Source of the DNA: an uncultured virus (IMG/VR IMGVR_UViG_3300030376_006489)
Taxonomy: Duplodnaviria; Heunggongvirae; Uroviricota; Caudoviricetes
IMG/VR virus record: IMGVR_UViG_3300030376_006489
DNA: 64,000 nucleotides
Reading direction: 5' to 3' (one strand)
The number at the start of each line of letters is the position of its first letter. Position 1 is the first letter of the stretch. Shown here in pieces: positions 1-64,000 of this stretch. A model generated the notes under the pieces. The model saw only the letters and a program-made list of their open reading frames with translations. It was not told the DNA's origin and did not search any database. Both the position numbers and the translations under genes were made by a program.

Positions 1-1720
1 GCAAAATAGTCCAGGTCATGGTACAGATATTGTAGCTCAAATATTAGGGGAAGGAGAAGATATCAATACATGGGGAGAAACAAACATGTTAAGAGTTACT
101 ACTGTATATTGGAAGACTCAAAGAAAAATTGGACATTTAACAAAAGTTGCACCAGATGGAGAAGTATTTACTAACATTATTGATGAAGGATTTCAAGTAA
201 CAGAAAAGCCAATATATAATACTAATCTGTTTAAACAAAAAACAAAAGATAATTTAATAGAAGGAGAGCATATAGACTGGATATGGATTAATGAAGTATG
301 GGGTGGTGTTAAGATTGGACCTAATTTACCTTCTACTTGGAGACAACCTTCAACAGAAATAAACCCTATTTATTTAGGTATTAATAAAGAAAAACCTGGT
401 AGATTAGAATTTCAGTTTAAGGGAGATAATAGTTTATATGGATGTAAGTTACCTGTAGAAGGTAGAGTATATTCAGATAGAAATACAAAGTCTACATCTT
501 TAGTTGATCTAATGAAAGCATATCAAGTTGGTTATAATATGGTTAATAACCAAATAGCTGATATACTTGTAGATGAACTTGGTACTGTTATTATGTTTGA
601 TCAAAATGCATTACCACGTCATTCAATGAATGAAGATTGGGGAAAAAATAATATGGCTAAAGCATATGTAGCAATGAAGGATTTTGGTATGTTACCATTA
701 GATACTTCTATTACTAATACAGAAAATGCTACAAACTTTAATCATTATCAAACATTAAACTTAGAACAATCTAGTAGATTAATGTCTAGAATAAATTTAG
801 CTAATCATTTTAAACAACAAGCATTTGATGCTATTGGTGTTAATCAACAAAGAATGGGAGCTCCTGTGGCACAACAAACAGCAACTGGTGTTGTTCAAGC
901 AATGCAACAATCTTATTCTCAAACTGAAATGTATTTTATTCAACATTCAGATAATCTTATGCCTAGAGTTCATAAGATGAGAACTGATCTTTCTCAATAT
1001 TATCATAGTAGTAAACCAAGTGTTAGATTAAATTACATATCTACACAAGCTGAAAAAGTTAATTTTCAAATAAATGGTACTGATTTATTAATGAGAGACT
1101 TTAATATTTTTTGTACAACTAAAACAAATCATAGAGAAACACTAGATAAACTTAAAGAATTAGCAATGACTAATAATACTACTGGTGCTTCTATATTTGA
1201 TTTAGGTAATATAATTAAAGCTGATTCAATTGCTGAAGTTAGTGATATACTTAAAGATGCTGAAACTAAACAAGAAGCTCAAAGACAACAAGAACAAGAA
1301 CAGCAACAAAAGATGCAAGAGCAACAATTACAATCTCAACAACAAGAAGCAGCTGCTGCACGTGAGTTTGAGACAATGAAGCAAGATAAAGAAATAAAGA
1401 AAGATATTACTGTTGCAGAAATTAGAGCTTCTGGTTATGGTGCAATGATGGATACGGATAAAAATGAACAAAGTGATTTCCAAGATGCAATGGAAGATAT
1501 GAGACAAAGAGATGAATATAGAGAGCAAATGAACTTTAAAAGAGAAGAGTCAGCAAAGAAATCTGCTAGTGATCAAGCTAGGATTACTATTGATAGAGAA
1601 AAGCTAGCAACTCAACGTGCAGTTTCAAAGGATCAACTAGCAATTGCTAAAGAAAATAAAAACAAATATGATGTACCAAATAGAGCTAAAAAAGATGAAA
1701 AGAAGAAGAAAAAGAAGTGA
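1..1720 (+). CDS. Portal protein (5' end outside window)
   Basis: The frame is open from position 2 (QNSPGHGTDIVAQ...) into the 86..1720 ORF. It has portal-like segments (WINEVWGGVKIG, CKLPVEG, SLVDLMKAYQVGYN, IGVNQQRMG...TATGV) and a Q/E-rich coiled C-terminus, and lies two genes upstream of the major capsid protein as in crAss-like phages. Confidence 0.85.
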   Translation, partial: QNSPGHGTDIVAQILGEGEDINTWGETNMLRVTTVYWKTQRKIGHLTKVAPDGEVFTNIIDEGFQVTEKPIYNTNLFKQKTKDNLIEGEHIDWIWINEVWGGVKIGPNLPSTWRQPSTEINPIYLGINKEKPGRLEFQFKGDNSLYGCKLPVEGRVYSDRNTKSTSLVDLMKAYQVGYNMVNNQIADILVDELGTVIMFDQNALPRHSMNEDWGKNNMAKAYVAMKDFGMLPLDTSITNTENATNFNHYQTLNLEQSSRLMSRINLANHFKQQAFDAIGVNQQRMGAPVAQQTATGVVQAMQQSYSQTEMYFIQHSDNLMPRVHKMRTDLSQYYHSSKPSVRLNYISTQAEKVNFQINGTDLLMRDFNIFCTTKTNHRETLDKLKELAMTNNTTGASIFDLGNIIKADSIAEVSDILKDAETKQEAQRQQEQEQQQKMQEQQLQSQQQEAAAAREFETMKQDKEIKKDITVAEIRASGYGAMMDTDKNEQSDFQDAMEDMRQRDEYREQMNFKREESAKKSASDQARITIDREKLATQRAVSKDQLAIAKENKNKYDVPNRAKKDEKKKKKK

Positions 1721-1782
1721 TAGCTATATACTATTGTAAATTTTTAAATTGAAAAAAATTTTTAAGGTTTATAAATTTATTC

Positions 1783-1794
1783 TTTGTATATTAT
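1783..1794 (+). promoter_or_regulatory. Conserved intergenic motif TTTGTATATTAT (candidate phage late promoter)
   Basis: One of 8 similar copies seen in intergenic gaps upstream of structural genes. Confidence 0.6.
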
Positions 1795-1825
1795 ATATAT
1801 ATAACCAATAAAAACCAAATTTATT

Positions 1826-3124
1826 ATGGCTGAAGATAGAACCAAAACAGTAGAAGAAACAAAGGTTGAAAAAGTAGAAATCAACCTTGATGAAATTTTT
1901 GATGCAGCACCAGGAGGAGACTCTATAACGTTGCCTGAAGAAGATCAGAAACCAAGCATATTTAGTAGAAAGCAAAGAGAAGTTGATACATCTTTTTTAG
2001 ATGGACCCCCTTCTAAAACTACAGAAGAAGCACCTGCAGAAGAAACTACTTCTGAAACTACTTCTGAAACTACAGAAACTGTAGAAGCTACTAGAGAAGA
2101 AGTTAAACCGAAAATTGATGTTAATGAAGTTTTAGGTTTAAATGATAGCAATGAAGAACAAGATCTACCAATAAAAAGAGGTAGAAAGAAAATAGAGGGA
2201 ATAGCAGACGTTTTTAATAAATTAATTAAAGATGATAAAATAGTTCCTTTTGATGATGAGAAGCCGCTTGAAGATTATAGTGCTAAAGACTATGAAGAAT
2301 TAATTCAAGCTAATTTAGATGAAAGAACAAGAGCTGTTAGAAATGAAACTCCTAAACAATTCTTCAATAGTTTACCTGAAGAATTGCAAATAGCAGCAAG
2401 ATATGTTGCTGATGGTGGAGAGGATCTTAAAGGGTTATTTGGTGCACTTGCTCAAGTTGAAGAGACTAGAGAAATAAATCCAAAATCTGAAAAAGGTCAA
2501 GAAAGAATAATAACAGAATATTTATCTGCAACAGGATTTGGAACGGCAGAAGAGATTGCAGAAGAAATAGACATATGGAAGGACTTAGGTAAGCTTGAAA
2601 AACAAGCAACAAAGTTCAAACCAAAATTAGATAAGATGCAAGAGCAAGTTGTTGCAAGAAAATTGCAAGAACAAGACATGAAGAAGAAGCAGCAAGAACA
2701 AGCATCAAAGAAATATATGCAGAATGTATTTAATACATTAAAAGGTGGAAAAGTAGGAGATGTGAAGATTGATAAAAAAACACAATCATTATTATATAAT
2801 GGTCTTGTTAATCCAGCATATCCATCAATTAGTGGACAAAATACAAACCTATTGGGTCATCTGTTAGAAAAATATCAGTTTGTAGAGCCAAACTACCCTT
2901 TGATAACAGAAGCATTATGGTTGTTAGCAGATCCTAAAGGATATAAGTCTAACATTATGAAGAGGGGAGCAAATAGAGCTGTTGCAGATACAGTTAGAAA
3001 ACTTAAAACTGCACAGTCTAATAAAACTTCTAGTAATGCATTGAGAGAAAAAGAAAGCAGTAGTAATAAAAAAAGAACTACTAGAAAACTACCAAGAGGA
3101 AATAATATTTTTAAAAGAATGTAA
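1826..3124 (+). CDS. Acidic scaffold/head-assembly protein
   Basis: 432 aa with a disordered E/T-rich N-terminus, helical middle and basic C-terminus; lies between portal and MCP. Confidence 0.6.
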   Translation: MAEDRTKTVEETKVEKVEINLDEIFDAAPGGDSITLPEEDQKPSIFSRKQREVDTSFLDGPPSKTTEEAPAEETTSETTSETTETVEATREEVKPKIDVNEVLGLNDSNEEQDLPIKRGRKKIEGIADVFNKLIKDDKIVPFDDEKPLEDYSAKDYEELIQANLDERTRAVRNETPKQFFNSLPEELQIAARYVADGGEDLKGLFGALAQVEETREINPKSEKGQERIITEYLSATGFGTAEEIAEEIDIWKDLGKLEKQATKFKPKLDKMQEQVVARKLQEQDMKKKQQEQASKKYMQNVFNTLKGGKVGDVKIDKKTQSLLYNGLVNPAYPSISGQNTNLLGHLLEKYQFVEPNYPLITEALWLLADPKGYKSNIMKRGANRAVADTVRKLKTAQSNKTSSNALREKESSSNKKRTTRKLPRGNNIFKRM

Positions 3125-3180
3125 AAATTTTATATATAGTAATTAATTAATGTTTAACAAATAAAAAAAGAATTTCAATT

Positions 3181-4812
3181 ATGGCAACACCAGTTTTAAA
3201 TAACGGGATTTTCCTACGTGATACAAACTACAAGGCTAGTTCACATGTTGATTCTTACCATCTAACAGCAATGTTAGGTCAAGCGGAACCTATGGATATG
3301 GGACCAATTGATTTATGGGCTATGACACAAAAGGTAGAAATGCCGTTGTATCAATTAGCATCATTTGGTGGAAAGAATACAATTATGGTGGATAATGCTA
3401 GAGGTGAGTACAAGTGGCAAACTCCTATAGCACAGGATTTACCATACTCTTTAGGACATATTGATGCAGATGATACTGCAGGTACAGCTAGAGGTATAGA
3501 TGGTAAAACATTTAAGATTCTCCTTAGTAAGAGAACTTTTGGACATGGGGATATTATTACCTATGACAAGTATAACGGTTTAGAATTATACGTTACTGCT
3601 GATGATATATTACCATCAGGTGACGGATTTGTATATACTGTTCAACTTGTAAATAGTAATAATACTGCAGGTCTAGCAGATAAGTACTTAGCTTCAGGAA
3701 CTAAATTTTTCAGAAAAGGTTCTGCAAGAGGAGAGTATGGAGAAAGATTTTCAGATTTAGAAACAGGAACAGGATTCAGAGAATTCTACAACTTTGTAGG
3801 AGGAGCTGAAGCACACGTTCACTATTCTATTTCTTCTAGAGCAGATTTAATGCTTAAAGGAGGAATGAATGCTGACGGTTCTATTCCAGTTACAGAAATC
3901 TGGAGAACTTTTGATCAAGATGTTAATCCTTCTGTATCTTCATTAGAAAGTATGGTAGAGATTATGGGTAAAGATTATGTAAAGAGAGCTTTTGATGACG
4001 GAAGACTTTCTAGAACATTCTTAACTAACTTAGAAGCAGCACACTTAAATAAAATTGCTGCAGATATTGAAACTTACCTAATGTGGGGACACGGAGGTAG
4101 AGTTAGACAAGATGGACCAGATGATATTAGAATGTCTGTAGGTCTTTGGAAGCAATTAGACAACTCTTACAAGAGAATCTATAACAAGTCTTCTTTCAGT
4201 TTAGACATGTTCAAAACTGAACTTTATAACTTCTATCAAGGTAAAGTTGAATTAGAAGGACCAGATCCACAAAGAACATTAATTGTTCAAACTGGAATTG
4301 GTGGTATGAAACTTGTTAATGATGCTATTGCAGCAGAAGCAGCAGGTTTAGGTACAAACTATGTTATTAATGCTGATTCAAATGGTATTGTTTCTGGATC
4401 AGGTATGGACTTAGGATTTGGATATGCGTTCACATCTTATGTAATACCTTTCTTAGCAAACGTAAGATTTGTATTAAATCCTGCATTTGATAACTTACAT
4501 ACTAATGATATTGAGAATCCACTTATTGACGGAAGACCTTTAAGCTCTTACAGCTTTATTATCTTTGACGTTACTGAGTCTGGAAATGACAACATTCACT
4601 TGTTGAAACTTTCTTGGGATAATCAATTGAAATGGTTCTACCAAAATGGTACTATGGACTACATGGGTAGAACACAAGGATTTGCTTCATCTGGGCAGTT
4701 TAATGGGTATAGAGTTTATATGACTCAAACCTTCCCGGCTGTATGGGTGAAAGATCCGACTAAAGTCCTTAAAATAGTAATGAAGAATCCAGTTACTGGA
4801 GGATCATTCTAA
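3181..4812 (+). CDS. Major capsid protein (crAss-like, HK97 fold)
   Basis: 543 aa; position after portal and scaffold; crAss-type MCP-like segments (EYKW, LMWG, SVGLWKQL, QTGIGGM, NPAFDN); codon usage shifted to C-ending codons (aac, tac, ttc) as in highly expressed genes; followed by a strong hairpin. Confidence 0.85.
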   Translation: MATPVLNNGIFLRDTNYKASSHVDSYHLTAMLGQAEPMDMGPIDLWAMTQKVEMPLYQLASFGGKNTIMVDNARGEYKWQTPIAQDLPYSLGHIDADDTAGTARGIDGKTFKILLSKRTFGHGDIITYDKYNGLELYVTADDILPSGDGFVYTVQLVNSNNTAGLADKYLASGTKFFRKGSARGEYGERFSDLETGTGFREFYNFVGGAEAHVHYSISSRADLMLKGGMNADGSIPVTEIWRTFDQDVNPSVSSLESMVEIMGKDYVKRAFDDGRLSRTFLTNLEAAHLNKIAADIETYLMWGHGGRVRQDGPDDIRMSVGLWKQLDNSYKRIYNKSSFSLDMFKTELYNFYQGKVELEGPDPQRTLIVQTGIGGMKLVNDAIAAEAAGLGTNYVINADSNGIVSGSGMDLGFGYAFTSYVIPFLANVRFVLNPAFDNLHTNDIENPLIDGRPLSSYSFIIFDVTESGNDNIHLLKLSWDNQLKWFYQNGTMDYMGRTQGFASSGQFNGYRVYMTQTFPAVWVKDPTKVLKIVMKNPVTGGSF

Positions 4813-4825
4813 TATTTTATGTATT

Positions 4826-4862
4826 GATTGAAGAGGGGCTTAGTCCCCTCTTTGATCTTTTA
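4826..4862 (+). terminator. Intrinsic terminator/attenuator after MCP
   Basis: GATTGAAGAGGGG-cttagt-CCCCTCTTTGATC, a 13-bp stem including G-U pairs, followed by TTTT. Confidence 0.75.
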
Positions 4863-4889
4863 ATTAATTACTTATAAAAACCGAATAAA

Positions 4890-5981
4890 ATGGCTAATAA
4901 AAAAACTAAAGAAGAAACGGTTTCAACAGAACCAATTCAAACAAATAAAATAATTGATGTTAAACCAATTGATATGGTTAAAGATTTTACATTAATTGAA
5001 AAATATCAACAAGGAAAAAACCAGAGCATTGCAATAAGAGTTTTCTTTGATCAAACAGATGAAAACATGGGATTAGAAAATTATGGAATGTCACTTTTTG
5101 AAGGAGTTGTACATCAAGAAGAACTATCATGTCTTGAATTAAATGGAATTAAAAGATATGTAACAGGTCTGAATGAATTTGCTCCTGAAGTAAAGAAATT
5201 ATCTACAGATAAAAGAAACGCTAAAATTAGAGAAATAAGAAAAGCTGTAGCACAATTAGAAGCTGATTTAGCAGCAAATATATTAGATCCAGAAGATCCA
5301 GAATTTTGGAACAAAGTTAAATTATTAAGACATGATAATCATGTATTTTGGTCTAAAATTAGTTTAAGAATTGGAAATGATCCTTTATTTTTAGATCCAT
5401 CTTCTGATCCATATGATCTAATTAAACTATATGCAATTGAAGCAGGAGGATTTTCAATAGTTGCTCCTAATTTAAGAGCTGCTAAAAGTGGTAAATTTAA
5501 ATTTTATTTAGATAAATTAGAAACTACTGTTAGTACAAGAACTGAAATATCTAAATTAAGAAATAGAGCTTTAGCTGAATTATCAACTTTGTATGATAGC
5601 AATAATGTTAAGTTATTTTATGTTGCTAAAATTGTAGATGACAATAGTTCACAATATAATAAGTCTATTGCGCATGATGTGATTTATGAAAATATGGATA
5701 GTTTTATTCATGGTCATGGATCAGAAGATAATAAAAGAAGAGCTGCTCAAGCATTTTTAGATGCTTCTAGAATGAGCATGGAAGATTTAAAAATAAAATC
5801 TGCAATTAAAGATTGTGTTTTTTATTCTTTTATTAGATTATCAGCAGATAGTAATTATTATTTTGACAACATTAGAGTAGGTAAAAATACAGAAGATATG
5901 TTAGAGTACTTTAAAAACCCTTTAAATGAAGAACTATTAAGTAAATTAATGGATCAAGTAGAATATTATTGGAAAATGTAG
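4890..5981 (+). CDS. Conserved virion structural protein downstream of MCP (portal-vertex/head-associated candidate)
   Basis: 363-aa ORF in the slot that follows MCP in crAss-like phages; contains FWNKV and LDPSSDPYDLIK segments; function inferred from position. Confidence 0.5.
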   Translation: MANKKTKEETVSTEPIQTNKIIDVKPIDMVKDFTLIEKYQQGKNQSIAIRVFFDQTDENMGLENYGMSLFEGVVHQEELSCLELNGIKRYVTGLNEFAPEVKKLSTDKRNAKIREIRKAVAQLEADLAANILDPEDPEFWNKVKLLRHDNHVFWSKISLRIGNDPLFLDPSSDPYDLIKLYAIEAGGFSIVAPNLRAAKSGKFKFYLDKLETTVSTRTEISKLRNRALAELSTLYDSNNVKLFYVAKIVDDNSSQYNKSIAHDVIYENMDSFIHGHGSEDNKRRAAQAFLDASRMSMEDLKIKSAIKDCVFYSFIRLSADSNYYFDNIRVGKNTEDMLEYFKNPLNEELLSKLMDQVEYYWKM

Positions 5982-5984
5982 ATT

Positions 5985-6731
5985 ATGATAAACAATACTC
6001 AATTACAAATAAAATTTAGACAAAGGTTAAATAAATTAGCTAGTAATGATTTTGATAACATTGAGTGTTGGCAAATAGTTGAAGCATTTAATAAAGCACA
6101 ACGTGAGTGGGTCAGAAGACAATTACACGGATCTAATCAACTTAGAGAAGGAGATGAAAGATCTAAAAAACGTATTGATGATTTACAACTTTTAATAAAT
6201 ACTTCAACTTTTACAACTGGCGGAGTAGACTTACCGGGAAATAGCTGTATTGCTTTTGATCTTCCTGATAACTATATGGAATTTAAAAGGGCTAATACTT
6301 ACGGAGTACATGAATGTTGTGAACTTCCTAGACCAATGACGGTATATTTAGCAGAGGTAACAAATGTAGATTTAAATTTAAGAGATACTCTTAAATGTCC
6401 AAGTTTTGAATGGGCAGAAACATTTTGCACATTGCAAAATAATCAAATAAGATTTTATTATAGACCTGAAGCATTAGAGATGAGATTTAATAATAAACCT
6501 TTTGAAGTAACGTTTTCTGCTTTAACATATTATAGAGAACCTACACCAATAGAAATTCAAGGTTGTACAGATCCTGCTACAGGTGGCACATCTCCTATGG
6601 ATATTATATGTGAGTTTAAAGATGACGTGGCAGAATTAATTATTGATGATGCTGTTGCAATAATAGCAGGAGATATAAATGATGTAAATCAATACATGAG
6701 AGGTAACTCAAATGCTGAAAAAAATAATTAA
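5985..6731 (+). CDS. Head-tail adaptor/neck ring protein
   Basis: 248 aa with adaptor-like pattern: N-terminal 'FNKAQ' helix, 'LPDNYM', 'LTYYREP', C-terminal 'ELIIDDAVAII' helix. Confidence 0.6.
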   Translation: MINNTQLQIKFRQRLNKLASNDFDNIECWQIVEAFNKAQREWVRRQLHGSNQLREGDERSKKRIDDLQLLINTSTFTTGGVDLPGNSCIAFDLPDNYMEFKRANTYGVHECCELPRPMTVYLAEVTNVDLNLRDTLKCPSFEWAETFCTLQNNQIRFYYRPEALEMRFNNKPFEVTFSALTYYREPTPIEIQGCTDPATGGTSPMDIICEFKDDVAELIIDDAVAIIAGDINDVNQYMRGNSNAEKNN

Positions 6732-6750
6732 TTATAAGAGTAATTTTGTA

Positions 6751-6767
6751 ATTATTTAGTATATTAT
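6751..6767 (+). promoter_or_regulatory. Candidate late promoter motif ATTATTTAGTATATTAT
   Basis: Identical over 17 bp to 37180-37196. Confidence 0.6.
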
Positions 6768-6862
6768 ATATATAGCGACATGGCTATGACCAGAGTAAAC
6801 TGTTAAAAATCATTATTTATAACCAGTGAGGGTAATGGTTCCTCACACAAAATTTTAAAGAA

Positions 6863-8254
6863 ATGGGATATTTTAATCATGCTTTTAAGAAAGCATTTTA
6901 CGGAACAGAAGCTAAGCTTCTTAGTTCAGACGGTTCACAAACCGCTGATACAATTAAAGAATTTGGTATTTTAGATGAAACCTATACATTTGTTAATCCA
7001 GCTGCATCACCAGCTCCAGCTACATTAGACAGTGATAAAGATGGATTTTATATATGTATGGCATCTTGGTACTCATATGATAAATTAGGAGATGGTACAA
7101 GTCCTCATGGAGGATATAAAGAATCATCTAAATCAAAAATGATCAAGGCAAAATATATCAATGATATGTGGATCACAAGATGTACAGATGAAGTACCAAA
7201 TAAATTTGAAGTAACAATTAAAGCTACAGGTGCTGGAACTTCATGTTTTCCTTGCGGAAGTGATCCAATAATGAGAGTAGATGTTAAGGGTGCTGCTGCA
7301 TTAAGATTATTAAATCACAATGCTTATCAAATGTTATCTGGTTCATTACCAATGCCAGTAGCAGGTGCTACAATAACAAGTAAATCTGGTGTTGACATGT
7401 GTTGTGTAACACAAACTTCTAGTAATATTGGTATTGCTCCATCTATTGTTGCAATTAACTTTAGAGATCAATTTAACAATGATCCTATTATGAGTAAATT
7501 AGGAACATGTAAATTACAATGGAGAGATACTGCTGCTTCACCTTCAACTTTTGCTGATGTAAATACAACAAAAGAGAATTTTATTTATAATGGTGGTGCT
7601 GCAGGTGTTAATCAAGATATTACTGGACTTGGAAATGGAAACTGGGCTTCAGAAACTGAATATAAACTTGTATTTGAAATGAAAACAAGTTGTGAATTAC
7701 AAACTATATTCGGTTGCTCATTTGATACTAGAGATAACTATCTAATGGGAGATCTTAAAGTAATGGCAGATTTGGTTGATGAAGCTGGTAATCCATGTGT
7801 TGCTTGTCAAGCATATGTTACAGGTGTAGAAACTGCTGAGTTTAAACAAAGAAACATCAGTACTGAAACTGTAAAAAGAGATCTGATAATGACGGAAAGC
7901 TATAGACAAAGCCCGTTCCATCAAGGAGCAAGAGACAGCGTTAGAATGAGAGAAATAGAAGAAACTGATGCTATACCAACTGAAATTGGTAAAGATGCTA
8001 CTACAGGAACTTGTGCTGGTAAATTTGCGGCGTATCACATTCTACATAGTGTACCTAGATTCAACAATCCTTCAGGTGTATTTGATAATGATCAATATCA
8101 TTATGTAATATATATGCCATGTAATGGAGATCATGGAGTTGATAGTAATACTAATTGGAATAATTCCTTTAAGACTATTGCTGCTTTATGGGGAGGCGCA
8201 GGTGCTGCACCAACCATAGATCAACTTATTGCTAGAGGTGGTATAAAAGTATAA
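6863..8254 (+). CDS. Abundant virion structural protein (auxiliary capsid/decoration candidate)
   Basis: 463 aa, beta-rich and Cys-containing; has its own promoter-like motif and a strong terminator, typical of a high-copy structural gene. Confidence 0.5.
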   Translation: MGYFNHAFKKAFYGTEAKLLSSDGSQTADTIKEFGILDETYTFVNPAASPAPATLDSDKDGFYICMASWYSYDKLGDGTSPHGGYKESSKSKMIKAKYINDMWITRCTDEVPNKFEVTIKATGAGTSCFPCGSDPIMRVDVKGAAALRLLNHNAYQMLSGSLPMPVAGATITSKSGVDMCCVTQTSSNIGIAPSIVAINFRDQFNNDPIMSKLGTCKLQWRDTAASPSTFADVNTTKENFIYNGGAAGVNQDITGLGNGNWASETEYKLVFEMKTSCELQTIFGCSFDTRDNYLMGDLKVMADLVDEAGNPCVACQAYVTGVETAEFKQRNISTETVKRDLIMTESYRQSPFHQGARDSVRMREIEETDAIPTEIGKDATTGTCAGKFAAYHILHSVPRFNNPSGVFDNDQYHYVIYMPCNGDHGVDSNTNWNNSFKTIAALWGGAGAAPTIDQLIARGGIKV

Positions 8255-8275
8255 TACCTACATCTATTAATTATT

Positions 8276-8308
8276 AAAAAGGGGTAGAAATTAATCTACC
8301 CCTTTTTT
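8276..8308 (+). terminator. Intrinsic terminator (possibly bidirectional)
   Basis: AAAAAGGGGTAGA-aattaa-TCTACCCCTTTTTT perfect stem with U-tract. Confidence 0.9.
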
Positions 8309-8329
8309 ATTTCCTTTTATTTGAGTTTT

Positions 8330-8341
8330 TTTGTATATTAT
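8330..8341 (+). promoter_or_regulatory. Candidate late promoter motif TTTGTATATTAT
   Basis: Exact copy of 1783-1794, immediately after a terminator and upstream of the ORF at 8378. Confidence 0.6.
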
Positions 8342-8377
8342 TATATAACTAGTATACTATATTTAAAAGAATAAGAC

Positions 8378-8956
8378 ATGGCATGTAAACATATATTAAG
8401 CCTAGAAGTACCAACAGTTTCCAATTGTGATATAATGACAGTAACAGATACAAGTCAATATTGTTTAGATTTATTTGTAGACTGCCCCCAATTAGAAATC
8501 ACAATACCCGGAGGTGCATCACCTAAATTAATAAAAGTTGATATTGTTAAAAATGGTGCAGGAGAATGGAATAATTTTGGATCAGTAACTCTTAATGCTT
8601 GCAATTTAGGAGTAACAACACAAGATTGCACATCTACTAGATCTATAATAGGAGATGGTATATACATTATAAAATATAGTGTATCACCACATGAACATGT
8701 ATATGTTGAATATAATCATTTAAGAATATCAGGAATTCTTGCTACATATTATAATAAGTTATGTGCCCTACAAGCACAACCTTGTGAACCAAGTTCAGAT
8801 AGAGTGCATGTAATGTCAGAAATGAAATATATAAGAACTTTAATTGATGCAGCAAAAGCTAAGGTTGAATATTGCAACAGTCCTAATGAAGGAATGGAAC
8901 TTTACAATTTTGCACATAAAAAATTAAAGAAAATAACTTGTGATGTATGTTGTTAA
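8378..8956 (+). CDS. Cys-rich tail hub/fibre-attachment protein
   Basis: 192 aa; Ig-like N-part (DGIYIIKYSV) plus helical C-part ending CDVCC; first gene of the fibre cluster. Confidence 0.5.
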   Translation: MACKHILSLEVPTVSNCDIMTVTDTSQYCLDLFVDCPQLEITIPGGASPKLIKVDIVKNGAGEWNNFGSVTLNACNLGVTTQDCTSTRSIIGDGIYIIKYSVSPHEHVYVEYNHLRISGILATYYNKLCALQAQPCEPSSDRVHVMSEMKYIRTLIDAAKAKVEYCNSPNEGMELYNFAHKKLKKITCDVCC

Positions 8957-8959
8957 GCT

Positions 8960-10294
8960 ATGATTCCAAAAACTCCAAAGTTAAATAAGATAATAGAAAC
9001 AAAACAAATTTTTGCTGATTTTGCATTTAAAGATGCTAGAGAAAAAAGATTTGGTTTAACTCCTTGTTGTAAAGGGGATGTAGAAAAGTACTCAACGGTT
9101 AATGAAATATGTGATTATGAAGATTTAGCAACCAAGCTTAATAGAGGTGACACATATAAATTTACTACATGGAATCATGCGGATTGGATTGCTAATGGTG
9201 ATCAAACAGATAACATAATGGAAACTTGGATCCAAAGATTCCAAACTGATTATAGTGATATTAGATTATTTGGAATAAATTATAACAATCATATAGAAGA
9301 TTCAACTGCAACAGGAGCACAACAAATAGTAACAATAGGAAACAGCAATTTAAATAATTATGATGGTGACTATCTTATCAGAGGTCAATCAAAAGTATAT
9401 GTTCTTGTAATGAAAGATACAGATGCAGCAGGAATAGTTGATTCTATTGCTCCTACAGTTATGAATTCAGATTTTACAAATTTAATGGAGCAAAGTCAAC
9501 CAATTCCTACATTTAGTTATACAAGTTATTTCAGTGGTGTAATGAATAGACCTCAAAACTTTAATCTTTTTTGGAAACCAGATATAAAATGGATATGTTG
9601 TAATCCAGGAGGAACAGTAGTTCCAGCAGCAGGGGCTATAACCATTCCCATAAAACATAATACAGGAACAACGCCAGCAGATAAAAATGGTGCAAATAAT
9701 GGTGATTTTATCTGGTTTATACTTTCCAGATCTGGAGAGTTTGAAGATTCAGCTAATCCACCAGTTCCATATGCACCTGTTAATGGACCTAAAAATCTAT
9801 TCAGCATTCGTGGAGGAACTACTGATACAAGGTATAAAGTAAGTACATCACTTGATTATTTATTAATGAAATTTGCTACAGGAGTAGCAAGTTACGGGTT
9901 TGTAAATCTAGGATTTCATCCTATACTTGATTATGACGAATCAGAAGTAAGAGCTTTTACAGCTTTTAATGGAACTTCTATATTAGATGATAAGCACGCA
10001 GGATATAACGCATGTCTTAATGATACAGAAACTATAGTAGTTTATGTAAAAGATGTATTAGGAAATGTTGTTCCTAATTATTCTTTAAATATAGATAATA
10101 GAACTGTTGGTAAAACTGATAAGTACGGAATGCTTATTCATACAATTAATAATGCTAGCACAAACACAAAACATATAATTGATGATTGTAATTGTTTTGT
10201 AACTACAGGCGCGTGTAATCAGCAAAGAATAGATATTACAGTAGCAGATACTGTAAAACCATCATGTACTAATTTAGCAATTGATTGTCTTTAA
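8960..10294 (+). CDS. Putative tail fibre/hub protein, paralog A
   Basis: 444 aa; N-terminal FAD...FGLTPCC and C-terminal CFVTTGACNQQRIDI...CTNLAIDCL shared with the next ORF. Confidence 0.5.
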   Translation: MIPKTPKLNKIIETKQIFADFAFKDAREKRFGLTPCCKGDVEKYSTVNEICDYEDLATKLNRGDTYKFTTWNHADWIANGDQTDNIMETWIQRFQTDYSDIRLFGINYNNHIEDSTATGAQQIVTIGNSNLNNYDGDYLIRGQSKVYVLVMKDTDAAGIVDSIAPTVMNSDFTNLMEQSQPIPTFSYTSYFSGVMNRPQNFNLFWKPDIKWICCNPGGTVVPAAGAITIPIKHNTGTTPADKNGANNGDFIWFILSRSGEFEDSANPPVPYAPVNGPKNLFSIRGGTTDTRYKVSTSLDYLLMKFATGVASYGFVNLGFHPILDYDESEVRAFTAFNGTSILDDKHAGYNACLNDTETIVVYVKDVLGNVVPNYSLNIDNRTVGKTDKYGMLIHTINNASTNTKHIIDDCNCFVTTGACNQQRIDITVADTVKPSCTNLAIDCL

Positions 10295-10304
10295 ACTTTA
10301 AACA

Positions 10305-11861
10305 ATGAGCAAGAAAAAACAAGAAATACAAAAAATAATAGATAACAAGCAAACTTTTGCTGACTATGCTTATAAAGAATATAGATCAGAAAATTTTGGA
10401 ATGACTTCTTGCTGCGCTTCACAACTTGATAAATATTCAAGAGACAATGAACTATGTGATTGGCAAGAAGGAGAAAAAACTATTTATAATATAGATACTA
10501 CTAAATTTACAGAATGGAATTGGATGGGTTGGCTTACAGGACCTAATCCTGTAGAAGCTCCAGAATGGGTTCAAAGAAGAAGAGAAAAATATAGTCAAAG
10601 AAGATTATATGGAATGAATAGCGCATATCTTGAACATCATGAATATTCAAATGATAATATAGATCATAGTTACAATTGGGGATTTGTTGATTCAACAGCT
10701 ACAACGGCTGGTAACATGACATGTCTAATAAAAGCAAATGTTTTTGATAATGCTACAGCTGCTGTAATAAGAGGAACATCACGTGTATACGCTGTCTGTA
10801 TGAAAGATAAAACAACTGCAGCACAAATATTTAATTTTGGTGGAACCCCTAGTTTTCGTGACAACTTCATAGAACTTCTATGGAATACCCAACCACAACC
10901 CAGCGGTTGGTTTGAATGTCCAACTACTAGTTGCGGTTCTATAGCCATGAGAATTCAACGTGCTTGGTGTGAATATCTTTGGTGGAAACTTGATTGGATA
11001 ATTTTAAATCCAGGAGGAGATTTAGTTCCGGCATCAGGAGATTTAACTGTTACAATGAAAGAAAATGATGGAGGTCAAAATAAAAATGGAGCAAATAAAA
11101 ACGACTTTGTATTTTTCTTACTAGTAACAGCAGGAGCACTTCCAGGACAAATTCAAACATGTAATAATATACCAGCGTATGAACCTTTTACAGGAGTTTT
11201 TAATGGACCTAATTCAAAAATAGTATTACTTAGTGCAGGTACCGGTGCAAGTAGATTTTCAGTAAGAGTAAATGGAGATTTAGATGGTTGTCAATTTGTA
11301 CCAGGTGAAACAGGTGGTATAGGTACAGGATACGGCGCTGATTATGGTTATGCTATGTGGGAACAAAATAATGAGAGTATAATAGGTATGCAATATAATC
11401 AAAATACGGGTGTTAACATTGGAGTAAGAGCAATGGTAAGTTATGCAAATGTTGATATAACATCAGTTGGTTGGTGCTCTCCTGTTATGAATGATTGTGA
11501 TGAACTAGCTCCTAATGTATACTGCCTTGATTACAACGATCCTAATACATGTTACACAAATAGAGCAGATTATAGAACATGCGTTGATGATGCAGAATTA
11601 TTATATATAACTGTAAAAGATAAAAATGCAGTTTCTGTAAAAGATTATGATATATTCATAGATAATACACACTATGGAAAAACAAATACTTCTGGTGTTC
11701 TCATAGTTAATATAAAACATGCTAGTAAAGATACTAAGCATGTTATAAACGGATGCACATGTTTTACTACAACTGGAGGATGCAACCAACAAAAAATTGA
11801 TATAGTATTAAAAGAGGAAGTAAAACCAGTATGTACTAATTTGGCAATAGATTGCCTTTAA
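10305..11861 (+). CDS. Putative tail fibre/hub protein, paralog B
   Basis: 518 aa; collinear similarity with 8960..10294 and identical C-terminus CTNLAIDCL. Confidence 0.5.
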   Translation: MSKKKQEIQKIIDNKQTFADYAYKEYRSENFGMTSCCASQLDKYSRDNELCDWQEGEKTIYNIDTTKFTEWNWMGWLTGPNPVEAPEWVQRRREKYSQRRLYGMNSAYLEHHEYSNDNIDHSYNWGFVDSTATTAGNMTCLIKANVFDNATAAVIRGTSRVYAVCMKDKTTAAQIFNFGGTPSFRDNFIELLWNTQPQPSGWFECPTTSCGSIAMRIQRAWCEYLWWKLDWIILNPGGDLVPASGDLTVTMKENDGGQNKNGANKNDFVFFLLVTAGALPGQIQTCNNIPAYEPFTGVFNGPNSKIVLLSAGTGASRFSVRVNGDLDGCQFVPGETGGIGTGYGADYGYAMWEQNNESIIGMQYNQNTGVNIGVRAMVSYANVDITSVGWCSPVMNDCDELAPNVYCLDYNDPNTCYTNRADYRTCVDDAELLYITVKDKNAVSVKDYDIFIDNTHYGKTNTSGVLIVNIKHASKDTKHVINGCTCFTTTGGCNQQKIDIVLKEEVKPVCTNLAIDCL

Positions 11862-11892
11862 TAAGATAACAACTTGGTTGTTTATTAATAAA

Positions 11893-11904
11893 TTTGTATA
11901 TTAT
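11893..11904 (+). promoter_or_regulatory. Candidate late promoter motif TTTGTATATTAT
   Basis: Exact copy, upstream of the 1245-aa fibre gene. Confidence 0.6.
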
Positions 11905-11947
11905 TATGTATACATGTATTAATGTACAACTGTAATAATAGAATTAT

Positions 11948-14900
11948 ATGATACCTAATAATCAGACTAATACAAATGGATGTGTTCCAACATCATCAAA
12001 TTGTGTAATATGGCAAGGTCCAAATCTGGATTGCATTAATATATGTAATGGTGATAATATAAGTACTGTAATAGCATTATTAGCAGAAGAAATAGGATGT
12101 ACAGCTACAAATGCAAGAAGTGCTATTGCTTCAGGAAGCACTAGATCAGGAGGAACACCTGCAGCATCAATTGATATAAATTCTCTTGTTCAAAAATGTC
12201 TTGCAACAGACAATGGACGTAATGCAGAAAACGTTCAAGAATTATTACAATGGATAATAGATAAAATATGTGATGATTCTACAACAGGATCTGCTAGATC
12301 AGGAGGAAGTCAAAATCCTTGTGAGTTTGCAACATCATGTTCTTTACCATTACCAGAATGTACACAATATGAAATAGGAGGAACTATTGGTAATAACGGC
12401 AATAGAGTAGGAGGTACATTAGTAACAGATGAAGTATTATATGATCCTTCTACTAATTCAGGATGGATAATTACAGTTGGTAATTACATTTGTGGTTTAT
12501 GGGGAGCAATTCAAACAATCAATTCAAGATTAGACAATCATGATGTAAGAATAAAAAACTTAGAAGATAACTTAGGAGGAACAAGAATAGGAGGAACATC
12601 AACAGTAACAACAAGAACAGTTGATGCTAACGGTAATCCAGTAAACAGAACAGGAACTGAATCAAGAAAAACTATAGTAAATAAAACGGGAGTAGAAGAA
12701 GTAGTTGCTAAATATCTTAGAAATGGTCAAGTAACATCAGGGTCATTAGCATTAACAATTGAAAAAGAATTATTTAATTTACGTGCAGCTACGGGTACAG
12801 GAACCCAAATAAGAAAAGCAATACAATATCAACAACAAGGTTTAGGAGCAATGAATAGACTAAATGGAGTTGGTACAATGGTTACAGCAAATGGATGGAG
12901 TATATCTGCTAGAACTCTTGCAGACTCAGTTCAAAATTTATGGATAACAACAAACGATATTAGAACAGCTGTTTCTAATTTACAAGATTTAACAACACCC
13001 TCAGCATGTTCAGATATAACATTTGATGTTAAAGCAACTATTTCACATACAATTTCTGGATCATTTGACTCTTTAAATTTAGATTTTCAACAAACAATTA
13101 TACCAGTAGGATGGAGAGATTGTGGTAAAGGTGGCAAAACTGTAATTACAGTTACAGACTCTTCATTAAATAGCCGAACATATCATGCTGATGTAGCAGG
13201 CACATACGCAAATGCATCAAATCCTTATAAAATATCAAATCTTGATAATATAGATTTAACAAGTAATTTAGCAGTAAAAGTAGATTTTTGTGTTAGCAAT
13301 GATCAAAGTCAATGTGGAGAAACAATTAGTGTTACTGCTCAAAATTCATCTCCATGTCCTCGTTTACAAAGTTCATCATCTACATTTGAAAGAATAAATT
13401 TCACATATAGCGGTGTAGCATTAAAGGCAGGTAAAGAAGCTATGATCTCAGTTAACTTATTGAATTCAACAGGATCAATAGTTCAAACTAGAACATTTAC
13501 AAGTTGGGCAAGTTCAGTTACTGGAAACTTTACAGGATTAAATGCTGGAACAGCATATCAATTACAACTTGAACAAAAAACAACAACAGGTGTTATTAGC
13601 ACTTGTCCTCCAAATATAATAAACACAAGTAGACCGGATTGTACACAAACGCATGTATTAAGTCCTAATTTTTCTGTAACTGCAGGAGATCAAGGAGCAG
13701 GTTCAAATTCTATGGAAATTGCACAATGGAATGATGGTTCTACTATATCATTATGGACAGCAACTTTTGATAGCTCTAATGCACCTATTATAATTAAAAC
13801 AAATCCTACTACAGTTCCAGCTACACCTTGGTCACATCAAGGAGATTTTATATCTGACAATCCAACAACAGCAATGACTTGTGGTGAAAAAACGTTTACT
13901 GCTACAGGAATGAGAACTAATATGGCAGGGGTTGGTGATGATATGAGCGGTTGGAAATATATAGGAGCTTTAACTGATCCAGGAACAAATGTATATTATG
14001 TATACGCACTTGTTAATTCTGAAACACATAGTGTAACAGAAGTAGTATTTTGTTGTGATTGTAAACAAACAACAATTGCTCTTGACAGTCATTATGGAGT
14101 ATTTTATTGTGTTACAGGTAAATCTACACAAGTTAAAATTAATGTTGTAGGAGATACAAGTCAATCTACAATTACACCTATATGGTCAATAGTAAATCAA
14201 CCTATAGAAGGAACTGTAATATATGATCCGGCAAGTACTACATCAAACCAAGGGGTATTTAACTATAACCATAACGGTAAAGTATGGACTGCAGATTCAT
14301 TTACTGTTAAGTATACAGGATCATGTGGAAGTACAGAAATACTAACTGTACCAATAATAAAAGCACAACCTTTAGATTATAATGATGAAGATATTGTAGT
14401 TTTTGTAGATACAACTGTTTATTCAGCTGCTGAAGCAGATGGAATAAAAGCAACATTTAATGATATTAAAACAACATTAGCTGGTAATTGTAATTGGACA
14501 GGAAGTTTATATTTTGTTTCATTGGCAGCAGGTGCTTCAGCTAATCATAAAGAACCTGGTGATTATATAAAACATTCAAGATCATTAATTGATAGTCATA
14601 ATGGAGCAACTACACAAAGTATTACTCTTAATACAACGGGATCATGGAGTAGTTGGAACGATATACCTTGGTGGTGGGGAACAGGACATGGAGCTTGGAA
14701 AGCTTCAATTAGTGTATTCTCTTTTGTAGGTCAAGGTGATTCAAACGGAAACTATGGTGAAGCAACTTTAGCAGCAGGATGGGGATCTGGTGCTACAAAG
14801 CAACCAACAGGGTCACTGCAAGCAAATGTAACTAATTCACATTATAAAGAAGATATAGATGCACACATGGACATGTTCTCATCATCTACACCTAAATCTA

Positions 14901-15685
14901 AATGGGCAACAGATGAAACAACGTCTAAAGAATGGAAAGCTGGTTCTATACCATTTATTTTAAAACAATTTATAATTAATAAAAATAATACTACTGTAGG
15001 AGAATCTGCTGCAAATGTTTTACAATTAATGAGTGCGGTATCTACCAACACTGGATTTATAAAAGCTAGAAGTTTCTACGGTTATAAACCAGGAAATATT
15101 AATTATCCAGTAGATGTATCAGCATATTTATTAGATGGAACTGCTACAACTCCTAATCCATATAACACTAACTCTACAGCAGGTGTTCAAATAAAAGGAT
15201 TAGAAAACTTTAATGTAGTACCACATTTATATTTTGATGCAGGAAATAATGGAGGAGGATCTGCAGATTGGGGGACAACTAATACAGAAATTAAAAAAGC
15301 TTTCTTAGGAATGATGGGTAAAGAAGAAGGAACTCTTACAAATTGTCCAACAGGTCCATCAGCTCCAAAAATGGGAATGTCTTTTGCATTTAGAGCAGTT
15401 ACATCACCGGTTGATACTGCAGGAGATCAAGCAGCAACATGCTTACTATCACAAACTTCTGGAAACTGTACCACTGTAATATGGAATGCTACAGGAGGCC
15501 TGTTTGATGCAGATGTTAAAGCTTATACATCACAATCTGGAGCAACATTGGCTCAATCAGAATATGAGTTACCTGCAGGATATTATGCACAATGTCCATA
15601 TGATAGTGGTGTAAGTCAAGTAGCTGAATATGTTCCATCAGGTGGAGCAGGAAACTATTGGAGAAATAAAACAGATTGTGCTTAA
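11948..15685 (+). CDS. Tail fibre / receptor-binding protein
   Basis: 1245 aa, T/S/G/C-rich; N-terminal SSNCVIWQG..CNGD motif, short coiled coil (INSRLDNHDVRIKNLE), FN3-like segment (FTGLNAGTAYQL), cadherin/Big-like segment (QPIEGTV...DSFTVKY). Confidence 0.65.
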   Translation: MIPNNQTNTNGCVPTSSNCVIWQGPNLDCINICNGDNISTVIALLAEEIGCTATNARSAIASGSTRSGGTPAASIDINSLVQKCLATDNGRNAENVQELLQWIIDKICDDSTTGSARSGGSQNPCEFATSCSLPLPECTQYEIGGTIGNNGNRVGGTLVTDEVLYDPSTNSGWIITVGNYICGLWGAIQTINSRLDNHDVRIKNLEDNLGGTRIGGTSTVTTRTVDANGNPVNRTGTESRKTIVNKTGVEEVVAKYLRNGQVTSGSLALTIEKELFNLRAATGTGTQIRKAIQYQQQGLGAMNRLNGVGTMVTANGWSISARTLADSVQNLWITTNDIRTAVSNLQDLTTPSACSDITFDVKATISHTISGSFDSLNLDFQQTIIPVGWRDCGKGGKTVITVTDSSLNSRTYHADVAGTYANASNPYKISNLDNIDLTSNLAVKVDFCVSNDQSQCGETISVTAQNSSPCPRLQSSSSTFERINFTYSGVALKAGKEAMISVNLLNSTGSIVQTRTFTSWASSVTGNFTGLNAGTAYQLQLEQKTTTGVISTCPPNIINTSRPDCTQTHVLSPNFSVTAGDQGAGSNSMEIAQWNDGSTISLWTATFDSSNAPIIIKTNPTTVPATPWSHQGDFISDNPTTAMTCGEKTFTATGMRTNMAGVGDDMSGWKYIGALTDPGTNVYYVYALVNSETHSVTEVVFCCDCKQTTIALDSHYGVFYCVTGKSTQVKINVVGDTSQSTITPIWSIVNQPIEGTVIYDPASTTSNQGVFNYNHNGKVWTADSFTVKYTGSCGSTEILTVPIIKAQPLDYNDEDIVVFVDTTVYSAAEADGIKATFNDIKTTLAGNCNWTGSLYFVSLAAGASANHKEPGDYIKHSRSLIDSHNGATTQSITLNTTGSWSSWNDIPWWWGTGHGAWKASISVFSFVGQGDSNGNYGEATLAAGWGSGATKQPTGSLQANVTNSHYKEDIDAHMDMFSSSTPKSKWATDETTSKEWKAGSIPFILKQFIINKNNTTVGESAANVLQLMSAVSTNTGFIKARSFYGYKPGNINYPVDVSAYLLDGTATTPNPYNTNSTAGVQIKGLENFNVVPHLYFDAGNNGGGSADWGTTNTEIKKAFLGMMGKEEGTLTNCPTGPSAPKMGMSFAFRAVTSPVDTAGDQAATCLLSQTSGNCTTVIWNATGGLFDADVKAYTSQSGATLAQSEYELPAGYYAQCPYDSGVSQVAEYVPSGGAGNYWRNKTDCA

Positions 15686-15710
15686 TGTTTAATAATTAAA
15701 AAATAAAAAA

Positions 15711-16286
15711 ATGGCTTGTAGTTTATGCGGAAGTACTAATTCATCACCATGTGCGTGTCAAGATCACGGATTGACCACACCATGCACATTTCATGATTGC
15801 ACAACAGGATCAGCAGGCAGAGGGTGGCCTGAATTTTGTGCTGATACATATTGTGTTAATTGTATCACACATTGTAGAAATAGTTTTCAAGCACCTAATG
15901 GAGCTGATCAATATTTATATGCCAACAGAGGTGAAAAATTAGATATGATACTTCAAAGAATGTTTCTTTTTGCAACACAACCTACATGTTTTAATCTTTC
16001 TATTCCACTTTTATTTCACCTTGAAGAAGCAACAACTTCAACAACAGTTACTTTAAGATGGGATGGCGTACCATCTGGTGTTACAGCTATTGATGTTCAA
16101 TATGCAACAGTTAATTCTGCAGCATGGACTACGGATACTACATCAGATTTAACACCTGCTACATTAGAATGGACTGTAGGAAATAATACAGCTTTAATAC
16201 CCAATACAGCTTATAAATTTAGATTAGTTAGTAATAACGGTGCATGTACTTCAGTAGAATTACTTGTACAAACTTTAAATCAGTAA
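15711..16286 (+). CDS. Small Cys-rich fibre-associated protein with FN3-like domain
   Basis: Cys/His-rich N-terminus; C-terminal TSTTVTLRWD...LIPNTAYKFRL matches the FN3 pattern. Confidence 0.6.
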   Translation: MACSLCGSTNSSPCACQDHGLTTPCTFHDCTTGSAGRGWPEFCADTYCVNCITHCRNSFQAPNGADQYLYANRGEKLDMILQRMFLFATQPTCFNLSIPLLFHLEEATTSTTVTLRWDGVPSGVTAIDVQYATVNSAAWTTDTTSDLTPATLEWTVGNNTALIPNTAYKFRLVSNNGACTSVELLVQTLNQ

Positions 16287-16330
16287 AACGAGAAGTAGAG
16301 ATTTTTGTTGGTTTTAACTCTACCATCGTG

Positions 16331-16363
16331 GAAAGCCCGGAATTCTCTGGGCTTTCTTTTTTT
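16331..16363 (+). terminator. Intrinsic terminator
   Basis: GAAAGCCC-ggaattctct-GGGCTTTC followed by a T-run. Confidence 0.85.
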
Positions 16364-16371
16364 ATATATTT

Positions 16372-16383
16372 TTTGTATATTGC
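16372..16383 (+). promoter_or_regulatory. Variant promoter motif TTTGTATATTGC
   Basis: Variant of the recurring motif; also resembles the Bacteroidota sigma-A -7 element TAnnTTTG. Confidence 0.5.
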
Positions 16384-16410
16384 CAACAATTTAATTAAAA
16401 TACTATAATA

Positions 16411-17619
16411 ATGTCTTTAAAAGAAAAAATTAAAAACGCACTTAAATGGAAAAAAACATCAGAATATTGCGCAGAAAGATTAGGTATAACAGAAGAAGAG
16501 TTTGATAAAATAAAAAAAGAAATTCAATCAGAAGGAAGAGAAAAAAGAAAAGAAGAAAAAGAAATGAGTTATGCAACGGAAGATTGCACATCTTCATATG
16601 ATATAGAAAGTGGACAAGGGAAGATTACAGGAATATCTCAAACAGAACCTAAATCCCCAGAAGAAATTATAAAAATATTAAATATTGATGTAACACAATG
16701 GAAGTTGTCTCAATATTGGAATAAACAAATGTCAGATCATTGGCGTATATCAGCTTTAATCACAAAGCTTAAAAATGATGATACTGCTCATATAGAACAA
16801 TTACTTGAAAACTGGAAACCAAAAAAATTCTCTCCAGTTAAAAGAATTAAAAGTGAAGGTAAAAAAGATGTATGTGCTGTATTATCATTACAAGACATTC
16901 ACTTTGGTAAACAGGGTAATGAAACTATAGACAAAGACTTTGAGGAAACTATTATGGATCTTGTAGAAAGAGCACATGCTAGTCATAATCTTAAAAAAAT
17001 ATATTATGTAGTAGGAGGAGATCTAATGAATATGGACAGTTGGGCTGGTACCACTACTAGCGGTACACCATTAGATAATTGCTCTACTGCTACTGAAGCG
17101 TACACACAAGCATTTGATGCAATATATTGGAGTATTAACTTTATAAAACAATATTGTGATGACTTACAAGTTGTATATATACCAGGTAACCATGATAGAT
17201 TATCTTCATTTCATTTAACACACGCTTTATCTAGAGCTATAGATGATCCTAATATACTTTGGGATGTTACATATCTTGAAAGAAAAGTATATACGTGGGG
17301 TGATAACTTTTTTGCTTTTGAACATGGAGATGTAAATACTAAAAATTCACTTTTACTTTATGCTACAGAGTTTCCTCAACAATGGGGGATAACTAAAAAC
17401 AGAACTTTATTTACAGGTCACTTACATCATAAAAAGAAAGTAGAATATATTACTACAAATGAACGTACAGGCTTCATGTTAAAAATACTTCCAAGTCTTT
17501 CTAGAACAGATTATTGGCATTATCATAATAAATTTGTAGGATCTAAAAGATCAGGTGTAATTGAATTACATGATTATAATAAAGGAAACATATGTGAACT
17601 AACTTATTCACCAGATTAA
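16411..17619 (+). CDS. Calcineurin-like metallophosphoesterase with N-terminal HTH-like segment
   Basis: All five metallophosphoesterase motifs in order: DIHFG, GGDLMN, GNHD, EHGD, GHLHH; N-terminal CAERLGITEEEF. Confidence 0.85.
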   Translation: MSLKEKIKNALKWKKTSEYCAERLGITEEEFDKIKKEIQSEGREKRKEEKEMSYATEDCTSSYDIESGQGKITGISQTEPKSPEEIIKILNIDVTQWKLSQYWNKQMSDHWRISALITKLKNDDTAHIEQLLENWKPKKFSPVKRIKSEGKKDVCAVLSLQDIHFGKQGNETIDKDFEETIMDLVERAHASHNLKKIYYVVGGDLMNMDSWAGTTTSGTPLDNCSTATEAYTQAFDAIYWSINFIKQYCDDLQVVYIPGNHDRLSSFHLTHALSRAIDDPNILWDVTYLERKVYTWGDNFFAFEHGDVNTKNSLLLYATEFPQQWGITKNRTLFTGHLHHKKKVEYITTNERTGFMLKILPSLSRTDYWHYHNKFVGSKRSGVIELHDYNKGNICELTYSPD

Positions 17620-17654
17620 TCTATACTGATTAAACTTGAATAACTCCTCTTTTT

Positions 17655-17666
17655 TTTGTAAATTAT
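17655..17666 (+). promoter_or_regulatory. Candidate late promoter motif TTTGTAAATTAT
   Basis: One-mismatch copy upstream of the IHF-like gene. Confidence 0.5.
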
Positions 17667-17681
17667 AATGTATAGTGCTAT

Positions 17682-18200
17682 ATGATAAGTAATTTTAAAC
17701 AGCCAAATTTAAATGCTCCTAGATACCGTGAAAAAGTATTAAGTATTCTAAATGCGGAAACACTTAAAGAGTTTAAGGATAAATATCCTATATATAAAAA
17801 AATAAATAATAATAAATTAAAAAAAATTATAAGATTATTTAATGAAAAAATTTGGAAAGAAGTAATAGAAAATAGAAATGGAGTAGAACTTCCTGATTCA
17901 TTAGGTTATTTATTTATAGGAACATGTCCCGCAGCAAAGAGTGTTAATACAAATTACGCACTATCAAAACAGTATGGAAAAGTTTTACAGAATAAAAACT
18001 GGGAAACTGATGGTAAAGTAGCTAAGATATTTTATACTAACTATTCTACCAAGTACCGTTTTAGAAATAGAGAGTTATGGCAATTTAAAGCTATTAGACA
18101 GTTTAAAAGATCCGTAGCTAAAAATTACCCTAAGAAATGGACAAAGTATATTGTAATGGGTAATAAAAAAAGAGTTGCAGAAATGTATAAAAATAAATAA
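17682..18200 (+). CDS. IHF/HU-like DNA-binding protein
   Basis: Very basic 172 aa; helix followed by 'GVELPDSLGYLFI' resembles the HU/IHF V.L.gfG.F motif; crAss-like phages carry an IHF-like gene just before the tail-tube genes. Confidence 0.6.
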   Translation: MISNFKQPNLNAPRYREKVLSILNAETLKEFKDKYPIYKKINNNKLKKIIRLFNEKIWKEVIENRNGVELPDSLGYLFIGTCPAAKSVNTNYALSKQYGKVLQNKNWETDGKVAKIFYTNYSTKYRFRNRELWQFKAIRQFKRSVAKNYPKKWTKYIVMGNKKRVAEMYKNK

Positions 18201-18202
18201 CT

Positions 18203-18874
18203 ATGACAACAATAGGAGATGTAGTTTCAAGAATTAGACAAGTAGTAAAAGCAGAAGTTCAAGATGCTTTTGTAACAGATAGAATGATCTACAGTTTAGT
18301 TTCAAAGTTTGCAAAAACTTTAATGAAAAGACAAGACCATACTAATAAATTAATGAAGTTTAATAGTGTTTGGCAATCTTTACCTTTTGTAGAATTAATT
18401 GAAATTGATAAAGTAGAAGCTAAATGTAGCGGTATTCAAAGTGGTTGTACCATTATGAGAACCAAAGAAAAATTACCTGTATTTCTAGAAGGATATTGGG
18501 GACCTCTTATTAGAACGGTTTCAAGCATAGATGGATCTGTAGAAATGCAACCAACAATGCCTGGCACATACACATCAATGACAAAAACAACATCTTTTAA
18601 ATACAACAATACAAAATACTATTGGTGGTTAAACGATTACATGTATATTCCAAATGCAGATTGGGAAGCTATTAAAGTTGAAGGAATATTTGAAGGGGAT
18701 ATATCAGAATGGAATTGTGATCCTGGAGATGACTGTAGACCAAGACATCTTCAACAAACATTTATTCCAGAGTTTTTGTTTTCAGAAATAGAACAACAAG
18801 TTATTCAACAATTTGCAATCACTGCAAAAATTCCACAAGATGATGCAGATAATAAAATAAACTTATTAAGATAA
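18203..18874 (+). CDS. Tail ring/adaptor protein
   Basis: 223 aa; N-terminal helices, YYWWLNDYMYI, IKVEGIFE, C-terminal 'PQDDADN'; lies before the tail tubular and stabilisation genes. Confidence 0.6.
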   Translation: MTTIGDVVSRIRQVVKAEVQDAFVTDRMIYSLVSKFAKTLMKRQDHTNKLMKFNSVWQSLPFVELIEIDKVEAKCSGIQSGCTIMRTKEKLPVFLEGYWGPLIRTVSSIDGSVEMQPTMPGTYTSMTKTTSFKYNNTKYYWWLNDYMYIPNADWEAIKVEGIFEGDISEWNCDPGDDCRPRHLQQTFIPEFLFSEIEQQVIQQFAITAKIPQDDADNKINLLR

Positions 18875-19767
18875 TGGCAATATCAACTAAATATAGGACA
18901 TTTAATCAATTACTAGAAGATGTAACTGTTGATTTTTCTAATTTTGCATTAGAAGGTCACGTTGAACCACAACAACTAATTAAAGTTGCACAAAGAGTTA
19001 ATTATGATTTAGGATTAAGAATTCATAGAACAAGAGAACAAGTATTAGATATTGAACATTCTAAATGTGCAATGCCTACAGATTTTAAATATTTAAATTA
19101 TGCTTTTGTTTGTGGAGACTGGAAAGTTAATAATACAATGCCATCAGGAACAACAGTGGATACTACACAAACTAAATATGTTCCATCTCCTGATGATACA
19201 GGACCATGCGGAGATCCAACATGTCAAGATGTTTGTGTTGTTACAACATGTGAAAATACAAGCAATGAAAGTCAATACATGGTTATACAATATGTAGGCG
19301 CATCACAATGGAGAACATTTTCAGAATTTTTTCCATTAAGAATATCAGATACTTCTAGAGTATTATGTGATTCAGATTGTCCTAATATTAACATACAAGC
19401 AATAAATATTGCAGAAATAAAAGATAATTATTTATTAACAAACTTTAAAACAGGAAAAGTTTACATCAATTATCAAGCGGATATGGAGGATGAAAAAGGA
19501 AATTTATTAGTAATTGATCAACCATACTGTAATGAATATTATGAGTACGCCTTAAAACAAAGAATATTAGAGAATATGATATTTTCCGGAGAAAAGGTAG
19601 GACAACAATTACAACTTATTGAAGCTAGACTTAGAGCTGCTAGAAATAACGCTTTAAGTTTTGTCAATACTCCTGACTTTGAAGAAATGAGAAAAATATG
19701 GGAAGTAAATAGAAAAGCTCAACGTAGTAATTATTATGATATGTTCAAAAGCATACCAACAAGATAA
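18874..19767 (+). CDS. Tail tubular (P22 gp4-like) ring protein
   Basis: 297 aa; MPTDF, NFKTGKVYINY, DEKGNLLVID, YYEYALK; coupled to the previous gene by TAATG overlap; directly precedes the stabilisation protein. Confidence 0.65.
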   Translation: MAISTKYRTFNQLLEDVTVDFSNFALEGHVEPQQLIKVAQRVNYDLGLRIHRTREQVLDIEHSKCAMPTDFKYLNYAFVCGDWKVNNTMPSGTTVDTTQTKYVPSPDDTGPCGDPTCQDVCVVTTCENTSNESQYMVIQYVGASQWRTFSEFFPLRISDTSRVLCDSDCPNINIQAINIAEIKDNYLLTNFKTGKVYINYQADMEDEKGNLLVIDQPYCNEYYEYALKQRILENMIFSGEKVGQQLQLIEARLRAARNNALSFVNTPDFEEMRKIWEVNRKAQRSNYYDMFKSIPTR

Positions 19768-19778
19768 AAATTTGAGAG

Positions 19779-22700
19779 ATGCCCAAAGAACCTAAAAAGA
19801 ATCCTAATTTACAAGATCAAACAAATATTGATACTGATCTGTTTGCAGGTGGTATGACAAAAGACCCCAATGCAAGTATCCAAAGTAAAGAACATTGGAC
19901 ACATGCTAGAAATGCAATAAACAATTCAGATAAAGGAGATCTTGGAACTCTTGGAAATGAACCTTCAAATTTATTTTGTACTGATGTTACATATCCAATA
20001 ATTGGAACAGTGTACTTGTACGGAGATAAATGGGTTATATTTTCTACAGATAACAATACTAGTGAAATAGGTATTTTTGATGATAGTGAATGTTTATATA
20101 CACCAGTAGTAAATGATTCTAGCGGATCTTCTGATCAAGGTTGTACTCCAGAACACTGCTTAAATTTTTCACAACAATATTTAATCACAGGAGCATCTAA
20201 AGAGAATTTTGATTGTACATGGCAAGTATATTGGGATGATGGCTTAAATCCATCTAGAACAATGAATTTAACTAATATACCATGGAAAACAGAAAGAGTT
20301 GAAAATGGAGATTGTGTTACATATGAACCTATTGAACCAAAACAAATAGATTGTGATTTAATAAGGCTAGCTCCTCTTTTAGATACACCTAATATAGCAC
20401 TAAGTAAATCAGACAACGGAGGACAATTAAGAAACGGATCATATCAAGCTTTTATAGCATATACTATAAACGGTCAACAAATAGGAGATTATATTGGAAT
20501 CTCAAATGTTCAAAGTTTATTTGATCATGAAGACATGGTAGGAGCATTAGATATTAAACTTAGCGGTTTAGATAAAGGTGAATTTGAAGAATTTAAACTT
20601 GTAATATTAAGCAATTGGCAACAAGAACAACAAGCAAAAGAAATAGGTTTATATAGTGTAGAAACTTTACAAATAGGTGTTGACTATATTAATCAATCTT
20701 TACCTACTGTTCCAATAGAATTCTTACCATTAAGAAATCCAGCATATGAAAAATCTGAAAAGATGTATGTTGTTAATGATTATTTAATTAGGTCAGGACC
20801 AACAGAAAGATTTGATTTTAATTATCAACCATTAGCAAATCAAATAGAAACACACTGGACATCAACAGAAGTTCCTGCAGATTATTATGCAAATGGAGGT
20901 AATAAAACAAACTTCATGAGAGATGAAGTATATTCATTTTTTATTAGATGGATATATGATACAGGAGAAAAATCTAGTTCATATCATATTCCAGGAAGAG
21001 CTGCAAGTGAATATGATATACCAGCAGTACTTGCTAATACCGGAGTACAAAGTGTTGACCAATTAATGAATCCAGGAGATCCTAACTGTTTAGATCCAGA
21101 TGAAAAAGTGTTTCAAACATATAATACAGCAGGTTGGGGATATTGGCAAGCAACAGGACCTTTTCCAACAGATGATGGAGGATTCATTACCTTTAGAGGT
21201 TCAATGGGATATTGGGAATCTACAGAAAGATATCCTATGGACCCTGTAAGATGGAATGCTAATATTGGAAATCCTGATTTAGATTTATGTGGTAAACCTA
21301 TCAGACATCATAAATTTCCAACAGAACAAACAGGGTTAGTTGCTGGAGCAATGGGACCATGTACTAGATCTGGAGTTACTGCACAATCAATGAGAATAAT
21401 GGGTGTAAAATTTTCAAATATACATTTACCAAGATTAAACCCAGAAACAATACAAGAAGAATGTGAAGAAACAGAAACAGATGTAGTAAACTTAGTTCCA
21501 GGTATTGTAGGATATGAAATACTAGTAGGATCAAGAGCAGGTAATAAATCTATTATAGCAAAAGGAATTGCTAGAAATATGAGAAATCATAGATTACCAC
21601 CAGATGCAGCAGGTAATAAATCACATGAATCTATTGGTAATATGCAAGCAGTACATGCAAACTATCCTTTTAATGATATAGGATGTGATCCTTTTTTACA
21701 TAATCCAGGAGGAAGCACAGATCAATATTCATCTGACGGATTAGGAGATGAAGATGATCCACCAGAATGGGCATACGGTAGAAATAACAGTCAAGGAATA
21801 CCACATCCTTCAAATTGGAGTAAACAAAATATGTTTACATTTCACTCTCCAGAAACATCATTTGATAGACCTTTTTTAAGTCCATATGAACTTCATTCAT
21901 ACGGTTTATGTGCAGGAGGATCATACGGTCTATTTAAAAAATCTGAAAAACACCCAGGAGAAAAGTTAATAAATACTACTGCTGCTGTTATTGCAATTAT
22001 TATAGGTGTCGGTTATGCAATAGCAAAAACACGTGGTAAAAGAAGAGTCAAGTTTGATTATCCTCAAACACATATACCTTTAGCTTCTGCTTCTGCCGGT
22101 GGTGCAATTGCAGCAAGTGTGGGATTAGCAGGTGGTAATGCAGCAGGTTTGGCTATAACACAAGCAGGTACTGCTGTTTCTGAAAGTGTACACACAGGTA
22201 GTGCTATATTAGGTGCTCCAGGTCTTGGACAAGAAGCAGCACAACTATTTAATACAGGAACAGCATGGGGAGCTCAAGCACTTATGTCAGGTGGTTCTCA
22301 TGGAGGTGGTAAAACAATAGAATATGACAGAAGCGGTAGTTTTTTCTCAGAACTACCATCTGTATTTCAACCAATATACGGTGTTATTGCGTTTATGCAA
22401 TCTGTAGCAGAAGGAGGAAATCACATATTAGAACTTATATATAATTTATGCAGCTATGTAGACTATGCTTATAAATTTAACGGTCATGGTTTATATAGAG
22501 CTACTTATCCTTTTAATGCAGGAGACTGTTGGAGAACAAAAGTTGAAAAAGCAAGATATGTAAAAAACACAATAACAAATCTTAGCAATACAGTTAGGAT
22601 GAATAATTTATTTAGACCAGCAACAGTTGCAGTATTAGGTGAAGATGAAACAAATGCTGATTCACACGTTTTAAGAGAACCTAGAGTATGGATAGACGGT

Positions 22701-25700
22701 TTTCCATTATATGATAATTCTAGACATCAGGGGACAATGCAAAATTGCAATTGGCCATCAATGCCTTTTATGAAAAATATTTTAGCACATTACTGTGGTT
22801 TAAAATTAAATTTTGAAAATCAATATGGACAACTAGATCAAATAAAACAAATTCCAATAACAAATTCAGAATACGGAAACGGTTATCATTTGTTATCTAA
22901 ATTTTTAGATAGAGATGCAAATGATGAAATTATACCACCAGATATTAATACAACCCTATGGAGTTGGTCATTATATGGAGGTGATACATATGTAAACAGA
23001 TACACTGAAAAAGTAATAATGCCATTCTTTTGGGATTTCTTAAAAGGTCAACCAAATGGATTTGTATATGATTATAGACTTAGAGCCAATGTAATGTTTC
23101 CAATGTTTTGGGCTAATTTTGAAAGATATGATTTATCAAAATTAACAAAATGGATTACAGATTTAACATTCTTAGATACCCCCGCTACTTTAGCTGGAGC
23201 AATGCCTTATGGATATTATCATTTAGATAATTGTGATGGAGGCTGCGCTGGCTGGAGTGGATCATGGGGAAACGATCAAGCATTTTTTTCAGCTGCTGAA
23301 TTTGGAGATGCATCTACTGGAGATAGTTTACAAACAAATGATATTAGTGGTACTCAAGGTTTTGAAACACAAGGTGGGGGTACTGGTAATTTATTAGGTC
23401 TATTTACTGGTGGTGGAGGTGGTTCTGGAAACACTAGTACATTTTCAAGCTTTACTAATTCTATATCTGGTGGTGGTACTCCTAATGCTACTTCTGATAC
23501 TTGGAATGCAGATGATTCAGGAGATAAAAGAGGTAAAGGATTATTTCATATAAAAGATGGTTATTTTTATACACACAGTAGCGGTATTCAAGATTTCTTT
23601 GTTGAATCAGAATACAATATAGCATTAAGAGATTATGAAGACACTAAATATAAAAGACATTATGATTGGTTAGAATTTACAGATATCAATACTTTATTTA
23701 CAGCAGATGTTTTATCAGCAGGTAATTTTTATAAGTATGATAAAGCACTATCAATATCTAATTTAGTTACACAACAAATTTCTTCAGGAGATATTCAACC
23801 TAGATATTATGATCCTAAAGTTGCGGAAACATGTTGGACACATTATCCAAAAAGATTAATATATTCTTTACAAGCACAGAAAGAAGCTACAAAAGATTTC
23901 TGGAGAGTTTTCTTACCAAACAATTATAAAGACTTTAAAAATAAAGTAAATGTTATTAAACCAGTTTCTAAAAGTGGTGCAGTAATATTATTTCCACATT
24001 TATCCCCAATGATGTGGCAAGGTGTAGATCAATTACAAACAGATCTTGGTACTAAAATAACAATTGGTGATGGAGGATTATTTAGTCAACCACAACAAAA
24101 TATAGTTAATGCAGATTTATCTCATGAGTATGGATCATGTGAAAGTTCAAGAGGCGTTATTAATACACCAACTGGGTTATTTTATATATCTCAACAACAA
24201 GGAAAAATATTCCACATGGCAGGTCAAGGTTTATTGAACATTGCTGATCAAGGAATGAAACAATGGTTTAATGAATACTTACCTTCTAAACTAATACAAG
24301 ATTTTCCTGAATTAGAAAATCATCCAGAATGGTCTGATAATCCTATAGCAGGTGCAGGATGTCAAGCAGTATATGATCCCAATTATGATTTAGTTTATTT
24401 CTGTAAAAAGGATTATAAACTTATATCAAATCATGAATGTGTGGAATTTATCCCAGGTCAAGGATTTGTATATAATGCAACATTATGTGATGGAGCTGCA
24501 CAAACACAATGTTGTCCAGAAGGATTTTCAATTATTCCTGAACTTTCTACAATGAGATGTTCTAGAGATTGGTGGGTTTCACCATCACCAACAAACGAAA
24601 TAGCTTGTAAAGATCCATATGATATAATATTTGTCATATATGGAGGAGATAGAATTAGTAATCCAACTGGAGTAAATAATCCTCAATTTTCTTGGGGGGA
24701 GGGAGATGCTAATAACCCTGCATGGCAAACATTAAGAGATACAATGACTTATACATTTCAAGGTCTTGCAGATAATGGGCAATTAGGACCTGGAGCAGAT
24801 GATTCTCAAGTCATGATAATGCAATTTGATAATTCTACTGGTCTAGATAATCATTATATAGATTATACAGGAAATTTAGGAACTCTTTTAGATTTTGCTA
24901 ATAATGGATACATGAATCCAGACTATGTATCAGAAGGAGGTGTTGATAACATACCTGAAGGTTCGGATCCTTCAGGAGCAACATGGTGGGCTTTAGAATG
25001 GGGATATAGAAAAGGAAGACCAGGTGTTAAAAAAATGCTTATAGAAATTTGGGCAGCTTATGATGCTGTGTGTACTTACAACTGGAGTGGTATAGATGAT
25101 AATGACTATCCAGACTTACCTAGTTGTAATGGTTGTACTTATGCAGGATTTGATAGCCCCGCATCATACATTGAAGATGGTACGAATTGGACACCAATTG
25201 CTCCACCAATGGTAAATATAATAGCAGATAACATAGGTGAACCAGGATCTTTAGGTTTTGATAGAGGACTGAATGATTACGGTTTAAATAATGCTTGGTT
25301 GACACCTGAAGATGAAACTTTATTTGTAGGACCTGTTTGTTCACCACAGGAGCAAGGAGCATTTGATAATTATTTAGATTGGAAAAACGACAACGTATTT
25401 GATGCTAGCTGCAGATATCAAAATCCTAATCATCCTGATTTTGATGGAGAATTAACAGTAATAGGTGTTTGGTATTCACCATGGAACTATTGCAAATGTA
25501 CAAATGATGGAGCCAGCAATAATGGTTGTAATATGGATCCTAATGTCAGTGGTTCATTAGGGTATCCTAATAATCATCCAAGCATGGTTAATAATGCAAA
25601 TTGGAATATAGGAGCTGCACCTACACAAGGTAATATAGATTATACAGTAGCAAGATCTTCACCTGGTCATGCTATATGGTCACCAATGAGTCCTGGACCA

Positions 25701-28364
25701 AATCAAGGAGCTACCGCTCTCTATGGTGAAAATGTAGCATCAGAAATATTAGGATTAATACCTTGTGAATTAGAAGAAACTGAAGGACTAGAATGCCCAG
25801 TGGGATGCAACTTGACAGAAACATCAGCAGGTCAAATGGAATGTTATTGTTCAGAAACATTAGGTGAACCTGCAGGTTTTGCTTCTGATACATTAATAGA
25901 TATAAGTTTGACAGATACTGAATATTTTGAAGATGTATCATGGACAATAAGCTATGATCCAAAAAATAAAGCATGGATGTCATTTCATGATTGGCATCCT
26001 GAACTTGTTATGCCAAGTTATAGTCATTTTTTAACTACAAAAAGTACAGTAACACAAACTCCATCATGTCCTCCAGGATGGACATTTAGTTCAACATCAC
26101 AAATGTGTGAAAGAGACGGTGAATATTATGGATTAGATTCTATAATAACAGTAGACGATATTAAAGCACCATGCATGGAACCTACTAGTCAAATGACGGG
26201 AAGAAAATTAGACATAATATTTTCTTTAGATGTTTCTTGGTCTACAGTTAGAAACATTGATGTAAATGCAGATTTAGAAGAAGGACCTCCTATTAGTTAT
26301 GAAGGAACTATATACAAATCACAATTAGAATTTATAGATGCTTTTGCTGTAGCAATGACAGCTCAAATGGCAGCAAACGAAGTTCAAATTGGAATAATAC
26401 CATGGAATGATCAAGTAGTTCTTGCACCAATGTGGTTATATTATCCTGAAGATGATATAACAAAATTAGATCTAACAAATAATCTATCAGCAATAAGAAC
26501 CTTTTTGGGAGTTGGAGATGGATTTACAAACCCTAATTACTCACAAGGATTTTTAGCAATTGCAGGCGGAAATTCAGATGTTACAAGAGGTTTTGATGCT
26601 GCTAAAGGAGGATTAGATTATATTTTAAAATATCCTACAGCAGGTACAAACAATCAAGGAAATTCATATTTAGGATCCAGACAAGGAGAAAATTCTTTTG
26701 AAAGACATGCAATATTTGTAACTGATACAGGACCAGAAGGAATTACTTCTTTAGCATTAAAGATTTCTAATTTAGAAAGTAATGATGATACAGGTTTAAT
26801 AGATACAAGTTCGGAATGCTTTAAAAAAGCAATGGAAAATCTATTTTGGGGAACTGGAAATAATGGGTTATATGCTTTTAACTTTGATAGAAATAATACT
26901 ATATCCCCTAATGTAGATGAAGGATTTGCTGATCCACCTTTAAACACTCCGTCTACTAGTGGATACGGTCTTCAAGCTCAGCATTGGATGGATATGGTTA
27001 GATGTGAATGTACTCAAAATGTTATAAACGGTGATGGAATATCTCCTGTTATGTCAAATTATAATAGAGCAGCAGATCCTACAATGAATATTAATATAAC
27101 AGCAGTATTTACAAATCCTGATAACGAGGATAATTCTGAAGCTTATACAAAAAATGTATTTCCAATTCTTAAATCATTTAATGAATCAAGCGTACCAGTT
27201 TGGGATCTTGTAGGAAACGAAAATTCTTGGGGAAATATAGCAGCAGACGGATCAGAATATTTAAATAATGCTGGAGAATGGGAACCTTTTAGTGCAATAT
27301 CAAGCAATGTAGATAGCTTTGTAACACAAGTAAATTCTAATGCAGCAGATCTTGTAGATCAAATTTTACCATTTAGTGATGACAATAATGATAGAGACTG
27401 TAGAAGATGGTGTCCTGATCCAGAAAGAACACTGGTATGGTTAAACGGTTCAAATTACAGTTCACCAAATAAAATAGGCAATGTTGATAAAGCAGTATGT
27501 AGAAAAGTAACATGTGAGTGTGATCCTATAATACAACAAGTAGTAATAAACAATGGATGGAACCTTTATGATCCAAATGGTGATTTTGAGGGTACCGGTG
27601 TAACAAACGTTGTAGGAGATTGTCCTGATTTTGATCCATTAATTTATGCAATAGGAGATCCTAATTTTAGTTTTTGGGATTGGGATGACTATAGACATCC
27701 TCATTGTTGTGTTACTGAAATATGCCACTATCCTCCTAGTTATGATGTAGGCGGAATATGGAAACATAATATAAGATGTGATTCATATGCAAATTATTAT
27801 GGTATAGATTACCCGTGGGAAATAGAATGGGTAGAAGGTACAGGACAACACGTTTATACATTAAGAAATGTAGAATATCAAATGGAATCCTATATTTACA
27901 AAGGGGCTTTAGCTAATGATTGTGGAGATAGATTCCATGATTTAGATTGGAATTTTGATGAAGCTGTTATTTATAATACAGAACAAGTATCAGGATTATT
28001 AAAATTAAATTTAACTCCTAAAAATAATGTTCCTTTGATAACTCAATATCCAATAATAGGAGCTAATGATATTGAAATATTGTATAGTAAAGAAGAACAA
28101 GTATACAGATTTAATCAATTTTGGGATATAACATTTGACAGAGGAGAGTTTAATCCTGGTATAAGTAATTCAATTTATTTAACACAACTTAATGGTTATA
28201 TAAGAGATTTAAATGCACAAAATTTAAATTATAATAAACCAGCTTTACAACGTAAGAAATTTAGACATTATTGGAATAAAGTACTTCTTAGAAAAAATGT
28301 TTCTGGAAATAGAAAAATGATATTAAAGTTAGCTAACACAAAACTAAATAAGTCACATAGATAA
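19779..28364 (+). CDS. Tail stabilisation / muzzle protein (P22 gp10-like) with inserted vWA-like domains
   Basis: 2861 aa; N-terminal FAGGMTKD...ARNA..., YWDDGLNPSR, FMRDEVYSF, GGDTYVNRY, SWTISYDP..WMSFHDWHP, IWKHN resemble crAss-like muzzle proteins; internal DIIFSLDVSWS MIDAS motif. Confidence 0.8.
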   Translation: MPKEPKKNPNLQDQTNIDTDLFAGGMTKDPNASIQSKEHWTHARNAINNSDKGDLGTLGNEPSNLFCTDVTYPIIGTVYLYGDKWVIFSTDNNTSEIGIFDDSECLYTPVVNDSSGSSDQGCTPEHCLNFSQQYLITGASKENFDCTWQVYWDDGLNPSRTMNLTNIPWKTERVENGDCVTYEPIEPKQIDCDLIRLAPLLDTPNIALSKSDNGGQLRNGSYQAFIAYTINGQQIGDYIGISNVQSLFDHEDMVGALDIKLSGLDKGEFEEFKLVILSNWQQEQQAKEIGLYSVETLQIGVDYINQSLPTVPIEFLPLRNPAYEKSEKMYVVNDYLIRSGPTERFDFNYQPLANQIETHWTSTEVPADYYANGGNKTNFMRDEVYSFFIRWIYDTGEKSSSYHIPGRAASEYDIPAVLANTGVQSVDQLMNPGDPNCLDPDEKVFQTYNTAGWGYWQATGPFPTDDGGFITFRGSMGYWESTERYPMDPVRWNANIGNPDLDLCGKPIRHHKFPTEQTGLVAGAMGPCTRSGVTAQSMRIMGVKFSNIHLPRLNPETIQEECEETETDVVNLVPGIVGYEILVGSRAGNKSIIAKGIARNMRNHRLPPDAAGNKSHESIGNMQAVHANYPFNDIGCDPFLHNPGGSTDQYSSDGLGDEDDPPEWAYGRNNSQGIPHPSNWSKQNMFTFHSPETSFDRPFLSPYELHSYGLCAGGSYGLFKKSEKHPGEKLINTTAAVIAIIIGVGYAIAKTRGKRRVKFDYPQTHIPLASASAGGAIAASVGLAGGNAAGLAITQAGTAVSESVHTGSAILGAPGLGQEAAQLFNTGTAWGAQALMSGGSHGGGKTIEYDRSGSFFSELPSVFQPIYGVIAFMQSVAEGGNHILELIYNLCSYVDYAYKFNGHGLYRATYPFNAGDCWRTKVEKARYVKNTITNLSNTVRMNNLFRPATVAVLGEDETNADSHVLREPRVWIDGFPLYDNSRHQGTMQNCNWPSMPFMKNILAHYCGLKLNFENQYGQLDQIKQIPITNSEYGNGYHLLSKFLDRDANDEIIPPDINTTLWSWSLYGGDTYVNRYTEKVIMPFFWDFLKGQPNGFVYDYRLRANVMFPMFWANFERYDLSKLTKWITDLTFLDTPATLAGAMPYGYYHLDNCDGGCAGWSGSWGNDQAFFSAAEFGDASTGDSLQTNDISGTQGFETQGGGTGNLLGLFTGGGGGSGNTSTFSSFTNSISGGGTPNATSDTWNADDSGDKRGKGLFHIKDGYFYTHSSGIQDFFVESEYNIALRDYEDTKYKRHYDWLEFTDINTLFTADVLSAGNFYKYDKALSISNLVTQQISSGDIQPRYYDPKVAETCWTHYPKRLIYSLQAQKEATKDFWRVFLPNNYKDFKNKVNVIKPVSKSGAVILFPHLSPMMWQGVDQLQTDLGTKITIGDGGLFSQPQQNIVNADLSHEYGSCESSRGVINTPTGLFYISQQQGKIFHMAGQGLLNIADQGMKQWFNEYLPSKLIQDFPELENHPEWSDNPIAGAGCQAVYDPNYDLVYFCKKDYKLISNHECVEFIPGQGFVYNATLCDGAAQTQCCPEGFSIIPELSTMRCSRDWWVSPSPTNEIACKDPYDIIFVIYGGDRISNPTGVNNPQFSWGEGDANNPAWQTLRDTMTYTFQGLADNGQLGPGADDSQVMIMQFDNSTGLDNHYIDYTGNLGTLLDFANNGYMNPDYVSEGGVDNIPEGSDPSGATWWALEWGYRKGRPGVKKMLIEIWAAYDAVCTYNWSGIDDNDYPDLPSCNGCTYAGFDSPASYIEDGTNWTPIAPPMVNIIADNIGEPGSLGFDRGLNDYGLNNAWLTPEDETLFVGPVCSPQEQGAFDNYLDWKNDNVFDASCRYQNPNHPDFDGELTVIGVWYSPWNYCKCTNDGASNNGCNMDPNVSGSLGYPNNHPSMVNNANWNIGAAPTQGNIDYTVARSSPGHAIWSPMSPGPNQGATALYGENVASEILGLIPCELEETEGLECPVGCNLTETSAGQMECYCSETLGEPAGFASDTLIDISLTDTEYFEDVSWTISYDPKNKAWMSFHDWHPELVMPSYSHFLTTKSTVTQTPSCPPGWTFSSTSQMCERDGEYYGLDSIITVDDIKAPCMEPTSQMTGRKLDIIFSLDVSWSTVRNIDVNADLEEGPPISYEGTIYKSQLEFIDAFAVAMTAQMAANEVQIGIIPWNDQVVLAPMWLYYPEDDITKLDLTNNLSAIRTFLGVGDGFTNPNYSQGFLAIAGGNSDVTRGFDAAKGGLDYILKYPTAGTNNQGNSYLGSRQGENSFERHAIFVTDTGPEGITSLALKISNLESNDDTGLIDTSSECFKKAMENLFWGTGNNGLYAFNFDRNNTISPNVDEGFADPPLNTPSTSGYGLQAQHWMDMVRCECTQNVINGDGISPVMSNYNRAADPTMNINITAVFTNPDNEDNSEAYTKNVFPILKSFNESSVPVWDLVGNENSWGNIAADGSEYLNNAGEWEPFSAISSNVDSFVTQVNSNAADLVDQILPFSDDNNDRDCRRWCPDPERTLVWLNGSNYSSPNKIGNVDKAVCRKVTCECDPIIQQVVINNGWNLYDPNGDFEGTGVTNVVGDCPDFDPLIYAIGDPNFSFWDWDDYRHPHCCVTEICHYPPSYDVGGIWKHNIRCDSYANYYGIDYPWEIEWVEGTGQHVYTLRNVEYQMESYIYKGALANDCGDRFHDLDWNFDEAVIYNTEQVSGLLKLNLTPKNNVPLITQYPIIGANDIEILYSKEEQVYRFNQFWDITFDRGEFNPGISNSIYLTQLNGYIRDLNAQNLNYNKPALQRKKFRHYWNKVLLRKNVSGNRKMILKLANTKLNKSHR

Positions 28365-31300
28365 TGAAGTATAGCAAACACGGATATAAGAGAAACAGTA
28401 AGGATAGAAACAATCCTTATAATGTAATACCTTCAGGTGAGATCACTATGAAAGGTGTTGACTTTCCTATATACGGTGTTGATGATTTAGGTAATGAAAA
28501 AGTAATGATGCCAGGTGCACACTATACATTTCCAGGTAATACAGTATTAGAAGTTCCATTACACAACATGCAACAAGGAGGAGAAGAACAACCAAGAATG
28601 CACCCATTTGAAGAATGGGCAACTTCTCAAGGAATGGATCCTCAACAAGCTTTACAAATGATATCATCTAATCCTGAAGGATATCCACCAGAAGTTATTG
28701 AAGCTGCACAAGCTTATGCTCAGGAATTACAAAGACAAAATCCTATCAATGATAAACAAGATGAAATGCTACATGAAGCACAACAAGAACAATCTTTATA
28801 TCAAGAAGGAGATGAAGTTCCAACAGAACCTGAAATATATACATTAGGAACAGATGAACTTGGAAATATTCCAGGTGAATATTATAATTCTACAGGAGAA
28901 TTTAAAGAACAACCTTGGTTAAGTAGACAAGGGTTTAGAGAAGAATTAACAGGACCAGAATATCCTTGGAGTTTTAAAAATGAAGAAGGGTATAATAAAT
29001 GGGATAAAGAAGGCATATCAGAAATAGACTATGGGATAAAAGAATCTGAAAAAGAAAACTTGCTTCAAACATATAATTATCTAGAGGAAACTGGTGCTTT
29101 AGATTATTTATATGATGATGATGAATATGATCAAGTAAGAAATGAGTATAGCGGTTTAGATTTAATGGAACAACATCTAAAGAGAATTAAATCTTTACCT
29201 GAAGATGAGAAAACGGATCTTTTGGATTGGGATGACTATGATGCTTATTCACAAGTAGCAGAACATCATGGCAAAGACTATTTAGGTTATGGAGAATTTG
29301 TAGATCTTCCAGTAAATGAAAGATTTTCTTCTTTTACACCAAGTGAAATAAATGAAGTTCTTTATCCAGGATTAGATCTAGAAGTGATGAAACCAGCTTC
29401 TGGAGAATTAACATATGATCCTCTTGCTTTTCTACCTTTTCCTGCTGGAGCTGTAACAGGTGGAATAGCAAAACCTATTCTTAGATTTGCTGATGACGCA
29501 TTAAAATATGGTAAAAACTTCTTTAAGAGAATACCTCTAAAAAAACAAGCAGATGAAGTTGCAGAATGGATGTATAAATATTATAATCATCCAAAACGAA
29601 TACACTCACCAGTTATACATAATCAACAAGCAAGATGGGCTAGAAAGTTTAATGATATAAATTCAGGCCATAGACTAGAATCAACTCTTCCTAATACTAT
29701 GAGAGAAATGATGAGAGAGGTGACACCTATACCAAACCTCATGCAAAGAATTAATATGAGAGTACCATACAACAAGTTGATAGACCGTAATATAAGTTAT
29801 GGTAATATGTTTAAAGGAGTTCAACCTGGAAATATAAGCAATGTAACAAGAGATGGCTTACTAAGAGATTTTAGAAAGTATATACCTGGAGATCCTAGTG
29901 TAATGGGTAATTCTGCTTTATATCAAAATAGTTATAGACATTTATTACAAGATGTAGTTGGTGATTTAGGATTAAGGAAAGGACTTGATCATTTTGCTAA
30001 GAGATGGTTCGGTTCTTCTGGAGTTTCTTATAGACCAAATATTTCAAGTATGCCTAGGACATCAGGAAAGTTTTACACACAATCAAGACAGGGACCATCT
30101 ATTATTAAACAATCACCACAAGAGATTAAAAGTACAATGGTGCATGAAGGAGATCATTTTTTTCATGCTAACAATATGAGAATGCCAGAGATACAAAGAG
30201 CTGCATTAAAATCTTTAACTACAAAAAACAAATATCAAGGAGGTTTAGGAGAAAGATTATATAAAAAACTTTTTGGAAAAAATACAACATTTTATAAAGG
30301 GGCAAAAAATTACTATCAAGGTGTAGGTGAAATAAATGCACGTATAATGGAAATGAGACATGGTATGAATTTAATGCCTGGACAAAAACTCAGTAAACCA
30401 GCATTAGAATTATATATGAAAAAGAATCCAAGTCTTAATGGTATGAAAAAATGGTTAAATGTAGATAAAACTGGTAAATTTAACAAGGATGAATTCTTAA
30501 CTTATTTTAATACTTATTATGAAGAAGGAGGAGAAGAAAATAATCCAGAACCAACTCTTGTAACTCCTGGAACAAACGAATACCGTAAAGCATATCAGGA
30601 TAATACATTAACAACATATAATCCAGAAGACAACTCATATCATTTTCCAACACTTGATGAAGTTACAGTAACAGATGATTTACCAGCAACACCACAAGCT
30701 CTTAGAGAATGGTCTAGAACAAATGATCCTATTGCATATGCTACTAGAGAAGCGACAACAGAAGCAGCTCCATATGCTTTAGCACTGATGGCACCAGCAC
30801 TTATTGGAGCAAGTTTACCAATAGCAACAGCAATAGGAACTTCAGCCCCTGTAACTGCAGGTGTAGGTTTATTAGATGATGTAGCAATGGGTTTATATAA
30901 CAGCCCATATGTAGGAGGAGCTATTAGAAATGCATGGAATTATAATCCCACAAAAATACCAGGATTAACTGTAGGAAACATAACTAATGCAGGGTTTGCT
31001 GGACACGGTGCTGCTAATATAGGACCTAATACTGGAGAACTTATAGAGGATCCATCATTATCAAACACAGCAGATGTAGGAATGAACGTTTTAGAAATGT
31101 CTCCTTTCTTTGGACCTACAACTAACGCAATAAAAGGCGGATTTGGTGTTTTAAAAAATACATTTAAAACTACAGGATCTAATGCTTCTTATATTGATGA
31201 GTTTTTACTTTCTGAAAAACAGCTTGCAGGAATTACAGATAAAATGAGATCATCCGCAGATAATTTAGTTAACCCTGCATATACTTTTTCAATAGATAAA

Positions 31301-34300
31301 ACTAAAGAAATTAATAGTGGGTATAGTAAAGTTTTAAATGAATGGAGTAGTGCAAAAGGAAGAAATAGATTATCTGAAACAATTAGAGATTATCTAACTA
31401 ATCCATATACATATAATAGATTAAACGTAAAGCCAATATATAATAAGGCAGATGATGTTCCACAAGAACTTATAGATGACGCTATTGAGCAATTTTTAGG
31501 TGCACAAAGAAATTTAATATTACAACCTATTGATGAAATTGGTGCAGCGGGTTGGGGTGGTAAAACAGGACTCCCGCGTCCTTTCTTACAGTTAAATCCA
31601 CAATTATCTGGTGATATGTTAGATCAAGTTATAAGACATGAAATGGGACATATACTACAAGGTTTACCAGCTCATGTAAATTTAAAAAAATATGATCCAA
31701 GCAGATACGAAAAACTTTTTGATTATGGTATGATACCTCCTCACAGATATCAAGGTGTAGGTGTTATTGATGAACTCGGAGGAACTAAAAATTCTTTTGG
31801 TATGACATATGGACGTCAATCTCTAGCACAAAATATAGGATTGACTCATAATCAATTACAAATGGATAAAGATTTAATTGCTGGTTTAAAATTAAAACCA
31901 GAATATCAAAATGTATTAGAACGTGATATACCAAAAGACGTAAATTTTATAAGAGGATTGAGTTTAGATAACACAAATGACCGAACAAGAGGCTTATTTC
32001 AAATAAACCCATTAGGTGCAGGTAAATATTTTACATCTGGATCTGGTAAAACTTTTGGGGCAAGTAGAGAACCAACACCTTTTTTAACAGAACTTAGAAC
32101 AGCTATGAAAAATAAAGGGTATATAGATGATGTACACCAACAAGTAACACAAAAGGATATTCTTAATTTTTATAAAAATTATTATAATGCTCCTAGTTCT
32201 ACTCTAGGCGGATCACGTGCAATACCTGATATAAGACTTTTAGAGATAATGGAACCAAGTGTTAGTAATTTTAATTTCTTAGCTGAAACAATGAACAAGC
32301 TTCCTGCAACTATTCCACTTGTAGGAGCAGGACTAATGGGTTCAGATAAAGCTGGACCAGGATATCAACCAGGTGGTGAATTAGAGTATACCCCACAAAC
32401 ACAAGAAGAAGTAAAGTTAAATGATGTTAAAGATGGAGAAGTAAATACAGAAGGCTTAACACCTTATGTAAATTATAATATACCTTATGATATAGACTTC
32501 CATGAAACAGATGTTCCAGATTATATAAAATTAAGACAATCAATAGCAGAATCTACTTTAGATCCAAATGCAGTATCTGAAGCAGGTGCTACAGGATTAA
32601 CACAAATAATGCCAATAACTTTAACAGATTATGAAGAAAGAACGGGGGATACAAGCATAGATTTAACAAACCATCAAGACGCAATGAAAGTTCAAGATTG
32701 GTTAATGAATGATTTATATAATGCAGATTGGATTAATAAACCCAAGCAATCAGAAATGGTTAGAATGGCAAAAACTCTATCAGCATATAATTGGGGCAGA
32801 ACAAGATTTAATGAATTTCTAAATAAACAAAAAAGTAATAAAGTAGATATATATGGTGATAAAATGCCTTGGATTCAAAATCTACCTAAAGAAACTAGAG
32901 ATTATTTATCTAAAATATTATGGGATACACATCCACAAATGACAATTGATTACAAGCATGTAATGGATAGACCTGAAAAATATGGAGTTTATTTTGATGC
33001 TTATAATTTTAATTATAAAAAAGGAGGAGAACAAAAAAGACAACAAAGACTTTGGAAAGAATATAAAAAATACGCAAAAGGAGAAAAGATATCCCCTATA
33101 GTTACAAAAGAGTTAGAAGATTTAGGTTTAATTAAATCACATGTAATTCAACCAAATACATATTATACAGATGATGGAGGCGAAATATCATTTGCTGATG
33201 AATATTCATTAGATGACTTAGAGCTATCAAAAATTTCTAGAGAATCTACATCACCTTTTTCATTAAAACAGCAAGTAGGTTTTTATCAAGATCATATAAA
33301 TGGTGTTTATGATAACTCAAAAAACTTTACAAAATCTAAAACTTTATTTGATAAAATTAATAGACTTTATTTATTAGATGCAAAACAAAATAACAAACAT
33401 GTATTAAGCTACATGAGATCACTACCTAAGTTTCAAAACGAAGGAGAAGTTAATAATGATGTTATTACAGAAAATACGGAGACTACAACAGATAATATCT
33501 CACCAGACATAACTGGAGAAAATATTAATTACTTAAATAATGCCTTATATAATTATACAGAACCAGATTCAATTGCAATAAACAAGGCACAGATGGATAA
33601 TACAAATGTTAATTTAAATCTTGATAGTTTAATTGAAAAAAATCCCAATTTCAATTATCAAAATATGGATGATGATGCGTTTAATAGAGCAATTAATAAT
33701 GTATATAATGATACAATAGATGAAGCAGATTGGAATAAAACAACAAAGAATGAATTGTTATTTCCTAGAGCTGAACAATCAACTGAAACAAATCCTATCT
33801 ATCATGATGAGGATAGAAATCTTGGTGCTATATTGTACTATTCACCACGAAATGAACATGAAACTTTTTTTAAATCTGATTCAGAAAGAATGACCCCATA
33901 TTTAGATGAAACATATGGTGCCGGAAATTATAAAGTTGTACAATTACCACATCAAGCTTATCAACCAAGATATACAGAGTTATCTGACTTAATGTTCAAT
34001 CATCCAGCAATGTTAGAGTTTAAAGAATCTCAAGCCGCAATAAGAGGAACATATAATCCTCAGTTTGATACTTTAAATGAGGAAATCAGTGCTTTAGCTA
34101 GAGAATTAGGTAATGAGCATGATGAAGACTCTGACAACTATAAAAGACTAGATAAGTTATTTAAGGCTAAAAACCAAGAAATATTTGATTTAGAAGACAT
34201 TTATGTAAAAGAAAGAAGAGAGCATAGAGATAATTTTTATGATAATTTAGAAACAACACATCCTGATTTATTTGAAATCCGAAATGAATACAATGATAAT

Positions 34301-37168
34301 TACACTGGAGATAATAGAATGAATAAATATATATCAGCTAAAAATATTGCTGATACACATTTTGGAGATATTAAAAATTTAAGCAGGGACGGAAAGATCT
34401 TTTTTATGCAGCATTCAGATAGCAGAATAGGACCACTTACATTAACAGAATCCCGTAGAGATCCAGGAAAACAAACACCAGGAGTAGTAGATACATTTGG
34501 TGAAATACTATCACCAGAATCCGAAGGAGGTTGGTTAGCTGATAACAATCAAGTTGTATGTTATGCAGGAATGTGCGGAGGTGTTGAAGAAATGAGGGAA
34601 TTAACAGAAGCATCAGGAGTAACTACAATAGGTCAACCAGGAACATGGTCTGGATATCAAAATGCTTCTATATTTCCAGGATATAATATAGAGTCACAAT
34701 TTTTCAACGCTAACCAAGAAGGCATAATTAATCCTGACTTTGACGGAGGAGCATATGTAACACACACTTTAAATGATGGTACAGTTAGATCAGACACTAC
34801 AGGAAGCCGCCCATCACGGTATTACGCAAATACTGAAGACATAGTTGCAGGTAACGTAACCAGATTTCCAGGAGGTATACCAAGAAATACCCACCAGGTC
34901 CGTAGAGGACAGCTACAACAAAATTCAGCACTGGATTATATTGAAGATCAAGAAGGACCTACAGACAGGGGGACTTTGATGGAAAGAGTACTTCCACAAA
35001 GAAACGAAATGAGAGAATGGTTAACAAGAGACAACACAGAAGAACGAGCATCAAGTAGACGTAGGTTTCAACCGGGTGGTGAACCAATAAGACAAGGAAC
35101 TCTTGATGCTGTAAATGTAGGGCCAGGAGGAGATGCAATTGAATTCTTTAAAGCAAGATTACCTTATTATGATACTTTAAGTAGTGATCAAAGACAACAT
35201 CTTAATGATGTATATTTAGGTGAAGTATCAGAAAGTCCAATATTTAGAAATATAATAGGACAAGGTAGAGAAGGTTATGGTATAGGAAATAACCCAACAT
35301 ATATGGAAAGCGTACATGATTTTGCTGGAGCTTTTCCAACACTTGCTGGAAAAAATATGTTAGAAACTCTCACCATACCACAAGCAACATTAGTTGAAGG
35401 TATAGAAGCAGTAAGAGGAAATCCTTATAATTTTAAAAACGTATTACCTACTGCAGATAAAAATTTATTTTCAAATCAAAGATTTCCAAGTAATACATTT
35501 CTTCAAGACGCTGCACCTGGATGGCAAATAGCTGGAGATATAGGAATTGATCCAGCTGTAATTTTTGGACTTGGAAAGTTAGGTCAATTAGGAGTTAGAT
35601 CATTAAGATCTGCTGCAAGAAACAGAAAGCTTGCAACTACTCTTTCATCTACTATGGATGACGCTCTTACAACTCCAACTAATTATAATACTGTTTCTAG
35701 ACCAGCATCTATATTTGATGGAGCAAATCCTGGATTTGGTCAAAGTGATGAACTAGTAGATGATGCTTATAAAGCAATAGGTTCTATTGGAGAAGATAAA
35801 ATATATTCAACCTCACAAATAGGAGATTTAACTGTTACTAATGCATCTAAAAATTTATTAACAGATATGTCAAATGCAGCAAATACAGGAAAATTTGTTA
35901 ATAATTCTTTTCCTCAAATTGGTGTTGCAGGTGGTAAATTAAATGTTCCAAACAAAACTCAAATTACTAAGTTTGATGATGCGCTTAACACAGCATTTGA
36001 TTATAAAGGAATGGAAGATGGTACTAATGTTGCATTAACAAGAGTAATTGATTCAAAAGGACTTACTGTTGAAAACGGTAAATTAACTTTTAAAATTGCA
36101 CCTCATATACAGGGAAGCAAAGGAGCATTAAAAATACAAAACTATGATGATATAATTAAAAAAAGAAATACAACACATTTTTCATTTTCTCACATTCAAG
36201 GGGATGAGTATCATAGCTCTCATGGTGCTGGATATTGGAAAAATAAATCAACTGCCGTTATTAATAATATAAACGATTTAAAAAAACATGGTGAATTATT
36301 AAATATTTCTCCTAGTGATACTTATTTCTATAATAAACATAACATGTTTGTTGGAGATCAAGCTATTGTATTAACTAGAGATAAAAAGTTATATGATAAT
36401 ATTACAAAAAATGCTCCTAAAACTAATATATACTATGTAGGAAAAAATGTAACTGATGATCAATTTACTGAAATAGTTAATTCATTTCATAGAACTGCAG
36501 GATCTTCACAAGATATGAATGGATTATTTCATAACTATGTTGGTAACGAACTTGTAGCAGGTAGAGATGTTGGTAAGTTTAAAGTATCAAATAAAGAACA
36601 TTATCTTAAAGATTTTTCTAGTAATAATCCTAGTACATTTTCAGGTGGATTTGCAGGTCATGATTCTACACATGGCGGTAGCATATTTAGTGATTTAGAA
36701 AAAGCTGCTAATTTTAAAAATTTAAAATATATAGGTCCTGAATTAAAATCTGGTGTAGATCCTTCTGGTAAGTTACCAAGCAGACAAGGAACAATAACAG
36801 ATTTAAGTAAAACATATCATAATCCATACTTGATGCGTAGTTATAATCCTCCAGGAAATATACATCATCAAGCTAAATTATTAAATAAATATATTCCATA
36901 TCCAGAAATGAAAGAAAGTCCAAGAATATATAAGAATTGGTTGAAGGATAATGCTTTTGAAAACCTTTCAAGTTACCCTATTGAAGTTCAAATAAATGAA
37001 ATACAAAAATTAGCTTCTTCAGGTTTTGATAAAAAATTTTTAAATATACATAAAGAATATTTGGCATTAGATAATGGATTTGATACATGGACAGATATGG
37101 TTGCAGGTTCAAAATATAGCACAATGAAAAGAAAAGGTGGGGAAGTTAACAGCTTAAAACAATATTAG
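28364..37168 (+). CDS. Giant modular virion cargo/ejection protein (2 zincins, lytic transglycosylase, putative Cys protease)
   Basis: 2934 aa; HEGDH (30143) and HEMGH (31637) HExxH motifs with downstream Glu; SLT motifs AES-..-GATGLTQIMP-..-AYNWG (approx. 32546-32797); FFMQHS / YAGMCG pair; TAATG-coupled to the muzzle gene. Confidence 0.75.
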   Translation: MKYSKHGYKRNSKDRNNPYNVIPSGEITMKGVDFPIYGVDDLGNEKVMMPGAHYTFPGNTVLEVPLHNMQQGGEEQPRMHPFEEWATSQGMDPQQALQMISSNPEGYPPEVIEAAQAYAQELQRQNPINDKQDEMLHEAQQEQSLYQEGDEVPTEPEIYTLGTDELGNIPGEYYNSTGEFKEQPWLSRQGFREELTGPEYPWSFKNEEGYNKWDKEGISEIDYGIKESEKENLLQTYNYLEETGALDYLYDDDEYDQVRNEYSGLDLMEQHLKRIKSLPEDEKTDLLDWDDYDAYSQVAEHHGKDYLGYGEFVDLPVNERFSSFTPSEINEVLYPGLDLEVMKPASGELTYDPLAFLPFPAGAVTGGIAKPILRFADDALKYGKNFFKRIPLKKQADEVAEWMYKYYNHPKRIHSPVIHNQQARWARKFNDINSGHRLESTLPNTMREMMREVTPIPNLMQRINMRVPYNKLIDRNISYGNMFKGVQPGNISNVTRDGLLRDFRKYIPGDPSVMGNSALYQNSYRHLLQDVVGDLGLRKGLDHFAKRWFGSSGVSYRPNISSMPRTSGKFYTQSRQGPSIIKQSPQEIKSTMVHEGDHFFHANNMRMPEIQRAALKSLTTKNKYQGGLGERLYKKLFGKNTTFYKGAKNYYQGVGEINARIMEMRHGMNLMPGQKLSKPALELYMKKNPSLNGMKKWLNVDKTGKFNKDEFLTYFNTYYEEGGEENNPEPTLVTPGTNEYRKAYQDNTLTTYNPEDNSYHFPTLDEVTVTDDLPATPQALREWSRTNDPIAYATREATTEAAPYALALMAPALIGASLPIATAIGTSAPVTAGVGLLDDVAMGLYNSPYVGGAIRNAWNYNPTKIPGLTVGNITNAGFAGHGAANIGPNTGELIEDPSLSNTADVGMNVLEMSPFFGPTTNAIKGGFGVLKNTFKTTGSNASYIDEFLLSEKQLAGITDKMRSSADNLVNPAYTFSIDKTKEINSGYSKVLNEWSSAKGRNRLSETIRDYLTNPYTYNRLNVKPIYNKADDVPQELIDDAIEQFLGAQRNLILQPIDEIGAAGWGGKTGLPRPFLQLNPQLSGDMLDQVIRHEMGHILQGLPAHVNLKKYDPSRYEKLFDYGMIPPHRYQGVGVIDELGGTKNSFGMTYGRQSLAQNIGLTHNQLQMDKDLIAGLKLKPEYQNVLERDIPKDVNFIRGLSLDNTNDRTRGLFQINPLGAGKYFTSGSGKTFGASREPTPFLTELRTAMKNKGYIDDVHQQVTQKDILNFYKNYYNAPSSTLGGSRAIPDIRLLEIMEPSVSNFNFLAETMNKLPATIPLVGAGLMGSDKAGPGYQPGGELEYTPQTQEEVKLNDVKDGEVNTEGLTPYVNYNIPYDIDFHETDVPDYIKLRQSIAESTLDPNAVSEAGATGLTQIMPITLTDYEERTGDTSIDLTNHQDAMKVQDWLMNDLYNADWINKPKQSEMVRMAKTLSAYNWGRTRFNEFLNKQKSNKVDIYGDKMPWIQNLPKETRDYLSKILWDTHPQMTIDYKHVMDRPEKYGVYFDAYNFNYKKGGEQKRQQRLWKEYKKYAKGEKISPIVTKELEDLGLIKSHVIQPNTYYTDDGGEISFADEYSLDDLELSKISRESTSPFSLKQQVGFYQDHINGVYDNSKNFTKSKTLFDKINRLYLLDAKQNNKHVLSYMRSLPKFQNEGEVNNDVITENTETTTDNISPDITGENINYLNNALYNYTEPDSIAINKAQMDNTNVNLNLDSLIEKNPNFNYQNMDDDAFNRAINNVYNDTIDEADWNKTTKNELLFPRAEQSTETNPIYHDEDRNLGAILYYSPRNEHETFFKSDSERMTPYLDETYGAGNYKVVQLPHQAYQPRYTELSDLMFNHPAMLEFKESQAAIRGTYNPQFDTLNEEISALARELGNEHDEDSDNYKRLDKLFKAKNQEIFDLEDIYVKERREHRDNFYDNLETTHPDLFEIRNEYNDNYTGDNRMNKYISAKNIADTHFGDIKNLSRDGKIFFMQHSDSRIGPLTLTESRRDPGKQTPGVVDTFGEILSPESEGGWLADNNQVVCYAGMCGGVEEMRELTEASGVTTIGQPGTWSGYQNASIFPGYNIESQFFNANQEGIINPDFDGGAYVTHTLNDGTVRSDTTGSRPSRYYANTEDIVAGNVTRFPGGIPRNTHQVRRGQLQQNSALDYIEDQEGPTDRGTLMERVLPQRNEMREWLTRDNTEERASSRRRFQPGGEPIRQGTLDAVNVGPGGDAIEFFKARLPYYDTLSSDQRQHLNDVYLGEVSESPIFRNIIGQGREGYGIGNNPTYMESVHDFAGAFPTLAGKNMLETLTIPQATLVEGIEAVRGNPYNFKNVLPTADKNLFSNQRFPSNTFLQDAAPGWQIAGDIGIDPAVIFGLGKLGQLGVRSLRSAARNRKLATTLSSTMDDALTTPTNYNTVSRPASIFDGANPGFGQSDELVDDAYKAIGSIGEDKIYSTSQIGDLTVTNASKNLLTDMSNAANTGKFVNNSFPQIGVAGGKLNVPNKTQITKFDDALNTAFDYKGMEDGTNVALTRVIDSKGLTVENGKLTFKIAPHIQGSKGALKIQNYDDIIKKRNTTHFSFSHIQGDEYHSSHGAGYWKNKSTAVINNINDLKKHGELLNISPSDTYFYNKHNMFVGDQAIVLTRDKKLYDNITKNAPKTNIYYVGKNVTDDQFTEIVNSFHRTAGSSQDMNGLFHNYVGNELVAGRDVGKFKVSNKEHYLKDFSSNNPSTFSGGFAGHDSTHGGSIFSDLEKAANFKNLKYIGPELKSGVDPSGKLPSRQGTITDLSKTYHNPYLMRSYNPPGNIHHQAKLLNKYIPYPEMKESPRIYKNWLKDNAFENLSSYPIEVQINEIQKLASSGFDKKFLNIHKEYLALDNGFDTWTDMVAGSKYSTMKRKGGEVNSLKQY

Positions 37169-37179
37169 ATTATGTCAAT

Positions 37180-37196
37180 ATTATTTAGTATATTAT
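37180..37196 (+). promoter_or_regulatory. Candidate late promoter motif ATTATTTAGTATATTAT
   Basis: Identical to 6751-6767. Confidence 0.6.
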
Positions 37197-37218
37197 TATA
37201 GTAAACTGTATTTTTAAA

Positions 37219-40200
37219 ATGTCAAGAAAATTAAAAAGATATCAACAACAGGGAGAGGTTAAGTTAACACTAAAACAATGGTGTTCACAAAACGGTGATA
37301 TATGCACTTCAGATCCTCAAAGAGCCACTCAATTATATGATAAGTATTCAACAATGCATGATATGTCTCAAATAGATATAGGGTTTAATACTAGTGGAAA
37401 TATGGATATAGCATTTGGAGGAGTAGATACTTCACCAGAAGCAGAAGAAGCACAATACAATGCAGGACCACAACTTAATCCTGATAACCTTCAATATTTT
37501 AAAGCTCTTAATCAAGATCATTTAATGCTTCCAGCATATGGACAATCTCCTTTACCGCATTTAGCTGCTGGGCTTTATAATGCATTTCATGATATAAAAG
37601 ATATTTTTACAGAACCATCAGAACAGCAAGTAACTGGATATCAAACTGGAGAATACGTAATTGATCCAGAATTACAAGCTAAACATCCTAACAACCCAAA
37701 AAGATTTTTAGTACCTAGAAAAGAATATTTAAATAAATATTATCAAAACTGGTTTGATAAAAGAACAGAAATGTACCCTGATAAATTTGCAGCTGTTGAT
37801 TTTGATTTAGATGAATGGAATCAAACCGGGCAACTTAGTTATATAGGAGATCCTTTAGAAGGAGATTTATATGAACTAGAAAATCCTGATGCAGATGTAA
37901 TAACATGGGATAAAGATGAAGAAGGAAATCTTGATGATATGACTTCTTGGGGTGAATATGAGGATGATGGAACTTTAACAACAACACCTTTTGAAACAGA
38001 TGTTGAAACAGATGTTGAAACAGATACAGATGAAACTTTAGTAGATGAAGATCCTATTGTTATACCAGATGAGGTAGAAAATTATGAACCAGAATTTATT
38101 GAAGAAGATGAAGAAGAGGTAGTTATATTAGATACAGGTCAAGAAGGTAAAGAAACTAAAGAGTCACCAGATCCAACAGGAACTACACAAGGTGAAGAGG
38201 AGATGGCCACAACAGGTTATACAATACCACCAACTATTGAGCCGTCTTTAGAAAATGAAGAGTATAGACAAGAATACCTTAATAAAATAAAAAACTGGTA
38301 TGATAACGCACCTGATGATTATTATGATCCTAATGTAGTGATACATGATACAGACGGAAGATCATATTATGAACCATATTATGAAACAATAAATTTATAT
38401 CAAAATGATATAGATAGATTAGGAATGAATCCATTAATGAGTCACGAGTTACATCATCATATGCAAAATGTAAATGATGAGTTAACATATCATCAAATGA
38501 TGAAAAAATTCTATCCAGATAATGCAGGTTTACATTTTAACACATATGTTCCTAAACCCAAAGGTCCAGTTACACATCAAGTTTTAGGAAATTATTATGA
38601 CAGAAGAGCTGCTGAAAAAAATATGTTAATGGATGGATTTATAGAATCTAATCCAGATTCTAGATTTTTTCCAGCTTTTCAAGAGGTTGCATATAATAGA
38701 CTAGAAGATCAGCAATATGATATACCATGGACAATGGAAGGCGAAGCACATGAAATAGAAAATCAAGGAGGGTATCCTGTAAATATTTTAAACAGACTTG
38801 CAGAAAATGCAGAATTAAGAACATATCAAGATGGAGGAGATGATGGAGGAGATGATGGTGGAGATGACGGATGGGATGCTAGCGGAGATGATGATGGTGG
38901 AGATTGGGACATAGATGAAGGAAGTTATGATCCTGATATATATACATTTAATCCTGAACTTGATGATCAAATTGATGCAGATGAGAATGACAGTTATCAA
39001 TGGACTGAAGAAGAAGAAGAGGAAGAAGAATACACTCCACAAACTGTAGATCCACCAGAGGAATATGATCCGCAAACTCAAGATTATGATCCACCAAGTG
39101 ATCCATATGATCCACCAGATGATGGAGGAGATGATTACTATGATGATGGTGAAGGTGGAGGAGGTGATCCTTGTCCAGGAGGAAATTGTAATGAAGAAGG
39201 AGGAGGAGGTGGAAGAAGTGGAGCACCACCAGAAACACAGGCAAGAAGAAAAAGTGGATGGAGTCCATATAAAAAAGGAAAAAAGTTTTTAGATAGAGAT
39301 ATACCTAAAGCATTTTGGAAATTAAGCCATGCTGCAGTTGCTATTGCAAAACCCCTTAACATGTATCTTAGTCAAAGGCAACAAAGAAAAAGACAAGAGA
39401 TGTTAAAAATGTCAACTATGGCTGATAACATGTTTGGTGTTACAGATGCAGATCTTTCAGGATCTAAAGGAGACTATACTGTAAACGAAGGTTTCTTTAG
39501 ACCTGATGATAGAACTCTTAGTAGAATGGGTAGATATGGAATGGAAATGAAATATGGAGGATCAAATGAGGATAACGGTTTACACTCTTTTATTCCTCAA
39601 GCCAGTGATGGAATGGAATATTATAAAAATAATTATCCTGGTTATGAGGATTTAACTGATAATCAAAAAAGACAATTAGATTATGAAATGAAAGGAACTA
39701 CGTATAATTTCTATGAAGATTTATATAATTTTCAAAACCCAAAGAATGTAACAGGTCCTCACTCTGATCATACAAATACAATGAGTTATCCATTTCCTGA
39801 ATACATGAGACATTATGATAATCATCCAGGAATAGATGCAAAAGGAACAGATTGGAGCGGAACATTTAAAGGCTGGGATGAAAACCCTAATGCAAATAAT
39901 TATTACAAACACAGATGGTCTAAATATGGAGACTGGGATACCAATAAAGGTTGGGGAAGATCTGAAAATAGAAAATGGGATGTATGGCAAGGGAAAGGAA
40001 GTACAGTAACAGATCCAAATACAGGAAAAGAAACCAATTGGAGAAAAGGACCATGGGAAGGTTTTTATTCAGGATATTCTTGGATGCCAGAAGATCCAAT
40101 AAGTGTTAGCGAAAAAGATTGGAATACACTTGTAGATGTAGGTTATTATAATCCTAAATATATAGATGAAAGAGGAAAATGGAGCAGAGCTAAAAATGAT

Positions 40201-41109
40201 TATGTTAATAGACACGCTGATGCTTATATGACATGGGAAAGCATACTGCGTAAAAATAATCCAGAATTAACTACAATGCAAATACATGATCTTATGCATT
40301 CAGGAGTACATAGACAATCTATGCGAGGTGGTAGAAAAGGTAGCCCATGGGCACCAGGTATTCCAACTCCAGAAAGAATGAGACAAGATGATTATAAATG
40401 GGGAGAATACAGTGATGTATTATTTAACAATAGACAAGTAATGCCTCCAGGCAGCCGTGAAGAAACAGACTATACTCCACCAGAACCACCACCACCTGAA
40501 TATCCAGATGAGCCAGAATTTGATGATGTAACATTTGATGACTTAGATGAAGAATTTGAATTACAAGATGAGGATGGAATTACAGAAATACCAGGAGAAA
40601 CAGAAATAGAAGAAGAAATAGAATATTATGATTTTGACAATGATGGGATAGCGGATGACTCTACAGATAATACAGATATAATTGATACGTATGATGATAC
40701 AACTATTGATCCTAGTACAGGAGGTATAATTCCTGCACCATCAAATATGGATGATCAATTTACAAGGTCAACAGATGGAGGATATGATCCATCAAGTAGA
40801 AATGATTATGATTATACTCCACAAACCACAAGATCAAATGAAGAAATGAATCAATCAGCATATGGAGATTCAGGTTCACCACAAACTCAAAGTTATGAAC
40901 CACAAGCTACTAGCGGAACAGAAGAATATATACCTCAAACAGTAGCAGGTACTGATGAGTATGAACCACAAACACAGCAATCAGATGAAGAGGATAGTAC
41001 AGATGCTAAATATGGTGGACAGTTTTTTAATAATGGAGGAGAAGCTGAAATAGATATAAACACATATAAACAATTAATTGCTGCAGGAGCAGATATAGAA
41101 ATATTATAA
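37219..41109 (+). CDS. Acidic virion cargo protein with zincin-like domain
   Basis: 1296 aa, strongly D/E-rich; HELHH (38443) with downstream EGEA; DDGG and YxPQT repeats; C-terminal EIDINTYKQLIAAGADIEIL. Confidence 0.6.
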   Translation: MSRKLKRYQQQGEVKLTLKQWCSQNGDICTSDPQRATQLYDKYSTMHDMSQIDIGFNTSGNMDIAFGGVDTSPEAEEAQYNAGPQLNPDNLQYFKALNQDHLMLPAYGQSPLPHLAAGLYNAFHDIKDIFTEPSEQQVTGYQTGEYVIDPELQAKHPNNPKRFLVPRKEYLNKYYQNWFDKRTEMYPDKFAAVDFDLDEWNQTGQLSYIGDPLEGDLYELENPDADVITWDKDEEGNLDDMTSWGEYEDDGTLTTTPFETDVETDVETDTDETLVDEDPIVIPDEVENYEPEFIEEDEEEVVILDTGQEGKETKESPDPTGTTQGEEEMATTGYTIPPTIEPSLENEEYRQEYLNKIKNWYDNAPDDYYDPNVVIHDTDGRSYYEPYYETINLYQNDIDRLGMNPLMSHELHHHMQNVNDELTYHQMMKKFYPDNAGLHFNTYVPKPKGPVTHQVLGNYYDRRAAEKNMLMDGFIESNPDSRFFPAFQEVAYNRLEDQQYDIPWTMEGEAHEIENQGGYPVNILNRLAENAELRTYQDGGDDGGDDGGDDGWDASGDDDGGDWDIDEGSYDPDIYTFNPELDDQIDADENDSYQWTEEEEEEEEYTPQTVDPPEEYDPQTQDYDPPSDPYDPPDDGGDDYYDDGEGGGGDPCPGGNCNEEGGGGGRSGAPPETQARRKSGWSPYKKGKKFLDRDIPKAFWKLSHAAVAIAKPLNMYLSQRQQRKRQEMLKMSTMADNMFGVTDADLSGSKGDYTVNEGFFRPDDRTLSRMGRYGMEMKYGGSNEDNGLHSFIPQASDGMEYYKNNYPGYEDLTDNQKRQLDYEMKGTTYNFYEDLYNFQNPKNVTGPHSDHTNTMSYPFPEYMRHYDNHPGIDAKGTDWSGTFKGWDENPNANNYYKHRWSKYGDWDTNKGWGRSENRKWDVWQGKGSTVTDPNTGKETNWRKGPWEGFYSGYSWMPEDPISVSEKDWNTLVDVGYYNPKYIDERGKWSRAKNDYVNRHADAYMTWESILRKNNPELTTMQIHDLMHSGVHRQSMRGGRKGSPWAPGIPTPERMRQDDYKWGEYSDVLFNNRQVMPPGSREETDYTPPEPPPPEYPDEPEFDDVTFDDLDEEFELQDEDGITEIPGETEIEEEIEYYDFDNDGIADDSTDNTDIIDTYDDTTIDPSTGGIIPAPSNMDDQFTRSTDGGYDPSSRNDYDYTPQTTRSNEEMNQSAYGDSGSPQTQSYEPQATSGTEEYIPQTVAGTDEYEPQTQQSDEEDSTDAKYGGQFFNNGGEAEIDINTYKQLIAAGADIEIL
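38830..38901 (+). repeat. Degenerate GATGATGGWGGA coding repeat (DDGG)n
   Basis: gatggaggagat gatggaggagat gatggtggagat gacgga... visible in the sequence. Confidence 0.7.
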
Positions 41110-41111
41110 TT

Positions 41112-44100
41112 ATGAAAGTTAGAATTAAAAAATTACCTAAAGGATTTTCAGTAAGAGATGGACATGTTATGAAAAACAAATCTCATGGTGGAAGCCATAC
41201 AGGAGATCAAGAATCATTTGGACTTGTAACATTACCTTCTCCGTATACAAATGATATAACATCTGGTAATTTTAATAATCCATTTGGAGATGTTAACACT
41301 TCATTAAAAGCTGTACCAAGAGAAGAAGCAAATCTTGAAGCAGAAGTTGGAGAAACTGTTTTAACTGATATGAATAATGATGGTGATTTTGAATTATATA
41401 ATATAGGAGGTAAAAGACACCACAAAGGAGGAACACCTTTAAATCTTCCACCACAATCCTTTATCTATTCAGATACAGGAGCTATGAAACTTGATAAATT
41501 TGAATTATCTGAAATGGGAATAGATTCTAAAAAGAAATTAACACCTGCAGAAGTTTCTAAAAATTATCAATTAAACAAATACATTTCTATACTTAGTGAT
41601 CCTCATTCAGATAAAATTGCTAATGATACAGCAGAATACATGATGCAAAAAAATAAAGAATCATTATCTCAATTAGCATTTTTACAAGAAGCTAAAAAAG
41701 ATTTTGAAGATGGTGTACCTTTAGCATCATATCCTTATTTATATAATCAAGGGATTGATCCAATTAGATTTTCTCAAAAAGTAGAAGGTCTTACAAAACA
41801 AGAAGCTGAACAAAAGGCTCTTATGCAACTACCACCTGAAGAGAGAATGAAAATTATGAAATTAAAAGAAATGGTACAGCAAGCTTCACAACAATCAGCG
41901 GGACCTCAAGGACCTCCACAAATGACAGCTCCTCAAGGAATGCCACCTCAACAAATGACGGAACAACCTATGCCACCACAAGGAATGGCTATGCAACCAC
42001 CTATGGCTCAAGCAGCACCAATGCCAATGATGAGATATGGAGGAGCATTACGTAAATTTCAAGGAGATACAGGATCAAGTGAAGTAGATATGATTAATGC
42101 ACAACAACAAGGAATACAAAATCAAATAGATAATTTAAATACAGATACGTACTATAATGAAGTATTAAAACAAATACAAGCTGCTCAAAATATGTATTTT
42201 GACCAATTAGACAATCAAGAAAAAATAAGTAATGAATTAGGTGCAAATCAAAGTTTAAGAAATTCAAATTCTGAATTAACAGGAGCAGCATATAATAATA
42301 AAAATATTATTCCTGGATCAGAAATGGAATTTGCACAAGATGTATTAAAATGGAAAAAACACATTGAAGCAGGTGGACAAGCACCTTCAACTATAAATCC
42401 AGCATATACTGAAGCATATAATCAAATAAATGGTAATTATGAGTTTAAAGAAGAAGAAGAAGAAAACACAGAAGATACACAAGCTGTTATTAATAACACA
42501 TATATAACAAACGCTGAAAAAGAAAATAAAGAATTAGAAAGAGTGCATAAACAGTATCAAGATTACATTAGAAGTATAAGTCATGAACAAGTAACAGATC
42601 AAAGACAAAATGAAAAACAAGGATATGCCCCTATGAATAGCCCATTAGACTTTCAAGATAAATCTAGCCCATATTATGTAGGATCTCCATTTGCAACAGG
42701 AGATACTTTAGAAACAATGAGATATGGAGGATCTGTAAGGAAATTAAAAAGATTTAAAAAGGGAGGCCAAATACCAAAAAGCGCTTTTCCTATAACAAAT
42801 AAACGTACCGGTGAAGTAATTGCTGCAAATCAAAATGAACTAGATAATTTAAAAGATTCAAATAAAGCTTTGTATGATAGAATAGTACAGGCATATGGTA
42901 GCTCAACAGGAAATGCATCTGAAGTACCTACTAGAACATCTAGTGACGAAACAAAAAAAACATATAAAGGATTTAATAGTTGGAGTGATTATTATGATAG
43001 TGATGATGCTTCTACATATAGAGATAAAAGATATCAAGCATATAGAATAGTAGCAGAAAAAAATGGAATGACCCCTCTTTCTGCAGAGGAATATCATAAA
43101 AAATATTCACAATATATGAGAGAAGTAGACAGTTTTACATCTAAATCTGAAAACGATCCTTTATATGCAAACAATCCAAATTGGGATAGTACTTATGAAT
43201 GGGAAATGTCAGATACACCATGTGCACAAGGTGAATCAGGTTGTAAAGAATATGGAGGTAATACTTGGAGAGTTACAAGCTGGGATAAAAAAGGACAAAA
43301 TTGGTATTATAATCAAGAACAAAAATCTTTAGGATTAACAGAGGACGGAGAAAGCATAGATCCAATGGATGCTGAAACCATACAGCATATGCAAACAGGA
43401 ATGAATGCTGGTATTATATTACAAAATACAGGACAAGGAGAAGACACATATGACGCACCAGTTAATTTTGATGTTTATACAAATGAGGATGGAACACAAG
43501 TAGATCCATTATCAGGAACATCTAAAGCAGAAGGATGGGCTGGAAATAATACAATGTTTAATGCAGAAGGAACATATGATATAGTTCCTGCAGAAGGTTG
43601 TACTAATGCAGCAGAAATACAACAACAATGTGAAGCACAGGGTGGAACATTTACACCATGGGATCCTCAAACACAAACAGGATGTACTTGTGAACCAGCT
43701 GAACAAAAAGAAGTTCCAGAAGATATAATTCCAGGAGAAATAGGAAAACCTGCTACATTACCAAAACCGGAATGGTGGATACAAGATAAGCTAAAATATC
43801 AAAACGCTTTAGATAATAAAATGAGCTTAAGAAAATATTATCCATGGGCTCCTAAGTATAATGCTCATTTAATAGATCCTGTATTTAAAGATCCTACAAG
43901 AGAAATTGCAGCTATTGGAGAACAAGCTGTTATAGCAGCTGATACAGCTTCTGCATTTTCAGGACCTCAAAGAGCCGCAGCAGTTCAGGCAAAAGCACAA
44001 GGTAAGGCAGGACAACAAATAGCTGATACTGTTAACAGAGTGCAAAGTGATAATATTACAATTGCTAATACTGTTGCAGCTAAAAATGCTGAAATTATGT

Positions 44101-44606
44101 ATAAAACGCAAGTTTTAAATAATAATGAAGCTAAACAACTATATGATAATACAATGTTAGTTGAACAAAATTATGATAATGCAATGAGAAAAGCTAATAC
44201 TGAAATAACAGATTCATTATCAAATGCTTATACTAATATGGCTAATACATATAACCTTAACACACTGTATAAGAATTTTGACATTCTTCCAGGAACAGGA
44301 GGTATGGTTGATATAACTAATTATGATGAATTTAATAAAGATCCAAACCATCAATCTCCTCAAAGTGTAGCACAACAATATGCAAACTTTAAACAAACAA
44401 TGTTAAAGTCACCAGGTGTAGATCCAGATGATATCCCAAAATTCCAAGAATGGTATGAGACAATATTTAAATCTGGACAAGGTGTACCTAATAACGATGC
44501 ACAAGCTGTTTTAACAGGAGGATATGCAAGAAGAGGAGGTGAATTTAGAGATTTAAGATTAGCTCAAAAGGGTATGGAATTGAAAAACTTTTTAACAGGA
44601 GTGTAA
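41112..44606 (+). CDS. Virion cargo/ejection protein
   Basis: 1164 aa; N-terminal ANLEAEVGETV...GGKRHHKGGTPL segment resembles crAss-like cargo proteins; P/Q/M-rich linker; A/Q/N-rich helical C-terminus typical of ejection proteins. Confidence 0.6.
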   Translation: MKVRIKKLPKGFSVRDGHVMKNKSHGGSHTGDQESFGLVTLPSPYTNDITSGNFNNPFGDVNTSLKAVPREEANLEAEVGETVLTDMNNDGDFELYNIGGKRHHKGGTPLNLPPQSFIYSDTGAMKLDKFELSEMGIDSKKKLTPAEVSKNYQLNKYISILSDPHSDKIANDTAEYMMQKNKESLSQLAFLQEAKKDFEDGVPLASYPYLYNQGIDPIRFSQKVEGLTKQEAEQKALMQLPPEERMKIMKLKEMVQQASQQSAGPQGPPQMTAPQGMPPQQMTEQPMPPQGMAMQPPMAQAAPMPMMRYGGALRKFQGDTGSSEVDMINAQQQGIQNQIDNLNTDTYYNEVLKQIQAAQNMYFDQLDNQEKISNELGANQSLRNSNSELTGAAYNNKNIIPGSEMEFAQDVLKWKKHIEAGGQAPSTINPAYTEAYNQINGNYEFKEEEEENTEDTQAVINNTYITNAEKENKELERVHKQYQDYIRSISHEQVTDQRQNEKQGYAPMNSPLDFQDKSSPYYVGSPFATGDTLETMRYGGSVRKLKRFKKGGQIPKSAFPITNKRTGEVIAANQNELDNLKDSNKALYDRIVQAYGSSTGNASEVPTRTSSDETKKTYKGFNSWSDYYDSDDASTYRDKRYQAYRIVAEKNGMTPLSAEEYHKKYSQYMREVDSFTSKSENDPLYANNPNWDSTYEWEMSDTPCAQGESGCKEYGGNTWRVTSWDKKGQNWYYNQEQKSLGLTEDGESIDPMDAETIQHMQTGMNAGIILQNTGQGEDTYDAPVNFDVYTNEDGTQVDPLSGTSKAEGWAGNNTMFNAEGTYDIVPAEGCTNAAEIQQQCEAQGGTFTPWDPQTQTGCTCEPAEQKEVPEDIIPGEIGKPATLPKPEWWIQDKLKYQNALDNKMSLRKYYPWAPKYNAHLIDPVFKDPTREIAAIGEQAVIAADTASAFSGPQRAAAVQAKAQGKAGQQIADTVNRVQSDNITIANTVAAKNAEIMYKTQVLNNNEAKQLYDNTMLVEQNYDNAMRKANTEITDSLSNAYTNMANTYNLNTLYKNFDILPGTGGMVDITNYDEFNKDPNHQSPQSVAQQYANFKQTMLKSPGVDPDDIPKFQEWYETIFKSGQGVPNNDAQAVLTGGYARRGGEFRDLRLAQKGMELKNFLTGV

Positions 44607-44654
44607 TTTTAAACTTTAAAAGTGTATAATGAAAAAATTAAAAACTTATAAAAT

Positions 44655-44667
44655 TTTAGTATCTTAG
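44655..44667 (+). promoter_or_regulatory. Variant candidate promoter motif TTTAGTATCTTAG
   Basis: Two-mismatch copy ending only 4 nt before the ATG at 44672. Confidence 0.4.
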
Positions 44668-44671
44668 TAAT

Positions 44672-47600
44672 ATGGCAACTTATATACGAGGAGTAGAAGA
44701 TTATGTACCTAGTTTAGAACCGTTTAAACCGGATTATAAATTCCTGTCTAATGTTTTAGATGTAAGACAAGATAGATATGATACAAACTTTAAACAACTT
44801 AATAATCTTTACAATGATGTTTTAAATGCACCATTGTCCAAAAAAGAAAATATTGAACGTAGAGATCAATTTGCAAACAGATTAAGCAATGGCTTAAAAC
44901 AAGTTTCCGGCATGGATCTTTCATTACAGCAAAATGCGGATGCTGCAAAAGGATTATTCAGACCTTTTTTTGAAGATAAAGATATTCTATTTGATATGGC
45001 ATATACAAAAAGATATCAAAAAGGTATGCAAGATGCTCAATTTTTTGCAACATCACCAAGAGAAAAAGATCAAAACAGATATTGGCAAGAAGGCGTATCA
45101 AAATTAAACATTGATATGGACAGGTTTAAAGAAGCTTCATTAACAGATGCACGTAGTATGGCATTACCTGAATATATTGAAAATCCTAATCTCTATGAAA
45201 GAGCTTTTGATGCATTAAAAGAATCTGGATTAAATGCAAAACAAACTACACCTAATGGTGATTGGCTTATAACTACAACAAACGGAACAGCATTAACTGA
45301 AAGAGTTATAGGTTATGAATTTGAAGAGGATGGTATAACTATTAAAACAGATGATGATGGAAACCCTGTATATAAAACTACAAATACAGGATTAAATTGG
45401 TTGTCAGAAACTCTATTACGTGATCCTGTTGTTCAAAGAGGATTGCAAGTACAAGCTTATGTAACAGCACATAACTTTTATACTAATGAAGAAAACGTTC
45501 AAAAATATGGAAGTGTTGATGCAGCAAAAGAAGCATGGGCAAATCAATATATAGTGGATCAAACAAATGATGATAAAGCAGTTGTAGCAGAAAGTATAAC
45601 AGCAGTTAAGACTGCTAAAACAGTTATAGAAAGATGGGAAGATTATAAACAAAAACATGGTATAGTTCCAGGAAGTCCAGAAGATGAAGTAATGTTACAG
45701 AAAATTTTTGAAATGCAAATCTTACAGCAAACAGGAGATATGACCAATGAAAGAATTAAAAAATTATCTGCACCTGCTGTTAATATTGATAGATTGTTAG
45801 AACAAGGATATCAAGGATTTATAAAATCTGTAGCAGGACCTAAGTTAAAAGGAGCAGCTTCTGCACATAGTCAAATAGGAGCAGAAACTATCTTTAAAGA
45901 AAATCAATTTGCAATAAATGAAAAAAATCATATATATAATCTGCAAAGAGATCATGAAAGAAGCTTAGATATATTAGATCAAATTCACAGAAGAGGTGAA
46001 ATTGGTTTAATAAAACAAGCAGATCTATATGATAGAATGGCTCAATTAGAAATATTAAAAGATCAATTATCAGGAGGAAAAGGTACAGGTGATGGTTATA
46101 GTTATACACCTCCAAATGTAGGTGCTATAAATTTAGCTCTTCAAAATGCAACAGGAGAAAGTACTCCTGTAATAATGACTAACCTTAATCAAGATGCTAA
46201 AATATGGGCGGAGGGTGAAATTACAAATACAGAAGTGCAACTGATGAGAACAATGCTAAATACATTTCCAAGTCAGTTTAAAAATTCTGATATGATTAAA
46301 CAAAATGGAGGAATGATTGGATACCATTATAAAGAGTGTGCAACATGTGCTTCAGTATATAAAGAATCAAATTGGGAAACTGCAATAGAAGATTTAACTG
46401 CAAGAGATAATGCAGGTCTTATGGTTAATCAACCTGAATATGAAAGACTTAAAAAAATACTTGTAGAAAATCCACTATCAAGTTTAGCAACAAAAATAGA
46501 AAATAGTGAATTTAATAATGTTCTAATGTATACTGATATTCCTACATTAAATACAAAAGAAGGAAAATTAAAAGAAGAAGAAATTCTTATGATGCATGCA
46601 AACATAATGCAAATGAAAAATTTGTATACAGGTTTAATTGATAATAAAAATGAAGGATATACTAATCTTTTAAACTGGGCAATGCAAGATTATTCAACAG
46701 GTTTTAGTGAAGCTCAAAAAAATGGTTATATACCCCCAGTTCTTTCTCAAAGACAAGTTGAAATGATTAGAGACAATGTGCCTATAAATTTAGTTCTTAG
46801 AGCTGGAGATCTTGATGGAGGAGAGGAAACAGATGGTACAGATCTTATTACTAATTTTCTAGAGTCATTTAGTACTGCTAAGGATGCGCGTGCTTTAGTG
46901 GAAAAGTATAAAAATTTAAATCACACTAGTAAATTCATCCCATCAAAACAATTATATAGAGAATTAAATGTAGTAGCGTTAGGTGGCACAAATGCAAGAG
47001 GAGAGGTGGAATTTAGAAATGGTACAACAGGTACAGGAAAAGATGCAATATATAAACATTTAAATGAAAATTTTCAAGGAGCTCAATATGTAGGATCACT
47101 GAGCGGTAAATACAACCCTTCTTCTGGTTATACAATACCTTTATTTGAAAGGAATCCTGGATTAGCAAAATACTGGTGGTGGGATTCTAATTCTAATACC
47201 GGTAACTGGGGATCTACTATAGGAGGAGATAATACAGGGGAATGGAAATTTGATGAAAAAGCTGCTAGAGAAGATTCTAATTTACATTATGATGGAGCAA
47301 AAGAGGATGAAAATAACGCTTTAGGAATGGAAGTTGATGATGAAGATGTTGGTGTATTTCAAACACTGAATAAAATGTTAGTAAGTCCAGCAGCAGTTAC
47401 ACATGGTTATGATGTTAATTTTATGGGAGGCTGGGTTGGTCAACCAATGCTTACAAGAAAAGGAGCAGGTATAGGTACAGTTGCTTATCCAAGTTTTAAT
47501 TTTAATTTTGACTACCTTAATAAAAATGGATATTCTGTTCAAGTTTTAGATGAACTAGATAGAATTGTTTCATCAGGAACTGAAGGTAGTAGTTTTATTG

Positions 47601-48304
47601 TCAGTCAGGGAGATAAAAGAGGAGTTTCAATTAATGACATTTTAGGAGAAAAGCCAGATGAATATTCTACAAAAATGAATGACCCACAAGATGTAATTTT
47701 AAAAGCAATATTACAAGATTACAAAAGAGATTATGATTGGGATAAAGGAGATCAACCTCTTTTTCAAATTGAATATAGACAGTCAGGATCTAAAGAAGGA
47801 TGGGGAAGTTACCATATAACACTAGATAAAAATTATGCACAAAATGGTCAATGGCAAACTCTTTTATCAGGATTTGGAGATACTAGTAAAAAGAAGTCAA
47901 GATCAACAGCTACAGTAGATAAAATTGATCAAGACGTAAGTAAACTTATATCAGAAGGTATTACAGTTCACGTAAATAAAGATAATGACAATAATCCATA
48001 CCATACTAAAAATAGATCTGTAGATGCTATTGCTACTGAAATTAATAGAACAAAAGCACCTTGGAGTATGTCTATTGCAAACGGAGGTACAATTCAAGTT
48101 GAAAAAACACAAGGAGGGTATATAATTAAATCACAAAAAACAATGCTTCAAGATGGAAATATTGTTTTAGGTGAGTGGTATACAGAACCTACAATATTTG
48201 ACGAATGGGGATTAACAGATATGATTTTTAGAGGAATAGATGATTTACAAAATAATGCTTTATACCAAATAGATGTAAGAGATAATCCACCACCAATTCA
48301 ATAA
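44672..48304 (+). CDS. Large virion cargo protein upstream of virion RNAP
   Basis: 1210 aa; N-terminal PFKPDYKFL..VLDVRQDRYD resembles the protein preceding the RNAP genes in crAss-like phages; no catalytic motif recognised. Confidence 0.55.
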   Translation: MATYIRGVEDYVPSLEPFKPDYKFLSNVLDVRQDRYDTNFKQLNNLYNDVLNAPLSKKENIERRDQFANRLSNGLKQVSGMDLSLQQNADAAKGLFRPFFEDKDILFDMAYTKRYQKGMQDAQFFATSPREKDQNRYWQEGVSKLNIDMDRFKEASLTDARSMALPEYIENPNLYERAFDALKESGLNAKQTTPNGDWLITTTNGTALTERVIGYEFEEDGITIKTDDDGNPVYKTTNTGLNWLSETLLRDPVVQRGLQVQAYVTAHNFYTNEENVQKYGSVDAAKEAWANQYIVDQTNDDKAVVAESITAVKTAKTVIERWEDYKQKHGIVPGSPEDEVMLQKIFEMQILQQTGDMTNERIKKLSAPAVNIDRLLEQGYQGFIKSVAGPKLKGAASAHSQIGAETIFKENQFAINEKNHIYNLQRDHERSLDILDQIHRRGEIGLIKQADLYDRMAQLEILKDQLSGGKGTGDGYSYTPPNVGAINLALQNATGESTPVIMTNLNQDAKIWAEGEITNTEVQLMRTMLNTFPSQFKNSDMIKQNGGMIGYHYKECATCASVYKESNWETAIEDLTARDNAGLMVNQPEYERLKKILVENPLSSLATKIENSEFNNVLMYTDIPTLNTKEGKLKEEEILMMHANIMQMKNLYTGLIDNKNEGYTNLLNWAMQDYSTGFSEAQKNGYIPPVLSQRQVEMIRDNVPINLVLRAGDLDGGEETDGTDLITNFLESFSTAKDARALVEKYKNLNHTSKFIPSKQLYRELNVVALGGTNARGEVEFRNGTTGTGKDAIYKHLNENFQGAQYVGSLSGKYNPSSGYTIPLFERNPGLAKYWWWDSNSNTGNWGSTIGGDNTGEWKFDEKAAREDSNLHYDGAKEDENNALGMEVDDEDVGVFQTLNKMLVSPAAVTHGYDVNFMGGWVGQPMLTRKGAGIGTVAYPSFNFNFDYLNKNGYSVQVLDELDRIVSSGTEGSSFIVSQGDKRGVSINDILGEKPDEYSTKMNDPQDVILKAILQDYKRDYDWDKGDQPLFQIEYRQSGSKEGWGSYHITLDKNYAQNGQWQTLLSGFGDTSKKKSRSTATVDKIDQDVSKLISEGITVHVNKDNDNNPYHTKNRSVDAIATEINRTKAPWSMSIANGGTIQVEKTQGGYIIKSQKTMLQDGNIVLGEWYTEPTIFDEWGLTDMIFRGIDDLQNNALYQIDVRDNPPPIQ

Positions 48305-48315
48305 AAACCAAAACT

Positions 48316-51300
48316 ATGGCTGAAGAGTTATCACAAAATACGCAAAATGCTCCAATAGAGTCTTTACCAATAGGTCAAGATCCTAATGTCTTGGGCAATG
48401 GGCCCACCGTTCAAATAACAGAGAATCTTAAAATGCCTCAAACAGAAGATTTGATTCAAGATGTTAAAATGCAAGGAACGGGTGAAACAACAACTCCAAT
48501 CATTAATGACTATTATAAAGATATAGTTGATAGAACATCAAAATTAGAATTGTTTGATACAAGTATATTTCCACCGTACAATCCACCAAGTCTAAGTAAA
48601 ATGGGAAAAGTAAGTGGATTAGACAGTGTTGATCCTAGTGGATTTGATAGAAATACAGATCAAGGAAGAAATAATTCTTTCAGCATGTCTCTCCAACAAG
48701 GGCTTCAAGATAAAGGGGTAGATCCTGCACCAGGATATCAAGAACCTTTTCACTTTTCAGAAAGAGCATTTAGTATGGATAGATACCATCTGCATCCTAA
48801 TTTTGCAGATTTAGGATTTAATCCTCTTGCAGATAACGAATCTATATATCAAAAGTCATCATCTAAATCAGCCAATTGGGATAGAAGTTGGGCAGCATGG
48901 TCTACAACTTATTATCCGGCTATGACATCTCAATGGAGATCATGGACAGATATAAAGAAAGGAAGACCTTTTGATTCTGACTTTGTAGGAGCACGGGCAT
49001 TTCAAGATATGATGAGAACAGGTGGTTCAGGTGGTCAAGGAGGAGCATTATCAAGAAAATGGTGGAATGATTTCTTTTTACAAAGTTCATATACAGCAGG
49101 TATTGTAACTAGTATTGCTGTAGAAGAATTCGTTATGTGGGCTGCAATAAGTGGACTTGCATATACCGGTGTTGGTAGTGGTGCTGCGGGTCTTCTTGCT
49201 GTTCCAAAAGCATTAAAAACTGCAAAAAATTTAAATAGAGTAAGACGTTTATTTAATGTAGGTGATACAATAGCTTTAGGAAGTAGTTATAAAAGAGTAA
49301 TGAATACTTATAAAAGTGCTATTAAAAGTTTAGATGAAATAAAAAATGCAAAAAGTGCATGGCAAGGGATAAGATTAACAGGAGTAGGTTTAGCAAAAGC
49401 AGGTGCCAATTTCCTTGCTCCTGAAACTATATATGCAATGAGCAGGTTAAGATCAAGAATGAAAAGAGGTGAGAACATTACAAGTTTAGTTAAAGGTGCA
49501 GAATCACTTGGTGGTTTTTATAGAGATATAAGAAATATTAATATGGCTTTAGCTGAGTCTAAAATGGAAGCAGGTGGTGTAGAGATGACATTAAGAAATA
49601 ACTTATATGCTCAAAGAAGAGAACAACTTGGTTTAAAAGATAGTTCTGAAGAATTACCACAAAAAGTTATAGATGATATTTATAAAGATGCTGCAGGAGG
49701 AGGATTTAAAGATTTATTAATAAACTTTCCTATTCTTTGGTTAAGTAATAAATTAGTTCTTGGTAGAATAACAAGAGGTTTTAAACCTTTTGGAGAACTT
49801 ATGGATGCTACATTAGATGGAGCAATGGGAAGAATGCAAAAAAACTTTATGCGTCCAAAAGATTATGCAAAAGCAGTTGGTAAAGGAACTGTTAAAGAAG
49901 GGTTTTATGATGCTGGTGATTATGTATTCTTTAACAATATAAGAAAAATGATTAAGGCTGGTGCAAAAGGGTCTGTTAAACACGCAGCAGGAGTAGCTTT
50001 AAAATACGGATCTATGAATATTGCAGAAGGTGTACAAGAAGTTTTACAAGAAAGTACAGCATTAGGTCTAGAACAATATTATAGAGACTTATATGATCAA
50101 ACTTCTATGGCCGATATAGAAGGTCAATTAGCTTTATTAAATGATGCATATGATGAAGGAGTTAGAAAATCATCACGTGACTGGGAAGAAGTAGGCAAAC
50201 TTATATCAGAAGGATGGAATCAGTCTGATGTATTTGCAAAATATGCAAAAGAAGGTATGCACGAGTTAGGAACAGAACAAGGAGTAAGTGTTTTTCTATC
50301 TGGATTTATGATGGGGGGACTTATTCAAGGACCACAACAAGCTTTAACTGTAGGATTACCTAAAGCTATTAATTGGGTATGGGACAGAAAGGCTTATAAC
50401 GAAACAGATGCAGCAACAAAGAAATGGGTAAATGCCGTTGCAAAGGCAGATCAAAAATTATACGGTAATCCATTACACTTTTTTGATAAGAATAGATTCA
50501 ACCTTACTCTACAAAAAATAATTACAGAAAGAATGAACATGCATACTCTTGGAAATAATATAAGAGAATGGATGGATGATAGAGATTATGCTGATTTTGA
50601 ACATATATATACTTCAATTAGTAACGGTCATTATGATTCTATTGTAGATAACTTAGAAAAAATTTCAGGATTAGATGATAAAACCATAAAAGAATTTTTT
50701 AGAGCTCCAAACGGTAATGCAGTGAAGCTTAGAAAAAGATTAAAGGATATGGTTAATAGAGCCAAGCAAATAAAAATAAATATGGAAGCTATTGATAAAA
50801 AGTTTCCACAAAACTTTAATCCAAATAATTATACTGCTGGAACAGATAAACACACAGAAGAGTCTCTTTCATGGTTAGGTGTAGATCAAGCTCAAAAATA
50901 TTTAGTTTTTGCAAAAGATCAAATGACAGCACAATTAAAAAGAGCCAATAGTATAATGGAAGCATTATCTAAAGATCCTGTTGTTGCTAAATCAGATCCA
51001 AAAGATGTACAACTTTTAACATCACAAAAAACATTAAACCAAGAAATTGAAATACTAAGATTAGAAATAAAAGAACCAGCAGAAACTAAAGAACAAATAG
51101 ATAGAAAAAAACATAAAACTGAAAAGTTAGAACTATTACAAAAAATGCAATCCATTTTAAATGATGAAAAAAATGTTGGCGCAAAAGGATACTTCTTAAA
51201 AAAGAATATAAATAAAATTAAACCTACATTTTTAAAATATTTAAATCTTATAGCTAATAAAGATGATAGTTATGTAAACTATGAAAACATTGATGATACA

Positions 51301-54300
51301 ATATTTAAAATTATAGACTGGGGCGCATTAAAAGGACACGCTGGTGATTTTAATCAAGCAATTATGGTTTTAAGTAATCCTAAAAGATTTTATGAAATTG
51401 CTGATAGAATGAGGGATATACATGAGAAAGTTTGGGAAGACATGAGAGACTCAAATGCAATTGCTGCAAGACAATATAAAAATGTAGAAAATAAAAAAAG
51501 AAATCTCTTAATAGCAAGATTAGCAGAAAGAGGTATACATATGGATAAAACTCAATTTAGACCTTTCATGGAAAAAGGAACTATTCCTACTATGTTCTAT
51601 GATAAAATTGGACCAGTTTTACCTCAAGGAGAATCATCACAATTATGGTTAGATATTCAAGAGCTTTTAACAGGATTTAAAGAAGATTTAAAAAAGAAAA
51701 AAGCTACTACAGGAGAAGATGTTTTAGAATCAGAAGAATCTACTACAGAAGAAGGATTTAAAGATTTTGCTGATATAGATGACATAAAGTTACCAACAGA
51801 TAAACTAGAAGAAGAACAAACAGAGCAAGAAAAAAATCTGCTTGCAGAAACAGCAAAGAGAGATGAGTTTTATAAAACGCATCCTGAGACACAAAACTTA
51901 ATGAAAGATATATATCAAAAAGAATATGTTGATAAGTATGATGAACAATTAGATGGTCCATTTTTAAAATACACTTTTTGGAAAGCTAGAAAAAGACAAA
52001 ATGGAAAAGGAGGAAAAGGAATATTAAATGCAAGATATGAGTTATACAAAGAGTATGATAAAGCAGAAAAGGAAGCTAAAGAAAGCACAAGAACATTTGA
52101 TGATTTTATTAATAGCACTAACAACAGAAAATTAGTACAAAAAACATTAAACGCTAATGATGTTACAATAGATCTTGTTTCTCGTTCTAAATTTGATTCA
52201 CCTGAGTTTAGAGAAAATAAACTTGATAAAACGGAAGAGAATGAGCAAGCTAGAGAAACTGTAAAACAGTCAAAGTTTCCAGGTATATATATTTTACAAA
52301 CTAGAACTATAAATAGTGAAGGTGAGAATATTGAGTATTGGCAAGTAGTAGATAAAAGTAAAACAGATTTATCAGTTAGAAATAGAAATTTAGATAAAGA
52401 CAATAAAAGACTTAATTCAAACGGTGTTTATTTTACCTTTGGACAAGCAGAAGATGCTGCAGATTTCATAAATCAAAATAATCCCGTAGAACCTTTTACA
52501 GTTAAACTATTTGGAGAAACATATAGAACAGGAGAGTTACTTCAAAAAGATGGAAAATATTGGCTTAACAGAACAACTAAAAAAACTTATAATAACAATG
52601 GAGGTCTATATTTAGTACCTGTTAAAAACGTAACTGAAAAAACTGCTAAAAATGCTAAAGCAGCTTTTCCTAAAACAAAAAGTAAAATACAACAATGGAA
52701 AAAGGTTGATCTTTCTAAAGAGGATAAAGATGTTACAGAGTTAGCTGTAAAAAAATTACCAGTTAAAAGTCCTATCATGTTTTACCCTTTTGATGGAAAC
52801 ATGGTCAAATATGGAAAATTTGCAACAGGTAATCAAGTAAATGAAAGAGGAGGAGAAGAAGTAAAAACCAGATTTCAAGATTGGTTATCTAACCTAAATA
52901 AAGGCAGAAGAGAAAGTCTTACATTACTTGTTGAAAGAAATCCTGCATTTGAAAGTTATGAAAAACAAAGAAAGGATGACCCTAAATCACTTGATTCTTT
53001 TGATAAGTATAATACATTTTCTAGTTCTAATGAAAATAAAGAATTAAAAGTAGGACAAAATGAATTTGAAATTACTTTAATGGATGGTAAAAAACCTATT
53101 GCTAAATTAAGAAATGTAGGTCTTGTAACTCTTATGGATGGTAAGGATACTATAAAAGGATCCGAAATAACAAAAGAACAAGCAGAAAGATTATTTGATA
53201 TTAAAAATGAAAATGATTATTTATATATAAGAAATAGATATATCAGTTTAGAAGCTATAAATGATCAGATAAGAAAAAAATTAGCAAATAATAAAAGCAT
53301 AGAAATTCCTTTAAGTGATCTTAATAAGACTAGCTTATATCTTAGTCCAGGAACACCTATGGTTAGAATGCAAGATCCTAATTCTACAACAGAGAAGTTT
53401 ATAGAAGCTGATACTAAATTAGATCAATTAGAATATAGTGACTATAATGGTAAAACAGTTATAGCTGATATATATACAGTATGGGAAAAAGGATTTCCTG
53501 TACAACAAGTAAGATGGTTAATAGGACCTAATGCTACATCTAAAGAACAAGTAAAAATTCAAAAAGAAATAAAAGCAATTGTAAAGCAAGCAAAAGGTTT
53601 ATCAGAACAAGATCATTTTCACATTAGTGATATAAATTTAGGAAGGTATGTTCAATTTGTAAAAAGTGCAAATGGAACTGTTACATGGTTTAAACTAAAG
53701 TCTGAAACTTTAACTGATCAACGTATTCAAGACATCATAAAAAAAGTTAAAGAAAGACAAGCACACACAAGAGAAAAAAATTATAAAGGTAAAGAAATTA
53801 AAGTTGATGCTGATAAAAACATAAATGATGCATTCAATGAAGATCTGCAAAATAATGATGTAGACGGTTTCTATTTACAAAATAAATCAGGAGATGAGTT
53901 AAGCTTTAGTATTAATTATGAAGGGAAATTACAAATTAACTACTTTAACAAAGGTAAATCAGAAGGAGCTAATGCTGTAGGTATTCAAGGTAGATTAAAC
54001 ATTTTTATTACTCCTGGTGAAATGGGAATTGTAGAAACTATAGATGAGTTTATAGAAATGCTTAATGATAAAACACAAGCTAGGCAAGAATACTACGAAC
54101 AAGCAGCTAGAAAAGAAGGAAAAAAATATAATAAAGTTAATTTAAAATTTACAAGAGATAGTTTTGCAAATCATATTCCACAAGATACATCAGTAGATCA
54201 AATTAAAAATTTAGTAACCGCTAGAATAAATAAAAAAATTAGAGGTAATAAAGGTTTATATGTTAAGTTTGATGATCCTTCAATTAAACAAGCAATAGCA

Positions 54301-57300
54301 GATAGAGATACTTCTATATCTGAAGAAGAGATAACAGATGGTAATATAACTGAAGATGTAGAGGAAATAGATATTACACAAGGTCATGTTGATGCATATT
54401 ATGGAACAGAGTCAGGAATAGAAATAACAAATTTAGCTGAGTTTAAAGAATCTATAGATAATCAAATTATTGGTAAAATAAAAAATGGAGATACATTAGA
54501 AGCAAATGAAGAGTTTATATGGAAAGTATCTTTAAAAAATCAATATGAATCAGAGAATAAAACAAGAGGTAATAATAAAGGAGAAAATTCTACTTCTGAA
54601 TTAGGAGCTGCAGAAAAAGCTCATAAAATTATTCAATTAAATCAAAAACTTAAAAACAGGAGAATTGAATTAAGAACTGAATTAAGTAATAAGATTAAAG
54701 AAAAAAATCCAAATTATTCAAACAAACAAATTAACAATGAAGTAGACAAATTGATTTCTGAAAATCAAGAACTAAATGATATGTCTGCTGAAATACAAAG
54801 ACTTACCAATGAGTTAAATGCGGCTAACAAAATTATAAGAGGGGGATATTCTAAAAGTCATGAAGATGATGAAGAGACTATAACAAAACTAGAAGAATTT
54901 AGAGAATATGTAAGAACTATTTTTCCTGAAGATCTTATAACTATAGAAGAGTATGATCAAATATTTGACTCTATGATAAATGAGGGCAGGTATAGTGTTG
55001 GAACTTTTGCTACAGATCTTGTTTCAATAGGAGGGAATTTAGAATTTAGAGGAAGAATATTTACATCAGAAAAATCACCTTTTAAATATCATGAAGCTTT
55101 TCATGCAGTATTTAGATTATTTTTAAATAAGGAAGAACAAAGAAAACTTTTAAATCAAGCAAAAAGAGGTTTAAAAGCAGATCTTAAAAAACAAGATAAA
55201 ACTCTAAAGCAAGAAATGATTTTATATAGACTTGACAGTGAGTTATATAAAGAAATGAATGATGATGTTCTATTAGATAGAATGGCTGAAGAATGGTTAG
55301 CAGATCAATTTGAAACCTTTAAACAAAATCCTAGAAGCTCTAAAGCATCTGCCGAAGCTAAGAACTGGTTTACAAAACTTATAGAATTTATAAAAAGAAT
55401 TTTTGAAAGACTTCACAAATCAGATATGCAAATTCTATTTGATAAAATTGATAGAGGAGGATTTAAAAATGCTACAATAGATGAAAATAATCTATTTACA
55501 AAAGATGTAAAATTTGGTGTACCTCAAGTAGCATTTAAATTAATTAGAGAAGGTCAAAGAATAATGACAAGGCCTGTAAAAAATGACTATGGAAAAATTG
55601 TTGATAAACCAATTATAGTAAATACTTATTTACCAGCAAATGTTCAAAATACATTAGTAGCAACTATTGCTGATTTATATATAAATAAAGCTGAAAACAT
55701 AGAGGGAGAGTTTGTTCCACAAACAATTTTAGAAGATTCTGTTAATGAGCAAATACAATTATATAATCCTAGTGATGAATTTTTTGAAAACATGCCTTTT
55801 GAACAACGTTCAAAAATAATAGATAATGTATCAGATAGATATGATGCTTTATTACAAAATAGAGAAGACATTACAGCTGCAGTAAAAAAATATTTAGAAT
55901 TTTTTGATATTAACATTGGTTCTAAACTTGAAACACTTAATGATCTTGAATTTGATTTAGCAGCTAATGTAAAGAATGTTGATCAATATGATGTAGCATC
56001 AGATGAAATAGGAGGAATTAAATCTTTATCATCTGCAATGAGAAAGTTTATTGCTACTACAACAGTAGAAGTTACAGATGAATTTGGAAGAACAGTAAGA
56101 CAGCCTGTTGATTTTGTAGATGCATATAATGCAATGTTAAAAGCTGTAAAAAATACAACAAATCCAACTCAAATAATTAAAAAATTATCTATGTTCCGCG
56201 AGCACAGTGTTCATGGAAGAGCGGTAATAGATAAACTATTTACAAAAATTGGATTAGATGGTTTAACAGAAGAAGATATTAATGCTCCAGGATGGACATT
56301 ACCTACAAATGCAAAAGGTCATTTTACAGTTTCTAATCCTGCATTTTTTCAAGCAGCTGTTAAAGCATTTACACAATTTAGATTAGATTATTTATTTGCT
56401 GAAGTTGATCCAGCAACAGGACAAATCAATATATTTCCAGCTAATAAAAAAGATGATGCAAATTCACAAATAGATAAATGGTCTACTGCCTATACAGCAT
56501 TATATACAGATTTAGTTAATAATACAAATAGTGCACATGATTATGCAATTGCTACTTGGAATACTCTATTCAATGAAATGAAAAGAGATGCTATAAAAGA
56601 TACAGAAGTTAATGAAACATCAGAAGAATTATCTAAAGAGATTTTAGAATATACAGGTATAAACCTTAATAAAGGATACATTAAGTATTTAATACTTAGC
56701 AGTATTTTAAATGAAAAAAGAACTGATAAACAAAAAGATTATCTAGATCTGTATAAAGTAAATGATGATATTACTACAGAAGATGTTGATCAAATAATAA
56801 AAGCTCTCGGTGTTATAAATACTAATACAAAAAAAGCTACTCCTGTTTTATTTGATAGAATAACTGACAGTCAATTATCAATAGAAGGTGAAGGAGAAAT
56901 ATCACTTGATTCAGAAATGGGTGTTAAATCAAGACTTCAAAAATTAGCAAGAGGTAATGCTATTTTTGATGAAACAGTTGGAACTACAGTTTTTAGAACA
57001 CCAGATGGTAAATTAAAGTATGCACACCAAATGCCTACTTATCATATGGAAAAAGTTGAACAATTAAATACTCCAGAAGAATTAAATAAAATGAGAAGAG
57101 ATCCATATTACAAGGATAACTTTTTATTAAACAGTCCTAAGTTCAATGATATAGTAAACAAAGGAATGTTACGTATAATAAGAATAGCAGGACATAAACA
57201 TGTAATGTTACAAACTAATGAGGAGGGAGACTTTGTTGTATCTAAAGCTTTAACTATAAATAAACAACCTGGTATTGCTTTTGGAGATTCCAGTGGTAAA

Positions 57301-60300
57301 GATATAATGAGTCAATTGTTAAATGTATACTTTACTAATTATCAAGCAAAAACAGGAAATGTAAAATCTGAAAGTTATATAGATAATGAAGGTAACGCTG
57401 GAAGTTATGTAATAGCACCTACTGATATTAGAGTTATTGAAGCTTCTAGTACAGGAGATCTTGTTGGATTACCTATTGAAAAAACTGTTGAATCAAAAGA
57501 AGGAGGTAGTGTATTAACAGATGAATACATTGACCACATGATGAATGAAATTAAAATAGAATATGAAACAATAACAAGAGAATATAATGAAAGATACCAA
57601 AATGGTAAATTTGAATCAGGAAGAATAGAAAATTATAACACAGAGGAAAAAGGAAGATGGACAAAATTAAATAAATCTAGAGAATTAGCAACAAAAAGAA
57701 CTAAAGAAATTGCAAGTAGAGTTAGAGAAAAAGCTCCTCATTTAAATACAACACAAAAAGCAACTTTAAAATCTGGGTCATCTATTATATTAAAAACAGC
57801 AGATGGTGCTAATAGATCAAATATAACAGTTGGTGAAAAGGTAATTGCGCCTATGTTAATAGATAAAAAATCTATTAACTACTCATTTGAAAACAAAGGA
57901 GAAAGAACAGCAATGGATTATATTGAAGATCTAGACGGTCTAATAAACAGGTTTGGAAATGCAGTATCTACAGAAGTTAAAATGAAATATTCATTTACAT
58001 ATGGAGATGAAAAAACAAAATATTATACAAATGACGGTATGATATGGAAATTTTTTAATAGTCTTAATAAAAAAGAACAAACTTCATATTATATTTTTGA
58101 AGTGAAACCTGTTGGAGAAACAGAAATAGGACTGACTGAGCAAGATGTTAAAGTGTATGAGACAGATGATCTTGCTGCACAACGTTTAGAAGAATATGCT
58201 ACTACAATAAATCCGGATACAAATACATTATATACTTTTGATGAAGCATTAGCAAAAGTAAAAAAAGAAAATATAGATTTAAAATCTATAATGAATGATA
58301 GATTAATGTCAATGTATTTAGAGTTTGAAACTTTAGTTGATGAACTTGGAATGGATTCTTTAAATAAAGCTATAACAGAACAATTAAAAACTTCTACTCA
58401 AGAAGTAACAGAAAATACTACAAAAGCAATGAATCAGTTATTCTTATTAAAGAATAATAAAGATCATAACCTTAAACAAATATTTTTTAATGACTATTTA
58501 AACACTAAATCTTTTAATCAACTTTTATTGGGTAATACAGCAATGACATTAAAGGATGCCATTGATGAAATTAAAAGAGCTAAAATGCAAAATGCTGCAG
58601 GACCAAGTGCTGAATCAATTATAATTGCACCATATGAATATGATGCAGAAGGAAACATAATAGGGGGTTACGGTATAGATCATCCTGTTAAACATATAAG
58701 CATGGTACCAATTACAGATCCTAAAAGAAAAGATGGTAGTGAAAAGACAGATGGTCAAATGTATGTAACTCTAAAAGCATTTAAATATATGTGGTTTGGT
58801 TTAGGTTTGTCAAGTAAAGCCTTAGACAGTTTAATAAGAAAAATAGAAAAAGGACAACCTATTAGTTTACAAGAATATCACGGAAGCAAAAACAGAAAAT
58901 CTAAAGGATATAAAGCACTTAATGCAATATTGAATTCTAAAAAACTTGTATATGGAGATGGTAAAACATATTTGAAAATGTCTGCTTTTGTTCTAACAGA
59001 AGAATTAACATCATATAAAGATGCAAACGGTATTGTGCATCCAAAACCAGGAAGAGAAGACTTACATAATTTAAGATTGAATATGGAGGCTATTGATAAT
59101 GCACCAAACTCTGAAACAATAACTCTTGGAGTTCCACTGTCAGCATCTAAAATGTATAAAGAAAAAGTTATCAGTTATGAACAAGCATCGTCACCTAATC
59201 AAAATCTTTCTGAGAATGTAATGGATCTTGATGCAAAATATATGAAACTGCAACAAGTTAATCCATCTAATAAAAATGAAAAGATTGCACCTAGACAAAT
59301 TATGACTTTGATAGGAAGTGAACAAGATGATAATATAGATGTAAATATTGCAGGTAAAAAATTAAAGATAGGTGATATACGTAGGATTTATAATGAAGCT
59401 GCAAGTAATACACATTTAAATAAATATTTAGCTAAAAGAAATTTAATATTTAACTTTCAAGATTCACAAGATGAATTACAAAAAAGTATTGATCTTGGAA
59501 GAGTTACAATGAAATTAGAAGCATTTAAAGATTTTGCTTTAGGTGCATTACAAGCATCACAAACTAAAGCACAAATGTATGATATATTTGAAGGTGATTT
59601 TGAATTAAATACTCCAATGACATGGAAACAATATCAAAGATTATTTTTAAGTTATTTTACAAAAGATGTCTTTACTCAAAAAGAAGCAGGTCACACAATC
59701 TCTTTAGTTTCTGATTGGGGGTATAATATAATAAGAAGAGCTTTAAAGGTTGATAAAGAAACAGGTGAAGTTTTAGAATCAGAAATTGTTAGAGATGATG
59801 AATGGTTAGAAAACAGAGATAAAGAAGAATATGAAGTTCTTAATGTTCCTCAAAAAGGTAAATTATATACAAGTTCATTAAGACATAATGTTATGGAATA
59901 TAATGAAGATGGTACTCCTGGTGAAAGATATTCTGAATTTTTATTACCAGCTCATTTTGCAGAAATGGCAAACATTAAAATAGGAGATCCTATTCCAGAT
60001 GTCTTAGCTAAAATGTTTGCTGTAAGAATTCCATCTCAAGATAAACACTCTGCTGTAAATCTTAAACTTGTAGGTTTCTTACCTGTATTTTATGGATCTT
60101 CTGGAATGTTTGCTGAAGAAATGGTTGCTAATTCAGGAGCTGATATGGATATTGATAAAGTATATGCACAAATTAAAGAATGGTATTATGATAAAACTAA
60201 AGGTTTTGTTGAATATGGTAACGGTATAGAAGGAATAAATAATAAATCAGAAAAGATTTTATATGATGAGTATAGAAGATACATGAAGGAGGAATCTTTA

Positions 60301-63300
60301 AAAAGAGGAACTTCTATTAACTTAGCATTAAGACAATATAAAACAAAAGATGTAAAAAATAATATAATAGATTCTAATAAAGAATTAATTAAAACAGCAA
60401 ATGAAGTTTGGAATGACTGGAATATATGGGCAACAAAACAAAAAAACGGCCCTCAAACTATAGGGTGGAATGAGTTAGAATCTAGACTACAATTTGCTAG
60501 AGAAAAAAGATACCCTGTAAATAAAAGCACAGGAGAATTTTATGATGTATATTCATTTGTTGATGTAACTAAAGAAATATTAAACGGAGCATTATTTCAA
60601 TTAGGACTTCCATATTCTCCTAAAACTTATAAAGAATTTAAAGAAAAGCATAATGGAAGAGAACCTTATACAGCACCGGATAATAATATCTTAGTAGATA
60701 CAAAATATATCCTACAAGGAAATCCAAAAATGATGAATGAGGATGCTAAAGGCAATCAAACAGGTATTGCAAATGAGCCTGCCGTTGTTGATCCCCTAAT
60801 AGAAGTATTAAATTGGATGAAACAAGAAATTCCTGCAGTAAGAGAATCACTTAGTGAAGAAGGTTTAGATGTAGATAGCCTACTTGGTAAAATAAAAGCA
60901 TGGATAAATAATCATGAAGGTGCAAATAATATTGGTGCAGTAGTATTACCAAACCTTGTAATGAATTTACTAGGAGAATACAATATAAAAATTAGTGATG
61001 TTAAAGGAGTTGGTCAAATAGTAATGAACGGTGTTACTTATAATAGTTTTTCTACTGCATGGGCAGAAACATCTCCAGGTAAGTTTGATAAAACTAAGAG
61101 AACTCAGTTTGTTATATCAGCTTTAATTACAGCAATGACTGATAATGCAAAAGAAAGATTAGCAGCTTATTTAGGTTTAAATAGAGATGCTTTAGCTGTA
61201 GTAACTAATATGACAGCATTGGGTGTTCCTATTAAAGACTCTATATTAATGGTTAATCATCCTACATTAAAAGAGTTATATTTTAGATTTTATAATCCAC
61301 GTACTGAAGAGGATACAAAAAGCATACCGGCAAAGTTACAAGAAGTACTCAATGCAGCACCTTCTGAAATAAAAAAGAGAGCAGAAGAATTACCTATTAC
61401 TACTGATGCTCTTGTAAATCAAATTGAAAGTTTTAAATATACAAAAGGAAGAAAAGAAACTATATCAGGACAATCTATTAGTGCATTTCAGGGATATAAG
61501 GGAGGATATGAAAATAAAGGTAAAGGTACACCACAAGGAGATGGTAAAGATAAAGCTATGAGAGAAACAGCTGATACATCAATAACAGAAATATTTGACA
61601 GAACAAAAGAATCTTCTTCTAAAACTACAGAAGATCAATTACCTTGGGATAGTAATGAATCCATTAATGGAATTGTTATGTTAGCAAGAAATGGAAGTCT
61701 TAGAGGTCAAGATTTAGATGTTAGAACTAAAGAACGAATTGATGAAGCATTTGAAAGAGGTGCAACATTTATAGTAGGAGATATGGCAGGAGTAGATAGT
61801 CAATTTATAGATTATTTACAAAAAATTGGTGCTAAGTTTACTATTTATCATACAGGAAAGACACCTAGAATTAATATATCTTCTTCTGAAGTGTCAGTTG
61901 AAAAAAGATTTGAGCTTGATGCAATGGAATATAAAATATTACAAACATTTGCTAACGCTCATAACATAAAACAATATACAGGATACGTTACTAATTTTTT
62001 AACTATATCAGCTGGACTGGGTCAATCTACACAAAAGTTTGATGAAAGAGATCTAGCTTTTGAAAAATTAGGTATAGGAAAATCAGATGTAGAATTTCTA
62101 AAAGGAATAAAACAAAAAGACGGAACTATAAAACATTACCCTATTGATGTTAGATCTATTTTTGAAGGTAAAGCTCTTGGTAAATATAAGATAGTACCGT
62201 GGCAATCAACAATATTTAAAACATATTCAGAGTTGCAAAAATTACTTCCTAAAGCTTTTATCTGGAGAACAGAAAATTTTAAAACAATTAAAGATTTAGT
62301 AATTAACGGTTTACAATCAAACAAAGTTACAAAAGATTATGAATTTAAAATTCAAGAAAGCATACTATCATATCTAACAGCTAAAGCCTATATTAGACAT
62401 CTTGAAAATACAGGACAGGTTCATAGATTAGCATCTTTAAGAAACGGTTTAATATATGATGAATTTGCAGATGGAAAGTTGACTATAAAACATGTAGTTA
62501 ATACTTTACTAAACGAAAATCCAGATAATTTATTTATATCAAAATACGTCAAGCTTATAGAAACTGAAAATAATATGAACAAGGATGGTATTAATGAGGT
62601 GCAAGCTAATACATGGAATAAATTAAATGATTCAACCATCATTGAAATACAAAGAGCTTTAATTGAATTATATACAAAAGATGATGCAACAAGAAGAAAC
62701 GTAGATCATTTAATAAATTATTTATTTGTTAAAGACGGTATGAATTTTGCAAGAAATACTTATTTATCTGTAATACCTGTACAAATATTAGAAGAAATAT
62801 TTGAATCTGTAAAACCAGTACATGCTTTATTTTTAGATAACAATGCTACATCTACACATTATGAAAAAGTATTTGGTCCTGGAGTAACACTTAATGATCT
62901 TGCTAATGAAATAAATGATAGCATTTTAGAATCATCTAAAAACGCTTTCTATTTAAAACAATTAAGAAGAAAAGTAATACCTCAACCAGGTATTAAAGAA
63001 TTTGTAAGAGATGAAACAGATACTCTCATAAAAGAAGAAGATTCTGTTGACCGTATTTCTTCAAGTATAGGTACACATGCAGCATTAGAACAAGGAATAA
63101 TATCTGGAATGTTTACTGCAAAAAAATTAGGACAAAAAGATTATACAATTTCAATTGGTGAAAATGATACACAATATACAATCAAAGAAGTAATTAAATT
63201 AGACAATAAAAAAATTAAAAATAAAGCTGCACTTGCTAAACTTAGCAGACTTTCAGGTATTCAATCTGAATACATCAGTGCAAGGTATGGTAATATAGAT

Positions 63301-64000
63301 CATATTAAATCTGGATCATATTTTACAGTTCTTGAAAAAAGAGATGCTCCAATTGATATATCTAGATCTAGATTAATTAATACAGGACCTGCATTTTTTG
63401 ATGTTAAAAAAGGAACATTAACATTAACAATGTTCCCATTTATTAATATGAAAGATTTAACAAAAGGAAAAAAGGGAAAAGTAAAAGGTAGAAAGATAAG
63501 TCTTACAAAACAATTAGATCAAAAACGTAAAAATGCTATAAACCAAATAGAAAAATTAGGAATTGAAACTGTAACAGTAGAAAGTAAAAGTGGAGAAGTA
63601 AAACTATTTAATTTACCAACACATCTTACTTTTATTGTTAAAGATAATGTTACAGGTAGACCAAAACAAATATTTGTAAAATTAGAAACAAGAATAGATC
63701 CAAGAGAAAAAGGAAGAGATCTTGATGTAGTTCATGATTTTAATGTTGATAAAGGAATGGTATTAGGACACACAGGTGTTTATAAAGTATATGAACCATT
63801 AGGGGCATATAATTCAACAGATATAGCAGGCGTGTTTGGTCCAAGATCTACACATGAGGATTTGGTAGAAATGATGGCAGAAAGAGATAATAGAGCAGAA
63901 GGAAAACAATGGTCACTTCAAGGAGACTTTGATGAATCAAAAATTCAAATAGATGATATTGATATGTCTAAAGTAAAAATGACTGAAGAAGGAGGTAGAT
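48316..64000 (+). CDS. Giant virion RNA polymerase polyprotein (3' end outside window)
   Basis: ATG at 48316 after an AAAAACCAAAACT leader. I saw no in-frame stop, and the ORF track lists no + ORF here, consistent with a frame running off the window (at least 5228 codons). Motifs: HEAFH zincin (55090), DEIKR (58564), TDGQ (58747), KKLVY...YLKMS, RIPSQDKHS (60025), catalytic GADMDIDK (DMDID 60142-60156), TAMTDNAK. Confidence 0.9.
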   Translation, partial: MAEELSQNTQNAPIESLPIGQDPNVLGNGPTVQITENLKMPQTEDLIQDVKMQGTGETTTPIINDYYKDIVDRTSKLELFDTSIFPPYNPPSLSKMGKVSGLDSVDPSGFDRNTDQGRNNSFSMSLQQGLQDKGVDPAPGYQEPFHFSERAFSMDRYHLHPNFADLGFNPLADNESIYQKSSSKSANWDRSWAAWSTTYYPAMTSQWRSWTDIKKGRPFDSDFVGARAFQDMMRTGGSGGQGGALSRKWWNDFFLQSSYTAGIVTSIAVEEFVMWAAISGLAYTGVGSGAAGLLAVPKALKTAKNLNRVRRLFNVGDTIALGSSYKRVMNTYKSAIKSLDEIKNAKSAWQGIRLTGVGLAKAGANFLAPETIYAMSRLRSRMKRGENITSLVKGAESLGGFYRDIRNINMALAESKMEAGGVEMTLRNNLYAQRREQLGLKDSSEELPQKVIDDIYKDAAGGGFKDLLINFPILWLSNKLVLGRITRGFKPFGELMDATLDGAMGRMQKNFMRPKDYAKAVGKGTVKEGFYDAGDYVFFNNIRKMIKAGAKGSVKHAAGVALKYGSMNIAEGVQEVLQESTALGLEQYYRDLYDQTSMADIEGQLALLNDAYDEGVRKSSRDWEEVGKLISEGWNQSDVFAKYAKEGMHELGTEQGVSVFLSGFMMGGLIQGPQQALTVGLPKAINWVWDRKAYNETDAATKKWVNAVAKADQKLYGNPLHFFDKNRFNLTLQKIITERMNMHTLGNNIREWMDDRDYADFEHIYTSISNGHYDSIVDNLEKISGLDDKTIKEFFRAPNGNAVKLRKRLKDMVNRAKQIKINMEAIDKKFPQNFNPNNYTAGTDKHTEESLSWLGVDQAQKYLVFAKDQMTAQLKRANSIMEALSKDPVVAKSDPKDVQLLTSQKTLNQEIEILRLEIKEPAETKEQIDRKKHKTEKLELLQKMQSILNDEKNVGAKGYFLKKNINKIKPTFLKYLNLIANKDDSYVNYENIDDTIFKIIDWGALKGHAGDFNQAIMVLSNPKRFYEIADRMRDIHEKVWEDMRDSNAIAARQYKNVENKKRNLLIARLAERGIHMDKTQFRPFMEKGTIPTMFYDKIGPVLPQGESSQLWLDIQELLTGFKEDLKKKKATTGEDVLESEESTTEEGFKDFADIDDIKLPTDKLEEEQTEQEKNLLAETAKRDEFYKTHPETQNLMKDIYQKEYVDKYDEQLDGPFLKYTFWKARKRQNGKGGKGILNARYELYKEYDKAEKEAKESTRTFDDFINSTNNRKLVQKTLNANDVTIDLVSRSKFDSPEFRENKLDKTEENEQARETVKQSKFPGIYILQTRTINSEGENIEYWQVVDKSKTDLSVRNRNLDKDNKRLNSNGVYFTFGQAEDAADFINQNNPVEPFTVKLFGETYRTGELLQKDGKYWLNRTTKKTYNNNGGLYLVPVKNVTEKTAKNAKAAFPKTKSKIQQWKKVDLSKEDKDVTELAVKKLPVKSPIMFYPFDGNMVKYGKFATGNQVNERGGEEVKTRFQDWLSNLNKGRRESLTLLVERNPAFESYEKQRKDDPKSLDSFDKYNTFSSSNENKELKVGQNEFEITLMDGKKPIAKLRNVGLVTLMDGKDTIKGSEITKEQAERLFDIKNENDYLYIRNRYISLEAINDQIRKKLANNKSIEIPLSDLNKTSLYLSPGTPMVRMQDPNSTTEKFIEADTKLDQLEYSDYNGKTVIADIYTVWEKGFPVQQVRWLIGPNATSKEQVKIQKEIKAIVKQAKGLSEQDHFHISDINLGRYVQFVKSANGTVTWFKLKSETLTDQRIQDIIKKVKERQAHTREKNYKGKEIKVDADKNINDAFNEDLQNNDVDGFYLQNKSGDELSFSINYEGKLQINYFNKGKSEGANAVGIQGRLNIFITPGEMGIVETIDEFIEMLNDKTQARQEYYEQAARKEGKKYNKVNLKFTRDSFANHIPQDTSVDQIKNLVTARINKKIRGNKGLYVKFDDPSIKQAIADRDTSISEEEITDGNITEDVEEIDITQGHVDAYYGTESGIEITNLAEFKESIDNQIIGKIKNGDTLEANEEFIWKVSLKNQYESENKTRGNNKGENSTSELGAAEKAHKIIQLNQKLKNRRIELRTELSNKIKEKNPNYSNKQINNEVDKLISENQELNDMSAEIQRLTNELNAANKIIRGGYSKSHEDDEETITKLEEFREYVRTIFPEDLITIEEYDQIFDSMINEGRYSVGTFATDLVSIGGNLEFRGRIFTSEKSPFKYHEAFHAVFRLFLNKEEQRKLLNQAKRGLKADLKKQDKTLKQEMILYRLDSELYKEMNDDVLLDRMAEEWLADQFETFKQNPRSSKASAEAKNWFTKLIEFIKRIFERLHKSDMQILFDKIDRGGFKNATIDENNLFTKDVKFGVPQVAFKLIREGQRIMTRPVKNDYGKIVDKPIIVNTYLPANVQNTLVATIADLYINKAENIEGEFVPQTILEDSVNEQIQLYNPSDEFFENMPFEQRSKIIDNVSDRYDALLQNREDITAAVKKYLEFFDINIGSKLETLNDLEFDLAANVKNVDQYDVASDEIGGIKSLSSAMRKFIATTTVEVTDEFGRTVRQPVDFVDAYNAMLKAVKNTTNPTQIIKKLSMFREHSVHGRAVIDKLFTKIGLDGLTEEDINAPGWTLPTNAKGHFTVSNPAFFQAAVKAFTQFRLDYLFAEVDPATGQINIFPANKKDDANSQIDKWSTAYTALYTDLVNNTNSAHDYAIATWNTLFNEMKRDAIKDTEVNETSEELSKEILEYTGINLNKGYIKYLILSSILNEKRTDKQKDYLDLYKVNDDITTEDVDQIIKALGVINTNTKKATPVLFDRITDSQLSIEGEGEISLDSEMGVKSRLQKLARGNAIFDETVGTTVFRTPDGKLKYAHQMPTYHMEKVEQLNTPEELNKMRRDPYYKDNFLLNSPKFNDIVNKGMLRIIRIAGHKHVMLQTNEEGDFVVSKALTINKQPGIAFGDSSGKDIMSQLLNVYFTNYQAKTGNVKSESYIDNEGNAGSYVIAPTDIRVIEASSTGDLVGLPIEKTVESKEGGSVLTDEYIDHMMNEIKIEYETITREYNERYQNGKFESGRIENYNTEEKGRWTKLNKSRELATKRTKEIASRVREKAPHLNTTQKATLKSGSSIILKTADGANRSNITVGEKVIAPMLIDKKSINYSFENKGERTAMDYIEDLDGLINRFGNAVSTEVKMKYSFTYGDEKTKYYTNDGMIWKFFNSLNKKEQTSYYIFEVKPVGETEIGLTEQDVKVYETDDLAAQRLEEYATTINPDTNTLYTFDEALAKVKKENIDLKSIMNDRLMSMYLEFETLVDELGMDSLNKAITEQLKTSTQEVTENTTKAMNQLFLLKNNKDHNLKQIFFNDYLNTKSFNQLLLGNTAMTLKDAIDEIKRAKMQNAAGPSAESIIIAPYEYDAEGNIIGGYGIDHPVKHISMVPITDPKRKDGSEKTDGQMYVTLKAFKYMWFGLGLSSKALDSLIRKIEKGQPISLQEYHGSKNRKSKGYKALNAILNSKKLVYGDGKTYLKMSAFVLTEELTSYKDANGIVHPKPGREDLHNLRLNMEAIDNAPNSETITLGVPLSASKMYKEKVISYEQASSPNQNLSENVMDLDAKYMKLQQVNPSNKNEKIAPRQIMTLIGSEQDDNIDVNIAGKKLKIGDIRRIYNEAASNTHLNKYLAKRNLIFNFQDSQDELQKSIDLGRVTMKLEAFKDFALGALQASQTKAQMYDIFEGDFELNTPMTWKQYQRLFLSYFTKDVFTQKEAGHTISLVSDWGYNIIRRALKVDKETGEVLESEIVRDDEWLENRDKEEYEVLNVPQKGKLYTSSLRHNVMEYNEDGTPGERYSEFLLPAHFAEMANIKIGDPIPDVLAKMFAVRIPSQDKHSAVNLKLVGFLPVFYGSSGMFAEEMVANSGADMDIDKVYAQIKEWYYDKTKGFVEYGNGIEGINNKSEKILYDEYRRYMKEESLKRGTSINLALRQYKTKDVKNNIIDSNKELIKTANEVWNDWNIWATKQKNGPQTIGWNELESRLQFAREKRYPVNKSTGEFYDVYSFVDVTKEILNGALFQLGLPYSPKTYKEFKEKHNGREPYTAPDNNILVDTKYILQGNPKMMNEDAKGNQTGIANEPAVVDPLIEVLNWMKQEIPAVRESLSEEGLDVDSLLGKIKAWINNHEGANNIGAVVLPNLVMNLLGEYNIKISDVKGVGQIVMNGVTYNSFSTAWAETSPGKFDKTKRTQFVISALITAMTDNAKERLAAYLGLNRDALAVVTNMTALGVPIKDSILMVNHPTLKELYFRFYNPRTEEDTKSIPAKLQEVLNAAPSEIKKRAEELPITTDALVNQIESFKYTKGRKETISGQSISAFQGYKGGYENKGKGTPQGDGKDKAMRETADTSITEIFDRTKESSSKTTEDQLPWDSNESINGIVMLARNGSLRGQDLDVRTKERIDEAFERGATFIVGDMAGVDSQFIDYLQKIGAKFTIYHTGKTPRINISSSEVSVEKRFELDAMEYKILQTFANAHNIKQYTGYVTNFLTISAGLGQSTQKFDERDLAFEKLGIGKSDVEFLKGIKQKDGTIKHYPIDVRSIFEGKALGKYKIVPWQSTIFKTYSELQKLLPKAFIWRTENFKTIKDLVINGLQSNKVTKDYEFKIQESILSYLTAKAYIRHLENTGQVHRLASLRNGLIYDEFADGKLTIKHVVNTLLNENPDNLFISKYVKLIETENNMNKDGINEVQANTWNKLNDSTIIEIQRALIELYTKDDATRRNVDHLINYLFVKDGMNFARNTYLSVIPVQILEEIFESVKPVHALFLDNNATSTHYEKVFGPGVTLNDLANEINDSILESSKNAFYLKQLRRKVIPQPGIKEFVRDETDTLIKEEDSVDRISSSIGTHAALEQGIISGMFTAKKLGQKDYTISIGENDTQYTIKEVIKLDNKKIKNKAALAKLSRLSGIQSEYISARYGNIDHIKSGSYFTVLEKRDAPIDISRSRLINTGPAFFDVKKGTLTLTMFPFINMKDLTKGKKGKVKGRKISLTKQLDQKRKNAINQIEKLGIETVTVESKSGEVKLFNLPTHLTFIVKDNVTGRPKQIFVKLETRIDPREKGRDLDVVHDFNVDKGMVLGHTGVYKVYEPLGAYNSTDIAGVFGPRSTHEDLVEMMAERDNRAEGKQWSLQGDFDESKIQIDDIDMSKVKMTEEGGR

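Follow-up and report, generated by a model that had tools for sequence, protein, structure and literature searches.

Three giant genes lie downstream of a muzzle-like gene in a 64,000-nucleotide stretch of DNA (the window; IMG/VR record IMGVR_UViG_3300030376_006489) that comes from a distant, uncultured crAss-like phage. ORF A (2934 aa, 28364..37168), ORF B (1296 aa, 37219..41109) and ORF C (1164 aa, 41112..44606), all on the + strand like every feature given below, encode cargo-type proteins that are built as strings of exchangeable modules and are probably carried inside the phage particle. An earlier note had listed 21 short hexamers of the 'xxxGGE' kind that punctuate these proteins, all of which translate as written at their coordinates. 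What are these motifs, and are they places where the proteins are cut or where they are held?

ORF A, recognized as polyvalent from the ORF list and its SLT domain, does contain the transglycosylase that had been proposed (SLT lytic transglycosylase, residues 1395-1493, 32546..32842; PF01464, E 2e-10; phrog_669, E 6e-19). The other labels given to its domains fared less well: 'zincin 1' and 'zincin 2' come down to HExxH strings at residues 594 (30143..30157) and 1092 (31637..31651), string matches in regions with no Pfam or NCBIfam match, and behind the 'Cys-protease-like' domain we found no more than a near-chance Atlas lead to a C80 peptidase of the MARTX type (score 0.84, from a family present on 13% of the cluster's members, which is the chance level). 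ORF A has no match to any PolyVal Pfam family. Its ten near-length relatives are mosaics that cover 2-60% of it at 53-84% identity. LysM, a YkuD-like domain and ART-PolyVal (PF18760 in P0003 and P0008) occur as further modules in relatives. In ORF B there is a single HExxH (residue 409) along with a low-complexity stretch, acidic and made of D/G, and a C-terminal tail that is conserved; in its relatives the protein ends in GGE-x-VDxDxLAxLIAAGADIEIL, immediately upstream of the ORF C start. With 1740 representatives at E<=0.001, the family to which ORF C belongs is large; in it, a conserved N-terminal domain is followed by a Q/M/P-rich spacer, a tag and variable modules. Its AlphaFold model is the one usable model (mean pLDDT 72); that of ORF A has a mean pLDDT of 39.5.

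Two halves of one junction tag

The 'xxxGGE' and the 'xRYGGx' hexamers each represent one half of a single, clade-wide junction tag of 15-16 residues. Its consensus, from 82 aligned instances taken from relatives only, is roughly M-A-[KR]-Y-G-G-[ES]-L-P-K-[AY]-Q-x-G-x-E. Scoring matrices for the A-half (MA[KR]YGG[ES]L) and the B-half (PK[AY]QxGxE), also built from relatives with the window's own proteins left out, find nine A-halves in ORFs A-C at a threshold of at least 9 bits, where about 0.7 are expected, and one elsewhere in the window; for the B-half the counts are nine, about 0.9 and none. Conservation in homologous cargo proteins, which the earlier note had left to be checked, is seen both in the relatives, where the A-half occurs in 123 of 159 and the B-half in 125 of 159, and in 80 related IMG/VR loci, where 296 A-halves and 434 B-halves were counted and shuffled sequence gave 43 and 71. 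For 63 of the 212 A-halves in the relatives, the next B-half begins exactly 8 residues on. Our literature search found no published description of such a junction tag.

The enrichment over shuffled sequence and over other ORFs holds for three forms of the pattern. The string [FYM]xxGGE occurs six times in ORFs A-C (5,394 aa), against a shuffle mean of 0.29 that none of 2000 shuffles raised to six, and against 0.27 when the shuffling was confined to 20-aa blocks in order to keep the local composition (0/1000); it is absent from the window's other 18 ORFs (15,576 aa). GGE alone is found 9 times with 2.5 expected (3/2000 shuffles), and the loose pattern of the earlier note, which had merged two halves of one bipartite motif, 34 times against 17.3 (0/2000). 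G-x-E by itself is not enriched in the same test (32 observed, 31.9 expected). The motif is confined to the three cargo proteins; as had been noticed, capsid proteins do not share it, and the MCP and the portal carry no tag.

Among 101 unique full motifs from relatives, the tag forms a sharply bounded island from -3 to +12 with unconserved flanks. Conservation is spread over about 11 residues (Y0 58%, G+1 100%, L/I+4 97%, Q+8 91%, G+10 75%), although the core percentages are inflated because the motifs were picked with our own matrices. The impression of basic residues before and acidic residues after the motif is borne out by K/R in 68% at -1, E/D in 53% at +3 and E in 42% at +12. The candidate P1 positions are Gly in 73% at G+2 and Glu in 42% at E+12. 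In the window's lineage the tag has drifted to a reduced 'YQxGGE' version, and its copies share no DNA beyond codon bias (GGAGGAGAA, GGTGGTGAA and GGTGGGGAA are all present); the tag is therefore conserved at the protein level. The DNA that the copies have in common is too short for ordinary homologous recombination.

Modules are exchanged at the tags

Modules have been gained, lost and swapped in frame at the tags, which are found between modules, in variable linkers that seem to be disordered, and close to the ends of the proteins. The placement at domain boundaries that had been suggested is supported by homology breakpoints for ORFs A and B and by the AlphaFold model for ORF C. Within ORF A, 18 of the 38 internal homology endpoints, which come from related sequences and are not independent events, fall within 10 aa of the eight sites first listed (circular-shift mean 2.2; 9/5000 shifts reach 18). 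The test repeated on independent IMG/VR ORFs gave 43/86 for ORF A (38/5000) and 11/31 for ORF B (238/5000). In the first set of endpoints the result was weaker for ORF A with the matrix-derived (PSSM) site list (6/38; 338/5000) and not significant for ORF C, where 31 of 416 endpoints lie near a site and 2267 of 5000 shifts reach that count.

The first site of ORF A, MQQGGE (residues 69-74, 28568..28585), is a degenerate B-half at the end of a conserved 72-aa N-terminal leader module; the corresponding sequence in relatives is VPLAQxGG, nine HSP endpoints fall at 66-79, and 39 of 86 endpoints from the IMG/VR ORFs at 60-99. It is followed by YQEGDE (146-151, 28799..28816), a B-half of 8.8 bits with HSP endpoints at 143 and 145. 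The cleanest exchange involves YEEGGE (719-724, 30518..30535), the joint before the second HExxH module, and YQPGGE (1334-1339, 32363..32380; B-half, 11.9 bits), the joint before the SLT module. These are the left and right crossovers of a module loss in P0003 and P0164, which read NYFNNFYQPGGETDYTPQTQ where the 611-aa module between ORF A tags 722 and 1337 has dropped out cleanly and in frame; an HSP starts at 1334 in both of them and in P0007. YKKGGE (1551-1556, 33014..33031), which is invariant in 5/5 sequences of the alignment and leads into a basic helix, represents a 'KKGG + basic helix' variant and is not a homology breakpoint. At FQNEGE, in the context SLPKFQNEGE (1690-1695, 33431..33448; B-half, 10.6 bits), HSP endpoints occur at 1694, 1710 and 1711. 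At FQPGGE (2235-2240, 35066..35083; B-half, 13.4 bits), the joint before the C-terminal module, homology to P0002 stops at 2240 and homology to P0005 and P0006 begins at 2241. LysM domains in P0006 and P0011 start 2 residues past a GG.

KRKGGE (2922-2927, 37127..37144; A-half, 11.8 bits) stands 8 aa before the ORF A stop, and YQQQGE (8-13, 37240..37257; B-half, 7.4 bits) at the N-terminus of ORF B. In P0006 and P0162 the module that ends ORF A continues through a full tag; the ORF A/ORF B gene boundary splits a tag that runs unbroken in these relatives. Further into ORF B, YQDGGD (536-541, 38824..38841; B-half, 11.2 bits) leads into the D/G low-complexity stretch, and the tandem A-halves GRYGME and MKYGGS (771-782, 39529..39564; 12.7 and 13.0 bits) coincide with a cluster of HSP endpoints at 760-800. 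ASDGME, in the context IPQASDGME (795-800, 39601..39618), is a weak B-half (<7 bits) 10 aa after MKYGGS. At the end of the protein, AKYGGQ and FNNGGE (1263-1275, 41005..41043) provide an A-half of 7.3 bits and then a GGE before the conserved tail ...LIAAGADIEIL.

ORF C contains the window's one full bipartite tag, PMPMMRYGGALRKFQGDT (303-320, 42018..42071), which includes MRYGGA, scores 18.7 bits with the HMM (0 matches in 20 shuffled proteomes) and 22.6 bits for its A-half, and lies inside a predicted low-confidence segment (pLDDT<50, 263-344). MRYGGS ... FKKGGQ(IPKSAF) (536-553, 42717..42770), an A-half of 12.5 bits with a second GG copy, falls in another such segment (520-557). ARRGGE ... 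AQKGME (1139-1156, 44526..44579; A-half 9.7 bits, B-half 10.5 bits) precedes the C-terminal helix; in the model ARRGGE is within a pLDDT<50 segment (1124-1148) and AQKGME within the helix at 1146-1162. Mapped onto this model, five of the six listed sites are in pLDDT<50 linkers, which make up 26% of the protein. KSHGGS (23-28, 41178..41195) has to be dropped from the series; it belongs to the N-terminal domain of the family, where it forms a conserved loop (HGG..TGDQ), and is not a joint.

The tag marks protein ends as well as module boundaries, as had been claimed for the hexamers. In the 80 loci, 35 of 355 ORFs have it at their natural C-terminus, where shuffled sequence gives 2 and the mean density predicts about 10, and conserved short tails come next. 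At N-termini the B-half shows no enrichment in these loci: 9 of 366 ORFs have it there, and the density predicts about 11.

Cut, passive or held

We lean towards the tag being an uncut flexible hinge that would also serve as a short docking or handling handle, a reading to which we give a probability of roughly 0.4. Four features of the sequences would favor such a handle over a cleavage site: the conservation over about 11 residues with variable candidate P1 residues, the tags kept at natural C-termini ahead of conserved tails, the A/B gene boundary falling inside a tag that P0006 and P0162 have in one piece, and the MCP and portal without a tag. By analogy, the docked segments of cargo protein C1 (gp45) of Bacteroides phage crAss001 may point the same way (Bayfield et al. 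2023, PMC10172136; PDB 7QOG and others). Its gene comes directly after the muzzle gene, and gp45 is packed into the virion, from which it is believed to thread its way through portal and tail. Its PDB and Pfam (PF25725) identities were confirmed by look-up, and the Pfam CARG1 domain begins at 424. The string [YF]GG.L occurs three times in 23 crAss001 proteins (13,842 aa), all in gp45, at 208, 331 and 426 (0/20,000 shuffles reach three). According to the available part of PMC10172136, one resolved segment (214-245) lies on tail rings R1/R2 and another (425-552) on the portal wing; two of the three strings stand where virion-docked segments begin (214, 425), and the copy at 331 adjoins none. It is worth pointing out that this link is a 5-residue look-alike and not homology: gp45 (842 aa, no enzyme modules) has the Y-G-G-x-L core without LPKAQxG, phmmer with gp45 and gp46 gave no match at E<=0.01 among all window, relative and locus proteins, and the window proteins match neither CARG1 (PF25725) nor CARGO2 (PF25712). 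The motif goes without mention in the part of that paper available to us. Counting against a handle are the lack of B-half enrichment at N-termini and the ORF C breakpoint result; a start at exactly 425, which also fits a new N-terminus left by a cut before the tag; and the union of a periplasm-acting SLT with other enzyme-like modules, which would plausibly need cutting.

Cleavage is the next reading to be weighed, and we consider it unlikely though far from negligible. A protease would recognize the tag and separate the modules of the polyproteins, whether in the procapsid, inside the virion or once they have been ejected; it could be one of the HExxH modules within ORFs A and B, an unrecognized phage protease or a host enzyme, and terminal copies would be trimmed propeptides. 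Gly-Gly and G-x-Glu are similar to sequences cut by adenain, by the ASFV pS273R protease, by C39 peptidases and by two head proteases, T4 gp21 and phiKZ gp175. Separating the SLT of ORF A from its other modules, which in relatives also include LysM, a YkuD-like domain and ART-PolyVal, would be functionally sensible; the tags lie in linkers modelled as exposed and disordered; and there are three HExxH strings in ORFs A and B. The available part of Iyer et al. 2017 (PMC5512222) proposes zincin-like peptidases as processors of polyvalent proteins, and in that of PMC10172136 residue 425, the first of the tag, is exactly where the gp45 segment begins. However, we detected no protease family in the window, the HExxH modules match no family, and any HExxH is present in just 19 of 182 tag-bearing ORFs of relatives and 24 of 80 loci. 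The supposed P1 is not invariant (G+2 73%, E+12 42%) and G-x-E is not enriched; the sequence evidence thus leans against the specific chemistries that the hexamers suggest. The MCP lacks a copy, unlike in phages with a T4-type head protease, and tags are retained at natural termini with conserved tails. The available text of PMC10172136 also has gp45 425-552 modelled as one piece, continuous across G427-G428, and interprets gp45 as one chain through the portal; proteoly-, cleav- and protease have no occurrences in it.

A more doubtful reading is that nothing reads the tag at all and that each cassette simply brings it along as a flexible, well-tolerated linker, a mark of where shuffling succeeds; the peptide would be kept because recombinants crossing over in it stay in frame and fold. 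Mosaic relatives breaking at tags, one module loss spanning exactly tag to tag, the predicted disorder and the drift to 'YQxGGE' all fit this, but in a passive joint one would not expect 8-10 specific residues (Y, G, L, P, K, A, Q, G) to stay the same between relatives with only 27-50% identity elsewhere, at the protein level and with no DNA shared beyond codon bias, and at natural termini the tag connects nothing. Finally, an artefact of chance or of composition rich in G and E, or a set of internal Shine-Dalgarno-like ribosome sites (GGAGGAGAA, which encodes several copies) starting translation of downstream modules, is very improbable, given that neither global nor local shuffles reach the [FYM]xxGGE counts, matrices from other genomes recover the same sites, synonymous GGT and GGG versions are present with no start codon within the next 12 nt, and the one gene start inspected, upstream of ORF B, lacks such a sequence.

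Known systems and a possible handle for cargo loading

Several known systems share part of this design. The T4 capsid targeting sequences on internal proteins and Alt, which are removed by the gp21 head protease and have phiKZ/SPN3US equivalents, are likewise short peptides common to otherwise unrelated proteins that travel in the head and are then ejected, and the window's tag version also ends in Glu. The present tag, in contrast, is mostly internal or C-terminal with no B-half enrichment at N-termini, its Glu is conserved in 42%, and the window has no detected head protease and an MCP without a tag. Polymorphic toxins carry junction motifs as well, VENN in CdiA and PxxxxDPxGL in Rhs, and MARTX are autoprocessing multi-effector toxins; in Rhs and MARTX the joint doubles as the cleavage point. 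The likeness is a short conserved peptide where variable cassettes are swapped behind constant parts, whereas the sequence differs, the carriers are secreted bacterial toxins rather than virion cargo, and there is usually one joint per protein instead of about 8. The polyvalent proteins of phages and conjugative elements described by Iyer, Burroughs, Anand, de Souza and Aravind (2017, PMC5512222) are similar in architecture, being giant, mosaic, multi-module proteins delivered with DNA, with peptidoglycan-attacking and ART-PolyVal modules (compare SLT in ORF A and PF18760 in P0003 and P0008); the available part of that paper covers domains and no shared junction peptide ('linker' and 'crAss' 0 occurrences).

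If the tag is an uncut hinge and handle, it would be read by a constant part of the particle, such as the portal, the tail-barrel rings, a scaffold or a loading factor. Each cassette would bring its own end-of-module half (KYGG) and start-of-module half (LPKAQxGxE), and the halves would persist at natural termini for that reason. Any cassette joined through the tag may in this way be taken up into the cargo zone and leave through the tail as a thread, one module after another.

The hexamers as halves of a longer tag

The earlier note had drawn attention to 21 short 'xxxGGE'-like hexamers in three large plus-strand genes of this crAss-like phage, ORF A (28364..37168, 2934 aa), ORF B (37219..41109, 1296 aa) and ORF C (41112..44606, 1164 aa), and all 21 of the 21 are present where it had placed them. 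The series is real and confined to these three proteins, as had been claimed. The pattern [FYM]xxGGE occurs six times in ORFs A-C (5,394 aa), against a shuffled mean of 0.29 and with 0 of 2000 shuffles reaching the count, and not once in the other 18 ORFs (15,576 aa); when shuffling was done in 20-aa blocks that keep the local composition, the six copies stood against 0.27, reached by 0 of 1000 shuffles. The shorter GGE is found nine times in ORFs A-C versus a mean of 2.5 (3 of 2000 shuffles reach it) and is not enriched in the other 18 ORFs (3 versus 4.5), while G-x-E, with 32 copies in ORFs A-C and a shuffled mean of 31.9, is not enriched at all. A reading of the hexamers as internal Shine-Dalgarno sites was rejected.

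A longer peptide recurs in relatives of ORF A and ORF C, for example as KKYGGSLPKAQTG, MARYGGELPKAQDG and ARYGGDLPKYQNAG. The relatives comprised 10 near-length proteins for ORF A and, for ORF C, the best 150 of 1740 representatives at E<=0.001. The alignment of the tag was seeded by a regular expression chosen post hoc, after examples had been seen, which gave 32 seeds, none of them from the window proteins; one HMM iteration then yielded 82 aligned instances with the consensus M-A-[KR]-Y-G-G-[ES]-L-P-K-[AY]-Q-x-G-x-E. The hexamers of the window are the two halves of this one bipartite tag. MRYGGA, MRYGGS, MKYGGS, GRYGME, AKYGGQ, KRKGGE and ARRGGE correspond to its first half (MA[KR]YGG[ES]L, the A-half), and YQPGGE, FQPGGE, (SLPK)FQNEGE, YQEGDE, YQDGGD, YQQQGE and AQKGME to its second (PK[AY]QxGxE, the B-half). 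Among the other listed hexamers, ASDGME is a weak B-half and KSHGGS is not a tag; it is a loop of an N-terminal domain conserved in the ORF C family.

Since the copies in the window are mostly half-tags, matrices for the two halves, built from the relatives, were used in place of the full-tag HMM. At >=9 bits they find nine A-halves (about 0.7 expected) and nine B-halves (about 0.9 expected) in ORFs A-C, and one A-half and no B-half in the rest of the window. The sole full tag of the window lies at residues 303-320 of ORF C (PMPMMRYGGALRKFQGDT), and the 24-column full-tag HMM finds just that site. The lineage of the window has mostly kept a reduced 'YQxGGE' form.

The tag is conserved in related cargo proteins, recurring across a set of 159 relatives and 80 IMG/VR loci. 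At >=10 bits, A-halves are present in 123 of the 159 relatives and B-halves in 125, and for 63 of the 212 A-halves the next B-half begins exactly 8 residues on. Single-protein queries found no close relatives of ORFs A and C in IMG/VR, and an alignment query was needed; it consisted of the ORF C N-terminal domain in 19 sequences, the window's own and 18 hand-picked from the best 150 relatives, and it returned 170 relatives, from which 80 loci were kept. The 435 plus-strand ORFs of >=150 aa counted in these loci (487,364 aa; shorter and minus-strand ORFs left out) contain 296 A-halves versus 43 in shuffled sequence, and 434 B-halves versus 71. In 101 unique full tags, conservation is confined to a sharp-edged block from -3 to +12, and the flanks hold 0.1-0.3 bits. 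No cultured phage with the full tag was found; in Cellulophaga phage phi14:2, [YF]GG.[LI] is absent from 19 virion-region proteins (10,873 aa), which have just scattered weak matches to the matrices. We found no published description of the tag. A full-text search for LPKAQ gave no phage papers, judged by title, nothing relevant was found on Crassvirales ejection proteins or on virion proteolysis in crAss-like phages, judged by listing, and the available portions of the crAss001 structure paper (PMC10172136) and of the polyvalent-protein paper (PMC5512222) do not mention it.

Joints and ends of exchangeable modules

ORF A has mosaic relatives, which individually cover 2-60% of it at 53-84% identity, and it has itself about eight tag-bounded modules, one of which is an SLT domain. 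The earlier note had placed the hexamers between domains, and the endpoints of homology bear on this claim; endpoints <=15 aa from either protein's end were dropped. Within 10 aa of the eight listed sites in ORF A lie 18 of the 38 endpoints, compared with a random mean of 1.9 (0 of 5000) and a mean of 2.2 after circular shifting (9 of 5000 reach it), figures that, here as in the tests that follow, are indications and not probabilities, because endpoints of related sequences are non-independent events. The result is weaker with the PSSM site list (6 of 38; 338 of 5000). ORF C shows no such clustering (31 of 416; 2267 of 5000), since its alignments stop in a Q/M/P-rich spacer ahead of the tag. 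Among independent IMG/VR ORFs, 43 of 86 endpoints in ORF A fall at the sites (38 of 5000), most of them where a 72-aa leader ends, and 11 of 31 in ORF B (238 of 5000).

Individual joints give a clearer picture. At the FQPGGE joint, the homology to relative P0002 stops at 2240 and that to P0005 and P0006 begins at 2241. Relatives P0003 and P0164 read NYFNNFYQPGGETDYTPQTQ, in which the left flank of the tag at 722 is joined to the right flank of the tag at 1337, the 611-aa second HExxH module between them having been lost in frame. In P0006 and P0011 a Pfam LysM domain begins 2 residues past a GG. Predicted structures support the domain boundaries in part: in the AlphaFold model of ORF C (window protein plus 105 of the best 150 relatives; mean pLDDT 72), five of the six listed sites lie in segments with pLDDT<50, which make up 26% of the protein, while the model of ORF A residues 1330-2260, from a 5-row alignment, had a mean pLDDT of 39.5, too low to place domain boundaries or to identify the 'Cys-protease-like' module.

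The 72-aa N-terminal leader of ORF A (residues 1-72; 28364-28579) is common to otherwise differing mosaic proteins at 72-84% identity. Most IMG/VR homology endpoints are there, residues 60-99 having 39 of the 86, and the leader may form a constant 'head' for the cargo family. The Q/M/P-rich low-complexity spacer at 41900-42020 (ORF C ~263-303), which in relatives reads MPPQGMPPQ..., regularly stands between the conserved N-terminal domain and the first tag of the ORF C family.

Tags are also found at protein ends. ORF A stops 8 residues past KRKGG, and ORF B begins MSRKLKRYQQQGE; since the last module of ORF A continues through a full tag in P0006 and P0162, the boundary between the two genes cuts through a tag. 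Of the 355 ORFs with a stop in the 80 loci, 35 have an A-half in their last 45 residues, compared with 2 after shuffling and about 10 at mean density; N-termini show no enrichment of B-halves (9 of 366 ORFs). The terminal A-half is followed by a conserved tail, which in ORF B relatives ends GGE-x-VDxDxLAxLIAAGADIEIL and in ORF C relatives reads AKKGKEIKK..PFYTGKMG. At 41044-41114, and in other loci (L006, L013-L015, L021 etc.), the tail ...LIAAGADIEIL is followed 2-3 nt on by the start of the ORF C family (MAKIKINKLP...), a spacing that suggests tight coupling of both cargo genes. A second recurrent element, at 33014-33080 and in relatives P0004-P0006, P0009 and P0010, has KKGG and then a basic helix (for example QKRQQRLWKEYKKY or KIKRIKQQL), and resembles the C-terminal tails of ORF C relatives. 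ORF B also contains an extremely acidic Asp/Gly low-complexity stretch at residues ~536-670 (38824-39230; GGDDGGDDGGDD...DDGEGGGGDPCPGGNCNEEGGGGG) with a C-x4-C pair inside, and the 106-aa minus-strand ORF within it (38948-39268) is probably an artefact of the repeat.

The observation of the earlier note is confirmed and sharpened: the motifs belong to a bipartite tag that is found clade-wide where exchangeable cargo modules join or end. To this picture the window contributes a somewhat reduced lineage version of the tag, a module loss running from tag to tag, a tag divided by a gene boundary, and the conserved tails that follow terminal tags.

Genome setting and the cargo proteins of crAss001

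The ORFs of the window are large and all on the same strand, with a G+C of ~30%. A P22-like portal recognized by family scan and truncated by the window's 5' end, the major capsid protein (Crassvirus, Crass_capsid PF23898, E 2e-33), tail ring proteins 2 and 1 (CrAss_Ring_2, PF25702; CrAss_Ring_1, PF24228) and a muzzle-like gene (19779-28364, 2861 aa; phrog_37948 and phrog_15100, PHROGs of crassvirus muzzle-type virion proteins) come in the same order as in Bacteroides phage crAss001. The top match of the capsid protein among the 50,697 phage records searched has only 28% identity, so the source is a distant, uncultured crAss-like phage. The muzzle-like protein is about twice as long as crAss001 gp44 (1371 aa), and a 402-aa DNA-repair-exonuclease-like gene (16411-17619; phrog_704, E 5e-49) sits amid the tail and ring genes. 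The open-ended giant ORF at 48316-63999 (>5228 aa), neither half of which has a PHROG match, is positioned where crassviruses encode RNA-polymerase-associated giants and has one A-half-like site, MMRTGGSG at 49009 (10.8 bits).

ORFs A, B and C directly follow the muzzle-like gene in this Crassvirales virion module, like the cargo proteins C1 and C2, which take the position after the muzzle gene in crAss001 (PMC10172136). From their location, with the muzzle-like gene on one side and the giant downstream ORF on the other, we infer that the three proteins would be packaged in the virion and thus delivered with the DNA. Among cultured phages, the sole match of ORF A is in a Stenotrophomonas phage and is confined to the SLT domain; the N-terminal domain of ORF C has no match in the 50,697 phage records. 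The cargo families CARG1 and CARGO2 (PF25725, PF25712), in which gp45 and gp46 of crAss001 score E 2e-66 and 6e-219, have no match in the window proteins, nor did phmmer with gp45 and gp46 find any there, and of 60 Foldseek rows from the PDB for the modelled ORF C, none had E<=0.001.

Among 23 crAss001 proteins (13,842 aa) the pattern [YF]GG.L is confined to gp45, which has it three times (208, 331 and 426), a number reached by 0 of 20,000 shuffles of gp45. As described in the available part of the structure paper, gp45 is treated as a single chain through the portal, in which residues 214-245 are resolved at the tail-barrel rings and residues 425-552 at the portal wing (PMC10172136); the Pfam CARG1 domain begins at 424. 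Docked segments thus start where two of the three copies sit (chance ~0.002), and one copy is modelled continuous through its Gly-Gly. It is worth pointing out that between gp45 and the tag of the window there is resemblance, not homology. A complex prediction of rings R1 and R2 with ORF C 300-390, a region chosen after gp45 214-245, scored 0.00, which is evidence neither way.

Cut or uncut, and what the tag may do

We favor an uncut hinge that would also serve as a docking or handling handle, with a probability of roughly 0.4. A tag cut by a protease, the cleavage sites of the earlier note, is a somewhat less probable alternative. Cutting would suit modules that plausibly act in different compartments, such as SLT and LysM versus ART-PolyVal, and the available text of Iyer et al. 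proposes peptidase processing for polyvalent proteins, which are single phage or plasmid polypeptides with many (2-15) unrelated effector-type domains (2017, PMC5512222). ORF A resembles these in having about eight modules, and the modules brought in by its relatives include LysM, a YkuD-like domain and ART-PolyVal; as to the hallmark domains (ART-PolyVal, MPTase-PolyVal), no PolyVal Pfam family was found in ORFs A-C at E<=5, and PF18760 is present in relatives P0003 and P0008 only. The residues themselves speak against the kinds of cut that the hexamers bring to mind: in the 101 full tags the second Gly is G in 73% (else R, K, T or S) and the Glu at +12 is E in 42%, percentages that are inflated by selection of the instances with the same matrices. 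The capsid protein and the portal have no tag.

Head-protease substrates of the T4/phiKZ type have a CTS and an x-x-Glu cut, whereas here the final Glu varies, the major capsid protein is untagged and G-x-E is not enriched, leaving a T4-type G-x-E site unsupported. No prohead protease gene was detected between portal and capsid or elsewhere in the 64 kb, which are part of a longer source contig (76,274 bp), and the 432-aa ORF between portal and capsid has scaffold or protease leads from Atlas at chance level alone (0.81-0.82). Di-glycine sites (adenain, ASFV pS273R, C39, Ulp/DUB type) pair a constant Gly-Gly at P2-P1 with a cysteine protease of their own; unlike them, the tag varies at its second Gly, ORF A has only 2 Cys, and no peptidase family was matched in the window proteins. 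The module of ORF A labelled 'Cys-protease-like' has two cysteines and, at residues 1790-2236, an unnamed top Atlas score of 0.87 and a chance-level C80 lead of 0.84. Scans of 14 module-sized pieces with Pfam and NCBIfam found SLT alone, the three HExxH strings in ORFs A and B match no family, and any HExxH is present in just 19 of the 182 tag-bearing ORFs and 24 of the 80 loci. Least probable of the three readings is a passive cassette joint, at which modules would be exchanged and nothing docked or cut.

A broader proposal, put forward tentatively, is that in marine crAss-like phages the tag would be an addressing code for cargo. Any enzyme cassette flanked by an end-half (KYGG) and a start-half (LPKAQxGxE) would be recognized by a constant part of the virion, loaded, kept in its place in the series, and then ejected, or set free by a putative protease. 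Among known phages, crassviruses rank with the most abundant, and it is to our knowledge unsolved how they select, pack and inject their large protein cargo. The joints of modules that are otherwise unrelated and freely exchanged all share one short peptide, which offers a concrete way into these questions: it predicts where modules start and end in thousands of unannotated giant proteins, and it names the residues to mutate. If the tag is an address or a cut site, foreign proteins could be loaded into phage particles. If the addressing code is true, injected effectors would be swappable in frame with the loading machinery untouched, a plug-and-play delivery grammar that could be used for engineering.

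Follow-up and report, generated by a model that had tools for sequence, protein, structure and literature searches.

A putative clan-CD-type cysteine peptidase module in a giant multi-module protein of a crAss-like phage

We analysed a 64,000-nucleotide stretch of DNA from an uncultured virus (hereafter the window), in which one gene encodes a 2934-aa protein built of many modules. On balance we favour the reading that this protein, from a marine crAss-like phage, carries a new clan-CD-type Cys/His peptidase domain, interrupted by a helical hairpin, that is a swappable module and acts as an optional effector or accessory protease. The evidence comes from predicted structures, from the conservation of a His/Cys pair, and from the distribution of the module among relatives of its host protein.

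Crassviruses are among the most abundant phages. To our knowledge, the function of their large ejected cargo proteins is largely undescribed. The putative active site described here (His2017 and Cys2071) is concrete and mutable, and could be used to probe crassvirus action in the first moments of infection.

The host protein and the layout of the module

The gene and its recognisable or candidate enzymatic parts outside the module are as follows.

28364..37168, + strand: gene of the 2934-aa multi-module ('polyvalent') protein, from the ORF list and translation; contains the candidate protease module
30143..30157, + strand: HEGDH (HExxH) motif in an upstream module (ORF aa 594), a candidate metallopeptidase of zincin type that might process the protein in place of the clan-CD-like module
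31637..31651, + strand: HEMGH (HExxH) motif in a second upstream module (ORF aa 1092)
32546..32842, + strand: SLT lytic transglycosylase domain (ORF aa 1395-1493; Pfam PF01464, E 2e-10)

The gene lies within a crassvirus structural block, recognised by Pfam Crass_capsid and CrAss_Ring_1/2 and by PHROG portal and MCP families. Directly 5' of it are tail ring genes and a 2861-aa structural gene; 3' of it are three ORFs of ~1200 aa and one of at least 5228 aa. All three module-bearing records tested proved to be crassviruses by Crass_capsid. The first 70 aa of the protein form a conserved N-terminal anchor, which matches proteins of the Cellulophaga phages phi17:2 and phi4:1 whose GenBank label, 'virion structural protein', was assigned by similarity. 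Because of the gene position and this anchor homology, we take the 2934-aa protein to be probably packaged in the virion and, by extension, ejected into the host.

Its architecture is that of a polyvalent protein, with an SLT domain, two HExxH modules and the clan-CD-like module, and with homology to other proteins that breaks off module by module. Modules are shuffled between its relatives, which also contain ART-PolyVal, LysM, YkuD and SET modules. The SLT region additionally matches PHROG endolysin and lytic tail protein families. The HExxH modules have no Pfam match, and Atlas leads for ORF aa 450-722 (LPD23, SprT-like, M90, ATLF and zincin-type clusters) are weak, all below 0.9.

The module itself is laid out as follows.

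33431..33448, + strand: FQNEGE linker (ORF aa 1690-1695), the upstream boundary, from sequence and homology breakpoints
33449..33814, + strand: Asn/Thr-rich spacer, little conserved in the alignment; its modelled part has pLDDT <50
33815..34801, + strand: structured clan-CD-like core (ORF aa ~1818-2146), from AlphaFold, VIA-align and DSSP mapping
33956..34378, + strand: long antiparallel helical hairpin of ~140 aa, predicted as an insert between beta2 and beta3; its structural matches are coiled-coil proteins only
34412..34414, + strand: invariant His2017 (MQHS), two residues past predicted strand beta3
34559..34561, + strand: invariant Cys2066, first Cys of C-Y-x-G-x-C, inside predicted strand beta4
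34574..34576, + strand: invariant Cys2071, second Cys of the motif and candidate nucleophile, two residues past strand beta4
34802..35065, + strand: basic C-terminal tail of the module, little conserved; homology to relatives stops at aa ~2135-2209
35066..35083, + strand: FQPGGE linker, which closes the module downstream; homology to P0022 begins exactly behind it, at aa 2241

The sequence strings on which the earlier note had built its case for a clan-CD protease were all found where it had placed them: FQNEGE and FQPGGE at the boundaries, GAILYY, KIFFMQHS with its His at 34412, VVCYAGMCGG with its Cys at 34574, and MRELTEASGVTTIG. The Cys at 34574 is the second of its motif, Cys2071. FQNEGE is preceded by a segment (aa 1611-1689) that in most family members forms the extreme C-terminus. 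DSSP on the model gives the order of the core as beta1, alpha1, beta2, helical insert, beta3 with the His, beta4 with the Cys, an alpha helix, beta5 and a C-terminal beta-hairpin. In the prediction GAILYY forms strand beta1, with a helix behind it, and MRELTEASGVTTIG, after VVCYAGMCGG, forms a helix plus a strand. The helical insert varies in length among relatives and is far shorter in L001 and L003.

Fold and candidate catalytic residues

Sequence searches left the module an orphan. Its core matched nothing in Pfam, PHROGs, NCBIfam or the PDB sequences. At a Pfam E-value of 1 or less, no clan-CD family (Peptidase_C14, C11, C13, C25, C80, CHAT or DUF4347) was found in any of 16 module members, nor for P0001 or P0002, and PDB profile searches with the whole domain and with its catalytic half gave no matches. 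Atlas leads for the module were all below the 0.9 line (Stv 0.86, C80 0.85, DUF4347 0.84). The PF11713 profile was silent in record G001, but was equally silent in 14 control genomes. A profile search with the catalytic half recovered 11 proteins, all of this family, and linked it to no other; a search with the domain yielded 14 clusters among 1.84 billion representatives. Our search of the literature for a cysteine protease in crAss-like phages turned up nothing relevant. Most likely the module represents a sequence-orphan, new family of peptidases, clan-CD-like by its predicted structure. So tiny a family, with no curated match, is invisible to annotation pipelines.

Three other readings of the motifs were set aside. 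A deaminase-like HxE/PCxxC reading fails in that the His is followed by G/S/N-D and not by x-E, and an alpha/beta-hydrolase GxCxG reading in that the elbow lacks a conserved +2 Gly; both also run counter to the His-before-Cys order and to the structural matches, which indicate clan CD. The GG linkers had suggested clan CE (adenain/Ulp1, 'GG|X'). The predicted fold is parallel alpha/beta, and no clan-CE protein occurs among the matches listed, which is weak evidence.

The AlphaFold model of the window copy (pLDDT 83.5, pTM 0.74) was compared by VIA-align with 48,161 PDB representatives. Its first-ranked match was SAVED-CHAT 8tl0 (Z 10.2 over 159 aa), followed by Tce1 (9qpe_G, Z 10.0, 155 of 178 aa), metacaspase-4 (9.8), legumain (9.3), and the TcdA CPD and Yca1 (both 8.7); the background stated for the tool is 7-8, which a Z of ~10 exceeds by no more than a modest margin. 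Among the matches listed, 16 of the 17 that span the core are clan CD, the remaining one being AmiC, and the other 33 cover the helical insert only. We also modelled the domain of relative L001 (pLDDT 74.8), whose insert is short and whose sequence is 32% identical to that of the window copy. Its top 12 VIA-align rows are all clan CD (Tce1 Z 10.3, CHAT 9.8, metacaspase-4 9.0), as are 32 of the 50 rows listed, and the first unrelated row stands at Z 7.7. For both models the best clan-CD matches, which include C11, fall at Z 8-10.3 with 150-185 aligned residues.

Clan CD, with CPD-type proteins (Tce1 and the TcdA, TcdB and RtxA CPDs) and CHAT among the best, thus leads the VIA-align matches of two predicted models, in agreement with the fold proposed in the earlier note. 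The Foldseek search it had suggested was less clear-cut: no match reached E<=1e-3 in the PDB or BFVD, but the best weak PDB rows were clan CD (C11, CPD, CHAT, caspases and legumain), and those in BFVD were giant-virus caspases and metacaspases. Through the fold matches of both models, the core appears to have the parallel sheet of order 2-1-3-4 and the helices alpha1-alpha3 of the clan. With good confidence, we assign a clan-CD-like fold to ORF aa ~1818-2146 on the basis of these predicted structures.

In clan CD the catalytic dyad sits at the C-terminal ends of beta3 and beta4, according to the accessible part of PMC4357240. The model shows the same arrangement: the His precedes the Cys in sequence, His229 (model numbering) lies two residues behind strand 218-227, and Cys283 lies two behind strand 277-281. 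Both residues are conserved: all 32 distinct homologous domains, down to ~25% identity, retain the His and the two Cys of C-x-x-G-x-C. The His motif is H-S in the window copy and Q/K-H-G in most homologues, and the His-Cys spacing ranges among homologues from 45 to 57 residues. Alignment A1 contains eleven further invariant positions. Because E, R, P, DTF and E between the His and the Cys are equally invariant, the chemistry could differ from simple proteolysis. Clan CD is characterised by thiol-dependent endopeptidase activity of strict P1 specificity. We consider it probable that the module is an active Cys hydrolase or transpeptidase.

Linkers, distribution and role of the module

Besides the two linkers that bound the module, related motifs recur along the 2934-aa ORF.

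28568..28585, + strand: MQQGGE linker, behind the conserved 70-aa N-terminal anchor
30518..30535, + strand: YEEGGE linker
32363..32380, + strand: YQPGGE linker
33014..33031, + strand: YKKGGE linker
37127..37144, + strand: KRKGGE motif, 8 residues ahead of the C-terminus

The pattern [FYM][QKE]x[GE]GE occurs six times in this ORF against 0.04 expected, a count reached in none of 5000 shuffles. GGE alone occurs seven times where 1.2 would be expected, a count reached by a single shuffle in 5000; the 2861-aa neighbour ORF has none, and the one of at least 5228 aa has one. Homology breaks off where the linkers lie, at aa ~70, 724-739, 1334, 1602, 1687-1689 and 2241. Enriched and placed at these breakpoints, the [FY]-[QK]-x-G-G-[ES] linkers do mark the borders between modules. 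Similar linkers occur in phi17:2 gp041 (FQAGG, YQNGG, FQIGG and FQSGG) and in a stand-alone 473-aa form of the module, P0012, which has YQKGGS and YKKGGV at its two ends; more distant relatives have S or Q, not E, behind the GG. Neither [FY]-[QK]-x-G-G-[ES] nor the GGSLPKAQxG linker was found in the accessible part of PMC5512222. Whether the linkers serve as cleavage sites, hinges or recombination joints could be tested in phi17:2, an isolated Cellulophaga phage.

The module has a patchy distribution. It occurs, at varying positions, in 11 of the 40 proteins that share the N-terminal anchor, and the other 29 have linker-like motifs without it. HExxH is found in 29 of the 40, and six have neither HExxH nor the module. 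In record G001 (99% complete) the module is in a different giant protein, ~44 kb away from the anchor gene. The module was detected in all three positive controls but nowhere in 21 anchor-bearing IMG/VR records, among them G004 (97% complete) and G005 (94%), with linkers in their 2108- and 1972-aa proteins. By tblastn the module had no match among 50,697 GenBank phage records, and it is absent from the complete genome of phi17:2, with its linkers in the annotated virion protein gp041.

The earlier note had put forward a MARTX-like role, that of cutting the GG motifs after injection. Taken more broadly, the module would act on the linkers in cis or in trans, whether during assembly or once the protein is ejected, and thereby free the individual modules. 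CPD-type proteins are indeed among the best structural matches, the linkers are enriched true boundaries, two of them flank the module itself, and stand-alone P0012 has one at each end. There is also a weak hint of complementarity, the module being present in 5 of 11 anchor-family proteins without HExxH versus 6 of 29 with it. The distribution nonetheless argues against the module as the linker-cutting enzyme: 29 of the 40 anchor proteins, two near-complete module-free genomes and phi17:2 gp041 all keep linkers without the module, six of the 40 proteins having no HExxH either. The persistence of linkers in proteins and genomes without the module speaks against a necessary link between the two. 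The crAss001 virion paper (PMC10172136), in its accessible part, mentions neither cleavage nor a protease. We therefore regard self-processing at the linkers as unlikely. Still less likely is the specific version in which a phage caspase-fold protease inside an ejected giant protein cuts the polyprotein at [FY]-[QK]-x-G-G-E in the host, module-less phages using other embedded peptidases. If true, it would be a bacteriophage counterpart of MARTX and large-clostridial-toxin autoprocessing, with a new P1/P1' specificity. Alternatively, the linkers might be cut by another enzyme, one of the two HExxH modules or a prohead-type protease specific for small-x-Glu, or might stay uncut, the clan-CD-like module being unrelated cargo. 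The phiKZ prohead protease has the consensus S/A/G-x-E. G-G-E resembles the A-x-E sites at which the SPN3US prohead protease cuts ejection proteins (PMC7411985, accessible part), but no prohead protease was recognised by PHROG or Pfam in the 64-kb window, and E is replaced by S or Q behind the GG of more distant relatives. For the metallopeptidases speak the HExxH motifs at aa 594 and 1092 and in 29 of the 40 family proteins, the LPD23 and zincin-type leads for aa 450-722 (below 0.9), and the prediction, in the accessible part of PMC5512222, that embedded zincin-like metallopeptidases process polyvalent proteins. On the other hand, Pfam does not recognise these modules, and six of the 40 proteins have linkers and no HExxH, which is missing from phi17:2 gp041 too. 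We judge this explanation improbable.

A further possibility, to which we give little weight, is that the domain, though caspase-like or generically Rossmann-like in fold, is no peptidase but a pseudo-enzyme or a binding module, or that its His/Cys/Cys serve another purpose, such as metal binding or a different acyl-transfer chemistry. Folds of the periplasmic-binding-protein type score Z 7.6-7.7, little under the clan-CD rows; a pair of invariant Cys, and four positions between His and Cys (E, R, D and E) that never vary, are atypical for clan CD; and the clan has inactive members, such as the caspase-like domain of Raptor, which is among the matches of the L001 model. Against this, every one of the 32 sequences keeps the His and the Cys exactly where clan CD has its catalytic residues, and twelve clan-CD rows head the matches of that same model. 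A metal site shared by the two Cys with His2017 seems unlikely because Cys2066 lies inside strand beta4, five residues ahead of Cys2071.

The module is most likely an optional, swappable protease effector module. The distribution is easier to reconcile with the earlier note's own alternative, that of an independent effector, than with linker cutting, and we give an effector or trans-acting role a little under an even chance. The 2934-aa protein would be packaged and then ejected into the host, His2017 would activate Cys2071 after delivery, and the domain would cut specific peptide bonds, presumably within a protein of the host or a phage protein delivered along with it. This would make the domain an optional effector or accessory protease, not a general separator of modules at the GG linkers.

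Comparison with known systems

The C80 CPDs (of MARTX RtxA and of TcdA/TcdB) and Tce1/Tce2 of the P. aeruginosa T6SS resemble the predicted module in their compact caspase/haemoglobinase fold and His...Cys dyad. Tce1 is the best or second-best match of both models (Z 10.3 and 10.0, ~155 of 178 residues), and its His186 and Cys240 are 54 residues apart (PMC13323088, accessible part), the same spacing as in the module; the TcdA, TcdB and RtxA CPDs are also among the structural matches listed. Like these domains, the module would form part of, or travel with, a large multi-domain protein that is injected. The model has a C-terminal beta-hairpin (residues 343-358), a candidate counterpart of the beta-flap that, together with a basic pocket for InsP6, gates activity in C80 CPDs. 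The module differs in having no sequence similarity to C80 (Pfam PF11713 unmatched) and in its ~140-aa helical hairpin insert. CPDs are activated by InsP6, which would not be expected in a bacterium, the presumed target cell of the module. CPDs cut behind Leu, whereas the repeated linkers here have no conserved Leu and persist in phages without the module.

CHAT, in the SAVED-CHAT protein of CBASS-type defence (8tl0, Z 10.2 and 9.8 with the two models), and the metacaspases and orthocaspases of C14B (metacaspase-4, Z 9.8 and 9.0) share with the modelled domain the strand order, the His behind beta3 and the Cys behind beta4; the module has no Pfam CHAT or Peptidase_C14 match. CHAT belongs to a host defence operon, whereas the module is phage-encoded, lies inside a virion-type giant protein and has no sensor domain.

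In position the gene recalls those of the crAss001 cargo proteins gp45 and gp46 (Bayfield et al. 2023, PMC10172136, accessible part), which likewise lie 3' of tail ring genes and whose products are presumed to be stored in the capsid or tail and ejected. The likeness is one of gene position; those proteins are of 60-90 kDa, versus ~330 kDa here. In architecture the closest parallel is with the polyvalent proteins of Iyer, Burroughs, Anand, de Souza and Aravind (2017, PMC5512222), in which unrelated catalytic modules are likewise strung together and shuffled. The accessible part of that paper gives four peptidase superfamilies in polyvalent proteins (zincin-like, assemblin-like, DD and LonC), none of them caspase-like, and the words 'caspase' and 'cysteine' are absent from it. 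The clan-CD-like module would be a fifth peptidase superfamily in the polyvalent protein repertoire.

Gene neighbourhood and the carrier protein

The window spans the structural block of a crAss-like phage, an assignment based on its portal (a PHROG 6547 match, with a weak match to P22_portal), a major capsid protein matching Pfam Crass_capsid (E 2.4e-33), and the tail ring proteins CrAss_Ring_2 and CrAss_Ring_1. Its large ORFs are all on the + strand, GC is ~32%, and no tRNA genes were found in it. A 402-aa ORF (16411-17619) matching PHROG 704, 'DNA repair exonuclease' (E 5e-49), lies amid the otherwise structural genes. Downstream of the ring genes follow, in order and with two motifs inside the carrier protein:

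19779-28364, +, 2861-aa structural ORF
28364-37168, +, directly after it, 2934-aa ORF (the carrier protein) with the putative clan-CD-like module
30143-30157, HEGDH (HExxH), in a carrier protein module unrecognised by Pfam
31637-31651, HEMGH (HExxH), in a carrier protein module unrecognised by Pfam
downstream of the carrier gene, +, three ORFs of ~1200 aa each
48316-63999, +, downstream of these three, ORF cut off by the window end, at least 5228 aa long

No Pfam domain matched the first 4895 aa of this last ORF, whose position makes it a candidate for the virion RNA polymerase-like giant protein that crassviruses encode.

The sole Pfam-recognised domain of the carrier protein is an SLT lytic transglycosylase (aa 1395-1493); the two HExxH motifs are at aa 594 and 1092. 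The protein has seven GGE motifs plus FQNEGE, and six motifs fit [FYM][QKE]x[GE]GE, against 0.04 expected (5000 shuffles); the neighbouring 2861-aa ORF has no GGE. Comparison by BLAST with 39 relatives that share its N-terminal 70 residues, the anchor, placed homology breakpoints at aa ~70, 724-739, 1334, 1602, 1687-1689 and 2241, every one at a linker. At these breakpoints the proteins differ by inserted, deleted or re-ordered modules, and relatives contain ART-PolyVal, LysM, YkuD and SET domains. More distant relatives use a second linker flavour, [KY]-x-G-G-S-L-P-K-A-Q-x-G, of which we found no description; it is very regular between modules of the related proteins P0010, P0016 and P0019, the loci L001 and L002, and others. 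Linker-like motifs may extend into the next cargo genes: in the 1296-aa ORF at 37219-41109, TYQDGG (aa ~539) is followed by an acidic GGDDGGDDGGDD run, and the GG motifs KYGGS and NNGGE are also present.

In most anchor-family proteins the ~80 aa corresponding to carrier aa 1611-1689 (33194-33430) are the extreme C-terminus; in the window protein ~1250 further residues follow. The module and the rest of the protein beyond it therefore resemble a later addition to the end of a once complete protein, as though fusion with a giant gene further downstream had taken place.

Conservation and predicted fold of the module

An earlier note had proposed a clan-CD cysteine protease at 33431-35065, and all the strings it quoted are present in the translation. 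FQNEGE is at 33431-33448, and FQPGGE (35066-35083) directly follows the module end. The proposed His is ORF His2017 (34412), and the proposed Cys is Cys2071 (34574), the second of VVCYAGMCGG, the first being Cys2066.

No Pfam, PHROG or NCBIfam family or PDB sequence matches the module. With the 545-aa stretch as query, a phmmer search of 1.84 billion representatives found just 14 clusters at E<=1e-3, matching a core of query residues ~125-460. A word-indexed search of large proteins added five relatives, IMG/VR contained nine loci with the module, and a profile of its catalytic half found 11 proteins. Crass_capsid was looked for in three records that carry the module, and all three proved to be crassviruses. 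In an alignment of 16 domain sequences (identity down to 22%), His229, Gly235, Glu241, Arg244, Pro251, Asp255-Thr256-Phe257, Glu259, Cys278, Tyr279, Gly281, Cys283 and Trp307 are invariant (model 1 numbering; His229 and Cys283 are the proposed pair). Conservation in homologues extends to all the sequences collected, with the His and both Cys kept in 32/32 distinct domains. There the Cys motif is C-[YFW]-x-G-x-C in 30 and C-I-x-G-x-C in two, and His-Cys spacing is 45-57 residues. The His is followed by Gly in most homologues; the window copy and two others have Ser at this position, and a few have Asn.

We built an AlphaFold2 model on this alignment, window copy first (model 1; mean pLDDT 83.5, pTM 0.74). 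It comprises beta1 (32-38), alpha1, beta2 (68-72), a long helical hairpin (~76-217), beta3 (218-227) followed by His229, two small beta bridges and a short helix, then beta4 (277-281) followed by Cys283, a helix, beta5 and a C-terminal beta-hairpin. Model 2 (pLDDT 74.8) is of the relative L001, 32% identical and with a much shorter insert.

VIA-align matches of the models (model 1 against 48,161 PDB representatives)
Model 1, SAVED-CHAT 8tl0: Z 10.2, rmsd 3.8, 159 aa
Model 1, Tce1 9qpe_G: Z 10.0, rmsd 3.8, 155 aa
Model 1, metacaspase-4: Z 9.8
Model 1, legumain: Z 9.3
Model 1, OaAEP1: Z 9.0
Model 1, metacaspase-9, TcdA CPD and Yca1: Z 8.7
Model 1, GPI8: Z 8.4
Model 1, C11: Z 8.0
Model 2, Tce1: Z 10.3, 154 aa
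Model 2, CHAT: Z 9.8
Model 2, metacaspase-4: Z 9.0
Model 2, TcdA CPD and C11: Z 8.3

Among the model 1 matches listed, 16 of the 17 spanning the alpha/beta core are clan CD and one is AmiC; the remaining 33 align to the helical hairpin alone. The best 12 for model 2 are clan CD without exception, as are 32 of the 50 listed, a Raptor caspase-like domain included; the first unrelated fold is a glutamate-receptor ATD (Z 7.7). Both models thus agree on clan CD as best structural match. Neither PDB nor BFVD contained a Foldseek match at E<=1e-3; C11, CPD, CHAT, caspases and legumain were the best of the weak hits, and sub-threshold Atlas leads were Stv, C80 and DUF4347 clusters.

In PMC4357240, what defines clan CD is its His/Cys dyad (the residue types, their order and their structural setting), located where strands beta3 and beta4 reach their C-terminal ends; four strands and three helices make up the minimal fold, and in caspases a small beta section lies between beta3 and alpha3. 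The model's secondary structure is consistent with each of these features readable from it. Model matches, dyad position and invariance therefore support, within the reach of these tools, the fold and the His/Cys active site first proposed from sequence. The module very probably has a clan-CD-like fold, with an unusual helical hairpin insert in the model, and we predict with somewhat less confidence that it is an active Cys-dependent hydrolase or transpeptidase.

Distribution of module, anchor and linkers

The anchor (28364-28573; sequence beginning MKYSKHGYK) acts like a small domain in its own right, onto which cargo modules are added. It is a stand-alone ORF of 82-86 aa at L030, L032, L037 and L043, four IMG/VR records of ~66 kb and 100% completeness. 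In crassvirus G001 (99% complete) it heads a frame of just 514 aa, and the module stands at the start of another protein, of 2737 aa, encoded ~44 kb away from the anchor gene.

We assembled 40 proteins of 1613-5135 aa that have the anchor at their N-terminus. The module occurs in 11, at differing positions; the other 29 lack it yet have linker-like motifs. At least one HExxH is present in 29/40, and six have neither module nor HExxH. The module was found nowhere in 21 IMG/VR records encoding the anchor, by a search positive in 3/3 known carriers. Completeness reaches 90% or more in six of these 21 records. In four of the six the anchor is the stand-alone ORF, which makes them uninformative; the other two, G004 (97%) and G005 (94%), encode 2108-aa and 1972-aa proteins with linkers and no module. 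Two divergent module copies had no tblastn match in 50,697 GenBank phage records. Matches to the anchor in the Cellulophaga phages phi17:2 and phi4:1 are proteins that carry the annotation 'virion structural protein'. One, the 895-aa phi17:2 gp041 (L045, NC_021798.1 8968-11655; 46% identity in the anchor over 62 aa), has the linkers FQAGG, YQNGG, FQIGG and FQSGG, and neither module nor HExxH. As an isolated phage, phi17:2 is one in which linker cleavage could be examined.

Possible roles: linker cutting or action on other proteins

The earlier note suggested a MARTX-like role for the module, as the enzyme cutting the GG linkers. The linkers without module in 29/40 anchor proteins, G004, G005 and gp041 count against this; the distribution says that the module is at least not required for linkers. 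Linker cutting by the module is therefore possible for this phage but not the best-supported reading, and we consider it unlikely. For crAss001, the searched text of the virion paper makes no mention of proteolysis. Putative cleavage could fall to other candidates, either a prohead-type protease or the embedded HExxH modules. The former would cut after small-x-Glu, the phiKZ consensus being S/A/G-x-E. An A-x-E rule is described for SPN3US (PMC7411985). As to the HExxH modules, PMC5512222 proposes that zincin-like peptidases process polyvalent proteins, and the Atlas leads for carrier aa 450-722 were LPD23 and zincin-type clusters (scores below 0.9).

Our best reading is that the module represents a new, sequence-orphan clan-CD-like protease family and is carried optionally by polyvalent proteins that are ejected; most likely it would act on host proteins or on co-delivered proteins. 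As a shuffled multi-module protein, the carrier fits the polyvalent class as described in PMC5512222, and its module has the same His-Cys spacing, 54 residues, as Tce1, which PMC13323088 presents as a putative, CPD-like cysteine protease (His186 and Cys240).
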